Assembly (NCBI GenBank): GCA_017511925.1 | Contig: JAFWHS010000001.1 | Span: forward strand, 35 to 64,034 | Direction: 5' to 3' | Source of the DNA: Candidatus Saccharimonadota bacterium | GTDB taxonomy: Bacteria; Patescibacteriota; Saccharimonadia; Saccharimonadales; Saccharimonadaceae | Length of the DNA: 64,000 nucleotides | Shown here: piece by piece, positions 1-64,000 of the stretch | How the letters are laid out: each line of letters opens with the position of its first letter | How positions within the stretch are numbered: the stretch's first letter is position 1 | The notes under the pieces: model-generated | What the model was told of the DNA's origin: nothing | Database searches by the model: none | What the model saw: the letters and a program-made list of their open reading frames with translations, nothing else | Position numbers and translations under genes: made by a program

Positions 1-103
1 CGGCGGATGCCTTAGGAATATAAACATTTGATAATGTTAAAATTGCCACTGCAAAACACATTGCTATTCTTAAAAATTTATCTTTTTGTTTAATCCGACT
101 CAT
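1..103 (-). CDS. N-terminus of a secreted/membrane protein; gene continues beyond the window (partial)
   Basis: ATG (rc of 101-103) with GAGGGAG 5 nt upstream (rc of 109-115). It translates to MSRIKQKDKFLRIAMCFAVAILTLSNVYIPKASA, which is signal-peptide-like. It is too short for the ORF track. Confidence 0.45.
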   Translation of the reverse strand, partial: MSRIKQKDKFLRIAMCFAVAILTLSNVYIPKASA

Positions 104-202
104 AAAAACTCCCTCAAATAATTTAGCTTTGTTAGTTACAATTATAGCACAAAATACTTATGTTTTATGCACATCATGTTACTAAATAATAAAACACATC
201 AC

Positions 203-233
203 AAAAAACCGCCTTACAGCGGGTTATTTTTTC
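203..233. terminator. bidirectional rho-independent terminator
   Basis: AAAAAACCGC-CTTACA-GCGGGTTATTTTTT: a GC stem flanked by an A-run and a T-run. Confidence 0.5.
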
Positions 234-536
234 ATTTAGTGAGGGGCGACCAGACATACTTATTCGGTTATGCATGGTCGTAGACTGGTGTATTGACCAC
301 CCCGAATACACTGCGAAGATCAAGGTTATACCTAAGAAAGACTACCCGGTGCTAATGCCGTGCGAGTTCTGAGATATACATATACAGGCAAAGAGATTCG
401 AACTTTTAAGGATTTCTGGCCCAACTGGAGCCGGAGAGACTTAAAACAATGACAATGAAGAAAATAAAGGAAATACAATGTCAATGGTAGACTTGCACTC
501 AATGATATAATTAAAATAGTAAACAAGGACTTATTT

Positions 537-1079
537 ATGCCAAGACCACGCAACAAACAGGACTTATTAAAAGCCGGCGAAGAGTACTACGCTAAGCTAA
601 TCGAAATGGCTGATTCAATGAGCGAGAAAGAAATGAACACCGAGTTCGATTTCTCTGGCGACTCATCGAAGAAAGAACGCCACTGGGGGCGCGACAAGAA
701 CCTACGCGATATTTGGGTACATTTATACGAATGGCACCGAATGCTACTTGAATTTGTAGATACGAATCTAAATAAAGGCAGTAACGCACCATTCTTGCCG
801 GAACCATACACTTGGAAGACTTACGGCGATATGAACGTCGAATACTGGAAGAAGCACCAAAAGACTTCGCTCGAAGACGCACGCAAAATGTTCGAAAAAT
901 CGCATAAAGACGTCATGAAGTTAGCTGAAAGCTTAAGCGAAGAACAATTATTCACTAAAGGTATGTATCCTTGGGTTGGCGGTTCAGTGCTTGGCTCATA
1001 TTTCGTTAGCTGTCTATCTTCTCACTACGACTGGGCAATGAAGAAACTCAAAGCACATAAAAAGAATTGTGGGAAATAA
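537..1079 (+). CDS. ClbS/DfsB-family (DUF1706) four-helix-bundle protein
   Basis: 180 aa; the N-terminal PRPRNKQDLL...EY..L and the WHRML / HYDWA blocks match my recollection of the ClbS/DfsB family. Confidence 0.7.
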   Translation: MPRPRNKQDLLKAGEEYYAKLIEMADSMSEKEMNTEFDFSGDSSKKERHWGRDKNLRDIWVHLYEWHRMLLEFVDTNLNKGSNAPFLPEPYTWKTYGDMNVEYWKKHQKTSLEDARKMFEKSHKDVMKLAESLSEEQLFTKGMYPWVGGSVLGSYFVSCLSSHYDWAMKKLKAHKKNCGK

Positions 1080-1370
1080 ATGGCAAGCACCAAAGAATAT
1101 CGCGATTTTATCTTAGAACAACTGTCGGAAGCGCCGAATGTTACCTGTCGGCCGATGATGGGCGAATTCTTGCTATATTCCAATAACGTCTTATTTGGCG
1201 GCATTTATGATGACCGTCTACTTGTAAAAATAGTTCCAGAAAACGAACAATATAAGATGACCGAAGAAATTCCGTACGGCAGCGCGAAGCCAATGTATTT
1301 TGCGGAAGATGTTGACAATAAAGAAAAGCTAGCAGAAATAGTAAAAGCGACCGTAAAAGGACTAAAGTAA
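1080..1370 (+). CDS. TfoX N-terminal domain protein
   Basis: 96 aa; the pattern YRDFILEQL...RPMMGEFLLYSNNVLFGGIYDDRLLVK is typical of the TfoX/Sxy N-domain; the start abuts the previous stop. Confidence 0.65.
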   Translation: MASTKEYRDFILEQLSEAPNVTCRPMMGEFLLYSNNVLFGGIYDDRLLVKIVPENEQYKMTEEIPYGSAKPMYFAEDVDNKEKLAEIVKATVKGLK

Positions 1371-1371
1371 T

Positions 1372-1791
1372 ATGGATCTAAAAAAGATTGAAAGATTTAT
1401 CAATAAACAAAAAGTAAGCATTGTTTGCTCTATCGATGACCAAGAATACCCAAACGTTAAAGCAATGTTAAAACCTAGAAAAAGAGTTGGACTGAAAGAG
1501 TTTTATTTCTCTACCAATACTTCGTCCATGAGAGTTGCACAATATAAGAAAAACCCAAAGGCAAGTATCTATTTCTACCACAAAGGCTTAATTAAGTACG
1601 TTGGCGTTATGCTAAAAGGTAAGATGGAAATTTTAACAGACCAGAAGACAAAGGATATGATTTGGAGACGTGGCGACACGATATTCTACAAGAAAGGCGT
1701 TACAGATCCAGATTATTGCGTCCTAAAGTTTACGGCGACAAGTGGCCGGTATTATTGCGATTTAAAGACAGAAAACTTTGACGTAGATTAA
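1372..1791 (+). CDS. pyridoxamine 5'-phosphate oxidase-like FMN-binding protein
   Basis: 139 aa; split-barrel PNPOx-like pattern (VSIVCSID..YPNVKAM...ASIYFY...VGVMLKGKMEIL); starts 1 nt after the previous stop. Confidence 0.65.
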   Translation: MDLKKIERFINKQKVSIVCSIDDQEYPNVKAMLKPRKRVGLKEFYFSTNTSSMRVAQYKKNPKASIYFYHKGLIKYVGVMLKGKMEILTDQKTKDMIWRRGDTIFYKKGVTDPDYCVLKFTATSGRYYCDLKTENFDVD

Positions 1792-1801
1792 TCTACTCAG
1801 C

Positions 1802-1825
1802 ACCGCCTTTAGAGCGCACCTCTAA
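1802..1825 (+). promoter_or_regulatory. conserved leader motif with hairpin (copy 1)
   Basis: ACCGCCTTTAGAGCGCACCTCTAA; TTAGAG-CGCAC-CTCTAA forms a hairpin/inverted repeat 15 nt before the ATG at 1841; near-identical copy at 7479-7501. Confidence 0.55.
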
Positions 1826-1840
1826 CCGAAAAGAGGCCAT

Positions 1841-2296
1841 ATGACAAAACGCCACCCATTCAAGAAAGCAAAACCCGGCGAACCAATACCAGTTACCGCC
1901 CGGCAACTTGAAAACTTTATGCTCGAACATAATGGTAGATTCAATTCGCGCGATTACGATAAGTTCGAGCGTATGGAACTAACTTGCTCCCCTGTCCGCG
2001 ACGCGATCCACGAACTCAAGACTTATTCCCTAGAAACCCTAGCTCAACGCTTCGATATACGCCTTTTAGGCCGCGGTAAGCGCGTTTTTGCGCGATTAGA
2101 TAGCGAAGACGACACTTGGTACCATTTCTCGCTTGCATACATTCCACGCGCGCTAAATAACCGCGACGTGAATGACGCGATGATTCAGATGTTTTTCATT
2201 GGCAAATGGAGAGTCGATAAGCTTTCGCTCTGGGCGGAGCCAGAAGATATCAACCATTACAACGACGATTCCAATGATTTTCATATTAAACCATAA
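1841..2296 (+). CDS. hypothetical protein, paralog of 7518-7958
   Basis: 151 aa; shares FSLAYIPRALNNRDVN(D/E)A, VTARQL and LWAEP blocks with the 146-aa protein at 7518; AGAGG sits 5 nt upstream. Confidence 0.6.
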   Translation: MTKRHPFKKAKPGEPIPVTARQLENFMLEHNGRFNSRDYDKFERMELTCSPVRDAIHELKTYSLETLAQRFDIRLLGRGKRVFARLDSEDDTWYHFSLAYIPRALNNRDVNDAMIQMFFIGKWRVDKLSLWAEPEDINHYNDDSNDFHIKP

Positions 2297-2382
2297 CATA
2301 AGCATTTTAAGCAAATTGCAAAAATAGAGTAACAGATAATTAGATTTAAACTATTACAGATTAAAAAATGTTCATAAGCCTA

Positions 2383-2410
2383 TTGACAAAAAGCATAATT
2401 TCGTTATAAT
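2383..2410 (+). promoter_or_regulatory. sigma70-type promoter
   Basis: TTGACA (2383-2388), 16 nt spacer, TATAAT (2405-2410); this predicts a ~150-nt leader before the ATG at 2569. Confidence 0.55.
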
Positions 2411-2568
2411 TAAAATAGGCTTGGAGGTAAATGAGGCGCAACGCGTTGAGTTGCACCTCTAAGTTTGTACGTTAAGCGTCCCCTTAGCACATCCTAGGTA
2501 AGTGTAGCTTACTGTACTTTATTAACTAAGCCGTCGAAGGGGCGGCGGCAGAGAGGAAAGTCAAACTA

Positions 2569-2871
2569 ATGCTTAGGTTTTTAATCTACGGTATTACTAA
2601 AGATGACGGACTTTATAGTGATCCAGATGCTGCCATCGACAAATACCATTATTGGCGCAAGACCAGTGATGGCGTCTGGGATAGATTCCAAGATTTCCGC
2701 CAAAATGTCGTAGACAAGGTCAAGACTGGTATGGTCGAAGCTTACACCTATCGCAACAATCAAATTGGTGCGAAATGTATAGTGAAAGTTTCTCCTAACA
2801 TGGTAGAATACTTAAAGACCACACCAAACGGCAATCCGTTTGACAACCTTTCATCTCTTCCAGAGATGTAA
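2569..2871 (+). CDS. hypothetical 100-aa protein
   Basis: ORF with GAGGAAAG upstream; followed by a hairpin terminator; no family recognised. Confidence 0.5.
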   Translation: MLRFLIYGITKDDGLYSDPDAAIDKYHYWRKTSDGVWDRFQDFRQNVVDKVKTGMVEAYTYRNNQIGAKCIVKVSPNMVEYLKTTPNGNPFDNLSSLPEM

Positions 2872-2880
2872 GTTACTAAA

Positions 2881-2903
2881 GGAGTGGCATTTGCCACTCC
2901 TTT
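2881..2903 (+). terminator. hairpin terminator
   Basis: GGAGTGGC-ATTT-GCCACTCC followed by TTT. Confidence 0.45.
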
Positions 2904-2930
2904 AGGTTTAGCATATGGTATAATATTGAT

Positions 2931-3245
2931 ATGGAAGAAGTCAAGGCGGCAGTGGTAAAATTCACAAAAGACAGAGACTGGGATCAGTTTCATTCCCCTG
3001 CCAACTTGGCAAAATCAATTGCGATTGAGTCCGGTGAACTTCTTGAATGCTTCCAATGGAACGATAACTACGACAAAAAGGAAGTTTGCAAAGAACTGGC
3101 CGATGTGGTTAACTACGCGATTCTCCTAGCCGACAAGCTCGACGTTAGTCTTGAAGATATTGTTATGGAAAAATTAGAGGAAAACTCTAAAAAGTACCCA
3201 GTTAACAAATCTAAAGGCAATAGTAAAAAATATACGGAATTATAA
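2931..3245 (+). CDS. MazG-like nucleotide pyrophosphohydrolase (YpjD/DCTPP1-like)
   Basis: 104 aa; FTKDRDWDQFHSPANLAKSIAIESGELLECFQW ... ELADVVNYAILLADKLDV...KLEENSKKYP is the all-alpha NTP-PPase signature; TGGTATAAT ends 6 nt before the ATG. Confidence 0.75.
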   Translation: MEEVKAAVVKFTKDRDWDQFHSPANLAKSIAIESGELLECFQWNDNYDKKEVCKELADVVNYAILLADKLDVSLEDIVMEKLEENSKKYPVNKSKGNSKKYTEL

Positions 3246-3246
3246 T

Positions 3247-4974
3247 ATGTCAGAAAAATCCTTCCAAATCAGAAGCTACTCTTTCGACCAAAAAGCAATC
3301 AGCAGCTTGGCCATAGAAGATCATTTAGAAGAAAACTGGCCAGTAGTTTATCAGATTTACAACAACCAGCAAATTTACATTGGCGAAACTACAAATCTTA
3401 AAAACCGCATGAACCAGCACCTAGCGAATGTCGAGAAGTCGAGCCTCAGACATGGATCAGTAAAAGTAGTTTTCGATGAAACGTTTAACAAAAGTGCTGC
3501 ACTAGATTTAGAGTCTTACCTTATCCAATATTTTAGCGGTGACGGAAAGTTTAAGGTTTTAAATCGCAACGACGGCATGTGCGACCGCGATTATTACGAT
3601 AGAGCCAACTATCGCAAAACTTTCGAAGAAATCTGGAACAGACTTCGCGAGCTAAAAATTGCTGATAAAACTATTTCAGAGATTAATAATTCCGAGCTGT
3701 TTAAGTTCTCTCCATACAAGAACCTAAACTTTGAGCAGCTAAATGTAGTGACTGAGATTATCCAAAATATCGACGAAGCCATTACGCACGATGTTAAAAG
3801 CCTTTCAGTTATCGATGGCGATGCTGGTACCGGTAAAACTATCGTTATTATGTATCTCGCAAAACTATTAGCCGATCTACAATCATTCGACAACCAAAAC
3901 GATGATATTGACGACGAATCAAACTTCAATATTTTCTTTGAACTGGAACATATTAACCAGAACTTTAAGAACAAAAGCATTGCCCTAGTAATTCCACAGC
4001 CATCACTATACGGCCGCATCCGTAAGATTTTCGACAAAATCGATCTCGGCGATGCAAATATTAGAATCTTTTCACCGATCCAATTTGGCAAATGTGACGA
4101 TAATTTCGACATTACATTAGTAGACGAAGCACATCTTCTGAAAGTTGGTGTTACTGGTACGCTAGGTAAACAAGTCCACGAGATTGACCAGAAGATTTTC
4201 GGCAATACCGGCATTCACTCGGAACTAGATTGGATCATGGCTAAATCCAAGAATGTAGTTCTAGTATTTAGCGACCAACAGCGCATTCGCCCAGCCAATA
4301 TTAATCGTAGCGATATCTTACAGTATGCAGACGAGTTTAATAAACGCGAATATTATCTCAAAACTCAAATGCGTTCGCTTGGCGGCAAAAAATATATCGA
4401 TTATATTCACGATATTCTGTCAAACGGCTTTAGGCCTAGAGAAAAAGAAACTTTCAAAGGATTTGAAGCGAAAATTTTCGATAACATCAAAGACTTTGCG
4501 GAAGCTATGGAAAAGCGTGAGGCTGAATATGGATTGTCTCGCATGGTGGCCGGTTTTGCTTGGAAATGGAATTCCAAAAACAATAAAAGCGCGTATGACA
4601 TCGAAATCGATGGCATGAAATTCCGCTGGAATAGCACTCAGAATAACTGGATCGGCTCCAAGAACGCGCCAAAAGAAGTTGGTAGCATTTACACCGTGCA
4701 AGGTGATGACCTAAATTATGTAGGAATTATCATTGGTAACGATTTGATTTATCGCGACGGAAAACTCGTGTTCAATCGCAAAGCTTGCGCAGATTCCGGT
4801 GCCATGAAGCGTAGTCAACGCCAAGTTGCTAATGATGAGCAAATCAATGAAGACGATATGCTGGAACAAGTGTTAAGAACCTACAGGATTCTCATGAACC
4901 GCGCAGTTAAAGGTGTTTATATTTATATTTGCGATAAACAATTAAACGAATATTTAAAACGATATTTCAACTAA
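3247..4974 (+). CDS. GIY-YIG nuclease domain fused to a DUF2075 / Schlafen-like P-loop ATPase
   Basis: 575 aa. The N-terminus VVYQIYNNQQIYIGETTNLKNRMNQH is GIY-YIG-like. There is a Walker A (DGDAGTGKT) and a Walker B-like motif (ITLVDEAH). The ATG is 1 nt after the mazG-like stop. Confidence 0.65.
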   Translation: MSEKSFQIRSYSFDQKAISSLAIEDHLEENWPVVYQIYNNQQIYIGETTNLKNRMNQHLANVEKSSLRHGSVKVVFDETFNKSAALDLESYLIQYFSGDGKFKVLNRNDGMCDRDYYDRANYRKTFEEIWNRLRELKIADKTISEINNSELFKFSPYKNLNFEQLNVVTEIIQNIDEAITHDVKSLSVIDGDAGTGKTIVIMYLAKLLADLQSFDNQNDDIDDESNFNIFFELEHINQNFKNKSIALVIPQPSLYGRIRKIFDKIDLGDANIRIFSPIQFGKCDDNFDITLVDEAHLLKVGVTGTLGKQVHEIDQKIFGNTGIHSELDWIMAKSKNVVLVFSDQQRIRPANINRSDILQYADEFNKREYYLKTQMRSLGGKKYIDYIHDILSNGFRPREKETFKGFEAKIFDNIKDFAEAMEKREAEYGLSRMVAGFAWKWNSKNNKSAYDIEIDGMKFRWNSTQNNWIGSKNAPKEVGSIYTVQGDDLNYVGIIIGNDLIYRDGKLVFNRKACADSGAMKRSQRQVANDEQINEDDMLEQVLRTYRILMNRAVKGVYIYICDKQLNEYLKRYFN

Positions 4975-4993
4975 AAACTACATAATTTAATTG

Positions 4994-6490
4994 TTATGTT
5001 TCATTATTATGGAACATGCCTTGTTTATTATTTCTAAAAACCAAATCATCAAACTTTTCGTGAAGTAAGTCTAATCTATGGCCTAGTGGAGCAATTTTCG
5101 CAGCATCGACTAAATTTCTTAAATCATTATCGTCCAAAGCTATTATGTAGCCATGATTGTCTATCATAGCATCTATGCACATTTTATTTATTCTTGTTCT
5201 ATTTGAAATTCTGCGAGATACTGATATCCCAAACTCGCCCTTGTCTGGGCCAAACCTTCCAGATAACTGATCAATTTCAGGATTACCAATATCGTCATTA
5301 TAATTTTTACACTCAATATACACATATGGAGCGTTAAAATGTTGCCCCAACCACCAGAAAAAGTCATCCTTATCCACATTGCTATATACTATATCCACAA
5401 TTTTACCACCATTGTTAATCCTTGCCTGATAATTTGGTCGAGCCAAATACGGATAAAACAATGCATTGAAGAGAGCTAAAATAGCAGTTTCATAATATTT
5501 CGCATTATCCCTACCAGGCATAGTTTCTAAGACTCTATTCAAAAGCAAATCGTAATCTACCGGCGGTGTGTCCATATAATCGGTAAAATCCTGATGCATT
5601 AAAGCTGGGCTCGGATTTTCATTTTTCTCTTTTTTGTATTGGGCTAATAGATCCGGATATTTTGTAGTATAATCATAATTCAACATCTTTAGATGCTTTT
5701 TATTTTCTATACCACGACGAGATAATACATCTTTTTTATATGGCAACTTCTGTTCGCCGGTTGTTTTTAGTATCCTCACCAAACCATCCGCAACATCTTC
5801 TTGCTGAAGCCTAGCCACTATATACTTGTTAAAGTATTCGTCTGCGCTATACGTTGCCTCTCTCCTTACTATAGATTTCGGCACTAACGTTAAGATATCT
5901 TCTCTACCGTCTATAACTACAACTGGCTGTCTAAAGCTTTTCGTCTCCCATATTCTCTTCTGCGGATTCCAAATTTTCTTGCTTTTCCTAACTTCAAGCT
6001 CAACACCAAACTGATCGAATTGCGTTTGTGTATATTCTATTAAAGGCTCCCTGATAATGTTCGTAACTATATCAGAAATCATATCAGAAGATATTCCCTC
6101 AATAAGAAGAATTGTATCTTCTATATCTTCTATCATGCCGCTCTTAATGGCGACACTCTCTTTTAGAGCATGCCACATTTTCACGGCTAATTTTTCCCCG
6201 ATGCCTCTTCCATTTGTCTTATTTTTTGAAAAACCCAACTTCGTTTCACTCGGTTCGCATAATTCTTTAAGTAAAGCTCTTGCTTTTTTATTATCACCTT
6301 CGTGCATGGTAGATAAGACATGACTAAAGTAGTCCTTTATTAATCTGCAACAACGTAGCCCCCACTCCGCCTTATCATTATTCAATGCAGCAGGATCAAT
6401 AAATAAACAGGAATCAGAGCACAAATCAACATCCACAAAGTCCAAAGATGGTTGATTGACCCCAAGATTATAATATTCGGAAACCCTCAT
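4994..6490 (-). CDS. hypothetical protein with a C-terminal PD-(D/E)XK nuclease-like motif
   Basis: 498 aa; GGKIVDIVYSN...(about 25 aa)...YVYIECKNY matches the D...(D/E)xK restriction-endonuclease-fold signature; convergent with 3247-4974. Confidence 0.5.
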   Translation of the reverse strand: MRVSEYYNLGVNQPSLDFVDVDLCSDSCLFIDPAALNNDKAEWGLRCCRLIKDYFSHVLSTMHEGDNKKARALLKELCEPSETKLGFSKNKTNGRGIGEKLAVKMWHALKESVAIKSGMIEDIEDTILLIEGISSDMISDIVTNIIREPLIEYTQTQFDQFGVELEVRKSKKIWNPQKRIWETKSFRQPVVVIDGREDILTLVPKSIVRREATYSADEYFNKYIVARLQQEDVADGLVRILKTTGEQKLPYKKDVLSRRGIENKKHLKMLNYDYTTKYPDLLAQYKKEKNENPSPALMHQDFTDYMDTPPVDYDLLLNRVLETMPGRDNAKYYETAILALFNALFYPYLARPNYQARINNGGKIVDIVYSNVDKDDFFWWLGQHFNAPYVYIECKNYNDDIGNPEIDQLSGRFGPDKGEFGISVSRRISNRTRINKMCIDAMIDNHGYIIALDDNDLRNLVDAAKIAPLGHRLDLLHEKFDDLVFRNNKQGMFHNNET

Positions 6491-6520
6491 ATAATTATTA
6501 TAACATAAATATAAAAATAA

Positions 6521-7063
6521 TCAAAACACGAGCTCCTCGGCCAGAAAACACAGAAACAAAGAAAGATTGACGACCTCGCGGAAAAGTACGCCGAACTGGA
6601 CAAAGAGTCGCCAAAAGCCGTCAAAGACAAGCTCAAAAAGGACATGGCGGATTTGCAAAATGATGTTGTAAATATCGACGAAAGAATCAAGCAAATTGAA
6701 GCCAAAATTAAGAATCCTGAAAAATTGCGCTTGGGCCTAGAAAAGTTTTCGAACTCGCTAAATTCGCTAATTAACAGATTAGAAAAAGGAGATCTCGTCG
6801 AAAAGGACATTTTGGTCAGAAATATGGTTTCAAACCTCGAAATTGATGCACAAAAAAGGGTGATTTACAGATATAAATCACCATTTAATTTCATCTTCGA
6901 ACCTGAGTTTTCCACAGGTTCCCCTGTTGGTGAGCGACATCTCAACCTTTACGAACCTCTCTGTAAGACGATTGACTACATAATTCTGGACCCTACGTGG
7001 CGACCGACCTATATTCTGGTCGAAAGTAATATTATCAATAAACCAAGCGACTTTAGCTATTAG
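6521..7063 (+). pseudogene. 5'-truncated large serine recombinase (C-terminal remnant plus read-through)
   Basis: The open frame from 6521 aligns by eye to the last ~130 aa of the recombinase at 12941-14599 (KIDDLAEKYAEL..MADLQNDVVNIDERI..DILVRNMVSNLEIDAQKRVIYRYKSP vs ..DIASLQIERDEI..DQLARNLFTNLEINNKKEVSYRVKRP). The catalytic N-domain is missing. Confidence 0.55.
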
Positions 7064-7478
7064 TGCTATGACAACCAACAGTATTACGAACCAATATAAT
7101 ATGTAAAGAGAAAGCTATCGGTTTCAACGTTCCATTGTCATTGTAAAGCTCTCTTAAGAGCTTCCAATGTCAATGTCGTAGTGCCAATTTCTGCCAAATT
7201 TGGCTAAAATTGGCAGTAGGAACCTATTTCGCAAAATCAAAAAATATTCAAAAATGCGGAGCAAAGTTATTCCCCAAAAATCAAAAATGTTTAATTTTGG
7301 GGAGTATTATCCTACCCCTGTTAACAATAATCCTATCGGACACCCTATCGGACAAAGCATGATAAAATAGACTTTAGAGACGAGTTGTGATAGTATAATG
7401 GTATAGAGTGAAACAAGGCACCGTACGGAGCTGGCGACACTCTCTTTTTTGTTATTAGAGAAGTATAATATAAACAAT

Positions 7479-7501
7479 ACCGCCTTTAAGCGCACCTCTA
7501 A
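7479..7501 (+). promoter_or_regulatory. conserved leader motif with hairpin (copy 2)
   Basis: ACCGCCTTTAAGCGCACCTCTAA is identical to 1802-1825 except for a 1-nt indel. It starts ~10 nt after a TATAAT (7464-7469) and ends 16 nt before the ATG at 7518. Confidence 0.55.
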
Positions 7502-7517
7502 AGAAACGAGGTAATTT

Positions 7518-7958
7518 ATGGCAAAAAGCCACATCTACAAAAAGCCAAGAAATGGCGATCCAATAGAAGTTACCGCAAGACAGCTAACTGAACTATACGA
7601 AAAGCACGAAGGCATATTGGCTTCACGTCAATATAAAGACCTGAAGAATATGGTGCTCGTCGATTCGAGCGTCCGCGACGCGAAACGGGCGCTAAGAGAG
7701 TTTGATGACGAAACTTTACTAGGAACTTGGGGTAAAGAAATACGTTACGGCTATGGAAAGCGCATTTATTTCCACTTAGATCGAGAAGATAAAGACAAAT
7801 ATTACTTTTCCCTCGCTTATATTCCGCGCGCCCTAAACAACCGCGATGTAAACGAAGCAATTTTGCGCATGTATTTTGTCCGGCGCTGGTGGGTTGATAA
7901 ACGCTTTTTGTGGGCTGAGCCAATTGATATTACGCCGAGCTACGGTCACGGTTTTTAG
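7518..7958 (+). CDS. hypothetical protein, paralog of 1841-2296
   Basis: 146 aa; same conserved blocks as the 151-aa paralog; GAGG sits 7 nt upstream. Confidence 0.6.
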   Translation: MAKSHIYKKPRNGDPIEVTARQLTELYEKHEGILASRQYKDLKNMVLVDSSVRDAKRALREFDDETLLGTWGKEIRYGYGKRIYFHLDREDKDKYYFSLAYIPRALNNRDVNEAILRMYFVRRWWVDKRFLWAEPIDITPSYGHGF

Positions 7959-8226
7959 AAAATAAAACGGGTATAAGTCAATAGAAGGCGTCCACTTGAT
8001 CACAATCGGCTTTTTGACCTGCTTCGTGCAGAAAACAGGGGTAGAAATTTTTCTTGACGCGGAATGGTGAAATATTGTGAAATAGATCCGATTATTTAGC
8101 TTCGCATAATCACATTCATTATGTGGCCACATGAATACAAAAAAACTATGCCGATAAAAGTTAGCTCGCTTTCTTCGGTCTTAGATATTTCTTCTAGATG
8201 CCTTTGTTATATCACAAAAAACATCC

Positions 8227-9720
8227 TTATTTTATACTAGCAGTTTTAACGATAAATTTCACCGATTCGGCATTTACCCCACCAAAACTCCGATATGAGC
8301 CAGCCGCTGTTACCATTTGGCGTGCATTCCTAGTAAACCCAGCTAAATCATTATTTGCAAAATTAACTAATTTATCAATTCCACTAGTTTTCAAAGTGCC
8401 AAGACCATCCCGTAAGGCTACAGAACCCGCATAAAGCTGCTCCTCTCCCTCGACTAGACTACCTAAGCCCACCGTGAGCGCCGGGGCTTTCTCGGCGATT
8501 GTAGATAGCCCCATGGCCAGTCCCACAGACCCTTCCGCCGCTGTCGCCACCCCTGTAGTGTAATTAATTAAGCCACTATAAAAATCGTTATAACTATTTA
8601 GCTGTGTTTTCAAGGTCGTAGTGCTCGTCGCATCACCACCAATCGCTGTCAAGAAAGCCGCCAATGTGTCCAAAGTTTCGCCGTAATTATCAATCGTTAG
8701 TGTAATCGGTGCGCTCAAACCATACGCCCCGCCATAGAGCGAAATTGCTCCTATTAGCGTCGCATTGGCATTTAATGTTGCGTTCGCTGAATCCAGCAGA
8801 GAATTAAATACGCTCGTCGCTCCCGTTGTTAAACTATCATTATATCCAGTTAGTTTTGTAAGACCTGTCGATAATTCTTCCGCCCCTGTTGCCGCACTTG
8901 CAACTCCCTCAGATAATGCTTCCGCTCCAGCATATAATTCTTTCGCTCCAGAGAGAGCCGATTCGATTCCATTGGTAAGCGTCCCCGCCCCGCTAATTAG
9001 CTGAATGGTCCCACTTTCGAGCTCATTCATCTGACTAATTAGCGAATCTACCTCTGTCAATTTCGATGTGTCTATCTCTGCGATCAACTCGTTCATCAGC
9101 ATTGTGTATGTCGTCCCAAGTGCAAAATCTTTCACATCCGCCTCTATTGCGAATTCCCCTGGTAAGAAATCCGTTCCTAAATCTTCATTTGCCCCTAGTA
9201 CTCCATACCCCATCACTAGATAATCACCATTTTCGCTAACGATTTTCCCATTCGTGAGTTTTATATTACTAAATTTTGTTTTATCTAACTGCGCCCCAGT
9301 TACCGCCACGAATGGTATTTTTTTACCTTGATAACTTGCCGTTGCATCATAATTAAACACGATTTTTACTCGGCCTGTTTTGCCGGCTATTTCTGTTGCG
9401 CTCACTTCTGTTCCATCCAAATAATATCGCACTTTCATTTCAAACGGCAAATTCTCATTTCCACTGTAGAGCGTACTCCCAATAAAAGTACTTTTCGTCG
9501 CCCCATCAGCCCCTGCCATTACATATACAGTTTCGTTTTTGCTCCCCAGTGTTCCGCCAAAATTTACATTAGATAGATTGTTCTCCATCGCTAGCGCTCT
9601 CGTTTCAGCCAGCGTCGGCGCTTCCTCGGCTCTCGCCCTCATTTCGCTTGCTACCATCATCCCCGCACCGCCAAGTACTGCAAGCGTCAGCAATCCCCCA
9701 TAAATCACTTGTTTCTTCAT
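8227..9720 (-). CDS. secreted/anchored protein with X-X-X-Leu-X-X-Gly heptad repeats (YhgE/Pip-like, MMPL-associated)
   Basis: 497 aa; N-terminal signal/TM segment; central repeats (LISGAGTLTNGIESALSGAKELYAGAEALSEGVASAATGAEELSTGLTKL); 4-nt ATGA overlap with the upstream MMPL gene. Confidence 0.55.
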   Translation of the reverse strand: MKKQVIYGGLLTLAVLGGAGMMVASEMRARAEEAPTLAETRALAMENNLSNVNFGGTLGSKNETVYVMAGADGATKSTFIGSTLYSGNENLPFEMKVRYYLDGTEVSATEIAGKTGRVKIVFNYDATASYQGKKIPFVAVTGAQLDKTKFSNIKLTNGKIVSENGDYLVMGYGVLGANEDLGTDFLPGEFAIEADVKDFALGTTYTMLMNELIAEIDTSKLTEVDSLISQMNELESGTIQLISGAGTLTNGIESALSGAKELYAGAEALSEGVASAATGAEELSTGLTKLTGYNDSLTTGATSVFNSLLDSANATLNANATLIGAISLYGGAYGLSAPITLTIDNYGETLDTLAAFLTAIGGDATSTTTLKTQLNSYNDFYSGLINYTTGVATAAEGSVGLAMGLSTIAEKAPALTVGLGSLVEGEEQLYAGSVALRDGLGTLKTSGIDKLVNFANNDLAGFTRNARQMVTAAGSYRSFGGVNAESVKFIVKTASIK

Positions 9721-11795
9721 TTTTTACTTCCTTTCGTTAATTTTTTCATCCCTAGAGTTGTGCGAATAATCAAGGGGTCAGCTAATACCAATAGTGGCGG
9801 TAAGAATAATGGCACCGTTATTACCGAAAGCACCGCTCCACGCGCCATCAGCATCGTTAGTGATGAAATCATATCCGCCTGAGAGTATACTGCCACCCCT
9901 ACCGTCGCTGCAAATAACACCGCCCCCGATACGATAATCGACGGAATTGATGTTTCGAGCGCTACTCTCGCCGCTTCTTTTTTATCTAATCCATCCAACC
10001 GCTCCCCCTTATATCTCGTTGTCATCAAAATCGCATAGTCCACCGTCGCCCCAAGCTGAATCGTACTAATACAAATTGGCGCAATAAACGAGAGCGACTG
10101 CCCCATAAAATACGACAGCCCGATGTTCACGAAAATCGTCGTCTCTATCACCGCAATCAAAATCACCGGCAGTGACAAAGAGCCAGTCACGATTAAAATA
10201 ATCACAAAAATTACCACGATCGATACTGAGTTTACTGTCGCAAAGTCCGTCGCCGTCACCCCTATCATATCTTGAGTCAGCGCCGCCTCACCGACTAGCA
10301 GCGCCGATTTGTCATATTTCTTCAAAATCTCGTTAATCTGATTAATCTGCTCCGCCATCTCGTCCGTCGCCGTAGAATACTCCGAAATCGCAAGCGACAT
10401 CTCCCATTTGTCTGATTTCAAAACCTCCGCCACCCCTTCCGGCAACATCTCTACTGACACATTCTCACCCAGCAGACTCTCGAGATTTAGTACCGTCTTT
10501 ATCCCGTTTACCTCTTTCAATTCCTCAGTCATCGCCGTCGCCTCCGCCTGTGGCAAACCTGCATCTGAGAGAATCATATGGACATTGGATAACCCAAAAT
10601 CCTCCTCCAATTTCTTATTTGCCACTGCAAAATCCATTGTCTGCGGCAATCCGTCGCTTAGGGTATAATACACATTTTCATTCGCTTTCTGATAAGCGTA
10701 GAGAAACGGCGGTATTATCGTTACGAAAACCACCAGTAGTACAGGGGCAAACTTCACGATTTTGCTAGACACGTGCCTAAAATTCGGCAAAATCAACTTA
10801 TGGTTGCATTTCTGGAGCGCCTTATCAAATGTCAAAATTAGCGCCGGCAGCACCGTCACCGCTCCAAGTACTCCTAGTATTACTCCCTTTGCCATTACTA
10901 GCCCTAGATCAATACCTAGTGTAAACGACATAAAACAGAGCGCAATAAACCCTGCCACCGTTGTCGCCGACGACCCCACCACTGAGCGTAGTGTCGCCTT
11001 GACCGCTTTCTCCATCGCAATCTCAGAGTCTTTCTTTCGTTTTAGATACTCTCGGTACGAATGCCAGAGAAAAATCGAATAATCCATCGTCACTGCGAGT
11101 TGCAAAATTGCCGACAATGCCTTCGTGATATAAGAAATCTCTCCGAATATTACATTTGTCCCCATGTTAATCAAAATCATTATCCCAATTGACGCCAAAA
11201 ACAACACCGGTATCAACCAGTTATCCAGTAGCACCAACATCACAATCAGCGCCAACACCACCGCAATAATCACATAAAACACCTCTTCCTTCTCTGATAA
11301 TTCGCGTAAATCCGTAATAAACGCCGACATTCCCGATACGTAAATATGCCTATCTATCAGTCCTCGGATTTCTTTTACTGCCGTAACCGTCTCGTCTGCA
11401 CTTGACCCTGTATCAAAAAACACCGCAATGATCGATTCATCGCCCTTCACTACCTTTTCATAGATTTCGTCTGGCAGTATCTCTGGCGGAATCCCCGCCC
11501 CCTCTAGGCTACCTAGTCCCAAAACTGTATCTACATGTCGAACATCGCGGATTTTTTCTTCTAGCTTTGCTTGTTCAGCGAACGGTAAATCCTCTGTAAT
11601 CACCATCGAAAACGCCCCTTTTCCAAAGTTCTCTAACAGTTCATTCTGACCAATTACTGTGTCCGTTTCACTTGGTAAATAATTCAACATATCATAGTTC
11701 ACTCTTGTCGCAAAAGATCCAATCACAGACGGTATCAAAAGTAATAGCGCTACTGTCAGAATCCATTTCCGATATTTAACCACAAATCTTCCCAT
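9717..11795 (-). CDS. MMPL/RND-superfamily membrane transporter
   Basis: 692 aa; two blocks of about 5-6 TM helices separated by soluble loops; typical MMPL layout. Confidence 0.7.
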   Translation of the reverse strand: MGRFVVKYRKWILTVALLLLIPSVIGSFATRVNYDMLNYLPSETDTVIGQNELLENFGKGAFSMVITEDLPFAEQAKLEEKIRDVRHVDTVLGLGSLEGAGIPPEILPDEIYEKVVKGDESIIAVFFDTGSSADETVTAVKEIRGLIDRHIYVSGMSAFITDLRELSEKEEVFYVIIAVVLALIVMLVLLDNWLIPVLFLASIGIMILINMGTNVIFGEISYITKALSAILQLAVTMDYSIFLWHSYREYLKRKKDSEIAMEKAVKATLRSVVGSSATTVAGFIALCFMSFTLGIDLGLVMAKGVILGVLGAVTVLPALILTFDKALQKCNHKLILPNFRHVSSKIVKFAPVLLVVFVTIIPPFLYAYQKANENVYYTLSDGLPQTMDFAVANKKLEEDFGLSNVHMILSDAGLPQAEATAMTEELKEVNGIKTVLNLESLLGENVSVEMLPEGVAEVLKSDKWEMSLAISEYSTATDEMAEQINQINEILKKYDKSALLVGEAALTQDMIGVTATDFATVNSVSIVVIFVIILIVTGSLSLPVILIAVIETTIFVNIGLSYFMGQSLSFIAPICISTIQLGATVDYAILMTTRYKGERLDGLDKKEAARVALETSIPSIIVSGAVLFAATVGVAVYSQADMISSLTMLMARGAVLSVITVPLFLPPLLVLADPLIIRTTLGMKKLTKGSKK

Positions 11796-11843
11796 ATTGT
11801 CCCCTATTATATTCTATAAAACAGAGGATGAAAATAGACATTT

Positions 11844-11859
11844 CTAGGCACGTGCCTAG
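11844..11859. promoter_or_regulatory. 16-bp perfect palindrome, candidate TetR operator
   Basis: CTAGGCACGTGCCTAG lies between the divergent MMPL (start 11795) and tetR-like (start 11892) genes. Confidence 0.55.
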
Positions 11860-11891
11860 TTTTTCCAGTGAAAATGATATATAATAAGCTT

Positions 11892-12476
11892 ATGAGTAAA
11901 AATATTGAAACCACTATTGAACAAACTTTTCTAGAGCTACTTAGTCATCGCCCTATTAGTGAAATCACCATCAAAGAAATCACCACAAAATCAGGGGTTA
12001 ATCGTAATACTTTTTACTATCATTACAAGAATCTCGCCGATCTTCTCGAATCCGTCGTTCGTAAAATGGTCGACGAAATTATTGCAAACCAACCTTTGTC
12101 AGCCAATAATTCACTCGAAGATTGCTTCCTTTCATCCGTTAATTTTGCCATCACTAATCGAAAAATTATCAACAATATTTATCATTCCACTAACCGTGCA
12201 ATTTTCGAACGCCACCTCTGGCATATCTGTGACTATTCAATCTCATCTTTTCTGGGGTCTTTCCCAAATCAAAATACCTCTCCTGTGGAACTTGACGTGA
12301 TTAAGGATATTCTTAAATTTGAACTTTTCGGTTTTACGATTGACTGGATTAACCATGGTATGCCGAGCGATGTCACCGAGAAAATTCACATTCTCACAGC
12401 TAATTTGCTTCCAAAATACTCTAACAGCAAATCATATAATCAAACTGACCAAGGAGAAGCAATACCAGCAAAATAA
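11892..12476 (+). CDS. TetR/AcrR-family transcriptional regulator
   Basis: The HTH is ITIKEITTKSGVNRNTFYYHYKNLADLLE. I prefer the ATG at 11892 because TATAAT (11880-11885) lies 6 nt upstream, matching the leaderless pattern. The ORF track starts at 11868. Confidence 0.7.
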   Translation: MSKNIETTIEQTFLELLSHRPISEITIKEITTKSGVNRNTFYYHYKNLADLLESVVRKMVDEIIANQPLSANNSLEDCFLSSVNFAITNRKIINNIYHSTNRAIFERHLWHICDYSISSFLGSFPNQNTSPVELDVIKDILKFELFGFTIDWINHGMPSDVTEKIHILTANLLPKYSNSKSYNQTDQGEAIPAK

Positions 12477-12689
12477 ACCCCGATAATCCGAGCAAAAAGT
12501 TTACGCAATCTTCTTCTGCCAAGATAAACTTATGTTATAATAGAATTAGTTTCAAGTTCAGGGATGCTCTTGAAACCCAAATGTTGCGGTGATATAAATC
12601 AGCCGCATTTTTTATATACACGTAAGTATCAAATTGCGGGATACGAGCGTCACTTTTGAAGCTCGCAAGAGCTACGCAAGGAGTACCTT

Positions 12690-12833
12690 ATGGACGAGGA
12701 ATCGAAAGAAACGTCCGCGACTATCGCCAGTCTATTTAGCGTTCTAAAAAGCATTAAAGTTACACCAGAATGCATAGCACAAAATCAGTGGAAATCGGTG
12801 GGTAAAAATGGCGAGGTCGAATTCTACTATTAA
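12690..12833 (+). CDS. small 47-aa ORF upstream of the recombinase
   Basis: ATG preceded by AAGGAG; translates to MDEESKETSATIASLFSVLKSIKVTPECIAQNQWKSVGKNGEVEFYY; followed by a terminator; below the ORF-track cutoff. Confidence 0.35.
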   Translation: MDEESKETSATIASLFSVLKSIKVTPECIAQNQWKSVGKNGEVEFYY

Positions 12834-12857
12834 AATAAACATAGTTCAGAAAATCTG

Positions 12858-12888
12858 AAATCTCCGGTCGTAAGGTCGGAGATTTTTG
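12858..12888 (+). terminator. rho-independent terminator
   Basis: AAATCTCCG-GTCGTAAGGT-CGGAGATTTTTG. Confidence 0.55.
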
Positions 12889-12940
12889 TATGACGGCCAT
12901 GCTCTGCCATTTTTACCTCTGTTATGGTATAATAACTCTA

Positions 12941-14599
12941 ATGAAAGTCAAGCCGATTGCGGAACAAAAACAAGGACAAGGCGAACAGCCATTACTTAGA
13001 TATGTTTTGTATGCTCGCAAATCTTCCGAAGATGTCGGCTCACAAGCTAAATCACTTCCAGACCAAATCGCAGATTGTCTGAAATATGCCGAGGATAAAG
13101 GTATTGTCGTCGTAAACACATTGAAAGAATCGCATTCGGCGAAAATTTCTGGTAAACGCCCAGTTTTCACTCAAATGTTAAAAGACATTGAAGCTGGAAA
13201 ATACGACGGCATCTTATCTTGGCATCCAGACCGTTTAGCCCGTAATTCACTCGAAGCCGGAATGATAGTTGATATGGTGGATAGTGATAAGATTAAAGAC
13301 CTAAAATTCCCGACACTAGAATTTACGAACGATTCAAGCGGTAAACTACTCTTAAACATTATGTTTGCGATGTCTAAGCAGTATTCAGAACATTTAAGCG
13401 AGAGCGTTCAGCGCGGTGTTGATTCTAATCTTGCGCAAGGTAAATCTGGTGGCGTGCCAAAATGGGGGTATATTCGCGACGAGATAACCGGACATTACAA
13501 ACCAGATGAAAACTTTGACCTAGTAAAGCGCGGTTTGGAAATGTATATCGAGGGGTATAGCCAACGCGATATTATTAAGTTTTGGCGCGAGCATGACGTT
13601 CATCGTATGACGAAGCTAACGCGCAGAAACAAAAATGTTCGCAAGACCACTATTTACAGTAGCGAATCACCAATTAGTACAATTCTAAACGATCCATTTT
13701 ATTACGGCGTTCTCGTTCAAGGCGGTCAGAAAGTAGATTTAAGAGAAATCCTGCCAGACTTTCAACCAATGCTTACTGAAGAGCAGTTTGAACAAATTCA
13801 AGCTCTCCGCCATAAAATTAAGAAGATCCCGACTGCTTCAGTTAAAGCCGAAAAGGACAAAGTATTCATTCCGTTTCGCCAATTCGTCAAATGCGGCATT
13901 TGCGGAAATTATATGCACGTAGCGCGTTCAACCGCCAGGAATGGAGATAAATTCCTTTACTTTCGTTGCGGAAATTCAGAATGTAGCCGTAAGCAAAAGA
14001 ATATCCGCGCACAGTATATCTTAAACGATATTTATGAAACCTTAGAAGCGCTCCATTTTACGAAGAAAGACGTAATAAAAATCCAAAACAGCTTAACTGA
14101 TTATATTAACATCCGCCATAACGAACTTATTGAGGAAAAATTGCGCGTAAGCGCCGCTATAAAGGCCAAGAAACGCCGCCAGGGCGAACTTTCACAAGCT
14201 TTCATAGACTTAGGTAGTGACGCGCCAAAAGAAGCGAAGAAGATGGTAAAAGAGCAATTAGAAGAATGTCGCGAAGATATTGCGTCGCTTCAAATTGAGC
14301 GCGATGAAATTAACAACAAGATCTTTGATCCAGACCAAGTTCAAGAAATTCTGGACGAGCTTACGAACCAGCTAGATTCCTTGAGCGACAAGATGAAATC
14401 CGGCGATTCTTGGCAAAAGGACCAATTAGCCCGAAATCTATTTACGAACCTAGAAATTAATAACAAAAAAGAGGTCTCTTACAGGGTAAAAAGACCTCTT
14501 GAATCATTGCTCTCTGGGCGTTTGACCGAGAAATCTCGGTCTGGTGAGCCGGGTGGGACTCGAACCCACGACACCAAGCTTAAGAGGCTCATTGTCTAA
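12941..14599 (+). CDS. large serine recombinase (resolvase domain + recombinase domain + zinc ribbon + coiled coil)
   Basis: It has YVLYARKSSED (catalytic Ser), HPDRLARN, and CGICGNYM...FRCGNSEC (zinc ribbon). I prefer the ATG at 12941 (TGGTATAAT ends 7 nt upstream); the track starts at 12890. The last 19 codons overlap a tRNA 3' half. Confidence 0.85.
   Translation: MKVKPIAEQKQGQGEQPLLRYVLYARKSSEDVGSQAKSLPDQIADCLKYAEDKGIVVVNTLKESHSAKISGKRPVFTQMLKDIEAGKYDGILSWHPDRLARNSLEAGMIVDMVDSDKIKDLKFPTLEFTNDSSGKLLLNIMFAMSKQYSEHLSESVQRGVDSNLAQGKSGGVPKWGYIRDEITGHYKPDENFDLVKRGLEMYIEGYSQRDIIKFWREHDVHRMTKLTRRNKNVRKTTIYSSESPISTILNDPFYYGVLVQGGQKVDLREILPDFQPMLTEEQFEQIQALRHKIKKIPTASVKAEKDKVFIPFRQFVKCGICGNYMHVARSTARNGDKFLYFRCGNSECSRKQKNIRAQYILNDIYETLEALHFTKKDVIKIQNSLTDYINIRHNELIEEKLRVSAAIKAKKRRQGELSQAFIDLGSDAPKEAKKMVKEQLEECREDIASLQIERDEINNKIFDPDQVQEILDELTNQLDSLSDKMKSGDSWQKDQLARNLFTNLEINNKKEVSYRVKRPLESLLSGRLTEKSRSGEPGGTRTHDTKLKRLIV
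14542..14590 (-). pseudogene. 3' half of a split tRNA-Lys(CUU)
   Basis: rc = GAGCCTCTTAAGCTTGGTGTCGTGGGTTCGAGTCCCACCCGGCTCACCA. This covers the anticodon loop, 3' anticodon stem, variable loop, T arm, 3' acceptor strand and CCA. There is no 5' half adjacent. Confidence 0.85.
14580..14590. repeat. 11-bp direct repeat TTAAGAGGCTC (left junction of E2)
   Basis: Identical to 21122-21132; corresponds to the anticodon loop plus the 5' anticodon stem of the split tRNA. Confidence 0.85.
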
Positions 14600-14662
14600 T
14601 TATGAATATTTACTAAATTAACAGATAAAACAAGTCATCAAATATATTCACAAATATGCCCC

Positions 14663-14685
14663 GCCACCTTATTTTGCCACCTTAC
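14663..14685 (+). repeat. tandem GCCACCTTA(T/C) motifs near the E2 left end
   Basis: GCCACCTTAT-TTT-GCCACCTTAC; the same arrangement occurs at 20983-21004. Confidence 0.5.
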
Positions 14686-14690
14686 AACAT

Positions 14691-14717
14691 AAAAAAGCAC
14701 CCTTTCTGGTGTTTTTT
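14691..14717 (-). terminator. terminator downstream of tRNA-Lys
   Basis: AAAAAAGCACC-CTTTCT-GGTGTTTTTT; on the minus strand the T-run follows the stem immediately 3' of the tRNA. Confidence 0.45.
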
Positions 14718-14725
14718 GGTGATTT

Positions 14726-14802
14726 TGGTGAGCCGGGAGAGACTCGAACTCTCAACACCCTGCTTAAGAGGCAGGTGCTCTAACCAGTTGAGCTACCGGC
14801 CC
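14726..14802 (-). tRNA. tRNA-Lys (anticodon CTT), intact, with encoded CCA
   Basis: rc = GGGCCGG TA GCTC AACTGGTTA GAGC A CCTGC CTCTTAA GCAGG GTGTT GAGAG TTCGAGT CTCTC CCGGCTC A CCA. All four stems pair, with one G-U in the acceptor stem. Confidence 0.9.
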
Positions 14803-14910
14803 AAAACCCTACACATATTATACCACTTATCTGTAAAAAATGGAAGAGAAAAAACACAAATGCTCAAAGGGCCCCTTTTAAAAGAGGCCCTTTAATAGGA
14901 AAAATAAGAA

Positions 14911-16020
14911 TTAACTTAAAATTAATTTACCAAGTTTTGTTGATGCCATCCGCTCACATTCAGAATTCGCGTGTTGATATATCCTCAATGTCATTTCAAG
15001 CGTAGCATGCCCTAAAATACTCTGGCAAGTCTTCGGATCAACACCCTCATCACGCATAAAACATGCCGCCATATGACGAAGTGCATGGATCTTAATATGT
15101 GGCAACCCTGCACGCTTTGCTATATTCTGAAAGTCCCTATAAAAGTTTCTCGGTGCTATAGGAGTGCCATTTCTAGTTTGGAAAATTAACCCACTTGCTC
15201 CAGGAACAAATCGTTCTTTTAAAATACCGATTAGCCATTCATTTAAAGGCAAAGTTCTATCACTTTTATCCGTCTTTAACTCACCAACTCGAGGTCGATT
15301 ATCAATGCTAACAATTTGTTGCTTTATATGAATACGCTCGTTGGAGAAATCAACATCTTCCCAACGAAGGCCTAACACCTCGCCACGCCTTAAACCATAA
15401 TTTGCCATCAAAGCATAAGCTGCATAATAAGGACTCGTATTTTTGGCCTCGGCTAAAAATTTTCTTAACTGTTCTTTATTCCAAACAACAGGCTCTTTAG
15501 GTTTAATTGTTTTAACTTTGTAATCTCTTGCAGGATTGTTGAGGACATATTTGTGTTTCTTTGCACTAGTCAACATAGATGATAGGGCTTTTTTAGTAGC
15601 ACGCGCTTGATGTTTTGAATGTTTTTTAATTAATTTAAAAAGTCTCTCCACATCGTTCACATCAAGATTAGCAAGCTTTTTCTTACCTAATATAGGCAAA
15701 ATATACTTTTTATATAGTCTCTTATATAACTCTACCGTAGTCGGGCGTAGGCCAACATCTTCATCACTAATCTCTTCTAACCAACATTCGTAAAACTTCT
15801 CGACAGTTATACCTGCCCCCATTGTGATCTCACCTCTATCTCGCTGCGCTATGCGTTGTGCTAGTTGTTTCCTGGCCTCTTCTTGAGTCCTGCAACAGAT
15901 ATCTTGCATGACTTTATGTTCTCCAGTTGGCAACACCACAGTATATCGTGCAGCCCAACGACCATCCTTGCGTTTACTAATTGAACCAGATCCTCGTGGT
16001 CCTCTTTTTGTTTTACCCAT
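14911..16020 (-). CDS. tyrosine recombinase / phage-type integrase
   Basis: 369 aa; N-terminal SAM-like domain; C-terminal LRRGEVLGLRWEDV, HALRHMAA, LGHATLEMTLRIYQH (R..HxxR..Y catalytic pattern). Confidence 0.85.
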   Translation of the reverse strand: MGKTKRGPRGSGSISKRKDGRWAARYTVVLPTGEHKVMQDICCRTQEEARKQLAQRIAQRDRGEITMGAGITVEKFYECWLEEISDEDVGLRPTTVELYKRLYKKYILPILGKKKLANLDVNDVERLFKLIKKHSKHQARATKKALSSMLTSAKKHKYVLNNPARDYKVKTIKPKEPVVWNKEQLRKFLAEAKNTSPYYAAYALMANYGLRRGEVLGLRWEDVDFSNERIHIKQQIVSIDNRPRVGELKTDKSDRTLPLNEWLIGILKERFVPGASGLIFQTRNGTPIAPRNFYRDFQNIAKRAGLPHIKIHALRHMAACFMRDEGVDPKTCQSILGHATLEMTLRIYQHANSECERMASTKLGKLILS

Positions 16021-16021
16021 T

Positions 16022-16444
16022 TTAATATCCTCCTATTCCGGCCATCTCTCTAGCCTCATTAACCTTTTCTTCTAAAAAATTATTCAATTCAACAACAGGG
16101 ATCAATCTTCGTCCTCCTAGCTTAAAAGAAGGTAACTCATTTGCGTAAATAAGATCATATACCAAATTCCTTCCTATGCCTAAATAATTTGCGGCTTCTC
16201 TTACTCCCACTGCTCCTTTATTCCTAAAGCATATAACATTACCTTTATCAAACAACATGCTCATATCCCTATTATTGCGCGCTTTGACTATCACGTCAGC
16301 CCCTATAATGGCATTTTCTTCTGAAGGGGTGGCGAGAATATCTTTTTTATTACCCAAGCTCTCAAATAACGAGTGCATGTAGCTTGTACCGTCATTTCTG
16401 ATGTTGTTTTCCAACCTATTAGTTAATAGTAAATTCTTCATCAT
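16022..16444 (-). CDS. excisionase-family helix-turn-helix protein
   Basis: The C-terminal VREAANYLGIGRNLVYDLIYANELPSFKLGGRRLIPVVELNNFLEE is a MerR/Xis-type HTH. The start is chosen at the ATG with AAGGAGG 6 nt upstream; the track starts at 16468. Confidence 0.6.
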   Translation of the reverse strand: MMKNLLLTNRLENNIRNDGTSYMHSLFESLGNKKDILATPSEENAIIGADVIVKARNNRDMSMLFDKGNVICFRNKGAVGVREAANYLGIGRNLVYDLIYANELPSFKLGGRRLIPVVELNNFLEEKVNEAREMAGIGGY

Positions 16445-17591
16445 CTTTATCCTCCTTATTATCCTCATAATGAACTAAGCTTGTTCCTATATTATTTATG
16501 GTCTCCCCAATAATTTGAATATACGGATATTCAACCTTGCTATCCAATAATACAAAGAGTTCTTTCTTCGTCCGACTCCACAACCTACTATCGTTATATT
16601 TGCAAAAGGCTTTTTTCACTTTATTTAAGCCGCATTCTCCAGTTAATATCGAAAAACCTAATTTGGCAAAAGACTTTTGCGGAGAATTACTCATCAATAA
16701 ACTCTCAATAACCTCTAATTGATGATCTGGCCCTAGCGGTTCAATCTCTGTTCCAATTGTTTTCACTAACCTTCCCCAATATTTCATCAGGAATTTACGA
16801 GCCAGGTCTGCAGAAAACATATCTTTAAAAGTAATCCTATCTGTCGATTCATTTAAAGATTTAAGATCAACCTTTAGCTGCTTCGTGTTTTGTTCTTGAA
16901 CCTCTACCCTAACAACCTGCAAAAGATTAGCATCCTGTAAACCAATAAATAATTTTTCTATATCACACAAAGAGTCAGATGTATTACGAATTTCTGCAAT
17001 TTTATCATAGACAATTAATTGTCTCCCTTTTGGCCCCTCCCTATAAAGATCCCCCACTCTATACTGAACTTGAGCATACCTAGAGCCTATTCTATGCTCT
17101 GACCGCTCCAAAATACTTGCTAAAGTATTCGTTGATGCTCGTCCTGGCAATATTATATTTTTACCAAAGTCCACCCTTCTTACAATAGCTCTCCGAATAT
17201 CATCCTGCGTAATTTTATTAGGTAGATTTAACAATTTTAACTTACTATACAATTTACCTACCACATCTTCAAATTGATCTTCCCCTACCTCCACAATATT
17301 ATTTCCATATAGAAACTTTGGTACGGACATTGTGATACGATAAGCAGAACAATATAGACGACGATCTCCCTTCTTTTTTAATGGATTAGGATAATAAACA
17401 TAATTAACTTGTGGTAAATATTCTCCTGGGACAATTTCACCAACTGGCCAACACAATTTTATATTTTGATATCCAACAAAACTTCCTTTTCCATCGCTAG
17501 TTTTCTTATTTGTGATTTCAACTGTAGTCTCAAAGTCCTTTTCATCTAAACGTTTTCCTATTGTTATTTCTAATGTGACCGTATCGATCAT
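16419..17591 (-). CDS. putative rolling-circle replication initiator (phage/plasmid gene II/X-like)
   Basis: 390 aa. The N-terminal MIDTVTLEI and ITMSVPKFLYGNNIVEV resemble the MIDxLxL... and SxPKxLxGxN blocks I recall from the II/X Rep family. The assignment is from memory only. Confidence 0.45.
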   Translation of the reverse strand: MIDTVTLEITIGKRLDEKDFETTVEITNKKTSDGKGSFVGYQNIKLCWPVGEIVPGEYLPQVNYVYYPNPLKKKGDRRLYCSAYRITMSVPKFLYGNNIVEVGEDQFEDVVGKLYSKLKLLNLPNKITQDDIRRAIVRRVDFGKNIILPGRASTNTLASILERSEHRIGSRYAQVQYRVGDLYREGPKGRQLIVYDKIAEIRNTSDSLCDIEKLFIGLQDANLLQVVRVEVQEQNTKQLKVDLKSLNESTDRITFKDMFSADLARKFLMKYWGRLVKTIGTEIEPLGPDHQLEVIESLLMSNSPQKSFAKLGFSILTGECGLNKVKKAFCKYNDSRLWSRTKKELFVLLDSKVEYPYIQIIGETINNIGTSLVHYEDNKEDKDDEEFTIN

Positions 17592-17639
17592 GATGTTCCC
17601 TTTCCTCGGCCAAATACCGAGATTAAAATTAATAATGAT

Positions 17640-17655
17640 CGATAATCGATTATCG
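17640..17655. promoter_or_regulatory. 16-bp perfect palindrome upstream of the rep-like gene
   Basis: CGATAATCGATTATCG lies 49 bp upstream of the Rep-like start, followed by GTACGTAC (17659-17666). Confidence 0.4.
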
Positions 17656-17805
17656 TTTGTACGTACTCAACTAATTCTTATTACGACTTATTAACATTCC
17701 GTTTTCAAATTCGTTTTTTAATTAGTCTACCCCAATTATCTAGCACATCAAAAAAACGGTCTGCAGAAGTAATATTACTTAACAAAGATAAACTTCGATT
17801 AACCC

Positions 17806-18303
17806 CTAGAAATTAGGGTCGAATCGATATCCAACATTTCGTTCCACTGGTATAAAATTATGCTCAATTGCTCCAGTCGCCGCATGAAAAGTTCTACGCA
17901 TCTCTGTCAAATAGCGTGTAAGAGTCTTTTCATCTATTCTATTCCTCGATTCAAATAATATCCCTAGTAATTCCCTACTATTTAGGGCTCTCCCATTATC
18001 ACAATAAGCTGCCACCAAGGCCACCGCAATAATAGCCTTAGCACATGAAAAATCACACGACTTATTGTCATAATATACCTGTTTATCATCAAACGAAAAC
18101 TTAGTATCACCAACCTGTGTTACCGGCAAACTAGTCTCTACCTTAAAAACATCATTCCTACTAACAATCTGAATTATTCTTTCACCATCTATATTTATCT
18201 CGGTATCAGAAATAACTTTACCATTATTATAGTTAACATGCACATCAGCTGGCACCACTATAATTCGTATATTACTCTCAACATGGAAACTTTTTTCTGC
18301 CAT
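17806..18303 (-). CDS. winged-helix (OmpR/PhoB C-terminal type) DNA-binding protein
   Basis: The C-terminus SRELLGILFESRNRIDEKTLTRYLTEMRRTF....PVERNVGYRFDP is Trans_reg_C-like. I prefer the ATG at 18303, directly after the upstream stop; the track uses a GTG at 18330. Confidence 0.55.
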   Translation of the reverse strand: MAEKSFHVESNIRIIVVPADVHVNYNNGKVISDTEINIDGERIIQIVSRNDVFKVETSLPVTQVGDTKFSFDDKQVYYDNKSCDFSCAKAIIAVALVAAYCDNGRALNSRELLGILFESRNRIDEKTLTRYLTEMRRTFHAATGAIEHNFIPVERNVGYRFDPNF

Positions 18304-18305
18304 AG

Positions 18306-18704
18306 TCAAATAGTCTCCACTTTTACCCACCTACCATCATTACCGACAAGAGAACGATCCAATATACCGATATCTATAAGCACTACATACTTTGTCGACA
18401 ATACGGAACCTCCCCGAAAAAGACTGCGCAGAAACTTTTCAGAATCAACAATAAGATCAGGGTTCTCGTCCTCCATATCATCACGACTCACAATAAATGG
18501 CTCAAGATCCTCAATGACCTGAGCATCATCAAACAACCCCTTTGCCTCTATTGTCAAACTTCCATTTTTATTTGCAAATACGCCTATAATAGTCCTTCCC
18601 AATCTGTTCTTTAAAGAAGATAGGAGGTTATTATCTAAACATTTTACAAAATAGATCCCTTCCCCATCTATACCACTAACAATTCTATCATCTAGACTGT
18701 CCAT
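18306..18704 (-). CDS. hypothetical protein
   Basis: 132-aa ORF, co-directional and contiguous with the winged-helix gene. Confidence 0.45.
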   Translation of the reverse strand: MDSLDDRIVSGIDGEGIYFVKCLDNNLLSSLKNRLGRTIIGVFANKNGSLTIEAKGLFDDAQVIEDLEPFIVSRDDMEDENPDLIVDSEKFLRSLFRGGSVLSTKYVVLIDIGILDRSLVGNDGRWVKVETI

Positions 18705-18921
18705 ATAACATCATCTTACCAACCCTATCAGACAAAGTCAATACAGGGGTGGCAGAATATTCATAGACACGCTCAAAATTATCCCAAGAGAAATTAGGTG
18801 GCGAGGAATAATCATATAATAGCCCTTCAGTATATTAATGTATATCAGAAAAGCGCAAGAAAAGTACATTGCCGTATTGGTGGTGCGTATTGGAAAAAAT
18901 ATAAAATAATGTATAATTGTA

Positions 18922-19061
18922 GTGTCTAGTTACATAAAATCAGGTAGGGAATACGGGCGACTGCCGTATGCAATAGTAATTGCCCATGCGTGAGACATCC
19001 GTGTCTCAGTCGGGCAATCCGCCTATCTGATTAATGTGGCTAGACACCCAACACGGGTGTC
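18922..19061 (+). other. highly structured non-coding region (candidate 5' UTR riboregulator, ncRNA or single-strand origin)
   Basis: It starts ~5 nt after TGTATAAT (18910-18917). A ~25-bp imperfect helix pairs 18922-18948 with 19022-19047 and encloses hairpins ATACGG/CCGTAT (18951-18969) and ATTGCCC..TGAGACA-TCCG-TGTCTCA..GGGCAAT (18979-19018). An alternative hairpin GACACCC-AACAC-GGGTGTC (19043-19061) competes with the long helix. Confidence 0.5.
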
Positions 19062-19118
19062 TCACTTATTCTAAGAGAGTCCTCGTTTGGTTATTAATAC
19101 TTAAAATAAGGAGGATGT

Positions 19119-20048
19119 GTGAGAAACACTACAAGAGAAGGGGACACGCCGAATCGTGGAAGCGATAAAAAACCACGAGGGGAAAACACAACAAATAACA
19201 AGAGTAAAACTACAGGCAGCACCCTCAAGGCTGGTTTCGTCATGAGCATTATAGCTATAGCATTATGTTGGGTTCCAGCGATTGGTTTGGTGCTATCTTT
19301 GATTGCAATTGGTTTAATGCTACCAGAGATAATCAAGGCAATAAAGATTAAGAAGCTCCCAATAGAGGGGTCTGGCAAATTTATAGCTGGTTGTATTATG
19401 TCGGTAATTACTGTGGTGATCGGCCTTATCATAACTATTAGTGTGTTTGGACCAAAACCATCTTCAATACCGAAAGAAAAGCCTCAATTTGAACAAGAAT
19501 ATAGTTCTCTCAAAAAATTGGACCTAAACGGCGTAATAGTAAGTGAGGCTTGCGCCAAACTTCGTGAGGCTGGTTGGAGAGTAAGGGGAGTTGGCAATGG
19601 TTATATGGGCGAAAAAAGTGAGGAAAGCGATTGTAGCGATACTGTACATAAAGTTTCAACTGTAAATTATTCTGATAAAAAATATTCAGATTATGATGGT
19701 AGCGAAAATCATGATTATGAGAGTGTATTTATTGAGTTTGTAAGTAATAATACGAGTAGTTCAAGCTCATCTACTGAGTCGTCGAATAATAGCACTAGCT
19801 CTTCAAGTAACACGAGTTCGTCGAATAATACAAGCTCGTCCTCTTCAAATAGTATGTGCAAAGATGACTACCAGAAGGATTTAGATGCAGCAAAGGCGAG
19901 CTATGAGTATAACGAACAGATATATAACACCTATAAAAATATGTCGGGTGTAGATGCAGATACAGTTAAATCCTATAAGGACGCTCTAGATATATCTAAG
20001 GCTTCTTTAGATACTGCACAAAAGCTCTATGATACTTATTGCAAATAA
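19119..20048 (+). CDS. membrane protein with TM hairpin and Ser/Asn-rich low-complexity linker
   Basis: 309 aa; GTG start with AAGGAGG 4-5 nt upstream; two TM helices (DUF4190-like), a soluble domain, then SNNTSSSSSSTESSNNSTSSSSNTSSSNNTSSSSSNS. Confidence 0.55.
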   Translation: MRNTTREGDTPNRGSDKKPRGENTTNNKSKTTGSTLKAGFVMSIIAIALCWVPAIGLVLSLIAIGLMLPEIIKAIKIKKLPIEGSGKFIAGCIMSVITVVIGLIITISVFGPKPSSIPKEKPQFEQEYSSLKKLDLNGVIVSEACAKLREAGWRVRGVGNGYMGEKSEESDCSDTVHKVSTVNYSDKKYSDYDGSENHDYESVFIEFVSNNTSSSSSSTESSNNSTSSSSNTSSSNNTSSSSSNSMCKDDYQKDLDAAKASYEYNEQIYNTYKNMSGVDADTVKSYKDALDISKASLDTAQKLYDTYCK

Positions 20049-20066
20049 TTGAATATAGGAGAAAAA

Positions 20067-20489
20067 ATGAGTAATAATTATAAAGAATCCACGGTGGTGG
20101 TGGCGCCGAAAATAATTCTAATAATAGCAACTACGCTCTGTGCGGCTAGCGGGTTTATACCTTGGTTAGATATTGGTGGGGACAATGGTCCTCTGGTTCC
20201 GATTTATATTATATCTGGATTAATTCCACTAATTTTGAATATCATAGCCTTAATAATAAAGCGTCGTGGCGTGAGCTTAGCTTCCAATATATTAGGTATC
20301 ATTGGTGGCTTGATAGCTATGCTATATGTTGCATTTTTCTTCTTGGGTTCAAGTATGTATGCTAGTAATTTCATTTTTAACCATCTAGCTCTGGGCGTTT
20401 GGATAGCCCTAGTCTCTGGGCTAATAATGTTTGTCGTATCGATTGTGTCAATAGTGAAAGATAAAAAGAAAAGTCATGTAGCGGAATAA
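20067..20489 (+). CDS. small integral membrane protein (about 4 TM helices)
   Basis: ATG at 20067 with AGGAG 5 nt upstream; the track starts at a TTG at 20049. Confidence 0.55.
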   Translation: MSNNYKESTVVVAPKIILIIATTLCAASGFIPWLDIGGDNGPLVPIYIISGLIPLILNIIALIIKRRGVSLASNILGIIGGLIAMLYVAFFFLGSSMYASNFIFNHLALGVWIALVSGLIMFVVSIVSIVKDKKKSHVAE

Positions 20490-20508
20490 TTGGAATAAAA
20501 TGCGTTTT

Positions 20509-20544
20509 AAAGCCCCTCATAGCCATCTGGAGGGGCTTTTGTTG
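20509..20544 (+). terminator. rho-independent terminator
   Basis: AAAGCCCCTC-ATAGCCATCTG-GAGGGGCTTTTGTTG. Confidence 0.6.
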
Positions 20545-20599
20545 TATAAGTAGTTTGTAGAAAATTGATTTAAGGCATACGCTACGCTATAATGATGGC

Positions 20600-20767
20600 A
20601 TGGCAAACAATAGTTTTAATCCACTATACCTATCAAATGAAGAAACAAGTGATTTTGAAGCCTCTATGCGGGAGGCCGAACTTTTTGACGACACAATGAA
20701 ATTGGAAAGAGAGTGGAAAGTAAGGAGAGGGTTGATAGACGAAGATGAAGAAGATCTGTTCTTATAG
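20600..20767 (+). CDS. small acidic 55-aa ORF
   Basis: MANNSFNPLYLSNEETSDFEASMREAELFDDTMKLEREWKVRRGLIDEDEEDLFL; TATAAT (20588-20593) lies 6 nt upstream; below the track cutoff. Confidence 0.3.
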   Translation: MANNSFNPLYLSNEETSDFEASMREAELFDDTMKLEREWKVRRGLIDEDEEDLFL

Positions 20768-20982
20768 TGTTAAGGAGGCCTAAAAATCCCGCAAAGGCTT
20801 GTGTATGACTTAAATTGTTTTATAAATACTGCTTTGAAATATAAGTTGATATTACAAATGATAGCATATATTACATAGATTAACTTTTTGGGGGAGGGGG
20901 GATTTTCTACCCCACCCCCTGCCCCCTCCCCTAGCAAGGGGCGGGGGATCAAAACTCTAGATATTCCTACGATCGCCATTTT

Positions 20983-21004
20983 GACACCTTATCTGCCACC
21001 TTAT
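20983..21004 (+). repeat. tandem G(A/C)CACCTTAT motifs near the E2 right end
   Basis: GACACCTTAT-CT-GCCACCTTAT, in the same orientation as 14663-14685. Confidence 0.5.
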
Positions 21005-21121
21005 AAAATAAATCAACTCAAATAACATAGACAGCACAAACAACTATTTACTTGAAATTTCAAGAATAAAAAACTATAGAAATAGAGGCCACAAAAAATC
21101 GTCATTTTCTGACGAATATAA

Positions 21122-21132
21122 TTAAGAGGCTC
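21122..21132. repeat. 11-bp direct repeat TTAAGAGGCTC (right junction of E2)
   Basis: Identical to 14580-14590. Confidence 0.85.
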
Positions 21133-21160
21133 GTGCTCTAACCAGCTGAGCTACCGGCCC
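21122..21160 (-). pseudogene. 5' half of the split tRNA-Lys(CUU)
   Basis: rc = GGGCCGG TA GCTC AGCTGGTTA GAGC A CGAGC CTCTTAA, after which the tRNA sequence stops. It complements 14542-14590 into a full cloverleaf. Confidence 0.85.
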
Positions 21161-21249
21161 GCTCACAGTCCACTAAAGCGAACTCCTATAATTATACCAC
21201 AAAAACCTTCATCTTACAATATAAAAAATCATATCCCAATAAATATCTT

Positions 21250-21891
21250 TTATTTATATTCCAGCCCTAGCGACTCATAAAAATCCATCGCTGTCGGCTC
21301 GCCCAAATTTTTCAAAACTAAGTTCGTCGCCTCATCCAGTATCACCGCTGAAAACAGAGTAACCGCCAAAATTAAAAACGCCCGTTTAGACATTTTTCTA
21401 GATAAACAAATACAAATCGGCACCACTAAATATACAAGCAACAAAGATCCTATTCCAAAAATCGTTACACTCAAAGGGCACACGAACCCATTAATGCTTC
21501 CCCACGCCCACGGCCCGCTATTATAATTCCAATATCTAGCCCCATCAAACAAAACATACGCCAGCCACCCTCCAACCAGTTCTACTAACCCAGTCGCCAA
21601 TACCGCCACTAAAAACACAGCCCATGGATATCGTCGCAATTTATACGTCGCCGGTATTACTACTAAAGCCCCGATCGCATAGATATTCATCCATGGCAGC
21701 AAATTTCCTCCCTTCATATAAATTCTCCCCTCCGTTACCCACGCCAACAAAAACTCATACAGCCACCCCACAAACCCAGCAATCACTACCACCAAAAACA
21801 AAACCCCAATCTTCTGCCACCACTCCAATTTAACACCCTTATCCAAATATTCCCGAAAAATTTCCTTATAAGTTTTTTGCTTCTTTACCAT
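21250..21891 (-). CDS. DUF1113 / putative ABC-transporter type IV (CmpB-like) membrane protein
   Basis: 213 aa, multi-TM; the GFVGWLYEFLLAWV...G block resembles PF06541 members. Confidence 0.5.
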   Translation of the reverse strand: MVKKQKTYKEIFREYLDKGVKLEWWQKIGVLFLVVVIAGFVGWLYEFLLAWVTEGRIYMKGGNLLPWMNIYAIGALVVIPATYKLRRYPWAVFLVAVLATGLVELVGGWLAYVLFDGARYWNYNSGPWAWGSINGFVCPLSVTIFGIGSLLLVYLVVPICICLSRKMSKRAFLILAVTLFSAVILDEATNLVLKNLGEPTAMDFYESLGLEYK

Positions 21892-21903
21892 AAGCTTATT
21901 ATA

Positions 21904-22500
21904 TCATTTCAATTTTTCTTTTGCCCATTCCGGCCTTTCCCCTTCAAATAAAATCTTTGGTGTATGCAAATTCACTATGTCCGTATCAACGCCATAATAA
22001 TGCTTATATGTCGTATCCACCGATCCAAATTTTGCCATCTCCCGCGAAAATCCAAGCAACTCTGCCAATCTCCACACAGAACTTTCACTAGGACCTTCAA
22101 GTTCAACAAAACTCGGAATCCAAGGCCATGTATCAATACAAATTTCCACTTCACCATCACTATCCTCATACACCCAAGTTTCTCTCAAACTTTCCTGTTC
22201 CGCCTTTTCCTCCAAACCGCACCCTCTCATAAATTCCACTCCACGCGCATAATCATCAATCACTACGTTTACTTCCTTAGTCCCCATAATCGAATTATCA
22301 TCACTTATATTTTTATAAGTCATCACTATTTTACCACCGCCTTCATCTCGCACTCTCGCAAATGAATGTGGGCCAGTGTCAAAAACTACCCTCTGCATCA
22401 AAACTTCTGGCTTGACCAATTTCGCTCCAACCTTAGTCAGCCTTCTCCTTATCTCATCCTTATCAATATCTAAAAATTGCGCTTCAATTTCATTATCCAT
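21904..22500 (-). CDS. CYTH-domain protein (CyaB-like class IV adenylate cyclase / triphosphatase)
   Basis: The N-terminal EIEAQFLDID is the ExExK-type CYTH signature; 198 aa; GGAGG SD. Confidence 0.6.
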   Translation of the reverse strand: MDNEIEAQFLDIDKDEIRRRLTKVGAKLVKPEVLMQRVVFDTGPHSFARVRDEGGGKIVMTYKNISDDNSIMGTKEVNVVIDDYARGVEFMRGCGLEEKAEQESLRETWVYEDSDGEVEICIDTWPWIPSFVELEGPSESSVWRLAELLGFSREMAKFGSVDTTYKHYYGVDTDIVNLHTPKILFEGERPEWAKEKLK

Positions 22501-22520
22501 TTATATTTACCTCCAATTAA

Positions 22521-22546
22521 AATAAGTCCGTTTGAACGGACTTATT
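22521..22546 (-). terminator. terminator after rny
   Basis: AATAAGTCCG-TTTGAA-CGGACTTATT with a U-rich tail on the minus strand. Confidence 0.5.
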
Positions 22547-22553
22547 TATTACA

Positions 22554-24071
22554 TTATTTTGCATACTCCACTGCACGTGTTTCACGAATTACATTCACTT
22601 TTATTACGCCTGGATAGCTCATCGTAGCCTCTATCTTATTTGCGATATCTCGCGCTAATTTAAGAGCTGATAAATCATCAATGGATTTAGGCTCCACAAT
22701 CACACGTACTTCACGTCCAGCCGAGATTGCATAAGCCTTGTCAATCCCCGGGAATGAAGTAGCAATATTTTCAAGATCACGCATTCTTTCTGCAAAATTT
22801 TCTGCTGAAATATTTCTAGCCCCAGGCCTTGCCGCACTCATCGCGTCCACGATCTTAATAATCACCGCTTCAGGAGTCGTGGGCTCAATATCGTTATGAT
22901 GCGCTGCAATTGCATGCACAATTTCATCTGGCATACCATACTTCTTTGCCAACTCTGCGCCGATATCTGCATGCTTGCCTTCAATCTTATGTGTCACTGC
23001 CTTACCGATATCATGCATCAATGCTGCAGTCTTCGCCACACGCTTGTCAGCCCCAATCTCCTCCGCAATCATGCCAGCCACATGCGCCATTTCGATAGAA
23101 TGAAGAAGTACATTCTGCCCATAAGAAGTACGGAATTTAAGTTCACCCAAAAGATGTACTAATTCGCGTGGGATTCCTACCAATCCTACTTCGCGCACAG
23201 CATCTTCACCAGCCATGACTACTTCCTTTTCAATTTCTTTTTCACCTTTCGCCACCGCTTCTTCAATAGATGCCGGGTTAATTCGCCCATCTTTCATTAA
23301 GCGTTCCAGAGCGTATCTTGCTACCTGCCGACGAATCGGATCAAAAGAGGAAAGTACCACCATCCCAGGCGTATCGTCCACCATAATATCTACACCCGTA
23401 GCTCTTTGCAAAGCCTGGATATTACGACCTTCTTTACCAATAATCCTGCCCTTCATATCATCATCAGGCAACTTAAGTGCCGTCACAGTTCTATCTGCCG
23501 TCACTTCGGAAGACATCCTCTCCATTGCCGTCAAAAGTATCGCCTGTGCAGTTTCATCAATATCATGCTTAATTTCTTTTTGTTCTTTCACCACCAAACC
23601 AACCAAATCCTGCTTGATGTCGTTTTCCGTCATCTTCATCAACTTTTCACGCGCTTCTTGCTTAGAAAGTCCCGCAATTCGCTCCAATTTTTCATGCTGT
23701 TTTTCACGAATCGCCCGCACCTCACCTTTAAGCTCTTCAATTTCTCTTTCTTTGCGCGTTAATTTTTCAGTCTTTTTTTCTAGATTATCTAACTTTGCAT
23801 CAAGCGCCATCTCTCTCTCCGCCAAACGATTTTCCGTACGCTTCCATTCCTTACGACGTTCACTCTCTTCAGCTTGACCCTTGCTGGCCAATTCCGCTGC
23901 TTCCTGCTTAGCATTCAAAACGATATCCGAAGCCTCACGTTTAGCTTTTCTCACCAAATCATCAGCCTTATCCTTACCGCCATTCTCATTGTGTTTATTA
24001 TATGCAAAAATCCCGCCTGCACCAGCAACTATACCTGCCACTGCAGCGATAATTGGGATAGCAATTTCCAT
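22554..24071 (-). CDS. rny: ribonuclease Y
   Basis: 505 aa; N-terminal TM, coiled coil, KH domain (IIGKEGRNIQALQRATGVDIMVDD) and HD domain (HSIEMAHVAGMIA...MHDIGKA). Confidence 0.9.
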   Translation of the reverse strand: MEIAIPIIAAVAGIVAGAGGIFAYNKHNENGGKDKADDLVRKAKREASDIVLNAKQEAAELASKGQAEESERRKEWKRTENRLAEREMALDAKLDNLEKKTEKLTRKEREIEELKGEVRAIREKQHEKLERIAGLSKQEAREKLMKMTENDIKQDLVGLVVKEQKEIKHDIDETAQAILLTAMERMSSEVTADRTVTALKLPDDDMKGRIIGKEGRNIQALQRATGVDIMVDDTPGMVVLSSFDPIRRQVARYALERLMKDGRINPASIEEAVAKGEKEIEKEVVMAGEDAVREVGLVGIPRELVHLLGELKFRTSYGQNVLLHSIEMAHVAGMIAEEIGADKRVAKTAALMHDIGKAVTHKIEGKHADIGAELAKKYGMPDEIVHAIAAHHNDIEPTTPEAVIIKIVDAMSAARPGARNISAENFAERMRDLENIATSFPGIDKAYAISAGREVRVIVEPKSIDDLSALKLARDIANKIEATMSYPGVIKVNVIRETRAVEYAK

Positions 24072-24258
24072 ATTTTCCCTTTCTAATTGTTTTGTGTTGA
24101 TATTTTTCTCTATATCAACGGGGTAACAAATAACTCAAATTAATAAATTTCCACTCTCTATTATACCATAAAATTATGCCTATGCTTGCTTTTTTCTTAA
24201 CAAGAGCGTAGACTGGTAAAAATAATTATTTAACAACAAGATGTGGAGGTGAAAAACC

Positions 24259-24477
24259 GTGGGGCGCTTAGAAGACATGTTAATCAGAAATGGTGTGATT
24301 TATCATGCACCGGATGGATCTAGTTCATATATTGAAGGCAGTTTATTATCCAATTCTCTATGTGTTCGCAATTCTTCCGGCTGGGTCACCCATCGTATCG
24401 AACGCTCCAGCAATGGCGTCGATCTTGTCGTTCGCAACACTTCCACCGGTCTCGTCGAGATGCGCATAGCCGCTTAA
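24259..24477 (+). CDS. hypothetical small protein
   Basis: 72-aa ORF; GTG start with GGAGGTG 7 nt upstream. Confidence 0.35.
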   Translation: MGRLEDMLIRNGVIYHAPDGSSSYIEGSLLSNSLCVRNSSGWVTHRIERSSNGVDLVVRNTSTGLVEMRIAA

Positions 24478-24482
24478 ATTGA

Positions 24483-25388
24483 CTAACCCCAAAAACTACG
24501 TTTTTTACTACTCTTAAATTCTTCTAAAAGCTCTTTTTGCTTGCGGCTCAAATTCTTTGGCGTCTCCACAATTACGGTTACAATATGTGGCCCTCTATCC
24601 CCATCACTACGGAAAGGCACTCCATGCCCAGACAGTTTGAATGGAGTACCACTTTGCGTACCAGCCGGCACCTTCATAGTAATCTTACCATCTACCGTTT
24701 CCACTTCTATCTCACAGCCAAGCGCCGCATCTACCATATCAATTTTTTCCTCAGACAATATAATTGCACCTTCACGCGTCAAACTCTTATGCGGCTTCAC
24801 CTTAACCTTCACATACAAATCTCCTGGCTCACTTCCACCTTCCGGTGCTGGACCACCCTTTCCTCGCAAACGAATAGACATCCCGTCGTCTATTCCAGCT
24901 GGAATTTTTACTTTCAACTCTTTTCCATCTACTGAGATATTTTTCGTTGTGCCAAAAATCGCCTCTTCAAAAGTCAAAGCCACTGACGTTTGATAATCTG
25001 GCCCTCTTCGTGGCCTTCGTGCTCCACCAGCTCCAAAACCAAATAAACTCCCGAGTATATCATCAAACATCCCACCACCGCCAAAATCAAAGTCAAAAGT
25101 CTGCCCATTGTAATTAAAACCACCAAACGGATTACCAGAAAACCCTCCGCCTGCTGCCGAACCACCCACGCCAGCATGACCAAATTGATCATACCTCGCC
25201 CGTTTTTGCTTATCACTCAAAACTTCATGGGCCTCAGAAACTTCCTTAAATTTTGCCTCAGCTTCCTTGTCTCCGGGATTCTTATCCGGATGATACTTCA
25301 CAGCTAATTTCCTATACGCCTTTTTTATTTCATCATCAGACGCATTTTTTGACACGCCAAGCACTTCATAATAATCACGTTTTGCCAT
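24483..25388 (-). CDS. J-domain co-chaperone, DnaJ/CbpA-like and lacking the zinc-finger domain
   Basis: J domain (DYYEVLGV...[13 protein letters not shown]), a G/F-rich region and the C-terminal substrate-binding domains; no CxxCxGxG repeats. Confidence 0.8.
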
Positions 25389-25406
25389 AATATATATTAT
25401 ATCCCA

Positions 25407-25433
25407 CTAGCACTCAAAACGCAAGAGTGCCAG
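25407..25433. promoter_or_regulatory. CIRCE-like inverted repeat upstream of the J-protein gene
   Basis: CTAGCACTC-N9-GAGTGCCAG compared with the consensus TTAGCACTC-N9-GAGTGCTAA; it sits just upstream of the -10 box (rc TATAAT at 25396-25401). Confidence 0.6.
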
Positions 25434-25436
25434 CAA

Positions 25437-26087
25437 CTACTCCAATGGCGCTATCGGCTTATACTCATAAATAATTTCGTAATCGTTTGGCTCAAATCCC
25501 TTCTCCCTCACCAAACTCAAAGCAAAATCATAATTACCGCCAGTTGTATCAGTAATTTTCAGACAAAAATCTTCATCGCACTCATCAAACTCACCGCCAT
25601 CAACTCTAAACTCCGTATAATCCCAATTTTCATCATAATTTGCGTATATTATTGGCAAAATCTCCACCACCGGATTCTCCGCCCTATAAATCTTACTATC
25701 TTCACTCGCTTTTGCATCGCCAATAGTATTGAGCACCATTTGATCTTCCTCATGATTCAAATACCAATCAAGCATCCCATCAAGCGGCAACAAATAAGTA
25801 TACAGCTTTACAGTTTCATTCGCTTTTAGCTCAACATTCATTTCTTTTGAGCTAAAACCCTCTTTCGAAATATTTATCTTTACCTCTCCAGGTTCAAATT
25901 CGTAAGTACCATTTGTATATTCCTTATTGTCCACCAAAATCTTTGCCGAAAGTGGCGCCACCAAAATCTCAAGCTTTGCAGTCCTTTTAGAATCTAAAAT
26001 TACATATATCAAAGATACAAGCAAGATCGCAGCAACTGCCACTACCGATCCTGCAATTATTCTCTTCACCTTTTTGTCCATCTGCAT
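25437..26087 (-). CDS. membrane-anchored PEGA-like domain protein
   Basis: 216 aa; N-terminal TM; LEILVAPLSAKILVDNKEY..GEVKINISKEGFSSKEM resembles a PEGA domain; last gene of the T4SS-like operon (start overlaps the previous stop). Confidence 0.4.
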   Translation of the reverse strand: MQMDKKVKRIIAGSVVAVAAILLVSLIYVILDSKRTAKLEILVAPLSAKILVDNKEYTNGTYEFEPGEVKINISKEGFSSKEMNVELKANETVKLYTYLLPLDGMLDWYLNHEEDQMVLNTIGDAKASEDSKIYRAENPVVEILPIIYANYDENWDYTEFRVDGGEFDECDEDFCLKITDTTGGNYDFALSLVREKGFEPNDYEIIYEYKPIAPLE

Positions 26088-27307
26088 TACTGTTTTCTCC
26101 TAAATACTCTAAAATTAGACCCCGCATAATAGTCTCCGCCATGATCACCAGTACGATCACAGTGAGATGCTGATGCTATCTTATACGTCCCATCATCTAA
26201 CTGCACCACAATCTCCACATGGCCACCACTCGCACGAATATCCCCCGGTTGCAAATTTGAAGTATTTCCAATATTCTCAATTTCTTCATACAAGTCACTA
26301 TGTGAACTCAAATATTCAAGCTGCATCGCCGCCCCACAGCAAGGAAAATCCGCATCCGCATTAGAATATCTCATCACCGTAGCGAGAAATGCATCGCAGC
26401 TATTCCCGCCGATAGAACAACTATCACCCTGCCCCAAAGTAGCCACACCATTTGAAGCATTTAAAGCCTCGCGATATTCTGGCTTCGGATCCGTCGGAGA
26501 ATGACTTCGATCCGGCCAAGATAAGCTAATTGCCGTAGCATTAATATCGCCATTACCCGCACCAACACAGATAGAAGTACTAGTCTGAGATGATCCGCTC
26601 CCATCACCAGACGAATTTTCCCCAGCGTTACTAACCATCTCCGGATGCTTCGTCGCAAGTTCTGCAGACAAAGCCCAACCTTTTTCGCTAGCCCGATTTT
26701 CAATCGCTTTAATCAATGAACTTAATTTTTCTACATATGTTGGATCAGACGCATATCCCGCATTCTTTATTGCCTGTGCATAAGCATACGGATTAGTAAT
26801 AGTTTCTCCTGCAAAAACTCCATTATTGCGGTAAACACTAGTCTTCCGAATATTCTCATAATAACCTCGCCACCCTTCTTCTGGCGTATCATACGAAAAG
26901 GCGTTATTTGGGTTTGAATCAAAAGCCCCAATCCCAAAAAAGTTATTTCTATTTACCGCAAAATTCGACGTACCACTGGCTGATTCCAAAATACCCTGCG
27001 CCACTACCGTTTCCCAAGGTATCCCATATTCTATCGAAAGTGCCTCTGCAATATTATGATAGGTATCCACAAAAGCCGCCTGCAAATCCGACAACCCAGC
27101 CGATGAACTACCGTCATACAAACCAACCATCGCGCTACTACATTTCGATCCATATGCATCGTAAAAATAAATCCCATTTATGCCATAACTATAAAGTTGA
27201 GATTCTGGCACCTTCGCATTCACCGAACGTACCAAAACCGGTGCCAACGCACAAGTCGCTGCCACCCCCACCACGAAGATTTTTTTCAAAAAATCTTTCC
27301 TCTTCAT
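26087..27307 (-). CDS. secreted bifunctional peptidoglycan hydrolase (glucosaminidase domain + Cys/His CHAP/NlpC-like domain)
   Basis: It has a signal peptide. GILESASGTSNFAVNRNNFFGIGAF...YASDPTYVEKL is a FlgJ-type glucosaminidase block. The C-terminal NSCDAFLATVM...GGHVEIVV is a Cys...His pair. Confidence 0.65.
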   Translation of the reverse strand: MKRKDFLKKIFVVGVAATCALAPVLVRSVNAKVPESQLYSYGINGIYFYDAYGSKCSSAMVGLYDGSSSAGLSDLQAAFVDTYHNIAEALSIEYGIPWETVVAQGILESASGTSNFAVNRNNFFGIGAFDSNPNNAFSYDTPEEGWRGYYENIRKTSVYRNNGVFAGETITNPYAYAQAIKNAGYASDPTYVEKLSSLIKAIENRASEKGWALSAELATKHPEMVSNAGENSSGDGSGSSQTSTSICVGAGNGDINATAISLSWPDRSHSPTDPKPEYREALNASNGVATLGQGDSCSIGGNSCDAFLATVMRYSNADADFPCCGAAMQLEYLSSHSDLYEEIENIGNTSNLQPGDIRASGGHVEIVVQLDDGTYKIASASHCDRTGDHGGDYYAGSNFRVFRRKQ

Positions 27308-27314
27308 AATATAC

Positions 27315-29141
27315 CTACGTCGTATTTTTATTATTCGGATTAGTCGTAATCAAACTTTCTTCTGTTTCACTTGCAATTACCTGAATATGTACGTGATTTT
27401 GTCCAGCAAAGAACAAACCCTGCCCCACTGGAAAATTCGCCAATCTACGTTTTTCTTCTTCAGTCAATTTAAATGTATCAGCCAGCACGTCCACCGCCGA
27501 TGCCGACTGCTTCAAAAGCAGCTGCATTGATGAGTTCGCTACTATAGCTCTTCCCATCTTTGAGCCCATAAAATCTTCTACATCCTGAGTAATCGTCGTA
27601 AGACCAAGATAATACTTCCTAGCCCGCTTCGCTAACGAAAACAAGAAGTTCGCCGAATCATCGTATTTCATCAACTGCCACGACTCGTCCACGATCAAAA
27701 GACGTTTTTTCTGTTGAGCTCTCACTATATTCCAAATGTGAGACAACACAATGTACATCGCCACTGGCCGAAGCTCGTCTTCAAGGTCACGAATATTAAA
27801 CACTACCATCTGATTATTAATATCCACATTGCTTTGCTGCGAGAAGATGCCAGCAAAAGTACCTGTAGTATATTTGCGCAACCTCTGAGCCAATTGTGGC
27901 CCAGTGCCCTCCATATGTAGCAAAGTGTCATATAAATTCAAAATCGTTGGCGGAGTAGACTGATGCGTCAAAGGATCAGATGTGATACCAGCTCTAGCAT
28001 AAGTATCGATCAAAGCCTGGTCAAGATCCGCCTCTTCATTAGCCGTTAAAGCTGGTACCATTTGCCCGCCAGCCGTCACCTGATTCCCGCCGAGCATTAA
28101 TCTAAACAACCCATGCAAAGTCACCAAGTTAGCTCTAAGCGCATCATTCGCATCTTCCGCATCTACCACTTTTGGCAAATCAAATGGATTAATTCTTACA
28201 TCCGAGTTAAGCGACAATCTAATATATGATCCTCCTACCGCATCACAAAGTTTTTGATACTCGTTTTCTGGATCAATAATCAGGATCTCCGCCCCGACCA
28301 TCATTGATCGGAGCGCTTCCAACTTCACCGTGAATGACTTACCAGCACCAGATTTAGCGAACACCACCATGTTTGCATTTTCCAAGCTGAATCTGTCAAA
28401 TATCACGAGGCCATTATTGTGCATGTTGATCCCATATAATATACCTTTATCTTGAGTCAAATCTGCTGACGTAAACGGGAAAGATGTCGATATCGCACCA
28501 GTATTCATATTACGACGAATTTGCAGCTGGTCCGTACATTGCGGAGTAATAGAATTCAGACCCTGCTCTTGTTGCGAATTAGCCACTTTTGAAAAAATCA
28601 TTTGCTGACCAAAAATCGTCTCAATCTTTTGTTGTACAAACTTAAGCTCATCCAAAGAATCCGCCCATATAGTTACATAAAGTCCAAACCGGAAAAATCT
28701 CTCCGCTCCCACTTGCAACTGATCACGCAATTCTTCTGCATCCGTAATTGCCGCTTCAAGCTCTGGATCACGTACTTTGCCTTTTTCTGCGTTCAAATTC
28801 AAAGAAGCTTCAAGCTGAGTCACTTTCGTTCGTAAATTTTTCATCACTACAGCCGATTCTACAGGATAAATATACATTGAAACGTCAATCACTTCGTCAA
28901 TATTAATAATGGGCGACAACCATCCAGTATACAAAGAGCGTGGATAACCATACACATACAAAGTTCGCCCATATTTATTGCCCAACCGAAAATAATCTGA
29001 GTGGATTTCAATCGCGGACGGTGAAATTAAATCACGCAAAGTATTTGTACCCTGCTCAAACGCTCTCTGAATCTCTGCTTGCTCCATCGCTTCAGCTTGT
29101 GCTGCAATTTCTGCCGGCGTCAACTGTCTCTTTTTAGCCAT
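27315..29141 (-). CDS. virB4: VirB4-family type IV secretion ATPase (TrsE/PrgJ-like)
   Basis: 608 aa; Walker A VFAKSGAGKSFT, Walker B LLIVDESW; Gram-positive-type N-domain (RTLYVYGYPRSLYTGWL). Confidence 0.85.
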   Translation of the reverse strand: MAKKRQLTPAEIAAQAEAMEQAEIQRAFEQGTNTLRDLISPSAIEIHSDYFRLGNKYGRTLYVYGYPRSLYTGWLSPIINIDEVIDVSMYIYPVESAVVMKNLRTKVTQLEASLNLNAEKGKVRDPELEAAITDAEELRDQLQVGAERFFRFGLYVTIWADSLDELKFVQQKIETIFGQQMIFSKVANSQQEQGLNSITPQCTDQLQIRRNMNTGAISTSFPFTSADLTQDKGILYGINMHNNGLVIFDRFSLENANMVVFAKSGAGKSFTVKLEALRSMMVGAEILIIDPENEYQKLCDAVGGSYIRLSLNSDVRINPFDLPKVVDAEDANDALRANLVTLHGLFRLMLGGNQVTAGGQMVPALTANEEADLDQALIDTYARAGITSDPLTHQSTPPTILNLYDTLLHMEGTGPQLAQRLRKYTTGTFAGIFSQQSNVDINNQMVVFNIRDLEDELRPVAMYIVLSHIWNIVRAQQKKRLLIVDESWQLMKYDDSANFLFSLAKRARKYYLGLTTITQDVEDFMGSKMGRAIVANSSMQLLLKQSASAVDVLADTFKLTEEEKRRLANFPVGQGLFFAGQNHVHIQVIASETEESLITTNPNNKNTT

Positions 29142-29991
29142 TTACTGCCCCTCCATTATTTTGATCTTTTTTCGGCTCGCCCTTTCTTACGTATGTCGTA
29201 GCCAATTTTGAAAAATCTACCAAAGGTTCCCTTACTGCCGTATCTGGATTATTGAAATTATAATAAAGCTCAGCTAATTCTTTAGTATTTAATCTTACCG
29301 AATGTATACCAATTTGGAATAAACCAGCTGTCACCGAATCCACACGATTATTTAGTTCCGTGAGAGCCTTATCATAAGTCGCACGATCTATCCTCGTCAC
29401 TTCGGGAGCCTTCGTCTTCGAAAAAGATTTAAAGAAATTCTTCGTTTGCTGCAAAACCTTCTCCGCATCCGGTGAAGAATAATATGGTATCACAATAAAG
29501 AATGATTTATCCATGATATTTGCTTCTTGCGATAAAATATCCACGAAATTAATATAATCATCCATCAACACGCCAAGCAACATATTATCATTATTGCGCC
29601 GAATTTCAGACAATCTCTCCAGATATGGTCCAATATCTACTCTCTGTGATCTCACTAGTATTTGAGTTGTAAATTTCAAAGAGTTTAAGAAATTCTGATA
29701 AGAATATTCCACGCCCTCACGTTCCACATCGCTCATGAGATCAAAGTTGATAGATTTGCAAGCCACCACCGCACGAAAAGACCCATCTTTCATTATCACC
29801 ACATTATCGCGCAACTCCGATATCAATAAAGTAGCCTGCGTAGACGTCGGCTCTTCTTTATTTGGGGACACCGGCATAGCCTGATTTGCAGCAATCGCCG
29901 TTGCACCCATATTCTGTGCACCACTAGCTATCGCCGTTTGTTGCCCAGGAATAATCATTTGTGGTCCTTGTTGTGTTTGCTGCGGGTTCAT
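29134..29991 (-). CDS. T4SS-operon protein of unknown function
   Basis: 285 aa; Q/A-rich N-terminus; 8-nt overlap with the virB4 start; no family recognised with confidence. Confidence 0.5.
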   Translation of the reverse strand: MNPQQTQQGPQMIIPGQQTAIASGAQNMGATAIAANQAMPVSPNKEEPTSTQATLLISELRDNVVIMKDGSFRAVVACKSINFDLMSDVEREGVEYSYQNFLNSLKFTTQILVRSQRVDIGPYLERLSEIRRNNDNMLLGVLMDDYINFVDILSQEANIMDKSFFIVIPYYSSPDAEKVLQQTKNFFKSFSKTKAPEVTRIDRATYDKALTELNNRVDSVTAGLFQIGIHSVRLNTKELAELYYNFNNPDTAVREPLVDFSKLATTYVRKGEPKKDQNNGGAVNG

Positions 29992-29994
29992 AAC

Positions 29995-30903
29995 TTAGTG
30001 TAACGAAATAAATACTTCGTCTTCGTCCTTTCTATTTATGCGATTAGCTTCCTTTGCAATCGTTGCAATGGAAAAATCAGGATTACTTGCTAGTTCTATT
30101 ATACTAGGTTTTGCTTTAATTTTGGAAACTTTTTCTACCGGTTTTTCTTCCACTGGCGTTGGCATCACTACCACATTATTAGCCTTTTCTTCCTTAGGTT
30201 GTCGCAAAACTACCGAAGCTTTTTCCTCTATCGGCGTCGGCGGTATCGCTTTTTGCTTTGCTGCAGCTTCAGCTTTTGCTTTCTCTTCCTTATAAGCTTT
30301 CATGCCAAAATCTTCGTTCCGCTCAATCGCTTCTCGCATGCTCTTTATGACTTCTTCATGCTTTTCTGCTTTTTCACGATCGATCGCCCGATTCAAATTC
30401 ATCGCTGCATAATTGTCAAACATATCGCTCGTTGCGTTCGCCTCAGCTAGCAAATCCTCTCGCATTGGATTACCACTCGCACCTTTAATCGCATAACCAC
30501 CGGTATCCATAATATCCGCCAAAAATGACAACCGATGTGTAGCTTCCTCTCCAGTAATATCACGCTTGCGATTATCATCCACTATCTTTGGCGCTGAGAT
30601 TTTTATCGTAGATTCACTTTGCCCCGGAGTCCAAAGTCTTTTACGAGGCTTTAGATAATATGAAACTATCGCCGCCAAGTACGTCTCCATCGGCTGATCT
30701 TTTTTAAGCGGCAAAGCCAAAGCCAGCAAAAGTAATACCGGCGGTAAAGGTATAATAGCTAACAGTGGAAAAAGTTGGAATAACCCCACAGCTGCCGCAA
30801 TCAACCCCGCCGCAATCAAAAGATAAACAAACTGCCGAAAACTAAACGGCCCGATAAGCTTATCGTCTGCCTCAACATCCTGAGGCACTTTATACTGCGC
30901 CAT
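29995..30903 (-). CDS. PrgI-family (VirB3-like) membrane protein with extended C-terminal region
   Basis: MAQYKVPQDVEADDKLIGPFSFRQFVYLLIAAGL followed by two TM helices is the PrgI signature; the C-terminus is Lys/Glu/Pro-rich. Confidence 0.7.
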   Translation of the reverse strand: MAQYKVPQDVEADDKLIGPFSFRQFVYLLIAAGLIAAAVGLFQLFPLLAIIPLPPVLLLLALALPLKKDQPMETYLAAIVSYYLKPRKRLWTPGQSESTIKISAPKIVDDNRKRDITGEEATHRLSFLADIMDTGGYAIKGASGNPMREDLLAEANATSDMFDNYAAMNLNRAIDREKAEKHEEVIKSMREAIERNEDFGMKAYKEEKAKAEAAAKQKAIPPTPIEEKASVVLRQPKEEKANNVVVMPTPVEEKPVEKVSKIKAKPSIIELASNPDFSIATIAKEANRINRKDEDEVFISLH

Positions 30904-30952
30904 ATAATATATATTATAACATATCTAAAGCGTTTTTAAATCATAAGCAAAA

Positions 30953-33900
30953 TTATGCGTCTGGATAATTATCCGGATTCTGCAATAAATCTTCCAATTC
31001 CGTCTTTAGAGTATAAGCATCCACATGATCTTTATTTTGCTTATAGTACTCCTTAAATTTCTCCTCTACCAATGCAGGAGTTTCACCAAACCATTCTCTG
31101 AAAGTCTTTTCTACCATCAAATCATAGAAATCTATTGCTGATAAATCCACATCTTTATTTTCATTCCATATACTTTCTAATTCATCTCTTATTTCACGTC
31201 TCTTAGTCTCATCGTAAACCCTCTGGATATGGCCAGCCGCATCACCTGAATCAGCTAAAACATCCTCGCCACGCATCCTGGACCTTTGTTGTTCATAAAA
31301 TTTCACTTCTCGACTCATAGCCTCTTCATTATCGAGACCAATCCATTCTCTCCACCAGTCCTTTGCATTATTCGCAGCACCAGATCTTCTAGTTCTATAA
31401 ATCTGTTCAAGTTTACCAGTCTCGCCAAGCACCTTTCTGACTTGCGCTTTAGCCATTTCCATCCTCAATTTTTTCAAGTCTGCTTCGCGCAATCTTTCAG
31501 CCTCCTCCGGATCCTTATCTCCGTAACGCGTCTGAATTTCTGCTCTAGCATTTTCGTATTCAGCCCGTCTCTTAGATGTTGGTTCATCATCAGAACTGTC
31601 ATCCAAGAACATTTCCGCAAAATGTTCTGCCAATGCTCCTCTATAATCTGTTCGCATTCCCAAAATCTGACCAGTCGTCTGATCTTTAATATAATCCCTA
31701 GTCTTTCTACGGAAATACTTCTCCACTTCATCTTCATGCCCAGCAAAATCTTTGCTTTCCCATACTGGGGCCAAATCATATTCTGGATTCTGATCCTTAT
31801 CCGTAATCACATTACCATCTTTATCCTTTTTCTGCTTCAACTCATAACCAGTCCAGAATTTCACGCCACTATTAATTTGTTCGCTACCAGAAAGCCACTT
31901 CAAGCTTGCCGATAGGAATGCCGGCTCAAATGCTGTCTGAATTTCCTCACGCTTTCTCAGATACCCCTCCACATCCCAATCAGCCCCTGGATTGGAAGAA
32001 TTAAACCCATAAGTCCGCTTAAGGCTCTCATCTAAATTAGAAAGAGCAGTTCGTTCAATATTATCAAGTGACGTACCTTCTACAAGCTGTTTCATCCCCT
32101 TCTTTGCATACATTCTACCAGTCGGATTACTCTCAGATATAAGCTCTGGTTCTCCATCATGATAACCTTTTACGTACTCATCATACGACACCCTCATCAC
32201 CTGCCGATCGTTAGCATTATACGCCCTAGCTGTCTCGAGATTAATATACTTACCAAATCTCCTCAAGAACGGGTCATTATCTTTCACCTCAAACATCAAG
32301 AAGCTCGCCAATGCTTGCGAAGCATGCGTACCCAACTCTATTCCCTTATTGCTATTTAGTACATTATCCATCTGTATTTTCAACAAATCCGTATCGCCAC
32401 GTTGGTTCAGAATCCTTAGGCCAGGAATAATACTGTCAATTTGGCTAGCCGCATTTTCCATCTTAGTCAACTCACCAAGCCTATATTCTACATCCTTCGT
32501 TGGTGGAGTAAGCTCAAAATACTTCTGCATTTTAGCTTCTACAATTTTCTTCTGAGTATCATAAGCCTGAGCTGCCGTAGCTGCAGCATAATGTATGCCA
32601 GTCACTTCACCTTCCAAGATATTACTGACATCTTTATATCTAGTTTCAGCTTCCTGGCGATTCTTTATATCATGCGCCTTATAAATCAATTTACCATTCT
32701 TATTTCTCAAGTCTTTATTTACATCATCAAAATGCGCATTCATGGCATCTTCCATCCTTCTATGGAAACCCGCTGCATTATCATATGTAATCTTCTCACC
32801 GCGAGCCTGCTCCACCTTCAACATATCCGAAGCTTTCACATTCGCACTATCAAGCGCTGCTAGTCGCGCTTTCTTGGCAGCACTCGCATTTTGCACTACT
32901 GCAAGTTGGCCTAAGCCCTTATTCATATTATTCTTGTGGCGTTCAATGGTTCGCATATATTCCATATTTTTCGCTTGCATTGCATAATCTTCTTCTGCAT
33001 CCCTGCCCGGCATACCTCTCTTATTATATTTACGATCCACATTATATGCTTGACCCCTCAATTTTGTCTTAGCGGCATACTCACCAGTCTCCTCTTCCCT
33101 CGCAATCCTGCGATTAGACATAAATTGCATCAACCTCAAGCTTGGCGTATATGCCTTCTCCGACGCCAAATACTTCTGTCGTGACAACTGTCTATGCGAA
33201 TCCGCCCAACCACGATTCGTCGCAAGCGGCCTCGCCGCAAGACCATGCAATCTTGTATTAATATTACTAAGAAACGTACCAGACATCTTCATTAAATTCC
33301 AAGAGAAGAAAAGCGGGAATATCTGTACCGCCACACCAAGCAATACCCAAAATCCGCTCTTAGCACTCGCAATAATCGCCCAACCCGCTAAGCTAGATGC
33401 GCCAAAAAGAAGCGAAAACATCGGATAAAAAGTCAACATCTTTATCAATAGCTGTCGCCACTTTTTAAACCATTGCTCTGTATTTGGCAACATATATGCC
33501 ACTACCGCAAGCGGCGCAATCATCACCAAAAGTGCCACCACCGCCTGGCGAAGCGCAATCGTCACAAGCCCAATCACCACCGCCGCAATCGCACCCAAGA
33601 CCGTAGGAATCAACATCCAAATCGCACCCGTCTCAAACGCCACTATCCCAGCTACCGCTCCACCACCAGCTACCGCCGCATACATCCCACTAAGCGAAAA
33701 ATCATCCATATTCGAAAAATTCGCCGTCGCAAGCGTCGACTCTTCCACCGATGTAAACACTCCTCTCAATCCATTCCCTATTATATTAGATGCATCCACC
33801 GCCAGCGAACAAATAATGAAACTTAAGTTCACCAGCACCGCTACCACTATCAACTTCGGCAACGCCTTTTTAATCCCGTAATTAGATATCCCTACCCCAG

Positions 33901-34366
33901 TAATTTGCGAATATATCACCACTAGCAAGAAAATAATAAACACAATATTGGTAATCCCCCGCATATATTTCCAAATCTCATAAATCGGCGAACCATCCTC
34001 TGCCGATACCGGATTAATCACCAAAATCTCTTCTATCTTATCATATAGCCAGTCCACCGCCTCTGATATTTTGCCAGTCGTCGGACAAACCAACCACGCA
34101 AGAGACCCCAACCCATCCTCACATGATTTTGCTTCTATTTGCTGTTCTTCCTCAGTCTGCTCCTCAACCTCAGTCACCTCTCCTTCAGCTTCTGCCTCAG
34201 CTTCATCCACATATACCGTCTCGTCTACCGGATCAGCGTATACGTTATTTGGAGTCACTACCCCCATTAAAGACAACACCCCTATAATACCAAAAAGACA
34301 CCCAAAAAGGGCTTTACCGAAACGAATTTTTGGAAATCTTTTCGTTATCATACCATTAAAAATCAC
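30953..34366 (-). CDS. giant VirB6/TrbL-like polytopic membrane protein (paralog 1) with a ~750-aa charged C-terminal region
   Basis: 1137 aa; GTG start with GGGAGG SD. It has a signal/TM segment, the Cys motif SCEDGLGSLAWLVCP and a multi-TM core. A ~60-aa block (ITNIVFIIFLLVVIYSQITGVGISNYGIKKALPKLIVVAVLVNLSFIICSLAVDASNIIGNGL) is near-identical to the protein at 45331-48807. Confidence 0.65.
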   Translation of the reverse strand: MIFNGMITKRFPKIRFGKALFGCLFGIIGVLSLMGVVTPNNVYADPVDETVYVDEAEAEAEGEVTEVEEQTEEEQQIEAKSCEDGLGSLAWLVCPTTGKISEAVDWLYDKIEEILVINPVSAEDGSPIYEIWKYMRGITNIVFIIFLLVVIYSQITGVGISNYGIKKALPKLIVVAVLVNLSFIICSLAVDASNIIGNGLRGVFTSVEESTLATANFSNMDDFSLSGMYAAVAGGGAVAGIVAFETGAIWMLIPTVLGAIAAVVIGLVTIALRQAVVALLVMIAPLAVVAYMLPNTEQWFKKWRQLLIKMLTFYPMFSLLFGASSLAGWAIIASAKSGFWVLLGVAVQIFPLFFSWNLMKMSGTFLSNINTRLHGLAARPLATNRGWADSHRQLSRQKYLASEKAYTPSLRLMQFMSNRRIAREEETGEYAAKTKLRGQAYNVDRKYNKRGMPGRDAEEDYAMQAKNMEYMRTIERHKNNMNKGLGQLAVVQNASAAKKARLAALDSANVKASDMLKVEQARGEKITYDNAAGFHRRMEDAMNAHFDDVNKDLRNKNGKLIYKAHDIKNRQEAETRYKDVSNILEGEVTGIHYAAATAAQAYDTQKKIVEAKMQKYFELTPPTKDVEYRLGELTKMENAASQIDSIIPGLRILNQRGDTDLLKIQMDNVLNSNKGIELGTHASQALASFLMFEVKDNDPFLRRFGKYINLETARAYNANDRQVMRVSYDEYVKGYHDGEPELISESNPTGRMYAKKGMKQLVEGTSLDNIERTALSNLDESLKRTYGFNSSNPGADWDVEGYLRKREEIQTAFEPAFLSASLKWLSGSEQINSGVKFWTGYELKQKKDKDGNVITDKDQNPEYDLAPVWESKDFAGHEDEVEKYFRRKTRDYIKDQTTGQILGMRTDYRGALAEHFAEMFLDDSSDDEPTSKRRAEYENARAEIQTRYGDKDPEEAERLREADLKKLRMEMAKAQVRKVLGETGKLEQIYRTRRSGAANNAKDWWREWIGLDNEEAMSREVKFYEQQRSRMRGEDVLADSGDAAGHIQRVYDETKRREIRDELESIWNENKDVDLSAIDFYDLMVEKTFREWFGETPALVEEKFKEYYKQNKDHVDAYTLKTELEDLLQNPDNYPDA

Positions 34367-34594
34367 ACCCGCCTCCCTTTTTGAGGCGTGAGTTAATTAT
34401 ATCACGCATAAGCGCTTTTGTCAAGGATAAAAACCGCTTTTTTGACCTTTCATCACTCCTGTTAACTTAAGCTTTATTCTTCACAGCTTCCCTAAAATAC
34501 TTCTGCTTGCACTTTTTCGTCATTTTAGTATAATATACACCGGTACGCTAGGAGGGAGCGTATAACAGCACATTAAAAAAGGAGTTGAAGAAAC

Positions 34595-36694
34595 GTGGCA
34601 CCATTTATACTAACTTTTGTCGCAATCTCCATAGCGTTCCTTTTTATCTTCATTAATTTCAACAAATTATTTAGATTAAAAGAAGGCACCAGGGAGATGC
34701 GGAAAATCGCCTCCACCATTCGTGAAGGCGCAAATGAATTTATGGCGACAGAGTACAAAACCATCACTGTTGTCGTCATAATCATCGCGATAGTACTTTC
34801 TCTCTTCATTGAGAAATACGCAGGGATAACCTTCGTAATCGGTGCGCTTATGAGCAGCGCAGCTTGTATTATTGGTATGAAGGGAGCAACTCTCGCAAAC
34901 GTCAGAGTCGCCAACCATGCCCGTCTTACCAAAGACCTCGGCAAAACCAATAAAATTGCTGCTATGGGGGGATCCATTGGCGGATTGGCTGTACCAGCGT
35001 TTGGACTACTAGGACTCACCGCCCTATATTTAATCATCGGCGGAGTCAAACTAAATGTCCAAAGCGCCGGTATAATCCCAATCTTAAAATGCAATCCTAC
35101 CATTATCTACCTCAGCACTTATTCGCTAGGTTGTTCACTCATCGCAATGTTTAATCGTGTAGCTGGCGGCAACTTCACCAAAGGCGCAGATATCGGTTCA
35201 GATATCAGCTCTAAGGTTCGGCACAACATGCCTGAAGATGACGCTAGAATGCCATCCACCATTGCCGATTTTATCGGTGATAATGTCAACGACATCGCCG
35301 GAAACTGTTCGGACTTGCTCGAAAGCTTCGTGTCAACCATTGTTGCCAGCTTGCTTATCGCATTTTCGATCCACAACGGAGATGGAGAACTCTTTAACGC
35401 AACTTGCCTCTATCCTTTCGCATTAGCCGGAGGAGGACTCTTGAGCTGTATTATTGGCTTGGCTTACGTATTATTACACAAGCCTACAAACAGCCCGTCC
35501 AAAGAGTTAGACATGGTCACTTATATTTCGGCAGCACTTGTTACTATTGTAGGGGGATTATCTTCATTTTTAATTTTTAAAAATCAAACTCTCTACTCTA
35601 GTTTCAAGCTCGGCTGGGCCTCACCATGGGTTTCGTCAATACTCGGTATCATCAGCGGTGTTGCAATCGGCAAAATCACTGAATATTTTACCGCTACTGA
35701 CAAGCCACCCGTAAAAAGCCTTGCCGATATGGCACTGGAAGGCGAAGCATTCGTAGTTACCAAAGGTGATGCTATTGGTTCAAAATCATGTTTACCGCCT
35801 ATCATAATTATCGGAATTTCTCTTTTAATCTCCGGTTTGATTTGTGGTATTTATGGTATCGCTATTGCATCACTCGGCATGTTGTCTTTCGTAGGCGCTA
35901 CAGTATCTATTGATGCATTTGGCCCTATTGCTGACAACGCCGGTGGTATCGCCGAATCTTGTCATCTTGGCGAAGACATTCGTGAAATCACAGACCAACT
36001 AGATTCAGTTGGCAACACTACTGCTGCGATCGGCAAAGGTTTTGCCATCGGATCTGCTGCATTTGCTACCGTATCACTAATCTTTGCCTATGTTGGCAGC
36101 TACTCACAAGCGGTAGAACCCGTTTTAAACATTGCAAGCTTTGCAGTTATAGCTGGAGCCCTGATCGGCGGAGCCTTAATCGAGTTCTTCTCGGCTCTTC
36201 TAACTGATAATACTGTTAAATCAGCCTACCTTATGGCCGACGAAAACGAAAAACAGTTATCCGAACCCGGAGTACTCGAAGGCACTGTAGAACCCAGATA
36301 TATAGACTGTATCAGGATTTGCACCAAACAAGCCTTACACCACATGCTCGCACCATCATTGCTCGCATTATTTATTCCGGCGATTGGTGGTATTCTATTT
36401 GGCGTAGAGTTTGTCGGCGGCTTATTAATTGGCGCTACCATCGTAGCGATTCCTCGCGCTATTTTCATGGGGAATTCCGGTGGCGCCTTCGACAATGCTA
36501 AAAAGCTCGTCGAATCCGGTGCTATTGAAGGTCACGGCAAAGGTTCAGCTGCTCACAAAGCTACTGTAGTCGGAGATACCATAGGCGACACCAGAAAAGA
36601 CGTCGTAGGCGTCGCTCTTGATATCTTCATCAAAACTATGGGGACCGAAGCTAATACGCTCGCCCCACTGTTTATGTCGTTCCATTTATTCTAA
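34595..36694 (+). CDS. hppA: membrane-bound ion-translocating pyrophosphatase
   Basis: 699 aa; GDNVNDIAGNCSDLLES, DNAGGIAE, NSGGAFDNAKK and GDTIGDTRKD motifs; GTG start with AAGGAG. Confidence 0.9.
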   Translation: MAPFILTFVAISIAFLFIFINFNKLFRLKEGTREMRKIASTIREGANEFMATEYKTITVVVIIIAIVLSLFIEKYAGITFVIGALMSSAACIIGMKGATLANVRVANHARLTKDLGKTNKIAAMGGSIGGLAVPAFGLLGLTALYLIIGGVKLNVQSAGIIPILKCNPTIIYLSTYSLGCSLIAMFNRVAGGNFTKGADIGSDISSKVRHNMPEDDARMPSTIADFIGDNVNDIAGNCSDLLESFVSTIVASLLIAFSIHNGDGELFNATCLYPFALAGGGLLSCIIGLAYVLLHKPTNSPSKELDMVTYISAALVTIVGGLSSFLIFKNQTLYSSFKLGWASPWVSSILGIISGVAIGKITEYFTATDKPPVKSLADMALEGEAFVVTKGDAIGSKSCLPPIIIIGISLLISGLICGIYGIAIASLGMLSFVGATVSIDAFGPIADNAGGIAESCHLGEDIREITDQLDSVGNTTAAIGKGFAIGSAAFATVSLIFAYVGSYSQAVEPVLNIASFAVIAGALIGGALIEFFSALLTDNTVKSAYLMADENEKQLSEPGVLEGTVEPRYIDCIRICTKQALHHMLAPSLLALFIPAIGGILFGVEFVGGLLIGATIVAIPRAIFMGNSGGAFDNAKKLVESGAIEGHGKGSAAHKATVVGDTIGDTRKDVVGVALDIFIKTMGTEANTLAPLFMSFHLF

Positions 36695-36725
36695 ATAATG
36701 GTTTAACGTTTAAACTCCCTCCTTA

Positions 36726-36752
36726 TACCCCGGCTTCGGCCGGGGTATTTTC
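36726..36752 (+). terminator. rho-independent terminator after hppA
   Basis: TACCCCGGC-TTCG-GCCGGGGTA-TTTT. Confidence 0.7.
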
Positions 36753-36815
36753 AATCCCTTACTTTTTTTTGCCATTCATGGTAATATTAAGATATATAAT
36801 TAAAACGGAATTATA

Positions 36816-37541
36816 ATGAAATCATTTCTTAAAAAAATCATCGTCTTAGTTGCTGTCATCTTGTCAGTTTCATTTGCAACAAGCCTCACCTCCCCAACGC
36901 CAACCTACGCACGTGATATGGGGAGTTGTGAATACGTTCTAGGCCTTACTTCCTGGGATTGTGGCATAGAAGAAAAACCAGACGATACCGAAAAACTCAA
37001 AAGCAATATTGTAATCATTGCCAGTAACGTCCTTGTAGATATCAGCGTCATTGCCACATATCTAGTTCTTGGCTACGTAATTTACGGAGGATACCTTTAT
37101 GTCTTTTCCTCCGGAGACCCCAGCAAAGTATCTGCTGGCAAAAAAACACTCACTCACGCTTTTACTGGCCTTGCTATCGTCATATTGGCAAATGTTATAT
37201 TAAATACCATTCGCATCACTCTACTCGGAGCCAATGGATCATTCTCCGACGTAACCGGCACAAATGCCAAAGATATGGTAACCGGAATGATTTCCTGGGC
37301 AATTAGTATTGCCGGCGTGGTGTCCTTGATATTTATAGTAATCGGTGGAGTCAATTACACCACTTCTGCTGGTGATCCCAGCAAAATCCAAAAAGCCAAA
37401 CAAACCATACTATACGCTCTCATCGGTCTAGCCATTGTCGCACTAGCAGAAATTATTACAGCCGTCGTTTCTAGCACTATCAGAGACGCAGCAGCATTCA
37501 ATAATGAAACATTAATAGCAAAGGAGCTTTATGAAAAATAA
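36816..37541 (+). CDS. tandem (two-module) VirB2/TrbC-like pilin-like protein
   Basis: 241 aa with a signal peptide. It has two copies of the pilin-like module: ..YGGYLYVFSSGDPSKVSAGKKTLTHAFTGLAIVILA.. and ..IGGVNYTTSAGDPSKIQKAKQTILYALIGLAIVALA.. Confidence 0.6.
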   Translation: MKSFLKKIIVLVAVILSVSFATSLTSPTPTYARDMGSCEYVLGLTSWDCGIEEKPDDTEKLKSNIVIIASNVLVDISVIATYLVLGYVIYGGYLYVFSSGDPSKVSAGKKTLTHAFTGLAIVILANVILNTIRITLLGANGSFSDVTGTNAKDMVTGMISWAISIAGVVSLIFIVIGGVNYTTSAGDPSKIQKAKQTILYALIGLAIVALAEIITAVVSSTIRDAAAFNNETLIAKELYEK

Positions 37542-38013
37542 ACTTACTAAAGTAATCGTACTTACATTAACATTTTGTGGTTTATTTGGAGTCTCGACCT
37601 TACCGGCCTTTGCAGAAGATTGTTCCGACATTTGTAGTGCAGATTGCACATCAGTACCACAAGCCGTTAAGGATGCGCAAGGCTGCAACGGTGCCAACAC
37701 TACTGCAGACGCAAAAAAAGTGGTTGTCAATATCATCAATAGCATCATAGGAATTCTTGGTTTTATAGCAGTTATATTTATAGTGGTAGGCGGCGTACAA
37801 TATATGACGTCCACTGGCGATGCTAGTAAATTAAAGCGCGCTAAGGACACCATTCTCTACGCATGTATCGGTCTTATTATCTGTGTACTCTCGTTTGCTA
37901 TAGTCAATTTCGTCATAAAAGGACTCCTGGACTCGCCAGGGGGTTATACGTCTAGTTCTGATTGTACTAATGCTGGCTATACATGGAACAATACTACGGG
38001 CAAATGCGAATAG
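37531..38013 (+). CDS. VirB2/TrbC-like pilin-like protein with Cys-rich ends
   Basis: Signal peptide; VVGGVQYMTSTGDASKLKRAKDTILYACIGLIICVLSFAIVNFV. Confidence 0.6.
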   Translation: MKNKLTKVIVLTLTFCGLFGVSTLPAFAEDCSDICSADCTSVPQAVKDAQGCNGANTTADAKKVVVNIINSIIGILGFIAVIFIVVGGVQYMTSTGDASKLKRAKDTILYACIGLIICVLSFAIVNFVIKGLLDSPGGYTSSSDCTNAGYTWNNTTGKCE

Positions 38014-38087
38014 TTAAAACTGCCTAAAGAGTATTGCTTTTATGAAATAAAAGTTGTACAATAAAATCAAGTTAACAAAGGAATAAA

Positions 38088-38396
38088 ATGACTAATCTAT
38101 CAAACATATTAGTAAAGGTAGCTGCGGTTACTGGAGAAAAACCAGATGAAGTAGGCGACAACGGAAATACTCTCACAACTGACGTAACATCTATAATTAA
38201 CGCCATTATAGCCGCCCTAGGCATGATAGCTGTTGTAATTATTATCATCGGAGGTGTTTCATATATGACTTCTTCTGGTGACTCAGCAAAAGTCAAAAAG
38301 GCTAAAGACACTATACTGTACGGCGTAATTGGTTTAATTATTTGCGTTCTAGCATTTGCTATAGTGAACTTTGTAATTTCAAGTCTTCTAGCATAA
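38088..38396 (+). CDS. VirB2/TrbC-like pilin-like protein
   Basis: IIGGVSYMTSSGDSAKVKKAKDTILYGVIGLIICVLAFAIVNFV. Confidence 0.6.
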   Translation: MTNLSNILVKVAAVTGEKPDEVGDNGNTLTTDVTSIINAIIAALGMIAVVIIIIGGVSYMTSSGDSAKVKKAKDTILYGVIGLIICVLAFAIVNFVISSLLA

Positions 38397-38404
38397 TCCA
38401 AAAA

Positions 38405-38430
38405 ATACCCCCTCCGGGGGTATTTTTTTA
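38405..38430 (+). terminator. rho-independent terminator after the pilin genes
   Basis: ATACCCCC-TCC-GGGGGTAT-TTTTTT. Confidence 0.7.
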
Positions 38431-38494
38431 TTCCTATTCGTTTATAAAAATAAACTAGAGCCAAGCCCTAGTTTATTTCATCTTCAGAATATAT

Positions 38495-38992
38495 TTATTG
38501 CACCGCAATCTTCTTTGGTGCTTCAGTTTTTTCCTTCTCAAAGGTGATTGTAAGCACGCCATCCTTAAGCTCAGCTTTCACGCTGTTTTCATCCTCGCGC
38601 ACCTGTACCGGCAAAGCAATAGTACGTGAAAACTCACCCCAATAACATTCCTGAATATGCCAACGAGTGGTTTGCTCATCTTCACCACCAGACAACACAC
38701 CTGAAATCGTCAAAATATTATCGGAAATACTGACATCAAGATCAGACTTAGAGATGCCAGCGGTTCTAGCTTTTACTACTAATTTGTCGGCGGTTTCATA
38801 GACATCCACTGCGAGCTGTCCCGGAAAATCGTCGGCATTTTCCCACTCATCTTCTTCCGATTCGCCTGACTCCTGAGAAACCTCCTCTACCGCTACCTCT
38901 TCCTTTGGAGCCACAAGTTCATCATCTCCTCCAAGAAAAGCCGCAGCGAGATCGTCTTCCATCAGCAAATCGTCACTGTTTGTACGAGCCAT
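38495..38992 (-). CDS. hsp20: Hsp20/alpha-crystallin small heat-shock protein
   Basis: LAVDVYETADKLVVKARTAGISKSDLDVSISDNILTISG...FSRTIALPVQV...KAELKDGVLTITFEK; GGAGG SD. Confidence 0.85.
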   Translation of the reverse strand: MARTNSDDLLMEDDLAAAFLGGDDELVAPKEEVAVEEVSQESGESEEDEWENADDFPGQLAVDVYETADKLVVKARTAGISKSDLDVSISDNILTISGVLSGGEDEQTTRWHIQECYWGEFSRTIALPVQVREDENSVKAELKDGVLTITFEKEKTEAPKKIAVQ

Positions 38993-39056
38993 ATTTCCTC
39001 CACTTATATTGTTATGCTTTATTATAAAGCATCTTTATAGTAAAATCAAGAGAAAT

Positions 39057-39746
39057 ATGCCAAATATTGTAAAAAATACAACATTTCCAAACCTCCTAGA
39101 CCTCATCGCGCCGCACTCTTGTAGAAGTTGTGGCCGTCTAGGTAGCCCACTTTGCGACAATTGTAAAAATTACATCATCGCCAACAACATCAACCTCTGT
39201 CCAGCCTGCAAAACCGCCACCCCAACCGGCAAATGCAAAAAATGTCGCACCCTTCCCTCTATTTTCATTGTCGGCAAACGCGATGGCCTTTTAGACATTC
39301 TCATCCACGATTACAAATATAATTCTGTTCGCGCTATTGGCCCTAAACTCGCTAAACTCCTAGACGCTAAACTACCATCAGATATTAATCAAGCTATTAT
39401 CATTCCACTTCCTACCGCCACTCACCACATCCGTGCTCGCGGCCTAGATCACACTCACCTCATTGCCAAACATCTCGCTAAATTACGTAATTACAAAGTC
39501 CAAAACCTTCTCCTCCGCAACAAAAACACCGTCCAAGTCGGCGCCGACCGCAAATCCCGCCTCGCTCAAGCAAACGAGGCCTTCATCATAAACCCCAAAA
39601 TCAAAATCGATCAAAACGCCACTTATATCCTTTTAGATGATGTCTGGACTACTGGAGCCTCCATTCGCGCCGCCATCAAAAAGCTCCGGCAAGCCGGAGC
39701 CAAAAACATCATCGTAGCTCTTCTAGCAGTGAGTAGCCTGGATTAG
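39057..39746 (+). CDS. comFC: ComF-family phosphoribosyltransferase-like competence protein
   Basis: N-terminal CxxC...CxxC zinc-finger-like motifs and a C-terminal PRTase loop ILLDDVWTTGASI; I prefer the ATG at 39057 over the TTG at 39009. Confidence 0.75.
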   Translation: MPNIVKNTTFPNLLDLIAPHSCRSCGRLGSPLCDNCKNYIIANNINLCPACKTATPTGKCKKCRTLPSIFIVGKRDGLLDILIHDYKYNSVRAIGPKLAKLLDAKLPSDINQAIIIPLPTATHHIRARGLDHTHLIAKHLAKLRNYKVQNLLLRNKNTVQVGADRKSRLAQANEAFIINPKIKIDQNATYILLDDVWTTGASIRAAIKKLRQAGAKNIIVALLAVSSLD

Positions 39747-40157
39747 CGAAGTTTCTTCACCCTGAGGCTTCTCTACAGCTGGGTTCTCGCTAGATGGTAA
39801 AGCAGTAATCACGAAATTCACAATCGCAAATGCCATAAAGCAAATCACCAAACCAATGATTGCATAAAGCACCGTATTCTTCGCATCCGTTACCTTCTTT
39901 GAATCACCACCAGATACCACATAACGAATACCACCAATAATAAGCATAATTACTGCGATGATACCTACAATATACAAGATAGTGTTTGTTATTTGTTTAA
40001 ACGCGCCTTCACTGCCAAACAAATTCTCTGGGCATCCATCACATCTCGCCGCCTCTGCACCTTCTTGCAAAGTCAAAGCCGACACGCTGTTTAGCCCCAA
40101 CAGCCCCACCGTTAAACACATTACGATTGATAAAATTACTTTAGCTACATTTTTCAT
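39723..40157 (-). CDS. VirB2/TrbC-like pilin-like protein
   Basis: Signal peptide MKNVAKVILSIVMCLTVGLLGLNSVSA; IIGGIRYVVSGGDSKKVTDAKNTVLYAIIGLVICFMAFAIVNFV; start moved to the ATG at 40157. Confidence 0.6.
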   Translation of the reverse strand: MKNVAKVILSIVMCLTVGLLGLNSVSALTLQEGAEAARCDGCPENLFGSEGAFKQITNTILYIVGIIAVIMLIIGGIRYVVSGGDSKKVTDAKNTVLYAIIGLVICFMAFAIVNFVITALPSSENPAVEKPQGEETSLIQATHC

Positions 40158-40203
40158 GCCCCAATTATACCACAACAAACAAAAAATGCCAATCGGCATC
40201 ATC

Positions 40204-40227
40204 GCATGGCGGAGGGTGGGAGATTCG
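40204..40227. repeat. 24-bp direct repeat of the tRNA-Ser 3' end
   Basis: GCATGGCGGAGGGTGGGAGATTCG is identical to 40279-40302. Confidence 0.8.
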
Positions 40228-40281
40228 TTTCGAGCGAAGCGAGAACCGAATCTCGCTTTTTGTGTGCTTCTTCAAGAAGCA

Positions 40282-40374
40282 TGGCGGAGGGTGGGAGATT
40301 CGAACTCCCGCTCCAGATCACTCCAGACTAACGATTTAGCAAACCGTCCCCTTCAGCCACTTGGGTAACCCTCC
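40282..40374 (-). tRNA. tRNA-Ser (anticodon GCT), long variable arm, with encoded CCA
   Basis: rc = GGAGGGT..ACGGT TTGCTAA ATCGT..GGGAG TTCGAAT CTCCC ACCCTCC G CCA; 93 nt; type II layout. Confidence 0.85.
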
Positions 40375-40432
40375 ATTCATTCTATTCTATCATATTTTGT
40401 TCACTTTTGTAAAATCATGTTATAATGAGGTT

Positions 40433-40903
40433 ATGGCAAAGACATCACTTCCACCAGTTTCTTGGGAAGCTGAAGAATACATCGTACGCGATCATGATGT
40501 TATATGGTACATCGGCCTATTCATCGTCGCCATAGCTCTTGGCGCTCTCGCTGTGCTTTATCAAGGTTGGACATTTCTTACGCTCATAATATTGAGCGTC
40601 ATCACTATCTTGGTTTCCAATCTTCGTCCTCCGCGCAAAATTCGTTACACTCTAGACAATAAAGGCCTCAAAGAAGGCACTCGTTTACATAAATACGACG
40701 AATTCCGCGCCTTTGGCATCCTAAAAGAAGGCAACCATTACTCTGCCGTGCTAATCCCAAAAAAACGCTTCGGCCTCAGTGTCAAAATTTATTTCCCTGA
40801 AGGTAGTGGTGAAGCTATCGTAGACAATCTCGGCAATCGTCTCCCCATGGAAGAAGTTAAGCTTGATGTCCTAGACAAAATCGTTAACTTCTTGCGTATT
40901 TAA
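40433..40903 (+). CDS. hypothetical two-TM membrane protein
   Basis: ATG at 40433, 6 nt after TATAAT (40421-40426); the track starts upstream inside the tRNA. Confidence 0.5.
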   Translation: MAKTSLPPVSWEAEEYIVRDHDVIWYIGLFIVAIALGALAVLYQGWTFLTLIILSVITILVSNLRPPRKIRYTLDNKGLKEGTRLHKYDEFRAFGILKEGNHYSAVLIPKKRFGLSVKIYFPEGSGEAIVDNLGNRLPMEEVKLDVLDKIVNFLRI

Positions 40904-40950
40904 GCATAGTATGATAAAATTAACATAAGTATAATAAAGGTGGGCATAAA

Positions 40951-41478
40951 ATGAACCAAAATCCAACAGTAGATAACGATCTACAAAAAGCAATTGACGA
41001 CATCACAAACAATACCAATACTGATCCTGTTTTTTCGGACCCAGTGGCAGCCCCTTCTTCCGTTCCAGAAGGTGACACCGGCGCTCTCGCCGAACCAGTC
41101 GGGCCATTTCCAGAACCATTACCACCAGCCCCAGTTGAGCCAATCGCTCCAATAGTACCAGATCTTAATATCCCAGAAATGCCTACACCAGCTCCAGAAG
41201 CTGTCGTTACAGATACCGTTTCCGAAACCATCGCCATGCCCCAAACCAACCTCGACATTCATCAAGTCAAAGAAGCCGCCTTACGCGATCTTATCCCACT
41301 ATTAGATCGTCTCAGCATGAGCCCATCGCAAAAGTTCAATCTTTATCGCGACATCTTCGACAATCTTCGTGATTACACAGTTCTTGGCCCAGCCTACAAT
41401 GCCGCCAAAGAAATTACCGACGACACTGAGCGTGGCGAAGCTCTTCTCTACCTCGTCGAGTCTATCGATAAAATGTAA
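40951..41478 (+). CDS. hypothetical Pro-rich protein
   Basis: 175 aa; AAGGTGG SD; proline-rich centre and a helical C-terminus. Confidence 0.5.
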   Translation: MNQNPTVDNDLQKAIDDITNNTNTDPVFSDPVAAPSSVPEGDTGALAEPVGPFPEPLPPAPVEPIAPIVPDLNIPEMPTPAPEAVVTDTVSETIAMPQTNLDIHQVKEAALRDLIPLLDRLSMSPSQKFNLYRDIFDNLRDYTVLGPAYNAAKEITDDTERGEALLYLVESIDKM

Positions 41479-41498
41479 AAAGCTCACCTCCTTAAAAA

Positions 41499-41518
41499 AT
41501 AGCCCCTCCCGGGGCTAT
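41499..41518. terminator. bidirectional terminator between convergent genes
   Basis: AAAAAATAGCCCC-TCC-GGGGCTATTCTT; the T-run is on the minus strand, for groEL. Confidence 0.6.
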
Positions 41519-41531
41519 TCTTGAGCTACCT

Positions 41532-43145
41532 TTAATACATCCCGCCCATGTCAGGCGCAGCTGGCTTTTCTTCCGGTATTTCACAGATTAAAGCACCCAT
41601 AGTGATTGCTGTTGCCGCAATAGATGTTGCGTTTTTTACAGCTTCTTTCGTCACCTTTGCCGGATCAATCACACCAGCTTTTTTCAGCTCTACCAAACCT
41701 TTACTTGGATCCATCACGTTCACGCCATAGCCAGGCTTCGCCTTCTCCACTTCCGCCAAAAGCGCCTGCGCATTAAGTCCAGCATTTTCCATAATATGTA
41801 CAAATGGCGCCTTAAGAGCATTTTTCACAATTTTTGTACCTTGATCATCACCACTTAATTTACCAGCCAAATTCACCAAAGTCACACCACCACCCGTCAC
41901 GATACCTTCTGCAAGTGCAGCCTTAGTTGCCGCTACTGCATCATCCACACGGAATTTCTTTTCGTCAATTTCAGTTTCAGTCGCACCACCCACCTTTATG
42001 ACTGCCACTTTCCCCGAAAGCGCTGCTGCACGCTTCTCAAATTCTTCACGTTCATAATCACTCTTTGCGTTCTCGGCAAACGTATGAATCAAATTAATTC
42101 TTTCTTCTACTGCCTTCTTATCTCCTGCACCCTTAATAATAGTCGTCTCACTCTTAGTGGCGATTACTTTATTGGCAGAACCAAGCACTTCGAGCCCTAC
42201 TTCCTCAAGTTTCAAACCTTTATCAGCGCTCACTACCGTAGCATCGGTCAAAATTGCAATATCTTCCATAATTTCTTTGCGCCTATCGCCAAACGAAGGA
42301 GCTTTCAAAACTAAGGAGTTAAATACGCCTTTTAATTTATTCAATACTAGTAACGACAAAGCCTCACCTTCTACTTCTTCAGCAATAATTACCAAATCTT
42401 TTCGTCCAGCTTGCGCACACTTCTCGAGCAGTGGCAAAATATCGCTAGCTGCCGAAATCTTTCTATCTGTCACCAGCACAATTGGCTTGTCAAACACCGC
42501 TTCTTGCCTATTCACATCCGTCACAAAGAAAGCCGACGCATAACCCTTATCATAGCTAAAGCCTTCCACAATTTCCTGTTCCATCTCTAGGCCTTGTCCA
42601 GCCTCTACCGTCACTACGCCATCTTTGCCAATCTTCGAAATCACTTCCGCAATCAACTTACCAATTTCTGCATCACCCGCCGAAATTGTTGCCACTTCTG
42701 CCACTTTCTTTGAATCACCTTCAATTTTCTCTGCAGTCTTATCAATCTCCGCAACAATCTCCGCTCCAGCTTTCTCAATACCACGACGAAGTTCCATTGG
42801 ATTTACGCCAGCCGCGATCAATTTATTTGCTTCATTCAAAATATTATAAGTTAGCACCGTCACCGTAGTCGTGCCATCACCTGCTACCTTATTTAATTTT
42901 TGAGCAGCAGTCTTAATCAATTTAGCACCCACCGCTTCACCCAAAGCCTCATCCTTATTTGGCAGTTCCACCGCCTCAGCCACTGTTACGCCATCATGAG
43001 TAATTACCGGAGCGCCATACTCCTTCTCAATAATCACATTCTGACCCTTTGGCCCAAACGTCACCTTTACCGCATCGTATAATTGCTTTGCACCAGCCAG
43101 CACCTTTTCGCGTGCTTCTGCTTCGTAGTATATCTTCTTTGCCAT
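41532..43145 (-). CDS. groL: chaperonin GroEL
   Basis: 537 aa; AGDGTTTVTVL, VEGEAL and a C-terminal GGM-type tail. Confidence 0.95.
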   Translation of the reverse strand: MAKKIYYEAEAREKVLAGAKQLYDAVKVTFGPKGQNVIIEKEYGAPVITHDGVTVAEAVELPNKDEALGEAVGAKLIKTAAQKLNKVAGDGTTTVTVLTYNILNEANKLIAAGVNPMELRRGIEKAGAEIVAEIDKTAEKIEGDSKKVAEVATISAGDAEIGKLIAEVISKIGKDGVVTVEAGQGLEMEQEIVEGFSYDKGYASAFFVTDVNRQEAVFDKPIVLVTDRKISAASDILPLLEKCAQAGRKDLVIIAEEVEGEALSLLVLNKLKGVFNSLVLKAPSFGDRRKEIMEDIAILTDATVVSADKGLKLEEVGLEVLGSANKVIATKSETTIIKGAGDKKAVEERINLIHTFAENAKSDYEREEFEKRAAALSGKVAVIKVGGATETEIDEKKFRVDDAVAATKAALAEGIVTGGGVTLVNLAGKLSGDDQGTKIVKNALKAPFVHIMENAGLNAQALLAEVEKAKPGYGVNVMDPSKGLVELKKAGVIDPAKVTKEAVKNATSIAATAITMGALICEIPEEKPAAPDMGGMY

Positions 43146-43195
43146 TTTATCTCCTTAATTTAAAGTTTTCCACAGGTTTTTCCACAACTTCATCT

Positions 43196-43450
43196 CTATA
43201 AAGTCGCCAAAACATCTTCCTCTTTCAAAATAATATAATCTGTGTCATCTACCTTAATATCCGTTGTAGAATATTCCTTATACACTATTTTGTCACCTTT
43301 TTTCACTATGGATACCTCTGGACCTACTGACTCTACCACCGCATAAGCCGGCTTCTCCTTAGCTTCACCTAGCAAAATCCCTGATTTAGTTTTTTCCAAT
43401 GGTTTTTCCACCTTTGCCACAATTCTATCTTTTAAAGGTTTTAGTGTCAT
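43196..43450 (-). CDS. groES: co-chaperonin GroES
   Basis: MTLKPLKDRIVAKVEKPLEKTKSGILL...; ATG with AAGGAGAA SD; the track start at 43483 is upstream of the SD. Confidence 0.9.
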   Translation of the reverse strand: MTLKPLKDRIVAKVEKPLEKTKSGILLGEAKEKPAYAVVESVGPEVSIVKKGDKIVYKEYSTTDIKVDDTDYIILKEEDVLATL

Positions 43451-43486
43451 ATTTTCTCCTTTTCTACCCCTATTATAGCACAAAAA

Positions 43487-43513
43487 TTAGCACTTGCAAT
43501 ACTAGAGTGCTAA
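43487..43513. promoter_or_regulatory. CIRCE operator (HrcA binding site) upstream of groES-groEL
   Basis: TTAGCACTT-N9-GAGTGCTAA, immediately upstream of TGCTATAAT (rc of 43470-43478). Confidence 0.8.
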
Positions 43514-44079
43514 TTTAATAATGGCACCAATCTCGCTCTCATAGTCTCTGTTAAATACAAAATATTTACTAATAATTTTTCCATTTCGTTATCCTGAAAC
43601 TCCCCCAAACCCCATTCCACCAGTAAAGTTACTACTTCACTAGTATATATCTTAAACACCCTTCCGGAATTCTTCGGTAATCCACTGGCACTCTCTATTT
43701 TCAACTTCAATAAAAATATCATTTTCTCAAATACATCTCTTCGCCCACTTTTTATAAAAACTTTAAAAATTTGTCTATTCTGCAATACGAAAACCAACGT
43801 TCCTCTATATAAATTTTTCAATTTTGCGTATTTCAACTTATTTGGTTGCCCAATTGCTGTTTTATATTTCGCTAATATATAATTTTCATAATCCAATGCG
43901 ATATTCCACACCGTCCTATGATGCTTATAAACCGTAGATCGCGCAACCCCCGCCCGCTCTGCCATTTTACCAATACTGATGTAGTCCTTCTCCTCAAAAA
44001 AGATCCGAAGAATTGCTTCTTCGGTCTTTTTAAATCTTTTGTTTGCTAATCTTTTTTCCGTGATCCCTGTTTTTGCCAT
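43510..44079 (-). CDS. TetR-family transcriptional regulator
   Basis: 189 aa; the HTH is ISIGKMAERAGVARSTVYKHH; the stop codon lies inside CIRCE. Confidence 0.6.
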   Translation of the reverse strand: MAKTGITEKRLANKRFKKTEEAILRIFFEEKDYISIGKMAERAGVARSTVYKHHRTVWNIALDYENYILAKYKTAIGQPNKLKYAKLKNLYRGTLVFVLQNRQIFKVFIKSGRRDVFEKMIFLLKLKIESASGLPKNSGRVFKIYTSEVVTLLVEWGLGEFQDNEMEKLLVNILYLTETMRARLVPLLN

Positions 44080-44086
44080 TTCCTAA

Positions 44087-45286
44087 TTATATCACGCCGT
44101 CTACCAGCTCCGCCGCCTTCTTAATCATATAGGCAGCTTCGTTAGTTGGGATGATATACACTGGCTTCGAACCTTCCTCTGCTACATTTGTATAACCCTT
44201 AGACTTATCCATCGCCGCATCATTTTTAAGTTTAAAGCCCATAAATTCCAACTTACCAATCACTGAGCTACGCACCGGAATAGACCTCTCACCAATCGTC
44301 GCAGTAAACACAATTGCATCAATTCCGCCCATCTTTGCAGCGAATTCACCAATCTTACCTGCCACTCCATCTACAAACATATTATATGCAGCCGCCGCAC
44401 CAGCTTCGCCTTCTTCTGCTCCAGCAATTACCTCGCGCATATCCGAAGATCCAGCCAAAGCCATCAAACCAGAGGTCTTGTTTAGTACCTTAATCGCCTC
44501 AGCTGCACCCAATTTGTCGCCAAGCAATGCACCAATCGTTGGATCAATCGAGCCAGTCCTAGTCGAAGACATCAACCCTTCAAGCGGCGTCTCGCCCATC
44601 GATGTGTAAGCGGGCTCACCGTCGATAAATGCTGTCACCGAACAGCCAGACCCCAAATGGCACACCACCATTTTCTTTTCCAAGATGCCAAGCTCTTTGA
44701 TCTTACCCATCACATAGCCATAGCTAGATCCATGCGCACCCCAGCGACCAAGATCAAATTCATCAATAATCTCACGCGGTAATGCATATTCCGCATCCTT
44801 TCGTGACTCACGCGTCAGCGCTTCAGAATCACTCATCGTCATTACTGGCACACCCGGAAAAGCCGCCATCGCATTTTTTACGCCTCTTATGGCACCAGGT
44901 ATATGTAGCGGATAAGTCAATTTTGCCTTCTCTAGTTCTTCAAAAGTCTCATCATCCACAATATGGTGCTTTGAGAAATATGTCCCCGCAGCTGGTGTAC
45001 GCACCAAAATACCGTCTAGCGGATGCGCATCATTAATAAAGCCTTCTTTTTCAAAAATCGCCTTAGCTTCTTTAAACGCCTCGTCGAGAGAATCCCATTT
45101 TTTACTGAGTAGCTCTTCGCTACCATCAGCTCTAGTTACAGTGCAAATAAATTTCTTTTTTCCGTCCTCTTCTATGCCCTCGAAGTAGAGTGAACACACC
45201 TCATCTTCACCTTCATATAGCGAAAACTTCTCACTACTTGATCCAGAATTTAAAACCAAGAAAATCTTAGTAATGTTTGTTGCCAT
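44087..45286 (-). CDS. ackA: acetate kinase
   Basis: VLNSGSSSEKFSLY, CHLGSGCSVTA and FTATIGERS motifs. Confidence 0.9.
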   Translation of the reverse strand: MATNITKIFLVLNSGSSSEKFSLYEGEDEVCSLYFEGIEEDGKKKFICTVTRADGSEELLSKKWDSLDEAFKEAKAIFEKEGFINDAHPLDGILVRTPAAGTYFSKHHIVDDETFEELEKAKLTYPLHIPGAIRGVKNAMAAFPGVPVMTMSDSEALTRESRKDAEYALPREIIDEFDLGRWGAHGSSYGYVMGKIKELGILEKKMVVCHLGSGCSVTAFIDGEPAYTSMGETPLEGLMSSTRTGSIDPTIGALLGDKLGAAEAIKVLNKTSGLMALAGSSDMREVIAGAEEGEAGAAAAYNMFVDGVAGKIGEFAAKMGGIDAIVFTATIGERSIPVRSSVIGKLEFMGFKLKNDAAMDKSKGYTNVAEEGSKPVYIIPTNEAAYMIKKAAELVDGVI

Positions 45287-45330
45287 AAAATAACTCCTTT
45301 TCTCTATTATACTACACTACAATCTCTATA

Positions 45331-48300
45331 TTAAAGTTTTCTTTTGTAAAATCTAATATCAGTTTCATTACCAGCATCATCTAAATATTTACCATTACTC
45401 AACTCTCTTAAATGAACCACTGTGCCATCATAAAACTCATAGGCACCATGGCTCAAAATCGTAGCCCTATCATTTGGCACAGCCTTAGGTACATAATTAC
45501 TGCCAACAATTTGCTCCAGCTTCTGCGAGACTTCTGGCTTAATATTCAATGTGCCATTCTTAGATTTCTGCAAAGCTTCGTACGCCGTAGCTTGAATATC
45601 AGCCAATTCATTACCAGTAAGTTTACCATTATTAACGCCATCAACAAATCTATCCAGAGCGGCATCGTCTGCACCGGCAAGAGACTCTGCAGTATATTTG
45701 CCAGTACCAGCAAATGCATAATCACCATTCGTAAGTTTACTTTGCAAGCCAGTTAATGCCGCACTCTTACTTAAATCTGTAGTGGCCAAATCTCTTATCA
45801 TCTCATGTGCACCACGGTTCTTGTTCTTATAAGCATCACCAAAGTTACTCATAAGATGTGCAGACGCTCCAGACAATCCCGCCACTCGGCCACCCGCCAG
45901 AGCAGCTTCAAGATTATTCTGTACTTGCGCACGACCTTTATCCGTCTTAGATAATATATTTTGAGCTGCCTTAATCTGGGACATTGCCTCACCACGTTCA
46001 GCATCACTCGTAGCTGCTTCATATCTCGCCAATGCTTCAGCATGATACCGCCCTACCGAGTTTGGATCATTAATATTCACAGCAGTCACGCCATCGGCTT
46101 CGAATGCGCGCCCGTTTTCCAATAGGGATTCGTAATCCGCCACTTTAGCCTTTTCATTCTCCGTCTCAATAGCAGCTTCTCTTGCAGCATAGCTCTGTTC
46201 GCTAGTCCTTCTAGCATTAACTTCTTCTCTACTCTGCCATGCCAATACCGTATCGTCAGCCCTCCTCAGCTTATCTTGCTCTCTAGTGCTCAAAGTCTTA
46301 CCACTAGCCATCCTATTTCGTAGCCTCGCCTGCACTCTACCAGCTCTATTAGCCGCAGTCTTTTCTTGCTGGTACTGCGACCAATTCTTAAACTGCTCTG
46401 TCCCCTTAACGGCACCCTGTGCCTTAGCAAAACCTTTGGCCCCAAGCTGCTTACCCTGTCTGCCCAGATTACTAATCTTTGCACCAAGATTTCCCATCAA
46501 AGCCAGCGAACTCTTAAGTAAAGTCGGGATCAGGAAGAACGGCAACACTTGTACTACCATCGCCGCAACCTTCATGCTACCGTTATTTATCCCCGACAGT
46601 ACAGCCCCTGCCATCCGGCCAGCGCCCACCATCGCCCCACAGATAGGATATACCACTAACAAAGCTTTAAATATATCAAACCATTTTTTCGCAAGCTTCT
46701 CTGTATTCGGCAAAGCATAACATACTATAGCCGCAGGAGCAAGTACCGTAAGCAATATTATTCCAGCACTTCTCGCAACCACAATGGCATAAAGAATTAA
46801 AAGCGCCACAACTATTGATATCACAACACCCAACACAGCCAAACCTAAGGCTGCAGCTCCAGCCAAAGCTCCAGCCGGGTTCAAAAAAACAAATAATGCC
46901 GCTCCGCCGCCACCAAGTGCCGCAGTAAAAATCCACTCGGTAATACCAGAGCCTAAAGAAGCTCCATTACCACTAGCCACATTGTTTGCAGCGTCAGACA
47001 GTATCGAATTTAACCCATTCCCTAAAATATTACTCAAATCTATCGCCAGTTCACAAATAATATAACTCAAATTTATCAATACGGCCACCACTATTAGCCT
47101 AGGTAAGATCTTTTTTATACCATAATTATCAATCCCTACACCAGTGAGCTGCGAGAATATCACTGCGAGGAAAAGCACTATAAAAAGTATGTTAGCAATA
47201 TCCCTTATTATACCCCAGGCATCCCTTACGCCACTATTATTTCCAAATATTTCTCCCGCCGGAACCTGCAAATGATTTTTTTCAATACTTTTCCACATTG
47301 TCGTGCCTATAGTGGAAACCGACTGAATTACCGGACAAAGTATCCATCCTAACGGCCCAGATCCATCATAACAAGATGGCTGAGAGCTAGTGCTAGGTGG
47401 TGTGGTAAACTCACTTCCAGGATCATCAGACAATAAATAAAGCGAATTAAGCTTATCTATTATGCCGTTTAGATCAACCTCAGCGCCAAACATATCGTTG
47501 TCATATATACCATAAACCTTTATGTCTTTTTTATCTTCCGCTACATTAAAATAACAATACTCGCTATACTTAGACTGTTCATTCCACCACAAACGCGCCC
47601 GATATTCACCTTGACCATGAAGCTCAACATCGCCACAATTAATATCAACAACACCAAACATATCGTTTAAATAAAACTGATATAATTTATAAATCTCAGC
47701 GTCATTAAATCTGAGGCCATCATAAGAATATGCCCCATTGGAGAAGTTAAATACTATTTCATCACTATTTTGTTCTGCTTCTTCTAAATAAACAGGAGGA
47801 AACTCATATTCGCTAACGATCTCCACATCTGGTTTCTTAAAAATCTCTTCCCTCGAACCGCCAAAAGAACGAGTATACTTTGAATTAGCCTGACATTCCA
47901 CTCCAGAATTATCACCCATTGCCTTAAAAGAAGGACAAGCCATATATAACCACGCTCTATCCCCCGATATATTTTTTGTATATGCGTTTCTGTTTTCCTT
48001 ACTCTTATCTTTCGCCTCCGCCACTTCTTTTGTTGTCCCTTGCTCATCAGCAAGATAATTGCCAATTGCGGCAAAAAAGTGCGATTCATCGGGATAATCA
48101 GATAAAACAAATTCTTTCTCACCAAACGGATCGAAACTTTTACCGTCATCTGAAACATCATATCCACTAAAACTAATCGGCGCTAAGCCCAAAAAGGCAT
48201 TAAACTCAAACAAGCCGCTACGATCTTCCTCTACAACCCGAATTTTATTATTTTTCTTAGAAGCACAAACTGGAGTGCTATATCCTTCAAATTTTTTTCC

Positions 48301-48807
48301 TTCTCCTTTCTTAGGCGAATACTCAGCTATAAAATCGAAAGTATAACAAATTTCATCACTAGAGTTTGTTGTCTTTATTTCTTTTCTATAGTTTGCATCA
48401 ATCAATATTTGTTCTTTTTTCACAGTATCAGGCGTCGGACTCGTCGGTATCTTCTTCTCAACTCTATTAGCTAACAAATCTTCACACGATATCTTAGCCA
48501 AATTTGCCATACCAATAACCTTAACAGGATTTTCAGCATATACCGAAGCACCAAAACCATAATTATTGGTTAAACTAGTTACTGAACCATCAAATTCACC
48601 CAGAGTAATTTCCGATTTTAAACCACCATTATCTGCATTTTGAGCAAAACAAGTCAAAACACCAGAATAAAAAACTTTCTGATAAACTGGGTCAGTCTCC
48701 GCAATCGCAGCCGATGCTACCTTTGTATCAAAAAATGCTAACCCTAAAACACTTAATATCCAACACCCAAACAATATGACAATCTTATGTTTATCGAATC
48801 TCATCAT
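45331..48807 (-). CDS. giant VirB6/TrbL-like polytopic membrane protein (paralog 2) with a ~480-aa extracytoplasmic N-terminal region
   Basis: 1158 aa; signal peptide; the Cys motif SCYDGSGPLGWILCP; TM core with IANILFIVLFLAVIFSQLTGVGIDNYGIKKILPRLIVVAVLINLSYIICELAIDLSNILGNGL. Confidence 0.65.
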   Translation of the reverse strand: MMRFDKHKIVILFGCWILSVLGLAFFDTKVASAAIAETDPVYQKVFYSGVLTCFAQNADNGGLKSEITLGEFDGSVTSLTNNYGFGASVYAENPVKVIGMANLAKISCEDLLANRVEKKIPTSPTPDTVKKEQILIDANYRKEIKTTNSSDEICYTFDFIAEYSPKKGEGKKFEGYSTPVCASKKNNKIRVVEEDRSGLFEFNAFLGLAPISFSGYDVSDDGKSFDPFGEKEFVLSDYPDESHFFAAIGNYLADEQGTTKEVAEAKDKSKENRNAYTKNISGDRAWLYMACPSFKAMGDNSGVECQANSKYTRSFGGSREEIFKKPDVEIVSEYEFPPVYLEEAEQNSDEIVFNFSNGAYSYDGLRFNDAEIYKLYQFYLNDMFGVVDINCGDVELHGQGEYRARLWWNEQSKYSEYCYFNVAEDKKDIKVYGIYDNDMFGAEVDLNGIIDKLNSLYLLSDDPGSEFTTPPSTSSQPSCYDGSGPLGWILCPVIQSVSTIGTTMWKSIEKNHLQVPAGEIFGNNSGVRDAWGIIRDIANILFIVLFLAVIFSQLTGVGIDNYGIKKILPRLIVVAVLINLSYIICELAIDLSNILGNGLNSILSDAANNVASGNGASLGSGITEWIFTAALGGGGAALFVFLNPAGALAGAAALGLAVLGVVISIVVALLILYAIVVARSAGIILLTVLAPAAIVCYALPNTEKLAKKWFDIFKALLVVYPICGAMVGAGRMAGAVLSGINNGSMKVAAMVVQVLPFFLIPTLLKSSLALMGNLGAKISNLGRQGKQLGAKGFAKAQGAVKGTEQFKNWSQYQQEKTAANRAGRVQARLRNRMASGKTLSTREQDKLRRADDTVLAWQSREEVNARRTSEQSYAAREAAIETENEKAKVADYESLLENGRAFEADGVTAVNINDPNSVGRYHAEALARYEAATSDAERGEAMSQIKAAQNILSKTDKGRAQVQNNLEAALAGGRVAGLSGASAHLMSNFGDAYKNKNRGAHEMIRDLATTDLSKSAALTGLQSKLTNGDYAFAGTGKYTAESLAGADDAALDRFVDGVNNGKLTGNELADIQATAYEALQKSKNGTLNIKPEVSQKLEQIVGSNYVPKAVPNDRATILSHGAYEFYDGTVVHLRELSNGKYLDDAGNETDIRFYKRKL

Positions 48808-49484
48808 TTGCCTCCGTTATTATAAAATCTCTTAGCTGCCTTAACAATGTACTCAATATCTCTCTGCGTTATTTTCATTTCCATATTCTTCTCATCAATA
48901 GCCCTCCCGACATCTTCGGTGAAAGTACAATCGTCTAATTCTTCTATAGTCTTCGCAACACACCCGTTTTCATAAAAAAGACCAGCAGCTTCATCGACTA
49001 TGTTGGAAAAATTATTCATCTTTTCAACATAGCTATCTACATATCCAATTACTCCTAAATTCAGTTCAGCCAATTTCGAAGCTATTTCCTTCTTCATTCC
49101 TTTAAAATCGCCCTCGGTATAGATTTGCATCAACGACTCGTCATTATATTTCGACAACCCCTCACTCACCTCAAAAAGCTTCAATAATTCCTGCTGCCTA
49201 TCAGTAAGCCCAACCTCTTCAGTCCGTTGTCCAGAATCTTTCATCCCCCACCACACCCCCACGCCAACTCCGATCAAAATCAACACCCCCACAATAATAC
49301 CAATCGCCCACTTCAAGCCTTTTTTACTTTTTTGATCACCAGAATTATTCAGCACAATATCGCCGCCACCAGACGCTATCGGCCAATTCGGCATCATCCC
49401 CTGCCCACTAGAAATAGGGGCACCAGATCCAGCACCAACCCCACCAGGGCCCACAACATTATTCCCATCCTGACCTGAATACAT
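48804..49484 (-). CDS. single-pass membrane protein co-transcribed with VirB6-like paralog 2
   Basis: 226 aa; Gly-rich N-terminus and one TM; ATGA overlap with the downstream gene; TGCTAAAAT ends 6 nt before the ATG. Confidence 0.5.
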   Translation of the reverse strand: MYSGQDGNNVVGPGGVGAGSGAPISSGQGMMPNWPIASGGGDIVLNNSGDQKSKKGLKWAIGIIVGVLILIGVGVGVWWGMKDSGQRTEEVGLTDRQQELLKLFEVSEGLSKYNDESLMQIYTEGDFKGMKKEIASKLAELNLGVIGYVDSYVEKMNNFSNIVDEAAGLFYENGCVAKTIEELDDCTFTEDVGRAIDEKNMEMKITQRDIEYIVKAAKRFYNNGGK

Positions 49485-49539
49485 ACCTCAATTTTAGCAT
49501 AAAGATTTTAAAACACCAAATATTTTTTCGCAAAAATTA

Positions 49540-50112
49540 CTACATCAACACCACTCTAAACCCACTCCCGCTAGCGCCACCCCACTCATCCACAGCTTTT
49601 TTCACTCCCGGCAGAGCCGGATTTGAATAATCATGCACCACAACCACTCCGCCTTCCATCATCCGCCCCTCCACCAGACTCAAAGAGTCCTTGATCGATT
49701 CATAAAAATCCCCATCCAAAAATGCAAAAGCTATCCGATCCGGCAAATCATCACCCTTAAGCTCACTAAACCACCCTTTTACAATCCTAGGCACCGGCAA
49801 ACCAGCCCGCAAAAATCGCTCTTTCACCTCTCTCTTCGTTACAAATAGCTCCCCCGCCTTAAAATCTTCTCCCAACACCGACACATCTAGAACATTTTTC
49901 TCCGGCAACCCTTCAAAAGAATCATATATCCACAATTTTTTCACAGGTTTTTCCACAGAGTTTTCCACAAGCACATCAGCCAATAATAGCGATGTGTCTC
50001 CCTTATAGCACCCAAATTCCACAAAATCCCCCTCTACCGCCAAGCAATCCTTAGCTAGCTCCAATATCTTTTCGGTTTCCCCCTCACTCACCTGATCATT
50101 TTTCCAACCCAT
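49540..50112 (-). CDS. TylF/MycF-like class I SAM-dependent methyltransferase
   Basis: GDFVEFGCYKGDTS, IYDSFEGLPE and FAFLDGDFYES blocks; the start is moved to the ATG at 50112 so that it does not overlap uvrA. Confidence 0.6.
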   Translation of the reverse strand: MGWKNDQVSEGETEKILELAKDCLAVEGDFVEFGCYKGDTSLLLADVLVENSVEKPVKKLWIYDSFEGLPEKNVLDVSVLGEDFKAGELFVTKREVKERFLRAGLPVPRIVKGWFSELKGDDLPDRIAFAFLDGDFYESIKDSLSLVEGRMMEGGVVVVHDYSNPALPGVKKAVDEWGGASGSGFRVVLM

Positions 50113-50128
50113 CACGAACCCTAAACCA

Positions 50129-53056
50129 TTACAAATATTTCCTAAGATATTCCCCGGTCGGGGTATCACCACGACGCGCCAATTCTTCCGGCGTACCGCA
50201 AGCACATACCTTGCCACCTTTAAGTCCCCCTTCTGGCCCCATATCTATCACCCAGTCCGCACTCTTTATCACATGCAAATTATGTTCAATAATCACCACC
50301 GAATTCCCACCTTCCACCAACTTGTTCAAAATCCCAAGCAGCCTCTTCACATCATCCGTATGTAGTCCAGTAGTCGGTTCATCCAAAATATACAAAGTTT
50401 TCCCCGTAGACCTTCGCGCGAGTTCTGTCGCTAATTTAATTCGCTGCGCTTCACCGCCAGAAAAAGTCGTCGCCGGCTGCCCCAACCGAATATATCCCAA
50501 ACCAACCTCTTGAAGAGTCCTAAGCTTTGGCGCAATCGAAGGAATATTTCCAAAGAACTCCACCGCCTCATCTATTGTCATGTCAAGCACCTGGGAGATA
50601 TCTTTACCCTTATATTTAATTTCCAAAGCCTCTCTATTATACCTTCGCCCATGACACTTCGGACAAGTTACATATACATCTGGCAAAAAATGCATTTCTA
50701 TTTTATTTACACCATCCCCCTGACAATTTTCGCACCTACCACCTTTTACGTTAAACGAAAATCTTCCAGCCTTATACCCTCGCACCTCTGCCTCTGGTTG
50801 CGCTGCAAACAACTCTCTAATCGCCGTAAATACTCCAGTATAAGTCGCCGGATTAGAGCGCGGCGTCCTACCAATCGGCGACTGGTCTATCACAATTGCC
50901 TTATTAATTTTGTCAATTCCATCTATTCTCTCATGTGTGCCAGATACCGTCTGCGCTCTGTGCAATCGCGCTAATAATTCATTCGCAAGGATCGAATTTA
51001 CCAAAGTAGATTTACCCGACCCAGACACTCCAGAAACTACCGTCATTACGCCAAGCGGAAAATGTACATCTATATTTTTCAAATTATTTTCCCTTGCGCC
51101 CACTACCACCAGTTCATGTCCAGGCCTCACTTTGCGCCGCTTTTTCGGCACCGGTATTGTCAAAGCTCCAGATAAATATTTACCAGTAATCGAATTCGGA
51201 TCTGCCGCCACCTCTTCGGGTGTACCAGCCGCCACTAGCCGCCCGCCTTTCGCACCAGCCCCTGGTCCAATGTCTATAATATAATCACTTGCCAACATTG
51301 TGTCTTCGTCATGCTCCACTACAAGCACCGTATTTTTAAGATCACGCAAATGTTTCAAAGTAGCAATCAACTTATCATTATCCCTCTGATGCAAACCAAT
51401 TGATGGCTCATCAAGCACATAAAGCACTCCCTGAAGACCAGAGCCAATCTGAGTGGCCAACCTAATCCTCTGTGCCTCACCACCAGAAAGTGTGTTTGCC
51501 GCCCGACCAAGCTCCAAATATCCCAGCCCTACATCTTGCATAAATTTCACCCGCTCACGAATTTCTTTCAAAATCGGCTTCGCAATCAACTCTTCTGCCT
51601 CTGTAAAACCAAGGTCTTGCCCTAGCACCTCAAGCGTAGCATCTACATCCAAATTACACACATCCACGATATTGAGATCATGCACCGTTACCGCCAACAC
51701 TGCCGGTTTTAGCCTCGCCCCATGGCAAGTTTGGCACTCTCTCACCCGCATAAACCTCTCAATATCATGTTTCATAAATTCCGAAATTTTCGGATCATTA
51801 TAACGCCTCTCAAGCATCGGGATTACACCTTCATAAGTCGTCTCATATACCGTACCATCCGCAAATCTGCCACTTCCGGTAATTTTCATCTCGTATTTCT
51901 CATCCCCCGTCCCATACAAAATCAAATGTTGCACTTCTTCAGACAACTCACCAATCGGTGTGTATATATTAAATCCATGTTTCACGCCCACCTGCATTAG
52001 CCTCTTAAGCCACCATGAATCCTGTTGCACTCTGTTAAAAGGCCTAATCCCCCCCTCAGAAATCGTCAAATTTTTATTAAATACTAATTCTGGGTCCACC
52101 TCCATTCGTGACCCGAGTCCTGTACAGGTCGGACAAGCCCCCTCTGGCGCATTAAAGCTAAACAATCTTGGGCTAAGTTCTGGTATTAATTCTTCCGGAT
52201 GATCCGGGCAAGCATATCTTTGCGAATAAGTCAGCACCTCTATATTATCAGACGAAATCCGATTTTCCCCCACCGCCACCGAATTATCATTAATCTTAAG
52301 AAGCTGGATAATCCCCTGTCCCATCTCTAGTGCCTGCTCAATCGAACCCGCTATCCGTGTTCTGAGCTCCGGATTCAAAACAAACCTATCTACCACTATT
52401 TCTATGTCGTGACGTTCATTCTTGTTTAATTCCGGAAATTCATCTAACGCATAGATAATCCCATCCACCCTTACACGCGAAAAACCTTTCGCCGAATACT
52501 GCTCCGGTATGTGCAAAAATTCACCTTTTTTCGATGATACTATCGGTGCTAAAAGCATCAATTTCGATCCCAAAGGCAACTTCATCACCTCATTTACAAT
52601 ATCCTCTACTGTCCTTTTACTCACCTCTTTATGACAAATCGGACAATGTGGCACCCCCACTCTCGCAAACAAAAGCCTCAGATAGTCATACACTTCCGTC
52701 ACTGTCGCCACTGTAGATCGCGGATTCCTCGAGGTAGATTTCTGGTCTATCGAAATCGCTGGCGAAAGCCCAGTAATAGAATCTACGTCTGGCTTGTCCA
52801 TCACACCAAGAAACATTCTCGCATATGAACTCAAAGATTCTACATACCTTCTCTGCCCCTCTGCATAAATCGTATCAAATGCCAAACTTGATTTACCACT
52901 ACCAGAAAGCCCTGTTATTATTACTAATTTATCCCTTGGGATATCCACATTCAAATCTTTTAAATTATTCTGCCTCGCACCTCTTACTCTTATCACGTTC
53001 TCCCCACCAAAAATCTCGCCCTCTATCCGTTGAATTTTCTTATCCTCATCATCCAT
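50129..53056 (-). CDS. uvrA: excinuclease ABC subunit A
   Basis: 975 aa; two ABC modules (GLSGSGKSS, GVSGSGKST), zinc-finger Cys clusters and LSGGEAQR signatures. Confidence 0.95.
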   Translation of the reverse strand: MDDEDKKIQRIEGEIFGGENVIRVRGARQNNLKDLNVDIPRDKLVIITGLSGSGKSSLAFDTIYAEGQRRYVESLSSYARMFLGVMDKPDVDSITGLSPAISIDQKSTSRNPRSTVATVTEVYDYLRLLFARVGVPHCPICHKEVSKRTVEDIVNEVMKLPLGSKLMLLAPIVSSKKGEFLHIPEQYSAKGFSRVRVDGIIYALDEFPELNKNERHDIEIVVDRFVLNPELRTRIAGSIEQALEMGQGIIQLLKINDNSVAVGENRISSDNIEVLTYSQRYACPDHPEELIPELSPRLFSFNAPEGACPTCTGLGSRMEVDPELVFNKNLTISEGGIRPFNRVQQDSWWLKRLMQVGVKHGFNIYTPIGELSEEVQHLILYGTGDEKYEMKITGSGRFADGTVYETTYEGVIPMLERRYNDPKISEFMKHDIERFMRVRECQTCHGARLKPAVLAVTVHDLNIVDVCNLDVDATLEVLGQDLGFTEAEELIAKPILKEIRERVKFMQDVGLGYLELGRAANTLSGGEAQRIRLATQIGSGLQGVLYVLDEPSIGLHQRDNDKLIATLKHLRDLKNTVLVVEHDEDTMLASDYIIDIGPGAGAKGGRLVAAGTPEEVAADPNSITGKYLSGALTIPVPKKRRKVRPGHELVVVGARENNLKNIDVHFPLGVMTVVSGVSGSGKSTLVNSILANELLARLHRAQTVSGTHERIDGIDKINKAIVIDQSPIGRTPRSNPATYTGVFTAIRELFAAQPEAEVRGYKAGRFSFNVKGGRCENCQGDGVNKIEMHFLPDVYVTCPKCHGRRYNREALEIKYKGKDISQVLDMTIDEAVEFFGNIPSIAPKLRTLQEVGLGYIRLGQPATTFSGGEAQRIKLATELARRSTGKTLYILDEPTTGLHTDDVKRLLGILNKLVEGGNSVVIIEHNLHVIKSADWVIDMGPEGGLKGGKVCACGTPEELARRGDTPTGEYLRKYL

Positions 53057-53141
53057 AAATCCTTACCTTCTCTTAATAAACGCATATATTATACCGCAAA
53101 AGTCAACTTTTGTCCATATCTACGTATGGTATAATAATTCT

Positions 53142-53666
53142 ATGGAAATAGAATCTCACAAAAAATCTGCCCCAATAAAAGATGTTAAAACCTCGAAACA
53201 TGCTAGCCGATATCTTATAGTAGGGATTTTGGTCACCGTATTTAACTATGCCCTTTTTGCTATTCTTTCCAACCTTATAATTAAAAACAATGATCTTATC
53301 TGGCTTTCCAACTTTATTGCCACCGCTATTACTACTATTGTCGCCTATTTTGCACACTCCAGAATCACCTGGAAAGAGCGTGAAGTTACAAAACACTCCA
53401 TCATTAGATTTTTTATATGGAACATCATACTTACCGTTGCTATAGCCCCTGGCTTTACACAACTCTTCAGCCTTTTTACTCCCCTCTATAAACTCGCTTA
53501 TGATATTACTAGTGCTATTCATCTACCTTTTTCTTACGAATTCGTTCTCACCACCGGAGCTTTTGCTCTTAATTCTATCGTTATTATGATTCTTAATTTC
53601 CTTTTTTATAACAAATTCGTCTTCGGTAAAGCTAAAGAATCTAAAAAACAGGAGGAATCAAAATGA
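53142..53666 (+). CDS. GtrA-family membrane protein
   Basis: 174 aa, 4 TM; RYLIVGILVTVFNYALFAIL; TGGTATAAT ends 6 nt before the ATG. Confidence 0.7.
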   Translation: MEIESHKKSAPIKDVKTSKHASRYLIVGILVTVFNYALFAILSNLIIKNNDLIWLSNFIATAITTIVAYFAHSRITWKEREVTKHSIIRFFIWNIILTVAIAPGFTQLFSLFTPLYKLAYDITSAIHLPFSYEFVLTTGAFALNSIVIMILNFLFYNKFVFGKAKESKKQEESK

Positions 53667-54658
53667 AAGTTTTAGTCACCGGCGGCACTGGATATATCGG
53701 CTCGCATGTAGTTGTTGAGTTATTAAACCAAGGCTACGAAGTTGAAATTATAGATAATCTCGTCAATAGCAAAATTACCGTCTTAGATCAAATCGAAAAA
53801 ATCACCAACAAAAAACCTATATTTCATCAAATAGACCTCTTGGACAAACCCGTTCTCGAACAAATTTTCACGAACAGCCATTTTGATCTTGTTATGCATT
53901 TTGCTGGCCTCAAAGCTGTTGCCGAATCAGTTGAACAACCACTAAGATATTATAATAATAACCTCACTGGCACTATCAACCTCCTCGAATGTATGGAAAA
54001 TCATCACGTCTACAACCTTATTTTTTCTTCTTCAGCCACCGTTTATGGCAATCCAGGCATTCCGGAATACACAGAAAATTTAGAAACTGGCCACAACATA
54101 TCTAGCTCTTACGGCAAAACCAAATATATGATCGAAGAAATCCTGAAAGACCTAGCCATCGCCAATCCAAACTTCAATATCATCGCTCTCAGATATTTCA
54201 ATCCCATCGGCAATCATCCGTCCGGCCTTATTGGCGAAGACCCCAATGGTATTCCGAATAATCTAATGCCCTACATCATGAAAGTAGCCAAAGGCGAATT
54301 GCCAGAACTTTCGATTTACGGCAATGACTATTCTACACCCGATGGCACTTGTCGCCGTGATTATATTCATGTAGTAGATTTAGCCAAAGGCCACCTTTCG
54401 GCTATTGACGCCCTCGAATCCGGTTTCAAAGCTTATAACCTTGGCACTGGAAGCCCAGTTTCAGTTTTAGAAATGGTCCAAACTTTCGAAAAAATCAACG
54501 GCAAACCACTTCCTCATAAATTTAGCCCTCGCCGTGCTGGAGACCTCCCGGAGTTCTGGGCCAACCCATCTCTTGCTAATCGAGAACTCAATTGGCAAAC
54601 CACCCTCACTACCGAAGACGCATTTCGCGACACCATATCTTTTATCGAACATCAGTAA
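53663..54658 (+). CDS. galE: UDP-glucose 4-epimerase
   Basis: MKVLVTGGTGYIGSH, the SSSATVYG...YGKTK catalytic motif, and 331 aa. Confidence 0.9.
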   Translation: MKVLVTGGTGYIGSHVVVELLNQGYEVEIIDNLVNSKITVLDQIEKITNKKPIFHQIDLLDKPVLEQIFTNSHFDLVMHFAGLKAVAESVEQPLRYYNNNLTGTINLLECMENHHVYNLIFSSSATVYGNPGIPEYTENLETGHNISSSYGKTKYMIEEILKDLAIANPNFNIIALRYFNPIGNHPSGLIGEDPNGIPNNLMPYIMKVAKGELPELSIYGNDYSTPDGTCRRDYIHVVDLAKGHLSAIDALESGFKAYNLGTGSPVSVLEMVQTFEKINGKPLPHKFSPRRAGDLPEFWANPSLANRELNWQTTLTTEDAFRDTISFIEHQ

Positions 54659-54703
54659 AATCGCTCCCCGCAAAAAGATAATACCCATGTCGTCAACGAT
54701 TAA

Positions 54704-56074
54704 TTATAACCCAAACTTTACATAATCTGCTGATGGTCCCCAATCAAATGGTGGCAACTGCTTTAAATTAAATACCGGCGACGGGATCATAGTATAATCA
54801 CCTTCGATAGAGTCGATCTGCAGCTCGCCTCCCGGGTTGTATTTTATTGCATTCAACATCGGAGCTACCGTTCTATTATACAACGCAAAAGCAAATGTCA
54901 TATCCGCCACTAATACAACCACCAAAACTACCTCTACCAAAGTTGCGGCCCTTAATGCCTTATCCGAAATCTTCGAATATTCCATAATATGACGAACAAA
55001 TAACATCGTCGAAAGAACTATGGCCATAAACATAGGGATCATAAACCTCGCATATAGATCATCATGGACTTTGACCAATGACGTCGCCCCCACAAACAGC
55101 AAACAAAAACTAAACAACAAAATTTGCCAAAACAAATACTTCTTTCTGTCCCCTTTAAACAAGCTAACCTCTACAAAAATATACATACACATCAGTGGAA
55201 TAGCGAAAAACACGTATCTAATATTATACCAAACATGATGAACCAACTTATATACAGTATCCAGCGGGTTCCTAAACAAATCGCCCAGTGCTACATAATC
55301 ATATATCTCAGCATATCCGCCACTAGTCCTACCCCCTAAACCGGCACCAGAGTAAAAGAATAATAACCCAGCAAATAACCCTATAATAGCAAAAAACTGT
55401 ATCTTATATTTCGCCCAAAAATCTCCAAACTTCAATTCCTTTTTCATAATCTTGGCAAGAATCCAAATAGCCATTATTATTAAAAACGCCACCGGCACAA
55501 TTTCCGTAGATATCCCAAACGCAAACCCTATTATAATAGCTCCTATGTCCTTCCACCATTTATTTTCCATAACCTCAACTCTAAATAACAGCAAAAACAA
55601 AATAGACGCTAGTAAGGCTAAGGCATAGTTATTTGCAAAACTAAACCTATACGTAAAAGCCTCACTAAAAATTGACACCATAATAAACAGCATTATCCCT
55701 AAATATATTAAAACATCCATATACCGCAATTTCAGCCTCCTCCCAAGAACGAACGCAGTCGAAAAATATACTACACCACTTGCAGCGGCAGACGACGCCA
55801 ATCGAAATAATAAATCAGGCCCAAATGATACCTGTTCGGTCATAAAACGAGCCGCAGTTTGTTGATAAAATTCCCCCAACCTAGGTATATAATGATAAAC
55901 ATGATTTAGTATGCCAAACACGCTTGAGTCAGACCTAGCATTGCCCATCGATATATCCTCATAAGTCTTAGTCATTAGTAAATATAAAATAACAAAAAAC
56001 ACCGGTACCAATATATAACCAAATATACAGATATTTCTTTCAAATTTTTTTTTCTTTTCGCCTCTCTCTTTCAT
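54704..56074 (-). CDS. polytopic membrane protein, putative GT-C-type glycosyltransferase/polymerase
   Basis: 456 aa with at least 10 predicted TM helices, inside a glycan cluster; the family is not firmly recognised. Confidence 0.4.
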   Translation of the reverse strand: MKERGEKKKKFERNICIFGYILVPVFFVILYLLMTKTYEDISMGNARSDSSVFGILNHVYHYIPRLGEFYQQTAARFMTEQVSFGPDLLFRLASSAAASGVVYFSTAFVLGRRLKLRYMDVLIYLGIMLFIMVSIFSEAFTYRFSFANNYALALLASILFLLLFRVEVMENKWWKDIGAIIIGFAFGISTEIVPVAFLIIMAIWILAKIMKKELKFGDFWAKYKIQFFAIIGLFAGLLFFYSGAGLGGRTSGGYAEIYDYVALGDLFRNPLDTVYKLVHHVWYNIRYVFFAIPLMCMYIFVEVSLFKGDRKKYLFWQILLFSFCLLFVGATSLVKVHDDLYARFMIPMFMAIVLSTMLFVRHIMEYSKISDKALRAATLVEVVLVVVLVADMTFAFALYNRTVAPMLNAIKYNPGGELQIDSIEGDYTMIPSPVFNLKQLPPFDWGPSADYVKFGL

Positions 56075-56141
56075 ACAACCAGTTTATCATAAAATTATTT
56101 ATTCCTCAACAATAATACAATATGATATAATACAACATAAT

Positions 56142-57104
56142 ATGACAAATAAACTACTATCCATAATAACTCCTGTTCACAACGAAGCCGATGGCATTCA
56201 AAATTTTATCAAAGGATCACTTCTTCCGGTTTTGGAAAAGCTTACTTATAATTACGAACTAATTATCGTAAACGATGGTTCAACAGACAATACATTAAAA
56301 ATTATTCAAAATCTTGCAACCAATAATAAAAACATAAAAATAATATCGCTCTCAAGAAACTTTGGCAAAGAACCAGCTTTATCCGCTGGCTTAGCTTACG
56401 CCAAAGGATCTGCCGCCATTACCATCGACGCAGACGGACAACAGCCACCAAGATTGATTCCAGACTTTATAAAAAAATGGCAGAGTGGCGCCGAAATTGT
56501 AACCGGCGTACGCAGTCAATATACTAAACACGGCCTCATCCAAAAGCTTGGCAGCAAATTATTTTACAAACTTCTCCGTCTTATGGGCAACAAAAGTACC
56601 GTTCCCGGCTCCACCGACTTCCGTCTCATGGATCGCACAGTTATAGATGAGTTCAATAAACTCTCCGAGCACAATCGTATCACCAGAGGCCTCATTGATT
56701 GGCTCGGCTTCAAGCAGGAATATATTGAATATATCTATGGAGTTCGCACTGCAGGCAAACCATCGTACAATCTTAAAAAACTCTTTCATCTTGCTATCGA
56801 TAGTTTCGTTTCTATGTCCACTACTCCACTTGTTATTTTTGGATACCTAGGCGTTTTTATCACCATCGGTAGTTTTATCCTTGGCTTATTTTGCATTATT
56901 AATCAATACGTATTGGGCGACCCGCTACAATTGTATTGGAATGGTTCCGTCCAACTTGCCATTTTTATTACCTTCCTCATTGGTCTCTTAATGATCTCGC
57001 AGTCGATTACAGCACTCTATATTTCTCACATTTACGCCGAAACTCAAGGCCGTCCATTATTTATCGTCGATCAAAAAGAATCGCGTAATTTAATTAAAAA
57101 ATAG
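56142..57104 (+). CDS. family-2 glycosyltransferase, GtrB/polyprenol-phosphate glycosyltransferase-like
   Basis: SIITPVHNEADGI, IVNDGSTDNT and DADGQQPP blocks, plus two C-terminal TM helices. Confidence 0.8.
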   Translation: MTNKLLSIITPVHNEADGIQNFIKGSLLPVLEKLTYNYELIIVNDGSTDNTLKIIQNLATNNKNIKIISLSRNFGKEPALSAGLAYAKGSAAITIDADGQQPPRLIPDFIKKWQSGAEIVTGVRSQYTKHGLIQKLGSKLFYKLLRLMGNKSTVPGSTDFRLMDRTVIDEFNKLSEHNRITRGLIDWLGFKQEYIEYIYGVRTAGKPSYNLKKLFHLAIDSFVSMSTTPLVIFGYLGVFITIGSFILGLFCIINQYVLGDPLQLYWNGSVQLAIFITFLIGLLMISQSITALYISHIYAETQGRPLFIVDQKESRNLIKK

Positions 57105-57105
57105 T

Positions 57106-57936
57106 ATGCAATCAAAAATTTCCATCATCATCCCAATTTATAACACCGCAAATTATCTCCCTACCTGCCTCAATTCCATCATCAATCAAACCTACCAAAA
57201 CCTCGAAATTATTCTCATTGACGACGGCTCTACCGATGATTCCAGTATAATCGCAGACGATTATGCAAAAAAAGACCATCGCATTAAAACCATCTATCAA
57301 AAAAACGCCGGACAATCCGCCGCTCGCAACACTGGTCTAACCAAAGCCACCGGAGAGTATATTAGCTTTGTAGATTCCGACGACCAAATCAAACCCAACT
57401 TTATCAAAACACTTTTTGATCTCTATCAAGACAACGCCGCCTCACTAGCTATTTGCGGCCACGAATACCGCAATATCAAAAAACATACCGCCAAATATCT
57501 CTACGCTTCGCCACTTAGACCACGTCGCCCTTACGAATCCTCAAAATCATATATTCTCAAACTACTCGCCAAAGATGGCCGACTCTATTCATGCAACAAT
57601 AAACTCTTTCGCACCGCAGTTATCAAAAAACACCACCTCACTTTTGACGAAAAACTCAATTTTGCCGAGGATACCAAGTTCGTCCTTTCCTATCTCCAAT
57701 ATGTCAAAGGCGAAATCGCCTACGATCCTTCTCCACTATATATCTACAATTTTGGTACAACTACTAGTACCATGCACAGCACCTCCACACATTGGCAAAA
57801 CTGGCAAACCTCATACCGAAATCTCAAGACTTGGCTCGGCAAAAATCCCACACTCATAGAAAAGTTTTGGCTCCACCTTATACACTTCCGTTGGCGTATC
57901 TCATATCTTCGTTCCAAACGTCGCGCAAAACAATAA
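57106..57936 (+). CDS. family-2 glycosyltransferase
   Basis: ISIIIPIYNTANYL, ILIDDGSTDDS and FVDSDD blocks. Confidence 0.8.
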   Translation: MQSKISIIIPIYNTANYLPTCLNSIINQTYQNLEIILIDDGSTDDSSIIADDYAKKDHRIKTIYQKNAGQSAARNTGLTKATGEYISFVDSDDQIKPNFIKTLFDLYQDNAASLAICGHEYRNIKKHTAKYLYASPLRPRRPYESSKSYILKLLAKDGRLYSCNNKLFRTAVIKKHHLTFDEKLNFAEDTKFVLSYLQYVKGEIAYDPSPLYIYNFGTTTSTMHSTSTHWQNWQTSYRNLKTWLGKNPTLIEKFWLHLIHFRWRISYLRSKRRAKQ

Positions 57937-57947
57937 ATTGTGCTAAA

Positions 57948-58769
57948 ATGTATATCAGTATGGAAATACCATTAGTTTTAAACCGCAAGAATCGCATCCT
58001 CCTAAAGGAGTTGACCAAAACCGACTTCAAACTCCGCTACCAGGGCTCAGTCTTAGGCTACCTTTGGGCTCTACTTCGTCCCCTCATGATGTTCGCTATT
58101 CTTTACATTGTATTTGCCAAACTCCTAAAAATCGGCGGCGAAATTCCTCATTACCCAGTCTATCTTCTTTGTGGCACCACCATGTGGAGTTTTTTTACCG
58201 AATGTACTTCACAAGGTATCCAAGCAGTCGTTGCACGCGGCGATCTACTCCGTAAAATTAGCTTCCCTAAATACATCGTTGTTGTTTCCGCCACACTTAC
58301 CGCCGTAATAAATATGCTTATCAACGTCGCAGTTATCATCATTTTTGCTCTCATTAACGGCGTTACCCCCAACTGGAGTTGGTTTCTCATTATTCCAGCA
58401 ATTCTGGAACTTTATCTTCTTTCTCTCGGTATTGCCTTTCTTCTCGGGTCCATTAACGTAAAATATCGTGATATTACCTCCATCTGGGACGTTTTTGTAC
58501 AAGCACTCTTTTACGCTATTCCAATCATCTATCCAGTCTCAATGGTAGCCGAAACCAGTACATCCGCCGCTAAAATTATTCTACTTAATCCCATCGCCCA
58601 GGCCATCCAAGATATTCGTTTCGGACTAATTACACACGACGCAGTTACGACCTGGAACTATGTCGCCAGTCCAGCAGTCATCATCCCTATCGTCATCACC
58701 TTAAGTGTTCTAGTATGCGGTTCTCTTACCTTCCGTAAAAAATCTAAATTCTTCGCAGAGGAGGTCTAA
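57948..58769 (+). CDS. ABC-2 type polysaccharide/teichoic-acid export permease
   Basis: LTKTDFKLRYQGSVLGYLWALLRPL and 6 TM helices; the start is chosen at the ATG at 57948 (alternative 57960); the track start at 57792 overlaps the previous gene. Confidence 0.75.
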   Translation: MYISMEIPLVLNRKNRILLKELTKTDFKLRYQGSVLGYLWALLRPLMMFAILYIVFAKLLKIGGEIPHYPVYLLCGTTMWSFFTECTSQGIQAVVARGDLLRKISFPKYIVVVSATLTAVINMLINVAVIIIFALINGVTPNWSWFLIIPAILELYLLSLGIAFLLGSINVKYRDITSIWDVFVQALFYAIPIIYPVSMVAETSTSAAKIILLNPIAQAIQDIRFGLITHDAVTTWNYVASPAVIIPIVITLSVLVCGSLTFRKKSKFFAEEV

Positions 58770-59551
58770 TGAAACGTCAAATCGGCAATCGTACAGAAAT
58801 TAATTCCACAACAGATAACATAGCCATCAGTGTTAGAAATCTTTACAAAAGCTTTAATCTTCCCACCGAACAATCTTCCGGTCTTAAACAAGCTATCTTT
58901 AACCGTCTCCGCGGCGTCAAAGGCTACACGGAGCAAAAAGTCCTCAAAGATATCAATTTTAAAATCAAAAAAGGAGAATTCGTTGGGATCATTGGACGTA
59001 ATGGCTCAGGTAAATCCACCTTGCTCAAAATACTCGCTGGCATCTACTACCCTCAAAAAGGCGACATCATCATCAACGGCAATTTAATCCCCTTCATCGA
59101 GCTCGGTGTAGGCTTCAATCCCGAGCTTACTGGACGCGAAAACGTTTATCTCAACGGTGCACTATTAGGATTCTCCAACGAAGAGATGGATACCATGTAT
59201 GACGACATTTGGGAATTCGCCGAACTCAAACAATTCCAAGATCAAAAACTTAAAAACTATTCCAGCGGCATGCAGGTTCGTCTCGCCTTTTCCATTGCCA
59301 TTAGAGCCCACGGCAATATCCTTCTGCTAGATGAAGTCCTCGCCGTCGGAGATGCCGCCTTTCAGCAAAAGTGCAATGATTATTTCAGGTCCCTTAAAGA
59401 CCAAAAACAAACTGTCATCCTAGTAACTCACTCCATGGAAAATGTCACCAAATTCTGCACTCGTGCCATCCTTATAGAATCTGGCAAAATCATTCAAGAC
59501 GGCGACCCAAATAAAGTTTCTGCCGCCTATACCAAGATGTTAGCCAACTAA
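58769..59551 (+). CDS. ABC transporter ATP-binding protein (TagH/Wzt-like)
   Basis: Walker A GRNGSGKST, signature YSSGMQVRL, Walker B LLLDE. Confidence 0.85.
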   Translation: MKRQIGNRTEINSTTDNIAISVRNLYKSFNLPTEQSSGLKQAIFNRLRGVKGYTEQKVLKDINFKIKKGEFVGIIGRNGSGKSTLLKILAGIYYPQKGDIIINGNLIPFIELGVGFNPELTGRENVYLNGALLGFSNEEMDTMYDDIWEFAELKQFQDQKLKNYSSGMQVRLAFSIAIRAHGNILLLDEVLAVGDAAFQQKCNDYFRSLKDQKQTVILVTHSMENVTKFCTRAILIESGKIIQDGDPNKVSAAYTKMLAN

Positions 59552-60874
59552 GTTTTTAGATATTGTTCGTACTCGTTTCGACCAGGTGTTTTCTTTTGCT
59601 TGCTCCAACAATTTTTCTCTTTTACTATTATCGCCATAGTCTTTTATTGCAATCGCTAAATTCTTTTCAAAATCATCGTCATCTTTAGACATATAGACAA
59701 ACTCATACCCTTCACACTCTTTCAAATCTCGCGTGCACACAGTAGGCAAACCACCCGCCATATACTCGAATAATTTTACTGGTGATGTAGCCTTAGCAAT
59801 CTCTCCACATTTAAACGGAATGATCGCTACATTAAAATACTTCGCATACCTTGGCAACTGTTCATAATTTTTTGCTCCCAAATTATGCACATTCGGCATC
59901 GTTTTTAGATCGATAGCTGCACCATTGTAATCTACACCCAAATATACAAATTCCCATTCTGGATGATTTTTTGCCACCTTATTTAAAAGATCAAAATCAA
60001 TCCACGGAGCTAAAGCTCCATAAAATCCAATTATTGGTTTCTTTTTCTTCACCATGGAAGCTAAATCTACTGGCGGAGTCTTAGTCCTATTTTTTTCAAA
60101 ATCAAAATGCTCAACTACCACAGCATTACTTGCCATGATAACTTTTTGGTTTTTACCCAGATGTTTCTTTAACTCATTGTATAATCTTTTAGCTGTTGTC
60201 AAGCATACTACCGGCTTTAATTCCTTAAGATTATCCCAAACTTCCATCTGGATACTAAGGTCACCAGAGATGTCCTCATGGAATTCATCAAGATAATCAT
60301 AAATAAATTTATATCCACCATCCACCATTTTTTTCAAAATACTAAACTTGGTTGGCATATTGTTTGGGGATAAGAAATAACATTCTGTACAAGCCTTCGG
60401 CAATTTGGTTAAATATTCTTCCGTATTCACAGTAATCAAATTTTCTTTTATTACCCTAAAGTCTTTTAGCACATTATCATACTCAAGATAAATCACAAAA
60501 TATCCAAGTTTACTAAATTCATCAGCCAAATGATGTGGACGTTGCTTAAGTTTTAGATCCCATGGCACACTATTTAGCACAATTACCTTTTTATAGTCTT
60601 TCGCCAAAAGAGCAATATCTTCCGCCATCTTCTTTTTGCGTTTTGCTTCTCTTTTTGCCATAGCTTTTTTGCTAACTCCACCCACTCTTTCCAAGGCATC
60701 ACGACGTTTTGTATTCTTCGGGAATACCCCATTATAGGCCGTTGCTACCTTTTCTGCAAATTTAAACCTTTTTGAGTTTGTTAATGTTTTTAAGTATTTA
60801 TTTTCACGCCTCAAAAAATTATTTTCTTTTTCTAACTCTTTGATTTTCTTTTTTAAATTCTCTCCGGCCATCAT
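59540..60874 (-). CDS. glycosyltransferase (TuaH-like GT4/GT1 fold) with an N-terminal coiled coil
   Basis: 444 aa; RPHHLADEFSKLGYFVIYLE and the C-terminal PVKLFEYMAGGLP E-x7-E-like block. Confidence 0.55.
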   Translation of the reverse strand: MMAGENLKKKIKELEKENNFLRRENKYLKTLTNSKRFKFAEKVATAYNGVFPKNTKRRDALERVGGVSKKAMAKREAKRKKKMAEDIALLAKDYKKVIVLNSVPWDLKLKQRPHHLADEFSKLGYFVIYLEYDNVLKDFRVIKENLITVNTEEYLTKLPKACTECYFLSPNNMPTKFSILKKMVDGGYKFIYDYLDEFHEDISGDLSIQMEVWDNLKELKPVVCLTTAKRLYNELKKHLGKNQKVIMASNAVVVEHFDFEKNRTKTPPVDLASMVKKKKPIIGFYGALAPWIDFDLLNKVAKNHPEWEFVYLGVDYNGAAIDLKTMPNVHNLGAKNYEQLPRYAKYFNVAIIPFKCGEIAKATSPVKLFEYMAGGLPTVCTRDLKECEGYEFVYMSKDDDDFEKNLAIAIKDYGDNSKREKLLEQAKENTWSKRVRTISKNLVG

Positions 60875-61965
60875 TTTTTCTCCATAATTGCATCTACTAT
60901 ATATTTACTGGCAAACCCGTCACCGTATGGGTTCTTTGCACTAGACATTTTTGCATAAAATTCCGCATCATCAAGCAATTGTTTCGCCATATTATAAACA
61001 TTCTCGGTTTCAGTACCAACAAGTTTCAATGTTCCGGCCTCAATTCCCTCTGGACGTTCGGTGGTATCGCGAAGTACTAATACTGGCTTGCATAAAGATG
61101 GGGCCTCCTCCTGCACACCACCACTATCAGACATAATAAAGTAAGCTCTTTCCATGAAATTATGAAAATCAAGCACGTCTAACGGTTCAATCAATCTGAC
61201 CCTATCACTGCCACTCAAAACTTCTCTTGCTACTTCTTGCACTTTTGGATTTAAGTGTACTGGATAAATCACTTTTACATCCGGATATTCATCGATAATT
61301 TTTCTAATTGCTCTAAAAATTCGGCGCATTGGTTCGCCCAAATTTTCTCTTCGGTGAGCTGTCACCAAAATCAATCTAGAGCCACCAGCCCAGTCCAAAT
61401 TAGGGTCAGAGTAGTCTTCGGAAACAGTAGTTTTTAAAGCATCGATTGCCGTATTTCCAGTTACAAATATTTCTTGCCCTTTATTTATTTTGTCGCCGAT
61501 ATTTTTTTTGCTAATTTCTGTAGGCGCAAAAAGATAATCCGCAATCCTGTCGATAATCTGACGGTTCATTTCCTCAGGAAATGGTGAATACTTATCGTAA
61601 GTTCTAAGCCCAGCTTCTACGTGGCCAACTTTTACTTGTTGATAAAACGCAGCAAGCGCCGCAGCCATTGCTGTGGTGGTGTCACCATGCACCAATACCA
61701 AATCCGGCTTTTCTTTAATAATAACTTCTTCAATCCCCTTTAATACTTCAGCCGTAATATGTGTTAAAGTTTGCCCAGGTTTCATAATATTTAGATCATA
61801 GTCTGGCTTAATATCAAAAACATCCAACACCTGATCCAGCATATCACGATGCTGGGCAGTCACACAAACGACAGATTTAATCCCCTCACGAGATTCTAAT
61901 TCTTTTACTACTGGAGCCATTTTAATGGCTTCTGGACGTGTCCCAAAAACAGATAAAACTTTCAT
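60871..61965 (-). CDS. wecB: UDP-N-acetylglucosamine 2-epimerase (non-hydrolysing)
   Basis: MKVLSVFGTRPEAIKMAPV, VHGDTTT and SDSGGVQEEAP motifs. Confidence 0.9.
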   Translation of the reverse strand: MKVLSVFGTRPEAIKMAPVVKELESREGIKSVVCVTAQHRDMLDQVLDVFDIKPDYDLNIMKPGQTLTHITAEVLKGIEEVIIKEKPDLVLVHGDTTTAMAAALAAFYQQVKVGHVEAGLRTYDKYSPFPEEMNRQIIDRIADYLFAPTEISKKNIGDKINKGQEIFVTGNTAIDALKTTVSEDYSDPNLDWAGGSRLILVTAHRRENLGEPMRRIFRAIRKIIDEYPDVKVIYPVHLNPKVQEVAREVLSGSDRVRLIEPLDVLDFHNFMERAYFIMSDSGGVQEEAPSLCKPVLVLRDTTERPEGIEAGTLKLVGTETENVYNMAKQLLDDAEFYAKMSSAKNPYGDGFASKYIVDAIMEKK

Positions 61966-62077
61966 TTCTCAATTATAACACGGCTCCATCAGGATTCCAA
62001 CTCTTTCGAATTGGCAGACTCACCATCCGAAAAACTTAATGCCTCAGTGCACCTATTCTGTATGCTATAATATTAAT

Positions 62078-63463
62078 ATGAAAAATATCCTCATCATAAG
62101 TGACGGTTTTTTATACGGTGGCTTCGAAACAAGAACCCTAAAGGAGCTAGTCGAAGCAAAAAAACACCATTATAATATCTTTCTTGCTTGCATCGACTAT
62201 AATCAAGAGGAAAACGCCTTTAAACAAGTTCTCATATTAAAACACCCTCTTTCTGACTACAATGATTTTATCGAAATAAAAGACATTCTCGCGACACGAG
62301 ACCAAATTATCGATTTTTGTAAGAAAAACCGCATTGACCTTATAGAATGTCACCCTTACTGGTGCTTATTACCAGCAACTCTAGCCGCCGAAAAACTTCA
62401 TATTCCTACCACATGTACTCTGCACGGAGTCACTTCCGGAAATTTTATTACCCCATCGCCCGCCAATATAGGGCTTCGCACTCTCTACTATCTCGTCTTT
62501 AAATACGGCTTCAATCAAATCATAGCTGTCGCCGAATATTTATGTAAACAATATTCATATCTATCCTCCAATATCACCATAACAAGAAACGGTATCAACC
62601 TTACCCAAAAAACTAGGCCGCGCTATTCTCCACGTAATGGATATTTTTGTATAGCATCCAGATTGGATATTCCTAAAACAAAGCTTATTGAGGATTTCTT
62701 ACCGACCCTTCATGCCCTACCAGAAGTGTATCATATTGACATCTTCGGTGATGGTGACCAATTAGGTTCATTAAAATCATTTATTGATCAAAACCGTTTC
62801 AACAAAATCTCCATAAAAGGCTGGCATAAAAACTTACCGCAAGTTTTTATAGATAATCACTATACCGCCATTTTTGGAATGGGACAAGTCGCCTTAGAAG
62901 CATTCAGTTCCAATACCCCAGTTGGCATCTTAGGTTACGGCGGCTTTGCCGGCCTCATTAACAAAACCAAAAACCTTTCTTATTTCATGAAGAACAATTT
63001 CACAGATTGGAAAACTTACAACATAGACCTAAAAAAAGAACTTCAGGAACTCAAAAAAAATCCCAACAACTATTTATTATCTTATCAGGAGATATCTAAA
63101 TTTGACCAAAGCAATATCTGGAACTCTCATTTTAAAACCGAAGAATCTTTGGCCCATTCAGAAAAGCCAATTCTTAATGTCCTCAATCACCTGCTTGAAA
63201 ATCATTCCAACAAGGACATAGACCTTAAGAAGTTTTTTTCCGAATCGGACTTTCCGGACACACAAAGTGATACCATCTACCAACTTTTCTTAGAAAATAT
63301 TAAGAATGGCTTGAAAGCGAACCAAGTTGACAAGCTCAAACAAAGCAATGTCTCAAAAACGGCCGAGATTAACGCACTTAAAAAAGAAATAAATGATATC
63401 ACAAATTCCGGATTTTGGAAGACTACTAAACCACTGCGTAAACTTCTGAATAAATTACACTAA
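62078..63463 (+). CDS. glycosyltransferase-like protein (GT4-like N-terminal region) with a coiled-coil tail
   Basis: MKNILIISDGFLYGGFETR...; ATG 6 nt after TATAAT (62066-62071). Confidence 0.5.
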   Translation: MKNILIISDGFLYGGFETRTLKELVEAKKHHYNIFLACIDYNQEENAFKQVLILKHPLSDYNDFIEIKDILATRDQIIDFCKKNRIDLIECHPYWCLLPATLAAEKLHIPTTCTLHGVTSGNFITPSPANIGLRTLYYLVFKYGFNQIIAVAEYLCKQYSYLSSNITITRNGINLTQKTRPRYSPRNGYFCIASRLDIPKTKLIEDFLPTLHALPEVYHIDIFGDGDQLGSLKSFIDQNRFNKISIKGWHKNLPQVFIDNHYTAIFGMGQVALEAFSSNTPVGILGYGGFAGLINKTKNLSYFMKNNFTDWKTYNIDLKKELQELKKNPNNYLLSYQEISKFDQSNIWNSHFKTEESLAHSEKPILNVLNHLLENHSNKDIDLKKFFSESDFPDTQSDTIYQLFLENIKNGLKANQVDKLKQSNVSKTAEINALKKEINDITNSGFWKTTKPLRKLLNKLH

Positions 63464-63588
63464 GGCTTAATACATCTAAAAGCAAAAATACTACTTTAGC
63501 ATACATATATAATACCATAAACTATTGCAGAGCACATTTATTCTCACAAAACCTCTCCAAAAAATCTCATATTTGATATAATACATCT

Positions 63589-64000
63589 ATGAGCCCCAAA
63601 AAGATAAGCAAGTTTATTTCTACCTCCATAAAGTCCTTAAACCAAAAACGTAGAAAACCAGAAATCATAGCCGTGCTCTGTGTTCATAATGAACAATTAA
63701 ATATCGACACCTGTCTTTACCATTTAGAACCTTATGTAGAAAAGATAGTCATTCTGGATGATGGCTCAACAGATGACACTATAAAAATTGCAAAACAACA
63801 TAAAAAAGTAATTAAAGTTATCTCCAGTACAACTCGAACTAAATGGGATGAAAGAAAAAATCGAGAAACCGTTTTAAAAGAAGCCTTCAATGTATCAAAA
63901 AAGCAAAACGCCTGGGCATTATGTATTGATGCTGATGAACGTTTCGAAGAAAAATTCTTACAGAACATCAAGAAAATCACAAAAAAATACTCTGGCAAAA
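63589..64000 (+). CDS. family-2 glycosyltransferase (partial; runs off the window)
   Basis: IIAVLCVHNEQLNI...VILDDGSTDDT...CIDADERF; ATG 6 nt after TATAAT (63577-63582); not in the ORF track. Confidence 0.6.
   Translation, partial: MSPKKISKFISTSIKSLNQKRRKPEIIAVLCVHNEQLNIDTCLYHLEPYVEKIVILDDGSTDDTIKIAKQHKKVIKVISSTTRTKWDERKNRETVLKEAFNVSKKQNAWALCIDADERFEEKFLQNIKKITKKYSGK

What the first reader, a model, noticed from the sequence alone, without database searches (positions are those of the whole stretch)
393..21160. Three integrative islands stacked at the same tRNA-Lys site (about 20.7 kb accretion hotspot)
I read the region right to left from the host tRNA 5' half.
- E2 (14591-21121) has a tyrosine integrase.
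- E1 ends with an intact large serine recombinase that runs into the displaced tRNA 3' half.
- E0 ends with a 5'-truncated homologue of that recombinase (6521-~6905). It is followed by TGGTGAGCG...CGAACC...GTAAGAC (6928-6970), which looks like a decayed copy of the same tRNA 3' half.
- At 393-412 there is one more T-arm-like string, GAGATTCGAAC...TTAAGGA.

E0 and E1 also share a paralogous 146-151-aa gene with a near-identical leader.

The model is successive insertions into the same tRNA, each pushing the previous 3' half and island leftwards. The three units are about 6.5, 7.6 and 6.5 kb. The E0 and E1 left boundaries are weakly supported.
Basis: inference. Interest (0 to 1): 0.65.

Follow-up and report, generated by a model that had tools for sequence, protein, structure and literature searches.

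The report
Three mobile elements stacked at tRNA-Lys
In a gut Saccharibacteria genome, three integrative elements of two unrelated kinds sit side by side at one tRNA-Lys gene: two serine-recombinase islands at the tRNA's last 7-8 bases, and one tyrosine-integrase element that cuts the tRNA in its anticodon loop and carries a replacement tRNA.

Summary

- **E2 (14591-21121).** It encodes a tyrosine integrase, Xis and Rep. It is flanked by an 11-bp repeat, TTAAGAGGCTC, which is the anticodon loop plus 4 bp of stem. It splits the host tRNA-Lys(CTT) and carries its own intact tRNA-Lys(CTT) at 14726-14802. Five related loci show the same design. This matches the principle of "tRNA-dependent lysogeny" (Guerrero-Bustamante & Hatfull 2024), here in a non-phage element.
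- **E1 (6936-14549) and E0 (244-6935).** Both are large-serine-recombinase (LSR) islands that recombine within TGGTGAG(C), the last 7-8 nt of the tRNA. No tRNA 3' half is displaced.
- **6928-6970.** Only 6928-6935 comes from the tRNA. The rest is E1's conserved left arm.
- **393-412.** This is internal E0 sequence. The true E0 left junction is TAGTGAG at 237-243.

Metagenome contigs show sites without E1, sites without E2, and an E2 circle junction.

One addition: across Patescibacteria this LSR family ends inside an antisense tRNA in 41 of 53 loci. The LSR ORF spans attP, so integration swaps a conserved 42-aa C-terminal tail for a tRNA-antisense tail.

The parts
1..236 (.). Chromosomal flank downstream of the tRNA-Lys gene, with a terminator-like hairpin at about 205-228.
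   Evidence: 82% identical to L093 12362-12623, where it also abuts an E0-type left end. The hairpin resembles the flank left of the single E1-type element in L013. No homology to L011 upstream of 236.
237..243 (+). E0 left junction core TAGTGAG. This is the displaced tRNA 3' terminus TGGTGAG with one G>A change.
   Evidence: L011 and L093 have TGGTGAG|GGGCGA at the homologous position. Homology with L011 starts at 236.
238..372 (+). E0 left-end ORF segment encoding the 44-aa LSR C-terminal tail (SEGRPDILIRLCMVVDWCIDHPEYTAKIKVIPKKDYPVLMPCEF*). It would be joined to the LSR ORF only in the excised circle.
   Evidence: L011 has the same length and the same stop. Differences fall mostly at third codon positions, 12 versus 4 and 3. 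The same tail is found fused to an LSR in protein P0006.
244..6927 (+). E0 body, a degenerate LSR island. Genes: DUF1706 537-1079, TfoX_N 1080-1370, PNPOx-like 1372-1791, 151-aa family gene 1841-2296, DUF3892 2569-2871, MazG-like 2931-3245, GIY-YIG + SLFN-type helicase 3247-4974, and DUF8370/PDC-M36A 4994-6490 (minus strand).
   Evidence: Pfam and PADLOC. L011 carries a homologous element with the same ends but Hachiman, DpnII R-M and Abi cargo. A variant in run X26 lacks 2251-6523.
6524..6935 (+). 5'-truncated E0 LSR gene: the last 137 codons, open in frame and ending in the core TGGTGAGC.
   Evidence: 96.6% nt identity to L011 11198-11609, stopping exactly at 6935. Translation matches P0030/P0044-type LSRs.
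6928..6935 (+). Hybrid junction core TGGTGAGC: the right end of E0 and the left junction of E1.
   Evidence: Contigs join 6927 to 14542 (skipping 7614 bp) with 8 shared bases in runs X25, X30, X33, X43 and X46.
6929..7063 (+). E1 left arm, which encodes E1's 44-aa LSR tail (GERHLNLYEPLCKTIDYIILDPTWRPTYILVESNIINKPSDFSY*).
   Evidence: Conserved in L013 and in L015, where the target is tRNA-Leu. Third-position differences dominate.
6936..14541 (+). E1 body, an intact LSR island. Genes: 146-aa family gene 7518-7958, 497-aa membrane protein 8227-9720 (minus), MMPL transporter 9717-11795 (minus), TetR 11868-12476, and the LSR.
   Evidence: Pfam. GC is 0.44-0.48 across the transporter genes, against about 0.38 on either side. 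The L013 element is homologous at both ends.
12941..14599 (+). E1 large serine recombinase, 552 aa from the M at 12941 (the ORF opens at 12890). Its last 18 codons are antisense to the tRNA 3' half, and the stop lies 9 bp inside E2.
   Evidence: Resolvase + Recombinase + Zn_ribbon_recom domains. Homologues at 82-95% identity end ...KLKRLVL*, that is, in an unsplit tRNA.
14542..14590 (-). Host tRNA-Lys(CTT) 3' half, from the anticodon loop to CCA.
   Evidence: Identical to the corresponding part of the L011 tRNA.
14580..14590 (.). E2 direct repeat, left copy (TTAAGAGGCTC): the anticodon loop plus 4 bp of stem.
   Evidence: Contigs join 14579 to 21122 (skipping 6542 bp) with 11 shared bases.
14591..14725 (-). 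E2 spacer between the junction and the element's tRNA. It holds two 9-bp direct repeats, GCCACCTTA (14663-14671 and 14676-14684), which are candidate arm-type integrase sites, and a hairpin terminator at 14692-14717.
   Evidence: The spacer length is 133-137 bp where both ends are held, and the repeated AAGGTG(T/G)C motif is present in L093, L098 and L099 and partly in L095. Terminator scan.
14726..14802 (-). E2-borne intact tRNA-Lys(CTT), the replacement tRNA.
   Evidence: ARAGORN. 67/77 identical to the host tRNA; 8 of the 10 changes are in stems, all compensatory, and no pair is broken.
14911..17591 (-). E2 recombination and replication module: tyrosine integrase 14911-16020, HTH_17 excisionase-like protein 16022-16468, and rolling-circle Rep (Phage_CRI domain) 16419-17591.
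   Evidence: Pfam and PHROGs.
17806..21121 (.). E2 cargo of unknown function: ORFs of 174 and 132 aa (minus strand), 309 and 146 aa (plus strand) and small ORFs.
   Evidence: No Pfam, PHROGs or PADLOC hits.
21122..21160 (-). Host tRNA-Lys(CTT) 5' half, including the right copy of the E2 repeat (21122-21132).
   Evidence: The flank 21122-21239 matches L011 next to its intact tRNA.

Best explanation
The region is an integration hotspot at the tRNA-Lys(CTT) gene (minus strand, near RNase Y) of a gut Candidatus Saccharibacteria (Nanosyncoccus-like) genome. Two unrelated recombinase systems have used it.

(1) LSR islands (E0 and E1).
- They recombine inside TGGTGAG(C), the last 7-8 nt of the tRNA including CCA. 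The tRNA itself is left unchanged.
- A new element lands between the tRNA and the previous element. E0 (244-6935) arrived first and later lost the first two-thirds of its LSR gene. E1 (6936-14549) arrived second.
- The LSR gene sits at the right edge of the element, and its ORF spans attP. In the excised circle it would end in a conserved 42-aa tail encoded at the element's left end. In the integrated state that tail is replaced by about 17 residues encoded antisense to the tRNA.
- Cargo differs between family members: candidate phage-defence genes in E0, and a TetR-MMPL transporter module in E1.

(2) E2 (14591-21121).
- It is a small integrase/Xis/rolling-circle-Rep element.
- It recombines in the 7-nt anticodon loop CTCTTAA. 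In this window the shared core is 11 bp.
- Its attP carries no tRNA 3' half, so integration splits the host tRNA and inactivates it.
- A complete tRNA-Lys(CTT) 135 bp inside the element substitutes for it. That tRNA has a recoded anticodon stem, which I infer protects it from the element's own integrase.

Shown: the junctions, the repeats, unoccupied sites, a circle junction for E2, and conservation of both designs in other genomes.

Inferred: catalysis by the named recombinases, the order of events, the function of the replacement tRNA, and any role for the tail swap.
For: Junctions and cores:
- Searches give the sequences. TGGTGAGC occurs only three times in the 64 kb: at 6928, at 14542 and in E2's tRNA at 14726.

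E0 ends:
- L011 homology covers 236-1071 and 6524-6935 and stops exactly at the cores.
- L011 and L093 have TGGTGAG|GGGCGA at the left junction.

E1 ends:
- L013 and L015 share the left arm, starting at the core.
- Contigs join 6927 to 14542 with 8 shared bases in five runs.

E2:
- The 11-bp repeat is present at both ends.
- In run X26 a contig 99.8% identical to E1 runs on into an intact tRNA, so that strain lacks E2.
- The joint that skips E2 is seen in X9, X10 and X12. A circle junction, 21121 to 14580, is seen in X11, where E2 is covered and the LSR flank is not.
- Integrase homologues at 57-75% identity in L093, L095 and L097-L099 fit the same architecture: host 5' half, cargo, Xis, Int, intact tRNA-Lys, 133-137-bp spacer, host 3' half. 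Both host halves are held only in L093 and L095. L097 ends before the 3' half, and L098 and L099 start after the 5' half.
- All replacement tRNAs differ from the host in the anticodon stem. Three of the four keep every cloverleaf pair. L098's has one U-U mismatch at pair 30-42.

LSR family:
- In 41 of 53 genome loci across Patescibacteria the LSR ORF stops in, or directly abuts, an antisense tRNA. Twelve tRNA isotypes are used.
- Tails of 38-55 aa are encoded at element left ends in at least 11 loci and appear fused to LSRs in P0006, P0022, P0094 and P0102.
- Third-codon-position changes dominate in the tails.

The principle behind E2 matches PMC10865867.
Against: - No site lacking E0 was found. 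E0's left junction is present in every contig that spans it and is shared with a different species (L093). E0's mobility is therefore historical only.
- The contigs that lack E1 come from genomes with intact E0-type LSRs that are 95-98% identical to the window's remnant. They are not the same strain.
- The E2 circle junction rests on one low-depth contig (2.7x) and could also be a tandem duplication.
- E1 must have used E0's attR as its target rather than a native attB. The left half-sites of these two are unlike each other, which is unusual for LSRs and is unexplained.
- The LSR crossover dinucleotide is not determined.
- Whether the genome has another tRNA-Lys(CTT) outside the window is unknown.
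- No promoter consensus was found for the replacement tRNA.
Confidence: 0.85

Rival explanations
1. All three units integrated by one mechanism into the same sublocation. Each carried a tRNA 3' half and pushed the previous 3' half leftwards. Decayed 3' halves remain at 6928-6970 and 393-412.
For: A truncated LSR homologue does precede 6928. TGGTGAGC at 6928-6935 does derive from the tRNA. Tandem accretion of this kind is well known for tyrosine-integrase islands.
Against: Beyond 8 nt, 6936-6970 aligns to the tRNA no better than random positions in the window. It is homologous to the left arms of elements in L013 and L015, the latter at a tRNA-Leu. 393-412 is internal to the E0-type left end. 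Homology with L011 and L093 places the junction at 237-243. E2 uses a different recombinase and a different site.
Confidence: 0.05
2. The tRNA at 14726-14802 is the original host gene, and the two 'halves' are relics of a duplicated tRNA. Under this reading E2 did not disrupt a functional tRNA, and its tRNA is not a replacement.
For: A 39-nt repeat at 92% identity links 14764-14802 with 21122-21160. This could be read as an att repeat covering the tRNA 5' half.
Against: The two halves are complementary to each other in the anticodon stem (CGAGC/GCTTG), and E2's tRNA is self-complementary in its own stem (CCTGC/GCAGG). Cross-combinations mispair. The joined halves are 100% identical to the intact tRNA of L011, which sits in the same genomic context. 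A near-identical strain has E1 followed by an intact tRNA and no E2. Of the five independent E2-like loci, the two that hold both ends (L093, L095) show the same split-plus-intact arrangement, and the other three fit it as far as their contigs reach.
Confidence: 0.04
3. The overlap between the LSR ORF and the tRNA, and the tail encoded at the left end, are passive by-products of attP lying at the end of the gene. The tail swap has no effect on recombinase activity or directionality.
For: LSR C-termini beyond the zinc-ribbon and coiled-coil region vary in length. The tRNA-encoded tails differ with the target tRNA and often stop after only about 7 residues (GARDWT*). This suggests the integrated-state tail is not itself under selection.
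Against: The left-end tails keep a constant length (44 aa in both E0 and E1 types), a shared motif (LC...D[WY].I..P.[YW]) and a C-terminal aromatic residue across LSRs that are only 30-50% identical. Third-position substitutions dominate. This points to selection on a protein that can only be made from the circular form or from a tandem junction.
Confidence: 0.5

Closest known systems
tRNA-dependent lysogeny of actinobacteriophages (Fionnbharth and other cluster K4, L and X phages; Guerrero-Bustamante & Hatfull, mBio 2024, PMC10865867)
   Same: A tyrosine integrase is used. attB lies within a tRNA gene (tRNA-Lys in the type case). attP and attB share only about 8-11 bp, so no functional tRNA is rebuilt. 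[quoted passage not shown] Putative arm-type sites flank the core.
   Different: E2 is a 6.5-kb integrase/Xis/rolling-circle-Rep element with no virion genes, so it is not a phage. The host is a Saccharibacterium rather than an actinobacterium. The tRNA is Lys-CTT, not Lys-TTT. The replacement tRNA sits right next to attP (133-137 bp away) in every relative where both are held, and always has a recoded anticodon stem. Essentiality of the tRNA was not tested.
Large serine recombinase (serine integrase) integrative elements such as phiC31, Bxb1, A118, TP901-1, SPbeta and SCCmec Ccr
   Same: The recombinase has the same domain order (Resolvase, Recombinase, zinc ribbon). The elements are bounded by attL and attR, which share only a short core. 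The recombinase gene lies at one end of the element.
   Different: From my own knowledge, characterised LSRs mostly target protein-coding genes and share a 2-bp core. Here the target is the 3' terminus of a tRNA gene, with 7-8 bp of identity. The ORF runs across attP, so integration exchanges its C-terminal tail. The family is concentrated in Patescibacteria and uses at least 12 tRNA isotypes. I found no description of this in the searchable literature.
Tandem genomic-island arrays at tRNA genes (Islander/TIGER-type tDNA islands; Williams 2002 sublocation classes)
   Same: Several islands are stacked at one tRNA gene, with the oldest furthest from the gene, and they can be delimited by repeats of tRNA sequence. 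E2's crossover in the 7-nt anticodon loop matches the classical anticodon-loop sublocation.
   Different: Classical islands use tyrosine integrases and restore the tRNA with a 3' fragment carried in attP. Here two of the three units use a serine recombinase at the extreme 3' end, and the third does not restore the gene.
SSV-type (fusellovirus) integrases, whose gene is split by integration
   Same: attP lies inside the recombinase ORF, so the integrated and free forms encode different proteins.
   Different: Those are archaeal tyrosine recombinases whose gene is cut into two large parts. Here only the last 42 residues or so of a serine recombinase are exchanged, and the catalytic and DNA-binding domains stay intact.

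Membership tests
Large serine recombinase (serine integrase) | N-terminal resolvase catalytic domain, followed by a Recombinase domain and a zinc-ribbon domain | tested here: met
   PF00239 3.6e-23, PF07508 2.8e-10, PF13408 2.8e-6, in that order. Invariant R/S residues lie in the YARKSS motif across 15 homologues.
Large serine recombinase (serine integrase) | Element bounded by attL and attR that share a short crossover core; precise unoccupied site in relatives | tested here: met
   The 7-8-bp core TGGTGAG(C) is at 237-243, 6928-6935 and 14542-14549. The joint that skips E1 shares 8 bases.
Large serine recombinase (serine integrase) | 2-bp staggered crossover, and recombination catalysed by this protein | not testable with these tools
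   Needs in vitro or in vivo recombination assays.
tRNA-dependent lysogeny (PMC10865867) | Tyrosine integrase with attB inside a tRNA gene | tested here: met
   PF00589 2.5e-29. The repeat lies in the anticodon loop and stem of tRNA-Lys(CTT).
tRNA-dependent lysogeny (PMC10865867) | Short common core (about 10 bp), so that no functional tRNA is rebuilt at either junction | tested here: met
   The core is 11 bp here and 7-8 bp in L095 and L098. No tRNA sequence lies on the element side of either junction. ARAGORN finds no tRNA at the junctions.
tRNA-dependent lysogeny (PMC10865867) | [quoted passage not shown] | tested here: met
   tRNA-Lys(CTT) at 14726-14802. A tRNA-Lys(CTT) is also found in L093, L095 and L097-L099.
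tRNA-dependent lysogeny (PMC10865867) | The disrupted host tRNA is essential or single-copy, and the element's tRNA is required for survival of integrants | not testable with these tools
   Only 64 kb of the genome is available, and no genetics is possible.
tRNA-dependent lysogeny (PMC10865867) | The element is a temperate phage | tested here: not met
   No virion or lysis genes in 6.5 kb. The only PHROGs hits are to the excisionase-like protein. The Rep has no tblastn hit in 50,697 phage records.
Classical tDNA island (Williams 2002; Islander) | attP carries the tRNA 3' segment, so the target gene is restored | tested here: not met
   E2 does not restore the gene. E0 and E1 overlap the gene by only 7-8 nt and use a serine recombinase.
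Integrative mobilizable/conjugative element (IME/ICE/AICE) | Relaxase, oriT or FtsK-like transfer function | tested here: inconclusive
   None was detected in E0, E1 or E2. Relatives do carry such genes: FtsK_gamma proteins in L095, and Replic_Relax plus a TrwB-like coupling protein next to a family LSR in L102 and L103.

The most novel reading that the evidence does not exclude
A Patescibacteria-wide family of large serine recombinases targets the last 7-8 nt of tRNA genes. Its ORF crosses attP, so the conserved 42-residue C-terminal tail is made only from the excised circle (or from a tandem junction). The integrated copy makes a protein with a short tail encoded antisense to the tRNA instead. 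In this reading the tail exchange acts as a built-in sensor of integration state that biases the enzyme towards integration or excision, partly or wholly replacing a separate directionality factor.
Probability: 0.3. Interest if true: 0.8.

Novelty: new variant of a known kind. Interest (0 to 1): 0.6.

Why it matters
- It corrects the map of this locus. The true boundaries are 237-243, 6928-6935, 14542-14549, 14580-14590 and 21122-21132.
- It shows one tRNA gene exploited at two sublocations by two recombinase classes.
- It extends the 2024 principle of a tRNA-disrupting element that carries a replacement tRNA from actinophages to a small non-phage element in Saccharibacteria, whose known hosts are Actinobacteria. 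It also suggests a self-protection rule, the recoded anticodon stem.
- It reveals a large family of tRNA-end-targeting serine recombinases in Patescibacteria. These carry defence and transporter cargo and build tandem arrays.
- Because tRNA 3' ends are conserved, and genetic tools for Saccharibacteria and other CPR bacteria are scarce, these LSR/att pairs are candidate integration tools.
- The ORF that spans attP offers a testable idea about how LSR directionality is controlled.

Tried and rejected
- **DNA alignment of the proposed relics.** Aligning 6900-7000 and 380-430 to both tRNA-Lys sequences, followed by a whole-window local-alignment scan, gave scores of 7-12.5. Many unrelated positions score as high or higher. 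The 'decayed tRNA' reading was rejected.
- **Exact-protein contig look-ups** for the right-flank gene, the LSR and DUF1706 returned only contigs with the same E0/E1/E2 arrangement, so they gave no polymorphism.
- **Search for a site lacking E0** in eight runs found none.
- **The 146/151-aa family.** No Pfam, PHROGs or PADLOC hit. The AlphaFold model has pLDDT 79.8, but no PDB fold match has E<0.1. The function remains unknown. The idea that it is the LSR's directionality factor is untested.
- **E2 Rep against phage records:** no match. The E2 integrase is at most 35% identical to any phage integrase.
- **Literature.** Searches for Saccharibacteria or Patescibacteria together with serine recombinase/integrase and tRNA found nothing relevant.
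- **Promoter scan** upstream of the E2 tRNA was uninformative.
- **E2 as an element that swaps the tRNA 5' half** (using the 39-nt repeat) was considered and rejected, because each tRNA's two halves are matched to each other.

Full report
**What is in the sequence**

ARAGORN finds one intact tRNA-Lys(CTT) at 14726-14802 on the minus strand. Reading the DNA shows two further pieces of a second tRNA-Lys(CTT). A 3' half lies at 14542-14590 and a 5' half at 21122-21160. They are separated by 6.5 kb and share the 11-bp repeat TTAAGAGGCTC at 14580-14590 and 21122-21132. Joined, the halves form a correct cloverleaf. The joined sequence is identical to the intact tRNA in a related 283-kb contig (L011).

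Between the halves lie a tyrosine integrase (14911-16020), an HTH_17 excisionase-like gene, a rolling-circle Rep with a Phage_CRI domain, and unannotated ORFs. To the left, a large serine recombinase (LSR, 12890/12941-14599) reads antisense through the tRNA 3' half. Its tail is ...SGEPGGTRTHDTKLKRLIV*.

**Organism**

LSR homologues and related loci come from Candidatus Saccharibacteria, mainly Nanosyncoccus and Nanosyncoccaceae MAGs from ruminant and other gut samples. The right flank (CmpB-like, CYTH, RNase Y, DnaJ, type-IV-secretion-like genes) is syntenic with those genomes.

**E2 (14591-21121)**

Several results show that E2 inserted into a previously intact tRNA.
- A contig in run X26 is 99.8% identical to E1 over 2.5 kb and continues from 14590 straight into GTGCTCTAACCAGCTGAGCTACCGGCCC. 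That strain has an intact tRNA and no E2.
- Contigs in X9, X10 and X12 join 14579 to 21122, skipping 6542 bp, with 11 shared bases.
- In X11, E2 is covered but the LSR flank is not, and one contig joins 21121 back to 14580. This is the junction expected of an excised circle. It rests on 2.7x depth.

Neither junction rebuilds a tRNA, because the element side of both junctions is non-tRNA sequence. Instead the element carries a whole tRNA-Lys(CTT) 135 bp from its end.

This is a family design. Integrase homologues at 57-75% identity were followed into L093, L095 and L097-L099.
- All five loci have an intact tRNA-Lys(CTT) downstream of the integrase.
- All fit the order: host 5' half, cargo, Xis, Int, tRNA, spacer of 133-137 bp, host 3' half. 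Both host halves are held only in L093 and L095. L097 ends before the 3' half, and L098 and L099 begin after the 5' half.
- Across these loci the exact repeat shrinks to CTCTTAA, the 7-nt anticodon loop, which is the likely overlap region.
- The spacer holds a duplicated AAGGTG(T/G)C motif, a candidate arm-type integrase site.

Every element-borne tRNA differs from the host tRNA in the anticodon stem, while the host halves keep CGAGC/GCTTG. Three of the four keep all cloverleaf pairs through compensatory changes. The fourth, L098's, has one U-U mismatch at pair 30-42. I infer that the recoded stem keeps the element's own tRNA from serving as a target for its integrase.

The principle (a short core, no reconstruction, and a same-isotype tRNA on the element) is the one described as tRNA-dependent lysogeny in actinobacteriophages (PMC10865867). 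E2 differs in having no phage genes.

**E1 and E0 are LSR islands that use the tRNA's last 7-8 nt**

The LSR has 3,957 database homologues at E <= 1e-10. Most sampled C-termini are antisense translations of tRNA 3' ends, such as ...GEPGGTRTHDTKLKRLVL* and ...GARDWT*. In 53 genome loci across Patescibacteria, the LSR ORF stops in or directly abuts an antisense tRNA in 41. The tRNAs used are Lys, Leu, Met, Pro, Asp, Gln, Ser, Val, Gly, Ala, His and Ile.

The remnant ORF at 6644-7063 is the C-terminus of a second LSR type.
- Window 6524-6935 is 96.6% identical to the 3' end of the intact LSR gene in L011. Homology stops exactly at 6935, the end of TGGTGAGC.
- In L011 that octamer continues into the tRNA. 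In the window it continues into GACATCTCAACCTTTACGAACCTCTCTGT.
- That sequence is the conserved left arm of E1-type elements. L013 has TGGTGAGC|gaagtccaaacctttacgaacctctctgt. L015, at a tRNA-Leu, has TGGTGCGC|ggtgtctaaatctctacgaacctctctgt.

So only 8 nt at 6928-6935 come from the tRNA. A local-alignment scan agrees: 6928-6985 and 393-430 score 7-12.5 against the tRNA halves, a level that many unrelated positions in the window also reach.

TGGTGAGC occurs only three times in the 64 kb: at 6928, at 14542 and in the E2 tRNA.

Contigs that join 6927 to 14542 (skipping 7614 bp, 8 shared bases) occur in five runs. They come from genomes with an intact E0-type LSR next to the tRNA, that is, sites without E1.

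**E0's left end**

Homology with L011 begins at window 236. L011 reads ...TGGTGAG|GGGCGAGTAGAAG..., and the window reads ...TAGTGAG|GGGCGACCAGACA... at 237-243. L093, from another species, has the same chromosomal flank (82% identical to window 2-260) and TGGTGAG|GGGCGACC. The window copy therefore carries one G>A change.

The string at 393-412 is inside this conserved left end (L011 849-870) and is not a junction.

E0 thus spans 244-6935 (6.7 kb). Its LSR lacks the first 1.2 kb, so it can no longer move by itself.

No site lacking E0 was found, and contigs from several runs span the junction. A variant in X26 has the same truncation point but lacks 2251-6523. E0 cargo therefore turns over while the dead ends persist.

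**Order of events**

E0 came first, followed by truncation of its LSR. E1 then inserted between E0 and the tRNA. E2 came last, because near-identical E0-E1 strains have an unsplit tRNA. This order is an inference.

**The LSR ORF spans attP**

Translating from the core into each element's left end, in the LSR's reading frame, gives a 44-codon open frame.
- E0: SEGRPDILIRLCMVVDWCIDHPEYTAKIKVIPKKDYPVLMPCEF*
- E1: GERHLNLYEPLCKTIDYIILDPTWRPTYILVESNIINKPSDFSY*

The evidence that these tails are real coding sequence is as follows.
- L011 has the same length and stop as E0, and L013 and L015 the same as E1.
- Comparable tails of 38-55 aa, ending in an aromatic residue, are found at left ends in L027, L029, L036, L041, L045, L048, L057 and L062.
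- Such tails occur fused to LSRs in database proteins P0006, P0022, P0094 and P0102.
- Third-codon-position differences dominate: 12 versus 4 and 3, 15 versus 7 and 6, and 20 versus 13 and 12.
- Only 20% of random positions in this region have 43 or more open codons.

So the excised form would encode an LSR with a conserved C-terminal tail. Integration replaces it with a tRNA-antisense tail. In the window, the dead E0 LSR is fused to E1's tail, which produces the ORF 6644-7063. Whether this exchange affects activity is unknown. I rate a regulatory role at about 0.3.

**Cargo**

- E0 carries DUF1706, TfoX_N, a PNPOx-like gene, DUF3892, a MazG-like gene, a GIY-YIG + SLFN-type helicase (weak hits to PDC-S14 and Nhi) and DUF8370 (PADLOC candidate PDC-M36A, 4e-46).
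- The homologous element in L011 carries Hachiman, a DpnII restriction-modification system and an Abi gene. Another relative carries a restriction-modification system.
- E1 carries TetR, an MMPL transporter and a 497-aa membrane protein, at higher GC.
- Both E0 and E1 carry a 146-151-aa protein found only in this clade: 118 homologues, no Pfam domain, and a confident AlphaFold model with no PDB match.
- Some family members sit next to a relaxase-like protein and a coupling protein.

**Verdict**

The stack and its rough unit sizes are right. The mechanism, two boundary calls and the two 'tRNA relics' are not.

Tandem islands at a tRNA gene are ordinary. Two things are less ordinary. The first is a tRNA-splitting element with a replacement tRNA in a non-phage element of Saccharibacteria. 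The second is a Patescibacteria-wide family of LSRs that target the tRNA 3' end and whose ORF spans attP. I found no published account of the second.

Noticed in passing
window 9702-9722 and 20635-20655: A perfect 21-nt inverted repeat links E1 and E2. One copy covers the start codon region (MKKQVI) of the 497-aa membrane protein gene on the minus strand. The other lies inside the small ORF 20600-20767, in a different frame. Shuffles expect 0 matches even when 3 mismatches are allowed. It could reflect antisense pairing or be a recombination relic.
   Followed up: partly
window about 21250-34000 (from synteny with L001 and L011): To the right of the tRNA lie CmpB-like, CYTH, RNase Y and DnaJ genes, followed by type-IV-secretion-like genes (glucosaminidase, VirB4/TraG-like ATPase, TraC-like, PrgI-like). 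The RNase Y, DnaJ, TraG-like and TraC-like genes also lie to the right of the tRNA in L011, though partly inverted and separated by other genes, so they appear to be core genome rather than a fourth island.
   Followed up: partly
L095 10528-10549: A further 22-nt copy of the tRNA-Lys 3' end (positions 56-77, 100% identical) lies 57 bp beyond the displaced 3' half. It suggests that yet another element family uses a T-loop or 3'-end sublocation of the same tRNA.
   Followed up: no
L011 621-702: To the left of L011's intact E0-type element lies another LSR C-terminal remnant ending in TGGTGAG. Tandem arrays with dead recombinase stubs therefore recur at this locus in other genomes. L062 shows two left ends at a tRNA-Gly.
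   Followed up: partly
window 14911-16020 (E2 integrase): Beyond its Saccharibacteria relatives, the next-closest integrase homologues in the protein search (32-38% identity) that carry a source name are mostly from Actinobacteria (Gordonia, Nocardia, Streptomyces, Amycolatopsis); most hits are unnamed. Actinobacteria are the phylum that hosts Saccharibacteria epibionts, and the one where tRNA-dependent lysogeny was described.
   Followed up: no
window 21095-21121 (E2 end next to the host 5' half): A hairpin followed by a T-run (cgtcagaaaatgacgatttt on the tRNA-sense strand) starts about 7 bases after the truncated host tRNA 5' half, and L093, L095 and L097 each have a hairpin with a T-run at the same place. 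It may terminate transcription of the orphaned 5' half.
   Followed up: no
window 40282-40374: A tRNA-Ser(GCT) on the minus strand. It was not examined for islands.
   Followed up: no

Follow-up and report, generated by a model that had tools for sequence, protein, structure and literature searches.

The window analysed here, a stretch of 64,000 nucleotides from a Candidatus Saccharimonadota bacterium (contig JAFWHS010000001.1), carries two closely spaced genes on the forward strand, a MazG-like open reading frame (2931-3245, 104 aa) followed by an open reading frame of 575 aa (3247-4974). The TAA stop codon of the first gene occupies 3243-3245 and the second gene begins one nucleotide later, exactly as placed by a first-pass annotation that had read the pair as a candidate two-gene defence module. 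The following features are referred to below.

2913-2915: left boundary of the mobile cassette, where homology to other contexts starts
2916..2924, + strand: extended -10 promoter element TGGTATAAT, assigned from sequence and comparison among Saccharibacteria
2931..3245, + strand: predicted MazG-like all-alpha NTP pyrophosphohydrolase, 104 aa, DCTPP1/RS21-C6 homologue (PF12643, PDB match)
3243..3249, + strand: stop/start junction TAAtATG with a 1-nt spacer and without a Shine-Dalgarno sequence
3247..4974, + strand: GIY-YIG nuclease fused to a Schlafen-group-3 (DUF2075) SF1-type helicase, 575 aa (Pfam, AlphaFold model, fold search)
3331..3576, + strand: GIY-YIG nuclease domain, about aa 29-110 (PF01541, conserved residues)
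3799..4935, + strand: helicase/ATPase core (DUF2075; PF09848), aa 185-563, including the SF1 motif V-like TVQG and R552
3817..3840, + strand: Walker A motif GDAGTGKT, aa 191-198
4123..4134, + strand: Walker B motif DEAH, aa 293-296
4994..6490, - strand: convergent DUF8370 protein, 498 aa, PADLOC candidate PDC-M36A (4e-46; PF28123)
6644-7063: serine-recombinase-like gene fragment beside the cassette

Six nucleotides separate TGGTATAAT from the MazG ATG at 2931, and no Shine-Dalgarno sequence was found before this start codon. The first-pass annotation had proposed a leaderless-type promoter, and comparison supports this assignment, because the arrangement TGnTA(T/C)AAT-N6-ATG is shared by 10 of 11 Saccharibacteria copies that otherwise have unrelated DNA upstream; such a promoter would imply a leaderless mRNA. 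Saccharibacteria cassettes extend from just 5' of the -10 promoter to the stop codon of the helicase gene, and they are 83-99% identical yet occur in a wide range of contexts, their left edge falling sharply at the -10 box. The junction at 3243..3249 is the predicted site of translational coupling between the two genes. It is identical in eight Saccharibacteria-type loci; in 55 Actinomycetota loci the helicase ATG lies 14 nt inside the C-terminal codons of MazG (KYDxL-stop), forming a conserved 14-nt overlap, and a few loci have overlaps of 4 nt. The tight coupling noticed in the window is thus a conserved property of the pair. Contigs from runs labelled metatranscriptomic span both genes, one of them (2161 nt) covering 2915-4926; these contigs are assemblies of variants of 90-95% similarity with unrelated sequence upstream, possibly from DNA, and therefore demonstrate neither transcription nor where it would start.

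The MazG-like identity of the 104-aa protein was borne out by a Pfam match to PF12643 (65.3 bits against a cut-off of 27; 6e-18), and aa 2-104 match dCTP pyrophosphatase 1 in the PDB (6sqw, 2a3q; E=5e-18). In the alignment E33, E36, E55 and D58, the putative metal ligands of the EXXE...EXXD motif, correspond to mouse E63, E66, E95 and D98. Across 75 MazG partner sequences E33, E36, E39, E55, D58, W17, W43 and Y62 are invariant. Nucleotide depletion is one possible role for such an enzyme, whose substrate is not readable from sequence, and a role as NTP-targeting effectors has been suggested for the MazG-like domains of another defence family.

Profile searches recovered both domains proposed earlier for the 575-aa protein: GIY-YIG (PF01541) at aa 33-95 with 42 bits (cut-off 22.6), and SLFN-g3_helicase, the former DUF2075 (PF09848), with 196.7 bits (cut-off 24; 8.6e-58) over profile positions 2-354 of 354. 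Among 60 diverse relatives, residues Y44, G46, E47, R54, H58, E89 and N106 of the nuclease domain are invariant and Y35 is kept in at least 90%; the same holds in the helicase core for the invariant G191, G194, G196 and K197 of Walker A, D293 and E294 of Walker B (H296 at least 90%), and Q485, G486 and R552. The AlphaFold model (pLDDT 88.9, pTM 0.88) folds aa 33-99 with high pLDDT as strand-strand-helix-helix-strand-helix (strands 33-38, 42-48 and 71-77; helices 51-60, 62-67 and 82-99). A fold search with the whole chain was dominated by the helicase and retrieved no GIY-YIG structure; its best match was human SLFN11, followed by Upf1, Sen1, nsp13, RecD2 and Dda. The relationship to SLFN proteins was reached by the fold search alone, a family sequence profile run against the PDB having reached no SLFN chain, and an NCBIfam search gave nothing informative. 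No domain that reads modified bases is present in the 575-aa protein. Longer relatives carry a C-terminal Peptidase_S24 or an N-terminal HSDR_N domain, and among them no fused MazG-DUF2075 protein, which would have constituted Rosetta-stone evidence, was found.

At least 598 stretches matching a relative of the 575-aa protein were found in contigs of 185,579 species genomes. The first-pass annotation had suggested a survey of MazG co-occurrence; among the matches listed, 79 loci from different species were testable, and in 74 of these a MazG-like gene adjoins the helicase gene. The loci come from Saccharibacteria and numerous genera of Actinomycetota, with identities of 37-97%. This co-occurrence is far beyond chance, and across phyla the pairing looks obligate. 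It extends to S24-fused relatives and IMG/VR contigs, where gene order is sometimes flipped, and to megaplasmids of the Bacillus cereus group. Viewed from the MazG side, an adjacent DUF2075 gene is present in 43 of 73 testable MazG-led metagenome loci, and these pairs include helicases without a detected GIY-YIG domain. Furthermore, the pairwise identities of MazG and helicase correlate (r=0.75; Mantel 0/999 permutations within Actinomycetota), showing that the two genes are inherited as a unit. No third conserved gene was found, the biggest neighbour cluster reaching 9-10 of the 79 loci, where neighbour frequencies are approximate because a crude gene caller dropped some genes in high-GC loci.

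A PADLOC run, as the first-pass annotation had recommended, returned partial matches of the 575-aa protein to Nhi, PDC-S14 and PDC-S41, no match for MazG and no system for the pair. The pairing is not a named system, as the first-pass annotation had supposed, yet a pyrophosphatase with a DUF2075 protein was already among 45 candidates chosen for their defence-island association (10.1101/2022.05.11.491447). These are the 'Pyrophosphatase' candidates SG192 (Bacillus firmus LK28) and SG193 (B. thuringiensis Lr3/2) of Millman et al. 2022 (Table S2, 10.1101/2022.05.11.491447), of which SG192, the only related pair with a recorded experimental test, did not protect E. coli or B. subtilis when challenged with 26 phages, and SG193 could not be cloned.

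Antitoxin and toxin genes are classically arranged as a small gene that overlaps a large one further downstream, and the cassette might accordingly work in a toxin-antitoxin-like manner or by abortive infection, with a self-toxic nuclease-helicase restrained by MazG, through binding or by destroying an activating nucleotide, until infection tips the balance. The cloning failure of SG193 could reflect such toxicity, one S. aureus Nhi homologue is toxic when induced (10.1101/776245), and the subfamily with a LexA-type S24 autopeptidase domain suggests a triggered activation. However, five loci carry the helicase gene without MazG, with no degraded MazG remnant upstream of any of the five, and another record, L003, carries a frameshifted MazG; MazG is therefore dispensable for carriage. 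In addition, gene order is reversed in L058, L090 and L092 and in 12 metagenome loci, and the invariance of all putative metal-binding residues of MazG points to catalysis on a substrate pool and not to mere binding. We consider a toxin-antitoxin-like function improbable.

The flanks of the pair are variable and often contain defence genes, in particular modified-cytosine-dependent restriction enzymes. The gene that most frequently lies directly beside the pair, in 8 loci, encodes a McaZI-type PLD-helicase-DUF3427 protein, and others encode NERD, HNH, KAP, UvrD, Mrr, GmrSD and YobI proteins, including GmrSD with a dCMP deaminase at L003 and Mrr at L062. The HNH neighbour in Bacillus is 72% identical to SG194, a 'DNA/RNA-binding+HNH' candidate of Millman et al. 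Numerous genes that flank the pair in Actinomycetota serve ordinary metabolism or transport. The cassette of the window lies within a variable hotspot, and a serine recombinase, a tRNA-Lys and a tyrosine integrase are found 8-12 kb away. The mobile island that had been proposed is thus borne out only in part, and the term variable hotspot suits it better; no direct repeats delimiting an island were found around the cassette.

Downstream, the convergent PD-(D/E)XK-like gene pointed out in the first reading proved real and lies outside the conserved unit. Its DUF8370 product has an invariant D366...E393-x-K395 motif, and its model (pLDDT 89.5) gives weak fold matches to Nt.BspD6I, FokI and MspJI, so that it is likely a FokI-like PD-(D/E)XK endonuclease. 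Only the A component of PDC-M36 matches, no PDC-M36B hit being found among the seven neighbouring proteins searched with PADLOC. The DUF8370 gene does recur near the pairs in L013 and L177, but it is missing beside most pairs and in the variant contigs from RNA-labelled runs, and it was rejected as a third component.

Taxonomically the family is sporadic, ranging over Actinomycetota, Bacillota megaplasmids, Saccharibacteria and many metagenomic lineages. The nearest relatives of the Saccharibacteria cassette outside Saccharibacteria are, among the matches listed, all from Actinomycetota, the host phylum of Saccharibacteria epibionts, which may reflect an exchange of genes between the epibionts and their hosts. 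Both the distribution and the flanks bear on a second possibility, namely that the pair serves housekeeping repair and pool sanitation and has no phage role: MazG would remove non-canonical dNTPs, and the GIY-YIG helicase would excise or process DNA containing them in a UvrC-like fashion. DCTPP1 and other MazG-family proteins are house-cleaning enzymes, the UvrC nuclease has a GIY-YIG fold, and the metabolic genes in Actinomycetota flanks and the negative test of SG192 would also fit. A housekeeping function is nevertheless hard to reconcile with so sporadic a distribution, given the number of matching stretches among the genomes searched, with the lack of conserved synteny, with its presence on megaplasmids and in contigs classified as viral, with the hopping of the Saccharibacteria cassette between contexts as a discrete unit, and with its enrichment beside restriction-type nucleases, and we regard it as unlikely.

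The sharp edges of the Saccharibacteria cassette and the variety of its insertion contexts, together with the common occurrence of GIY-YIG as a homing-endonuclease fold, would also be expected of a selfish mobile cassette whose GIY-YIG domain acts as a homing-type endonuclease and spreads the cassette between hotspots without benefit to the host. Homing endonucleases, however, are not known to carry a 400-aa SF1 helicase, or to retain from phylum to phylum, at 30-40% identity, a pyrophosphatase partner with an intact catalytic site, and the pairing with MazG extends to DUF2075 proteins without a detected GIY-YIG domain; a purely selfish cassette is thus very improbable.

The reading that we prefer, with a probability of roughly 0.55, is that promoter, MazG-like pyrophosphatase and GIY-YIG/Schlafen-type helicase form a self-contained two-gene cassette directed against phages or other invading DNA in an Nhi-like manner. 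A leaderless bicistronic mRNA would yield both proteins, as suggested by the geometry of the promoter, which is conserved, and by the coupling of the stop and start codons. By analogy with Nhi and in view of the intact motifs, the SF1/Schlafen-type ATPase would load on foreign replication or recombination intermediates and translocate, and the GIY-YIG domain, with its catalytic motifs intact, would cut the DNA. The DCTPP1-like partner would hydrolyse (d)NTPs, plausibly dCTP or 5-modified dCTP judging from homology and neighbouring genes, and in this way, in the least certain step, would starve or sanitise the pool for phage DNA synthesis; the part given here to MazG within the cassette is one that we infer.

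An anti-phage function appears the most likely one in view of the intact predicted catalytic residues, the pairing and inheritance of the genes as a unit, the variable, defence-rich flanks and the validated Nhi relatives. Against it stand the negative result with SG192, the lack of a PADLOC model, the metabolic flanks, the loci without MazG and the missing reader domain for modified bases. Of the two-gene defence module first proposed, the structure and the pairing are upheld, and neither of the outcomes that the first-pass annotation had named as refuting it, a failure to confirm the domains or a lack of co-occurrence in other genomes, came about; its defence function remains an inference.

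A more specific version of the anti-phage reading, to which we attach little probability, is that the pair acts against phages with modified DNA, the DCTPP1-like enzyme destroying 5-modified dCTP (for example 5-methyl- or 5-hydroxymethyl-dCTP) and the nuclease-helicase working alongside modification-dependent restriction enzymes. Cytosine-modifying phages might thereby be deprived of their protective nucleotide; alternatively, modified nucleotides salvaged from degraded DNA might be kept out of the host chromosome, which would otherwise become a target. This would fit the homology to DCTPP1 and the neighbouring PLD-helicase-DUF3427 proteins, SG194-like HNH protein, GmrSD with dCMP deaminase, and Mrr, as well as the earlier remark that DUF2075 NTPases, some of them GIY-YIG-fused, adjoin McaZI-like genes (PMC6765204). 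On this version, the S24 (LexA-like) fusions of a sister subfamily would add the sensing of RecA filaments as a trigger.

If the cassette is a working defence, a nucleotide-pool enzyme would be the fixed partner of a nuclease-helicase of the Nhi/Schlafen type, and DNA degradation and dNTP control, two antiviral themes, would be joined in one operon. Both halves have human homologues, DCTPP1 and the SLFN helicase domain, and the cassette family is widespread yet missed by current defence-annotation tools.

Among known proteins, mammalian DCTPP1/RS21-C6 (PDB 6sqw, 2a3q, 2oig) aligns with the MazG-like protein over its full length, and both the acidic metal ligands and the W, W and Y of the aromatic pocket are kept. 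The protein of the window differs in being a minimal 104-aa form and in having V8 where the mouse enzyme has H38, and DCTPP1 is not known to have a helicase-nuclease partner. Human Schlafen proteins of group 3 (SLFN11, SLFN5, SLFN14) share a helicase-like domain of the same Pfam family, with SLFN11 (7zel) as the top structural match, but sequence identity to the window protein is about 11%, and the AlbA_2 RNase domain is missing, its N-terminal place being taken by GIY-YIG. Papers on bacterial Schlafen proteins deal with the RNase domain AlbA_2, and neither MazG nor DUF2075 appears in them; our literature search found no paper naming both DUF2075 and MazG and nothing relevant for MazG with Nhi or Schlafen. 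McaZI-type PLD/helicase/DUF3427 modification-dependent restriction enzymes (NAR 2019, PMC6765204) are neighbours in a minority of loci and in mixed orientations, not components, and no such gene is present in the window.

The closest functional parallel is offered by Nhi (SERP2475, Staphylococcus epidermidis; Bari et al., bioRxiv 10.1101/776245) and Nhi-like (SG141, Bacillus cereus; Millman et al. 2022), proteins of about 600 aa that join an N-terminal nuclease to a DUF2075/SF1B-type helicase. The anti-phage activity of both has been validated and requires the nuclease and helicase motifs (10.1101/776245; 10.1101/2022.05.11.491447), and the 575-aa protein shares their overall plan with intact motifs. 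The nuclease, however, is PD-(D/E)XK in Nhi and GIY-YIG in the window, and Nhi and Nhi-like act alone, whereas the window protein has a dedicated and, by its gene junction, translationally coupled MazG partner. The PADLOC Nhi model matches only in part (30.4 bits; aa 90-208 aligned to positions 112-223 of the 470 in the profile), so that by this model the protein is not a member of Nhi.

SG192 and SG193 share with the window a MazG-like pyrophosphatase of about 100 aa beside a DUF2075 protein, and the pyrophosphatase of SG192 is 41% identical to that of the window. The N-terminus of the SG192 DUF2075 protein, which by eye looks PD-(D/E)XK-like, did not align with the GIY-YIG region, and the P-loop region alone aligned, with 27% identity, suggesting that the window protein belongs to a different subfamily with a different N-terminal module. 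The negative result thus concerns one homologue of another subfamily, and the comparative data, above all the conserved coupling, the intactness of the active sites and the neighbouring restriction enzymes of type IV, give good reason to test the family again in a more focused way. While the pairing of a pyrophosphatase with DUF2075 (Millman 2022) and defence of the Nhi type were known already, the GIY-YIG form with MazG appears to be a new variant.

The two genes lie in tandem on the forward strand, and the ORF listing and direct reading of the sequence agreed exactly with the coordinates and adjacency proposed for them in the first-pass annotation:

2916–2924, +: TGGTATAAT, -10 box, 6 nt 5' of the MazG ATG
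2931–3245, +: MazG-like ORF, 104 aa, with its TAA stop codon at 3243–3245
3247–4974, +: GIY-YIG/DUF2075 ORF, 575 aa, starting 1 nt past the MazG stop
4994–6490, −: convergent DUF8370 gene, 498 aa, at a stop-to-stop distance of 19 nt from the 575-aa gene

No Shine-Dalgarno sequence was seen on direct reading before the MazG ATG at 2931. Among the Saccharibacteria contexts, shared homology begins at 2913–2915, directly 5' of the -10 box, and ends at the helicase stop codon. Since TGnTA(T/C)AAT-N6-ATG is retained in 10 of 11 of these contexts, the leaderless-type promoter proposed earlier has good comparative support as a predicted promoter that travels with the cassette. A perfect 12-bp palindrome just upstream of the -10 box (2878–2903) is part of the preceding DUF3892 gene.

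Both domains assigned to the 575-aa protein scored above their Pfam cut-offs, namely GIY-YIG (PF01541; 42 bits, cut-off 22.6, aa 33–95) and SLFN-g3_helicase, the former DUF2075 (PF09848; 197 bits, cut-off 24, aa 185–563), upholding the proposed fusion. Across 60 diverse full-length relatives (30–87% identity), the GIY-YIG residues Y44, G46, E47, R54, H58, E89 and N106, Walker A residues G191, G194, G196 and K197, Walker B residues D293 and E294, the SF1 motif-V-like Q485/G486, and R552 were invariant, and Y35 of GIY-YIG was at least 90% conserved. The AlphaFold model built from this alignment was confident (pLDDT 88.9, pTM 0.88), and a PDB fold search with it returned human SLFN11 first, followed by the SF1B helicases Upf1, Sen1, nsp13, RecD2 and Dda. 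The 104-aa protein is MazG-like, as had been suggested (PF12643; 65 bits, cut-off 27), and aligned over its full length with mammalian dCTP pyrophosphatase 1 (DCTPP1/RS21-C6; PDB 6sqw, 2a3q; E=5e-18). Its residues E33, E36, E55 and D58 align with the mouse DCTPP1 metal ligands E63, E66, E95 and D98 and, together with E39, W17, W43 and Y62, were invariant in 75 partner sequences. Judged by these residues, both proteins look catalytically competent.

Co-occurrence of the two genes was surveyed from the helicase side by scanning one genome per species and keeping the best 80 loci, of which 79 were testable and one was cut by a contig end. A MazG-like ORF directly adjoined the helicase gene in 74 of the 79, upstream in 73 and immediately downstream in one (L058); in the five unpaired loci, an HMM built from the MazG matches found no further MazG copies and tblastn no MazG remnants. 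The tight coupling seen in the window also extends to other genomes: in 55 Actinomycetota loci the genes overlap by 14 nt, the helicase ATG lying within the final MazG codons K-Y-D-x-L-stop, while the Saccharibacteria-type junction reads TAA/TAG, 1 nt, ATG, and a few loci have a 4-nt overlap. The pair was present in 6 of 10 IMG/VR loci, including 25%-identity relatives and flipped gene order, and in Bacillus cereus-group megaplasmids a 'nucleotide pyrophosphohydrolase' lies directly 5' of a GIY-YIG/DUF2075 gene of 29–32% identity. The pairing is thus conserved beyond chance. From the MazG side, a DUF2075 gene adjoined MazG in 43 of 73 testable metagenome loci (80 found with the MazG alignment), and in a further six it lay 0.4–1 kb downstream, past the adjacency cut-off; in one metagenome locus (L112) a 269-aa ORF occupies the gap. 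Several helicase partners in this survey had no detectable GIY-YIG domain, so the MazG association seems to be with the DUF2075 core. Pairwise identities of MazG and helicase correlate (r=0.75, 73 loci), also within Actinomycetota (r=0.51, reached by 0 of 999 Mantel permutations); MazG and helicase genes are passed on together.

A toxin-antitoxin-like arrangement is an improbable reading of this coupling, given the helicase genes that stand without MazG, the flipped gene order in some loci and the frameshifted MazG of L003. That locus carries a 575-aa gene copy identical to that of the window, and a 1-bp deletion divides its MazG gene (9686–9999) into ORFs of 65 and 52 aa, reflecting either real MazG loss or an assembly error.

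MazG is also found upstream in a sizeable GIY-YIG/DUF2075 subfamily with a C-terminal LexA/UmuD-type Peptidase_S24 domain (P0129, P0138, P0145, P0150, P0163, P0176, P0194, P0227, P0248). The gene for P0138 (L085) has MazG upstream, as do the helicase ORFs of L087–L089, which match it in length and may share the S24 domain. The S24 fusion hints that RecA filaments may trigger self-cleavage as the means of activation. Other possible partners were also observed. In L102 (2326–4298) a 183-aa MazG-like gene precedes a Schlafen AlbA_2 nuclease-domain protein; from this single case, either half of the eukaryotic Schlafen architecture may have MazG-like partners. Close MazG homologues (67–68% identity) occur without a DUF2075 partner in L103, L105, L107 and probably L108 (about 3968–4964); in its place, the MazG stop of L103 and L107 is overlapped by a 223-aa ORF that lacks any Pfam match and may be an alternative partner.

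The closest relatives (83–97% identity) come from Candidatus Saccharibacteria/Nanosyncoccus genomes of ruminant and gut metagenomes, and the next ~70 best genome matches, among those listed, were all from Actinomycetota (~37–42% identity). Saccharibacteria are epibionts of Actinomycetota, which makes exchange of the cassette genes between the two plausible.

When all flanking genes were clustered, the largest group of neighbours covered 9–10 of 79 loci and no third gene proved to be conserved; the conserved unit is two genes. The commonest immediate neighbour, in eight Actinomycetota loci (L019, L022, L027, L028, L029, L046, L074, L076), is a ~1,000–1,100-aa protein with PLD, ResIII/Helicase_C and DUF3427 domains, of the McaZI-type modification-dependent restriction family; DUF2075 NTPases, some fused to GIY-YIG, were described beside such genes in 2019 (PMC6765204). 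Other neighbours include NERD proteins (six loci), HNH proteins and DNA methylases, together with numerous genes of routine metabolism or transport. Copies of the cassette in Saccharibacteria are 83–99% identical, and their context differs in nearly every genome, with KAP NTPase, NERD, UvrD-like helicase, YobI ATPase, Mrr, DUF3800, SPFH, GmrSD and HNH genes as neighbours; the L003 locus contains genes for GmrSD, a dCMP deaminase and HNH. On Bacillus plasmids (L182 3089–4012; L183) an HNH_2 neighbour is 72% identical to SG194, a candidate ('DNA/RNA-binding+HNH') of Millman et al. The surroundings are variable and often defensive. A housekeeping role in repair and nucleotide-pool sanitation is unlikely in view of the sporadic, mobile and plasmid-borne distribution, and a selfish homing cassette is very improbable.

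Several further features were noted in the window outside the pair. Two 50% identical paralogues with no Pfam match, of 151 aa (1841–2296, +) and 146 aa (7518–7958, +), bracket the MazG/helicase/DUF8370 block; the 151-aa family recurs near the cassette in L003, L005, L008 and L062 (86–90% identity), and in Saccharibacteria the paralogues may be markers of a variable hotspot. A 139-aa ORF (6644–7063, +), with a 67% identical piece in L005, matches only C-terminal positions 493–585 of 651 of integrase family phrog_95 and is probably a recombinase-gene remnant. Just past the block (8227–12476), YhgE/Pip-like membrane protein (497 aa, −), MMPL transporter (692 aa, −) and divergent TetR regulator genes appear unrelated to the pair. 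Further downstream lie:

12890–14599: large serine recombinase, its 3' end holding the partial tRNA copy
14542–14599: tRNA-like partial copy, 58 nt, 79% identical to tRNA-Lys
14726–14783: tRNA-Lys, beyond the serine recombinase
14911–16020, −: tyrosine integrase

With the HTH_17 excisionase-like gene and Phage_CRI-type replication protein beyond the integrase, these features are suggestive of a small element integrated at tRNA-Lys (12890–18704).

Precomputed annotation places the convergent 498-aa protein in DUF8370 (PF28123), and it matches phrog_27295 over its full length (2e-104) as well as the PADLOC candidate PDC-M36A (4e-46); a PADLOC search of seven neighbouring proteins found no PDC-M36B partner. 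Because D366, E393 and K395 do not vary among 37 relatives and the confident model (pLDDT 89.5) gives weak fold matches to Nt.BspD6I, FokI and MspJI, its earlier label 'PD-(D/E)XK-like' is reasonable, and the protein looks like a predicted FokI/Nt.BspD6I-type endonuclease. Comparison of other cassette contexts ruled it out as a member of the conserved unit. This rare family, which elsewhere stands alone, occurs close to MazG-DUF2075 pairs in three independent contexts, the window and:

L013 9530–10696: Paeniglutamicibacter
L177 5001–6467: another Saccharibacteria contig, its helicase without detectable GIY-YIG

A common habitat in defence islands probably accounts for this co-occurrence.

We consider the pair most likely (probability about 0.55) to be a nuclease-helicase defence of the Nhi kind that has its own dedicated (d)NTP pyrophosphatase, drawing on domain identities, intact catalytic centres, conserved coupling, co-inheritance, the mobility of the cassette and surroundings that are in part defensive. 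By analogy with Nhi, the helicase would engage foreign replication intermediates and GIY-YIG would cut them. More tentatively, MazG might lower or clean the dCTP or modified-dCTP pool, in view of its DCTPP1 homology, the type IV restriction neighbours and a recent suggestion, made for another system, that MazG-like domains act as effectors targeting NTPs. For the two-gene defence module proposed in the first-pass annotation, the structure is supported, whereas the defence function is plausible but unproven, and a related construct (SG192) was negative.

The pairing has been noticed before. Millman et al. selected 45 candidates for defence-gene association and challenged them with 26 phages in E. 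coli and B. subtilis, 21 of the 45 protecting (10.1101/2022.05.11.491447). Their Table S2 lists a candidate 'Pyrophosphatase' comprising SG192 (Bacillus firmus; 98-aa MazG-like and 643-aa DUF2075 genes), marked 'x', and SG193 (B. thuringiensis; reverse order), marked 'Cloning failed'; here 'v' is taken to mean verified, 'x' no defence and 'Cloning failed' not tested, which fits the entries. The pairing was therefore already tried once without success. It is absent from PADLOC and, although listed by Millman et al., is unnamed, as previously supposed; literature searches found no paper discussing it in the main text. Identity between the MazG of the window and the pyrophosphatase of SG192 is 41%, whereas the two helicases align only around the P-loop. 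Nhi itself is a validated single-protein defence of PD-(D/E)XK and DUF2075 in which nuclease and helicase motifs are both required (10.1101/776245), and 'Nhi-like' SG141, of the same plan, was verified (10.1101/2022.05.11.491447). Relative to these nuclease-DUF2075 defences, the pair is plausibly a further such system, and what is new is GIY-YIG in place of PD-(D/E)XK and, unlike the single-protein Nhi, a fixed MazG partner.

Follow-up and report, generated by a model that had tools for sequence, protein, structure and literature searches.

A small integrative element that splits a host tRNA-Lys(CUU) gene and carries its own copy: probable tRNA-dependent integration in a Saccharibacteria genome

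How does a tRNA-Lys(CUU) gene come to lie in two halves, 6,531 bp apart, around an insert that carries a complete tRNA-Lys(CUU) gene of its own, and what does the arrangement mean for the host? The initial annotation of the window (a 64,000-nt stretch of Saccharibacteria contig JAFWHS010000001.1) read it as an integrase element that inactivates the host copy, complements it in cis and is thereby costly to lose. We followed up this reading, and found all of its coordinates, the size of the insert and the position of the internal tRNA, adjoining the tyrosine integrase gene 135 bp inside the left junction, to be correct (Table 1).

ARAGORN called only two tRNAs in the whole window, the element-borne tRNA-Lys(ctt) (14726-14802, minus strand) and a tRNA-Ser(gct) (40282-40374, minus strand), and none at 14542-14590 or 21122-21160. 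The Rfam tRNA model detected neither half, even at E<=10. Neither junction of the element rebuilds a tRNA gene, as had been claimed. The 11-mer TTAAGAGGCTC occurs exactly twice, once in each half, and deleting 14591-21132 in silico yielded the anticipated canonical 77-nt tRNA-Lys(ctt), with 4/4 stems paired. This joined sequence is identical (77/77 nt) to the intact tRNA-Lys(ctt) of four other Saccharibacteria (L048, L056, L066 and L087) and differs by 1-2 nt from the native gene of about ten other relatives; the native gene lies downstream of the RNase Y gene, in the same position as in the window, and the L056 copy scored 67.6 bits with the Rfam model. Related genomes thus have the uninterrupted form of this locus, and the element was absent from all 80 related RNase Y loci. 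A -10-like box (TATAAT) like that upstream of the orphan 5' half also precedes the intact native tRNA in several relatives. An assembly join at 14590 or 21122, a caveat raised initially, is excluded, since both junctions recur in same-species contigs of several independent samples (99.9-100% identity overall); further same-species contigs have the gene order of the window. The split of the host tRNA-Lys(CUU) is confirmed as a real feature, correct at every coordinate.

Table 1. Features of the split tRNA locus and the integrated element, in window coordinates
Feature	Position	Strand	Remarks
Host tRNA gene terminator	14469..14500	-	now 3' of the orphan 3' half, within the tail of the serine recombinase ORF
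Orphan 3' half, host tRNA-Lys(CUU)	14542..14590	-	loop, 3' anticodon stem GCTTG, variable loop, T arm, acceptor 3' strand, CCA
Left copy of 11-nt repeat	14580-14590		inside orphan 3' half
7-nt loop, likely overlap region	14580-14586		within left repeat copy
Integrated element	14591..21121	.	6,531 bp between the two core copies
Two direct repeats TAAGGTGGC	14663..14684	-	13 nt start to start
Hairpin with T-runs on both strands	14692..14717	.	would terminate the element tRNA transcript
Intact element tRNA-Lys(CUU)	14726..14802	-	ARAGORN; 69.1 bits with the Rfam tRNA model; anticodon stem CCTGC/GCAGG
Extended -10 box TGGTATAAT	14817..14825	-	14 nt upstream of element tRNA
Terminator-like hairpin 3' of int	14864..14895	-	
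Tyrosine integrase	14911..16020	-	Pfam Phage_integrase 2.5e-29; phrog_1 1.1e-68
HTH_17 protein	16022..16468	-	HTH_17 2.8e-12; phrog_66, excisionase/regulator
Rolling-circle-type replication initiator Rep	16419..17591	-	Pfam Phage_CRI / G2P N-terminal, 2.1e-9
Two small ORFs (174 aa, 132 aa)	17806..18704	-	
Two cargo ORFs (309 aa, 146 aa)	19119..20489	+	
Hairpin and T-run, terminator-like	21099..21115	-	begins 6 nt after orphan 5' half; -7.3 kcal/mol
Orphan 5' half, host tRNA-Lys(CUU)	21122..21160	-	acceptor 5' strand, D arm, anticodon 5' stem CGAGC, loop CTCTTAA
Right copy of 11-nt repeat	21122-21132		inside orphan 5' half
Promoter-like site of host tRNA-Lys(CUU)	21191..21219	-	TTGTAA-17-TATAAT with TG; still upstream of orphan 5' half

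The left flank, as the initial annotation missed, is not plain host DNA: a large serine recombinase gene (12890-14599) reads through the orphan 3' half and probably belongs to a second element at the same tRNA. A GIY-YIG/Schlafen-type helicase is also encoded in this flank. The tRNA locus is a hotspot in other genomes as well, with short displaced 3'-end fragments of the classical type lying downstream of it in L034, L048, L066 and L100.

Besides its tRNA, the insert has genes for a tyrosine integrase, an Xis-like protein of the HTH_17 family and a Rep of the rolling-circle type. The integrase combines an N-terminal SAM-like domain with a lambda-type catalytic domain, and the Arg, Lys, His and Tyr positions that do not vary among 19 homologues (R212, K249, H312, R315, H338 and Y348) presumably correspond to the tyrosine recombinase catalytic set. 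Judging by its family matches, the HTH_17 protein is likely an excisionase or directionality factor. Rep gave no tblastn match in phage or plasmid collections and no match in the PDB. The 174-aa ORF has a weak, sub-threshold match to Trans_reg_C (winged-helix), and the two small ORFs possibly encode a regulator; the two cargo ORFs matched no Pfam family and no significant PHROG family, and their translations, read by eye, suggest a 309-aa protein that is hydrophobic towards its N-terminus and Ser-rich in its tail, and a hydrophobic, multi-pass protein of 146 aa. A domain search of the element found no FtsK/TraB-type translocase. 'Lysogeny' in the strict sense is not established here, as no phage structural genes were detected in the element. 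The hairpin at 21099..21115 forms the element end, on the P' side of attP. In the sister elements this place is taken by a comparable hairpin with another sequence, followed by C(T/C)CTGTT, where the window has CTCTATT.

These sister elements are six in number (6.5-9 kb across the family), share the split-tRNA layout, have integrases 44-75% identical and carry unrelated cargo. Their common order runs 5' half, core, terminator, cargo, HTH_17 gene, int, tRNA-Lys(ctt), terminator, paired repeats, core and 3' half, with the HTH_17 gene immediately upstream of int in 6/7 elements (in L094, three other genes lie between the two and two extra genes precede the tRNA). In all seven, the anticodon of the carried tRNA is that of the destroyed gene. 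Among the sister cargo are genes of defence or toxin type (methylases, helicases, CdiA_C), and L100 encodes FtsK_gamma-domain proteins. As had been noted, the element tRNA of the window is intact and diverged from the host tRNA: the acceptor stems are identical, but 2+2 nt differ in the anticodon stem, 4 in the T stem and one each in the D loop and the variable loop. A TATAAT box stands at the same distance from the tRNA in 6/7 elements (not L190), and a hairpin analogous to that of the window follows it in 6/7, L190 having a T-run only. The paired repeats, candidate arm-type integrase binding sites, vary in sequence between elements, both copies changing together in most. The seven element tRNAs are under structural constraint, with 99.3% of cells paired and double compensatory changes in 9/21 pairs, a pattern matched by 0/500 shuffles; since their stems are kept through compensatory changes, the layout is a family trait and not an accident. 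A split host tRNA accompanied by a spare one is thus a conserved trait of a family of small elements.

The sister elements also narrow down the exchange point. The two copies of the shared 11 nt, at which the halves had initially been joined, stand, yet the exchanged segment proved shorter: the core at the 3'-half junction of L100, L186 and L095 reads GAAACTCTTAA or GAACCTCTTAA and differs from the host's GAGCCTCTTAA, which places the exchange within the loop CTCTTAA. By this comparison the shared att segment is the 7-nt anticodon loop, not the whole 11-mer. With the crossover in the anticodon loop and the anticodon stem on either side, the site falls into what we take to be the anticodon-loop sublocation class.

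We propose, with a probability of about 0.8, that the insert is a small integrative element with tRNA-dependent integration in a Ca. Nanosyncoccus-like, ruminant-gut Saccharibacteria genome. Its tyrosine integrase would recombine attP with the anticodon stem-loop of the host tRNA-Lys(CUU) gene, the two sites sharing only the 7-nt anticodon loop, plus at most 4 flanking nt in the window copy; the circle junction is predicted to read …GACAATGAGCCTCTTAATTATATTCG…. Because such an attP would lack the 3' part of the tRNA, integration would leave an orphan 5' half, which would keep the host promoter and have its transcript capped by the element terminator, and an orphan 3' half. The element would compensate with a complete tRNA-Lys(CUU) under its own promoter and terminator, placed within the int-attP cassette between int and the arm-type repeats. 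Precise excision, with restoration of the host gene, is expected from the joint action of Int and the HTH_17 protein. Complementation in cis, as first suggested, is the most economical reading, since empty sites exist in relatives and the design recurs in six other elements. We further infer a single host copy of tRNA-Lys(CUU) that the cell needs, an element tRNA that is both expressed and charged, an active integrase and excisionase, and a role of the paired repeats as arm sites. Some bacteria decode AAG with a modified tRNA-Lys(UUU) alone, and this counts against the gene being essential. Counted in favour of the proposal are the 45% share of AAG among the Lys codons of host genes and the small tRNA complement of complete Saccharibacteria genomes, only 42-44 tRNAs (PMC8830319, PMC11737083), and mycobacteriophage experiments follow the same logic, viable integrants needing the phage tRNA (PMC10865867).

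While the split, the lack of regeneration and the carriage of a cognate tRNA all held, the addiction-like reading is weak: precise excision by Int and Xis would rebuild the host gene at no cost, since the att sites share the whole anticodon loop, and the host would become dependent only through an imprecise deletion or once int, xis or att had decayed. It is possible, if doubtful, that such decay is under way and that the element, no longer actively mobile, is the immobilised remnant of one ancestral integration, a domesticated tRNA replacement on which the host now permanently depends. All same-species contigs of sufficient length (at least 7 samples) carry the element, these contigs yielded neither an excised circle nor an empty site, and in two copies (L011 and L195) a 1-nt indel splits the Rep ORF into 43+345 aa while int and the element tRNA remain intact, so the window's copy may no longer move. 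Against this, the window copy retains full-length int, HTH_17 and Rep genes and two intact cores, and the family has been mobile, since sister elements occupy other genomes with different cargo. This reading is about what one copy is today, and does not conflict with tRNA-dependent integration as its origin. We consider it unlikely that the cognate tRNA mainly serves some other end, such as replacing tRNA-Lys cut by anticodon nucleases (counter-defence) or adjusting decoding supply, with disruption of the host gene incidental and tolerated. The authors of PMC10865867 raise such a purpose themselves, and both the defence- and toxin-type sister cargo and the helicase of the left flank would suit it; however, the carried anticodon matches the destroyed one in 7/7 elements, AAG makes up no larger a share of Lys codons in element genes (38%) than in host genes (45%), and no anticodon nuclease was identified in the window.

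Could the locus be a misread classical island, with the tRNA at 14726-14802 the rebuilt or native gene and the halves older displaced fragments? The hotspot character of the locus and the displaced fragments in four genomes (L034, L048, L066 and L100) lend this some colour, but it is very improbable and already contradicted: the halves together equal the relatives' native tRNA base for base, empty-site relatives have one tRNA and nothing like the element tRNA or the 135-bp spacer, and tRNA and spacer move with int into different chromosomal contexts. Moreover, the covarying host anticodon stem cannot pair with strands of the element tRNA, the orphan 5' half runs directly into a terminator, and distant integrase relatives (28-39% identity), mostly classical, have a convergent tRNA 80-130 bp after int and not a co-directional complete one. 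Hardly credible is a split tRNA still in use, its halves transcribed separately and assembled in trans as in Nanoarchaeum equitans. Archaeal split tRNAs, including a tRNA-Lys(CUU), resemble the window in being split in the anticodon loop, and the orphan 5' half still has its promoter, now with a clean terminator behind it. Yet complementary trailer and leader sequences are missing (pairing the 40 nt that follow the 5' half with the 40 nt that precede the 3' half gives at best -5.7 kcal/mol, weaker than the shuffled mean of -7.3), the 3' half lies behind the element tRNA terminator with no promoter-like site, and we know of no archaeal-type splicing endonuclease pathway in bacteria.

Tyrosine integrase, tRNA target and int beside attP are shared with classical islands and prophages (Islander database, PMC4383910). 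Those regenerate the tRNA gene because the tRNA part is contiguous with the core, and a displaced fragment marks their far end, whereas the window element regenerates nothing and brings a complete, separate gene of its own. [quoted passage not shown] The named closest integrase homologues outside Saccharibacteria include many from Actinobacteria (Gordonia, Nocardia, Streptomyces, Amycolatopsis; 31-35% identity), and cultured oral Saccharibacteria were co-isolated with Actinomyces and Schaalia hosts (PMC8830319, PMC11737083).

The strategy itself is not new, contrary to what the initial annotation implied: Guerrero-Bustamante and Hatfull (mBio 2024, PMC10865867) described it as tRNA-dependent lysogeny in actinobacteriophages (Fionnbharth K4, cluster L, Cain K6, Gordonia CQ2/DL and Gaia X). 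They cite Lactobacillus johnsonii Lj965 as an earlier case, and PMC12429752 refers to its authors' earlier description of the mechanism in Sinorhizobium meliloti prophages similar to a Mesorhizobium phage. In these descriptions the target tRNA is reported or suspected not to be rebuilt and a cognate tRNA is carried, as here, by tailed prophages of other phyla. The actinobacteriophages share with the window a lambda-type tyrosine integrase, paired arm-type repeats, an attB inside a tRNA gene, an element tRNA with the anticodon of the destroyed gene and its own promoter, a minimal host tRNA set with lysine tRNAs as favoured targets, and a common core of only 8-17 bp, on account of which no tRNA is rebuilt. 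Experimental evidence exists for the mycobacteriophages, where the window element is known from its sequence. The actinobacteriophages differ further in their hosts (Actinobacteria), in being tailed phages of ~50-70 kb against 6.5-9 kb of rep-xis-int with no recognisable virion genes, and in their published targets (Lys-TTT, Ile2-CAT and Leu-CAA). In Fionnbharth the tRNA overlaps gene 37, away from int-attP, and BritBrat, a member of its integrase phamily, is only ~28% identical to the window integrase. A literature search returned no report of tRNA-dependent integration for Saccharibacteria or Patescibacteria. New here are the phylum, a carrier without recognisable phage genes, the compact int-tRNA-attP cassette and the CUU isoacceptor.

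ARAGORN recovered only two tRNA genes in the 64-kb window, the element's own tRNA-Lys(ctt) and a tRNA-Ser(gct) at 40282-40374(-), and neither ARAGORN nor the Rfam tRNA model, even at E<=10, detected a tRNA at either junction of the element, where the two orphan halves lie. The 11-mer TTAAGAGGCTC occurs in exactly two copies in the window, and in-silico removal of 14591-21132 yielded a 77-nt tRNA-Lys(ctt) with every stem paired. Empty sites were sought using the neighbouring RNase Y protein (22554-24071) as a query, which returned 80 loci (84-93% protein identity), nearly all of them labelled Candidatus Saccharibacteria or Ca. Nanosyncoccus MAGs and many of ruminant gut origin. An intact tRNA-Lys(ctt) lay inside the fetched flank in 21 of the 80, mostly downstream of RNase Y, as in the window; an integrase or Rep homologue was found in none (0/80). 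The native tRNA is identical to the joined halves at 77/77 positions in four relatives (L048, L056, L066 and L087) and 1-2 nt off in about ten others, demonstrating that the halves are a single native gene that has been interrupted; the L056 copy, identical to the joined sequence, scored 67.6 bits with the Rfam model. These results confirm the proposal of the initial annotation that a tRNA-Lys(CUU) gene is split in its anticodon loop: the deletion it suggested restores a canonical tRNA, and the uninterrupted gene it proposed to look for is present downstream of RNase Y in relatives. Its wider interpretation is supported only in part, as discussed below.

Same-species contigs were looked up by exact matches to the flanking CmpB, the integrase and the TetR gene. 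Several independent samples yielded contigs with both junctions (overall identity 99.9-100%), ruling out an assembly join, and further same-species contigs have the gene order of the window. All sufficiently long contigs carry the element, and no same-species empty site or excised circle was found among them. One copy, L011 (Logan unitig SRR12529295, 6,590 bp), corresponds to window 21151-14561, that is, to the element plus 30 nt of tRNA on either side. Its ends look like a graph branch at k=31, from which we infer only that the sample also contains an intact tRNA with the identical sequence; this tRNA sequence is common to several species, and the pattern was therefore not counted as excision. 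In L011 (3561-4732) and in a second, independent assembly, L195 (12128-13299), the Rep reading frame is broken into pieces of 43 and 345 aa, in L011 by what aligns as a 1-nt indel relative to the same gene in the window (16419-17591). Integrase and element tRNA are intact in both despite the split Rep, which suggests decay of the replication function in some populations.

The insert measures 6,531 bp (14591-21121). The parts of the element are listed in the table along the tRNA-sense (minus) strand, together with the reconstructed att sites and the neighbouring features. The orphan 5' half runs into TTATATTCG and then a terminator hairpin, and AT-rich arm DNA precedes the orphan 3' half. The only recognisable proteins are the integrase, the Xis-like protein and Rep, next to four or five ORFs without an assigned family. 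Arg, Lys, His and Tyr are invariant in 19 integrase homologues, and we take these to be the recombinase catalytic set. Pfam and PHROGs gave no capsid, tail, terminase or morphogenesis family in the element, and Rep had no match in phage, plasmid or PDB collections; nothing recognised here supports a phage nature of the carrier.

Table. Parts of the element in tRNA-sense order, reconstructed sites, and features of the flanks and of related loci
Feature	Position	Strand	Detail
Host promoter-like site, followed by orphan 5' half	21219-21191	-	first in order
Orphan 5' half	21122-21160	-	GGGCCGGTAGCTCAGCTGGTTAGAGCACGAGCCTCTTAA; acceptor 5' strand, D arm, 5' anticodon stem, loop
Hairpin with T-run	21115-21099	-	begins 6 nt after orphan 5' half
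Small ORFs, including two membrane-like proteins	19119-20489	+	no assigned function
Two small ORFs	17806-18704	-	between cargo ORFs and Rep
Rep, rolling-circle type	16419-17591	-	Phage_CRI 2.1e-9
HTH_17 protein, excisionase-like	16022-16468	-	2.8e-12
Tyrosine integrase, then own terminator	14911-16020	-	Pfam Phage_integrase 2.5e-29 and SAM-like N-terminal domain; phrog_1 1.1e-68
Extended -10 box of element tRNA	14817-14825	-	TGGTATAAT
Intact tRNA-Lys(ctt), then hairpin with T-run	14726-14802	-	69.1 bits (Rfam tRNA model)
Two direct repeats	14663-14684	-	TAAGGTGGC, 13 nt apart
Core, orphan 3' half, host terminator	after direct repeats	-	last in order
Orphan 3' half	14542-14590	-	GAGCCTCTTAAGCTTGGTGTCGTGGGTTCGAGTCCCACCCGGCTCACCA
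Predicted attP junction	reconstructed		contains TTAGACAATGAGCCTCTTAATTATATTCGTCAG
Predicted repaired attB with the species' own flanks	reconstructed		GTGAGCGGGCCGG…GAGCCTCTTAAGCTTGG…CACCAGACCGAGATT
Large serine recombinase	12890-14599	+	569 aa; Resolvase, Recombinase and Zn ribbon
Serine recombinase homologues	L048 13265-14818; L054 16219-17853; L072 13926-15581		
Duplicated tRNA 3' ends	L034 ~14370-14400; L048, L066 ~50 nt after tRNA; L100 11525-11549		
GIY-YIG and Schlafen-group-3 helicase protein	3247-4974	+	
DUF8370 protein, several family-less ORFs, MMPL transporter with TetR regulator	4994-11795		
Type IV secretion-like cluster	26087-34366	-	directly beside DnaJ and RNase Y
Defence-type genes at sister loci	L094 4273-8373; L188 1030-5276; L100 3247-5046; L186 3758-11823		

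The integrase belongs to a tight cluster of homologues (42-75% identity), all those known being from metagenome assemblies. Contigs were fetched for six of these homologues, five of which have the split-tRNA layout; those of the sixth, P0014 (L188 and L189), end too soon after int to show it. Every contig that is long enough has a common design, beginning with a tRNA-Lys 5' half that ends in GAGCCTCTTAA, a hairpin with T-run and a C(T/C)CTGTT motif, and continuing with 7-9 kb of variable cargo (including helicase/DUF2130; methylase/Band_7/Rep; and AAA_25/FtsK_gamma/CdiA_C/methylase) and then HTH_17 and int, with three other genes between in L094. Downstream of int are a TATAAT box and then, in the same direction as int, an intact tRNA-Lys(ctt) with a terminator behind it. 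Two direct repeats come next; they vary by element (e.g. AAGGTGTCA, AAGGTATCA and GTGTGTC), and their two copies match in most elements. The repeats lead into CTGTTA, usually a TTAGACnnT, then the core and finally the orphan 3' half. The spacer between tRNA end and loop measures 137-139 nt in six elements and is shorter, at 118 nt, in the seventh. The core beside the 3' half reads GAAACTCTTAA in L100 and L186 and GAACCTCTTAA in L095, and so differs from the host side, GAGCCTCTTAA; what attP and attB share is therefore the 7-nt anticodon loop, within which strand exchange must take place. Across the seven element tRNAs, 99.3% of the cells at paired positions are paired and 9/21 pairs show double compensatory changes, values equalled by 0/500 shuffles, indicating that these genes evolve as functional tRNAs.

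Defence-type genes are abundant at this locus. The sister elements or the DNA directly around them encode a large AAA_11/MTES_1575 helicase accompanied by DUF2130, an N6_N4 methylase alongside a ResIII helicase, and a CdiA_C toxin domain together with a DNA methylase. In L186, GmrSD, an EcoRI methylase, a reverse transcriptase and Fic lie on the far side of the 3' half.

Several other readings of the locus were weighed. If the halves were transcribed separately and assembled in trans, as in Nanoarchaeum, the trailer after the 5' half should pair with the leader before the 3' half; their best duplex, at -5.7 kcal/mol, is weaker than the average for shuffled sequences (-7.3 +/- 2.4), and the 3' half lies behind a terminator, making this arrangement unlikely. 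A classical island would have restored the tRNA at one junction, and what follows the 5' half is TTATATTCG and a hairpin, and what precedes the 3' half is AT-rich DNA. The classical layout is found among distant integrase relatives (28-39% identity; L103-L182, from soil and other JGI metagenomes), which served as an outgroup: most have a convergent tRNA (Ala, Ile, Arg, Val and others) 80-130 bp from int, and in others int follows a co-directional tRNA-Val or tRNA-Ala at a distance of ~130 bp. Both a classically rebuilt tRNA and a native pair of tandem tRNAs were considered and rejected.

Insertion of the 6.5-kb segment by the large serine recombinase to the left was considered and rejected. 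The ORF of this recombinase is convergent to tRNA-Lys and crosses both the terminator of the host tRNA and the orphan 3' half. The gene is located outside the repeats, however, and homologues (45-81% identity) occupy the same convergent spot beside an intact tRNA-Lys in three relatives (L048, L054 and L072), the ORF in L072 ending within the tRNA T arm. This adjacency is thus older than the tyrosine-integrase insertion and the read-through tail fortuitous, and the serine recombinase probably belongs to a second element docking at the 3' end of the same tRNA; integration by serine recombinases at tRNA genes has been called rare (PMC3218068). Leftward of it lie TetR, MMPL, genes without known function and the GIY-YIG/Schlafen-type helicase, and the genes at 3247-11795 may represent defence functions or cargo of the serine-recombinase island. 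The window contains no displaced 3' fragment of the tRNA as a marker of that island's far end. At several loci the intact tRNA or orphan half is closely followed by duplicated 20-25-nt 3' ends of tRNA-Lys(ctt), e.g. GAGTCCCACCCGGCTCACCA. These are scars of classical integrations that restore the 3' end, marking tRNA-Lys as a hotspot for several kinds of element. On the other side of the element, the type IV secretion-like cluster encodes PrgI-like and TraC-like proteins, a VirB4/TraG P-loop ATPase, a glucosaminidase and a family-less 1,137-aa protein, and matches the clusters, mostly without relaxase, reported for Patescibacteria (PMC12102498).

We then compared the element tRNAs with native ones. 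The window element tRNA differs from the native host gene at 10 positions, and its nearest sampled native tRNA (7 differences) is that of L037, from a more distant Saccharibacteria lineage, with which it has the anticodon stem CCTGC/GCAGG in common. Two other anticodon arms of the element type are CGGGC/GCCTG and CGTGG/CCTCG; the host arm is CGAGC/GCTTG. The L100 element tRNA equals the native tRNA of the L069 species base for base, from which we infer that element tRNAs were captured from Saccharibacteria. None of the element tRNAs has the anticodon stem of its target, and pair 29:41 is unlike the host's in 6/6 elements with both strands comparable. The element tRNAs of L094/L095 depart from the host tRNA at only four positions, each of them among the 10 of the anticodon stem (hypergeometric P = 1.6e-4), the L095 tRNA (8002-8078) being host-identical save for these changes (CGTGG/CCTCG), which give a U-U mismatch at the middle pair. 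Such divergence would be expected if the element tRNA must not be a substrate of its own integrase. Taken together, the elements may form a Saccharibacteria-wide family of small, apparently non-viral rep-xis-int elements built around a compact, portable cassette (int, promoter, tRNA-Lys(CUU), terminator, arm sites and core), whose tRNA was captured from other Saccharibacteria lineages and whose anticodon stem is kept different to escape its own integrase, a tentative reading to which we give roughly one chance in three. If true, the element would destroy its own attB, excluding rivals of the same specificity, and tRNA alleles would be swapped between species with minimal tRNA sets.

In the most likely mechanism, the tyrosine integrase inserts the element site-specifically into the anticodon stem-loop of the host tRNA gene. 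As attP contains no tRNA 3' part, the target is destroyed on integration, and the cognate tRNA in the cassette would make up for the loss. The host may need the disrupted tRNA, for which the evidence is indirect: AAG makes up 45% of Lys codons in host genes, complete Saccharibacteria genomes have 42-44 tRNAs only (PMC8830319, PMC11737083), and the element tRNA is intact in all seven elements. The addiction-like arrangement put forward in the initial annotation does not follow, because the loop is common to both att sites and the host gene should be restored by precise excision. A ratchet is the most that can be proposed: were int, xis or att to decay, the host would be left dependent on the element tRNA. 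Both the presence of the element in all sufficiently long same-species contigs and the breakage of Rep in two copies would fit such a ratchet.

These data extend tRNA-dependent integration beyond the tailed phages of Actinobacteria to Saccharibacteria (Patescibacteria/CPR), where it operates on apparently plasmid-like integrative elements. Island finders that seek a regenerated tRNA and a displaced fragment would probably miss or mis-bound such elements, and a tRNA census would assign the element's tRNA to the host. In evolutionary terms, they offer a concrete route for a foreign allele to replace a single-copy tRNA gene in a reduced genome. The int-tRNA-attP cassette (~1.6 kb from int start to core) is also a candidate site-specific integration tool for Saccharibacteria, and mycobacterial integration vectors likewise function only when carrying the phage tRNA (PMC10865867).

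The integrase is just 28-35% identical to phage integrases; a scan of IMG/VR with the integrase gave a single relative (28%), a profile scan of JGI metagenomes gave only relatives at <=39% identity and no family members, and two small 'Bacteriophage sp.' records from human faeces, with integrases at 28-32%, contain no tRNA. Many of the named closest cellular homologues outside Saccharibacteria are actinobacterial (31-35%). The rep-xis-int set resembles AICE backbones (PMC3218068), except that a recognisable translocase is lacking, no FtsK_SpoIIIE or TraB domain being found in the element's window ORFs. Our literature search found no report of tRNA-dependent integration in Saccharibacteria or Patescibacteria. 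The closest known system is tRNA-dependent lysogeny, in which a phage tyrosine integrase uses an attB in a tRNA gene with only ~8-17 bp in common, no tRNA is rebuilt, and viable lysogens require the phage-encoded cognate tRNA; the targets listed are tRNA-Lys-TTT, Ile2-CAT and Leu-CAA, for phages of Mycobacterium and Gordonia (Guerrero-Bustamante and Hatfull, mBio 2024, PMC10865867). That paper cites L. johnsonii Lj965 as a likely case elsewhere, and the authors of another state that in previous work they reported this mechanism in S. meliloti prophages resembling a Mesorhizobium phage (PMC12429752). The element has all four sequence-level defining features of this system, namely a tyrosine integrase (by Pfam, PHROGs and the invariant residues), an attB in a tRNA gene (the joined flanks are the host tRNA-Lys(ctt)), a short core without a rebuilt tRNA (an 11-nt repeat in the window copy, the 7-nt loop family-wide) and a cognate tRNA-Lys(ctt), present in the window element and the six sister elements whose contigs reach far enough. 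It differs in phylum, in its small rep-xis-int carrier, in the CUU isoacceptor and in the placement of its tRNA inside the int-attP cassette. The element is real and conserved, and is of a kind already described, with some architectural differences.
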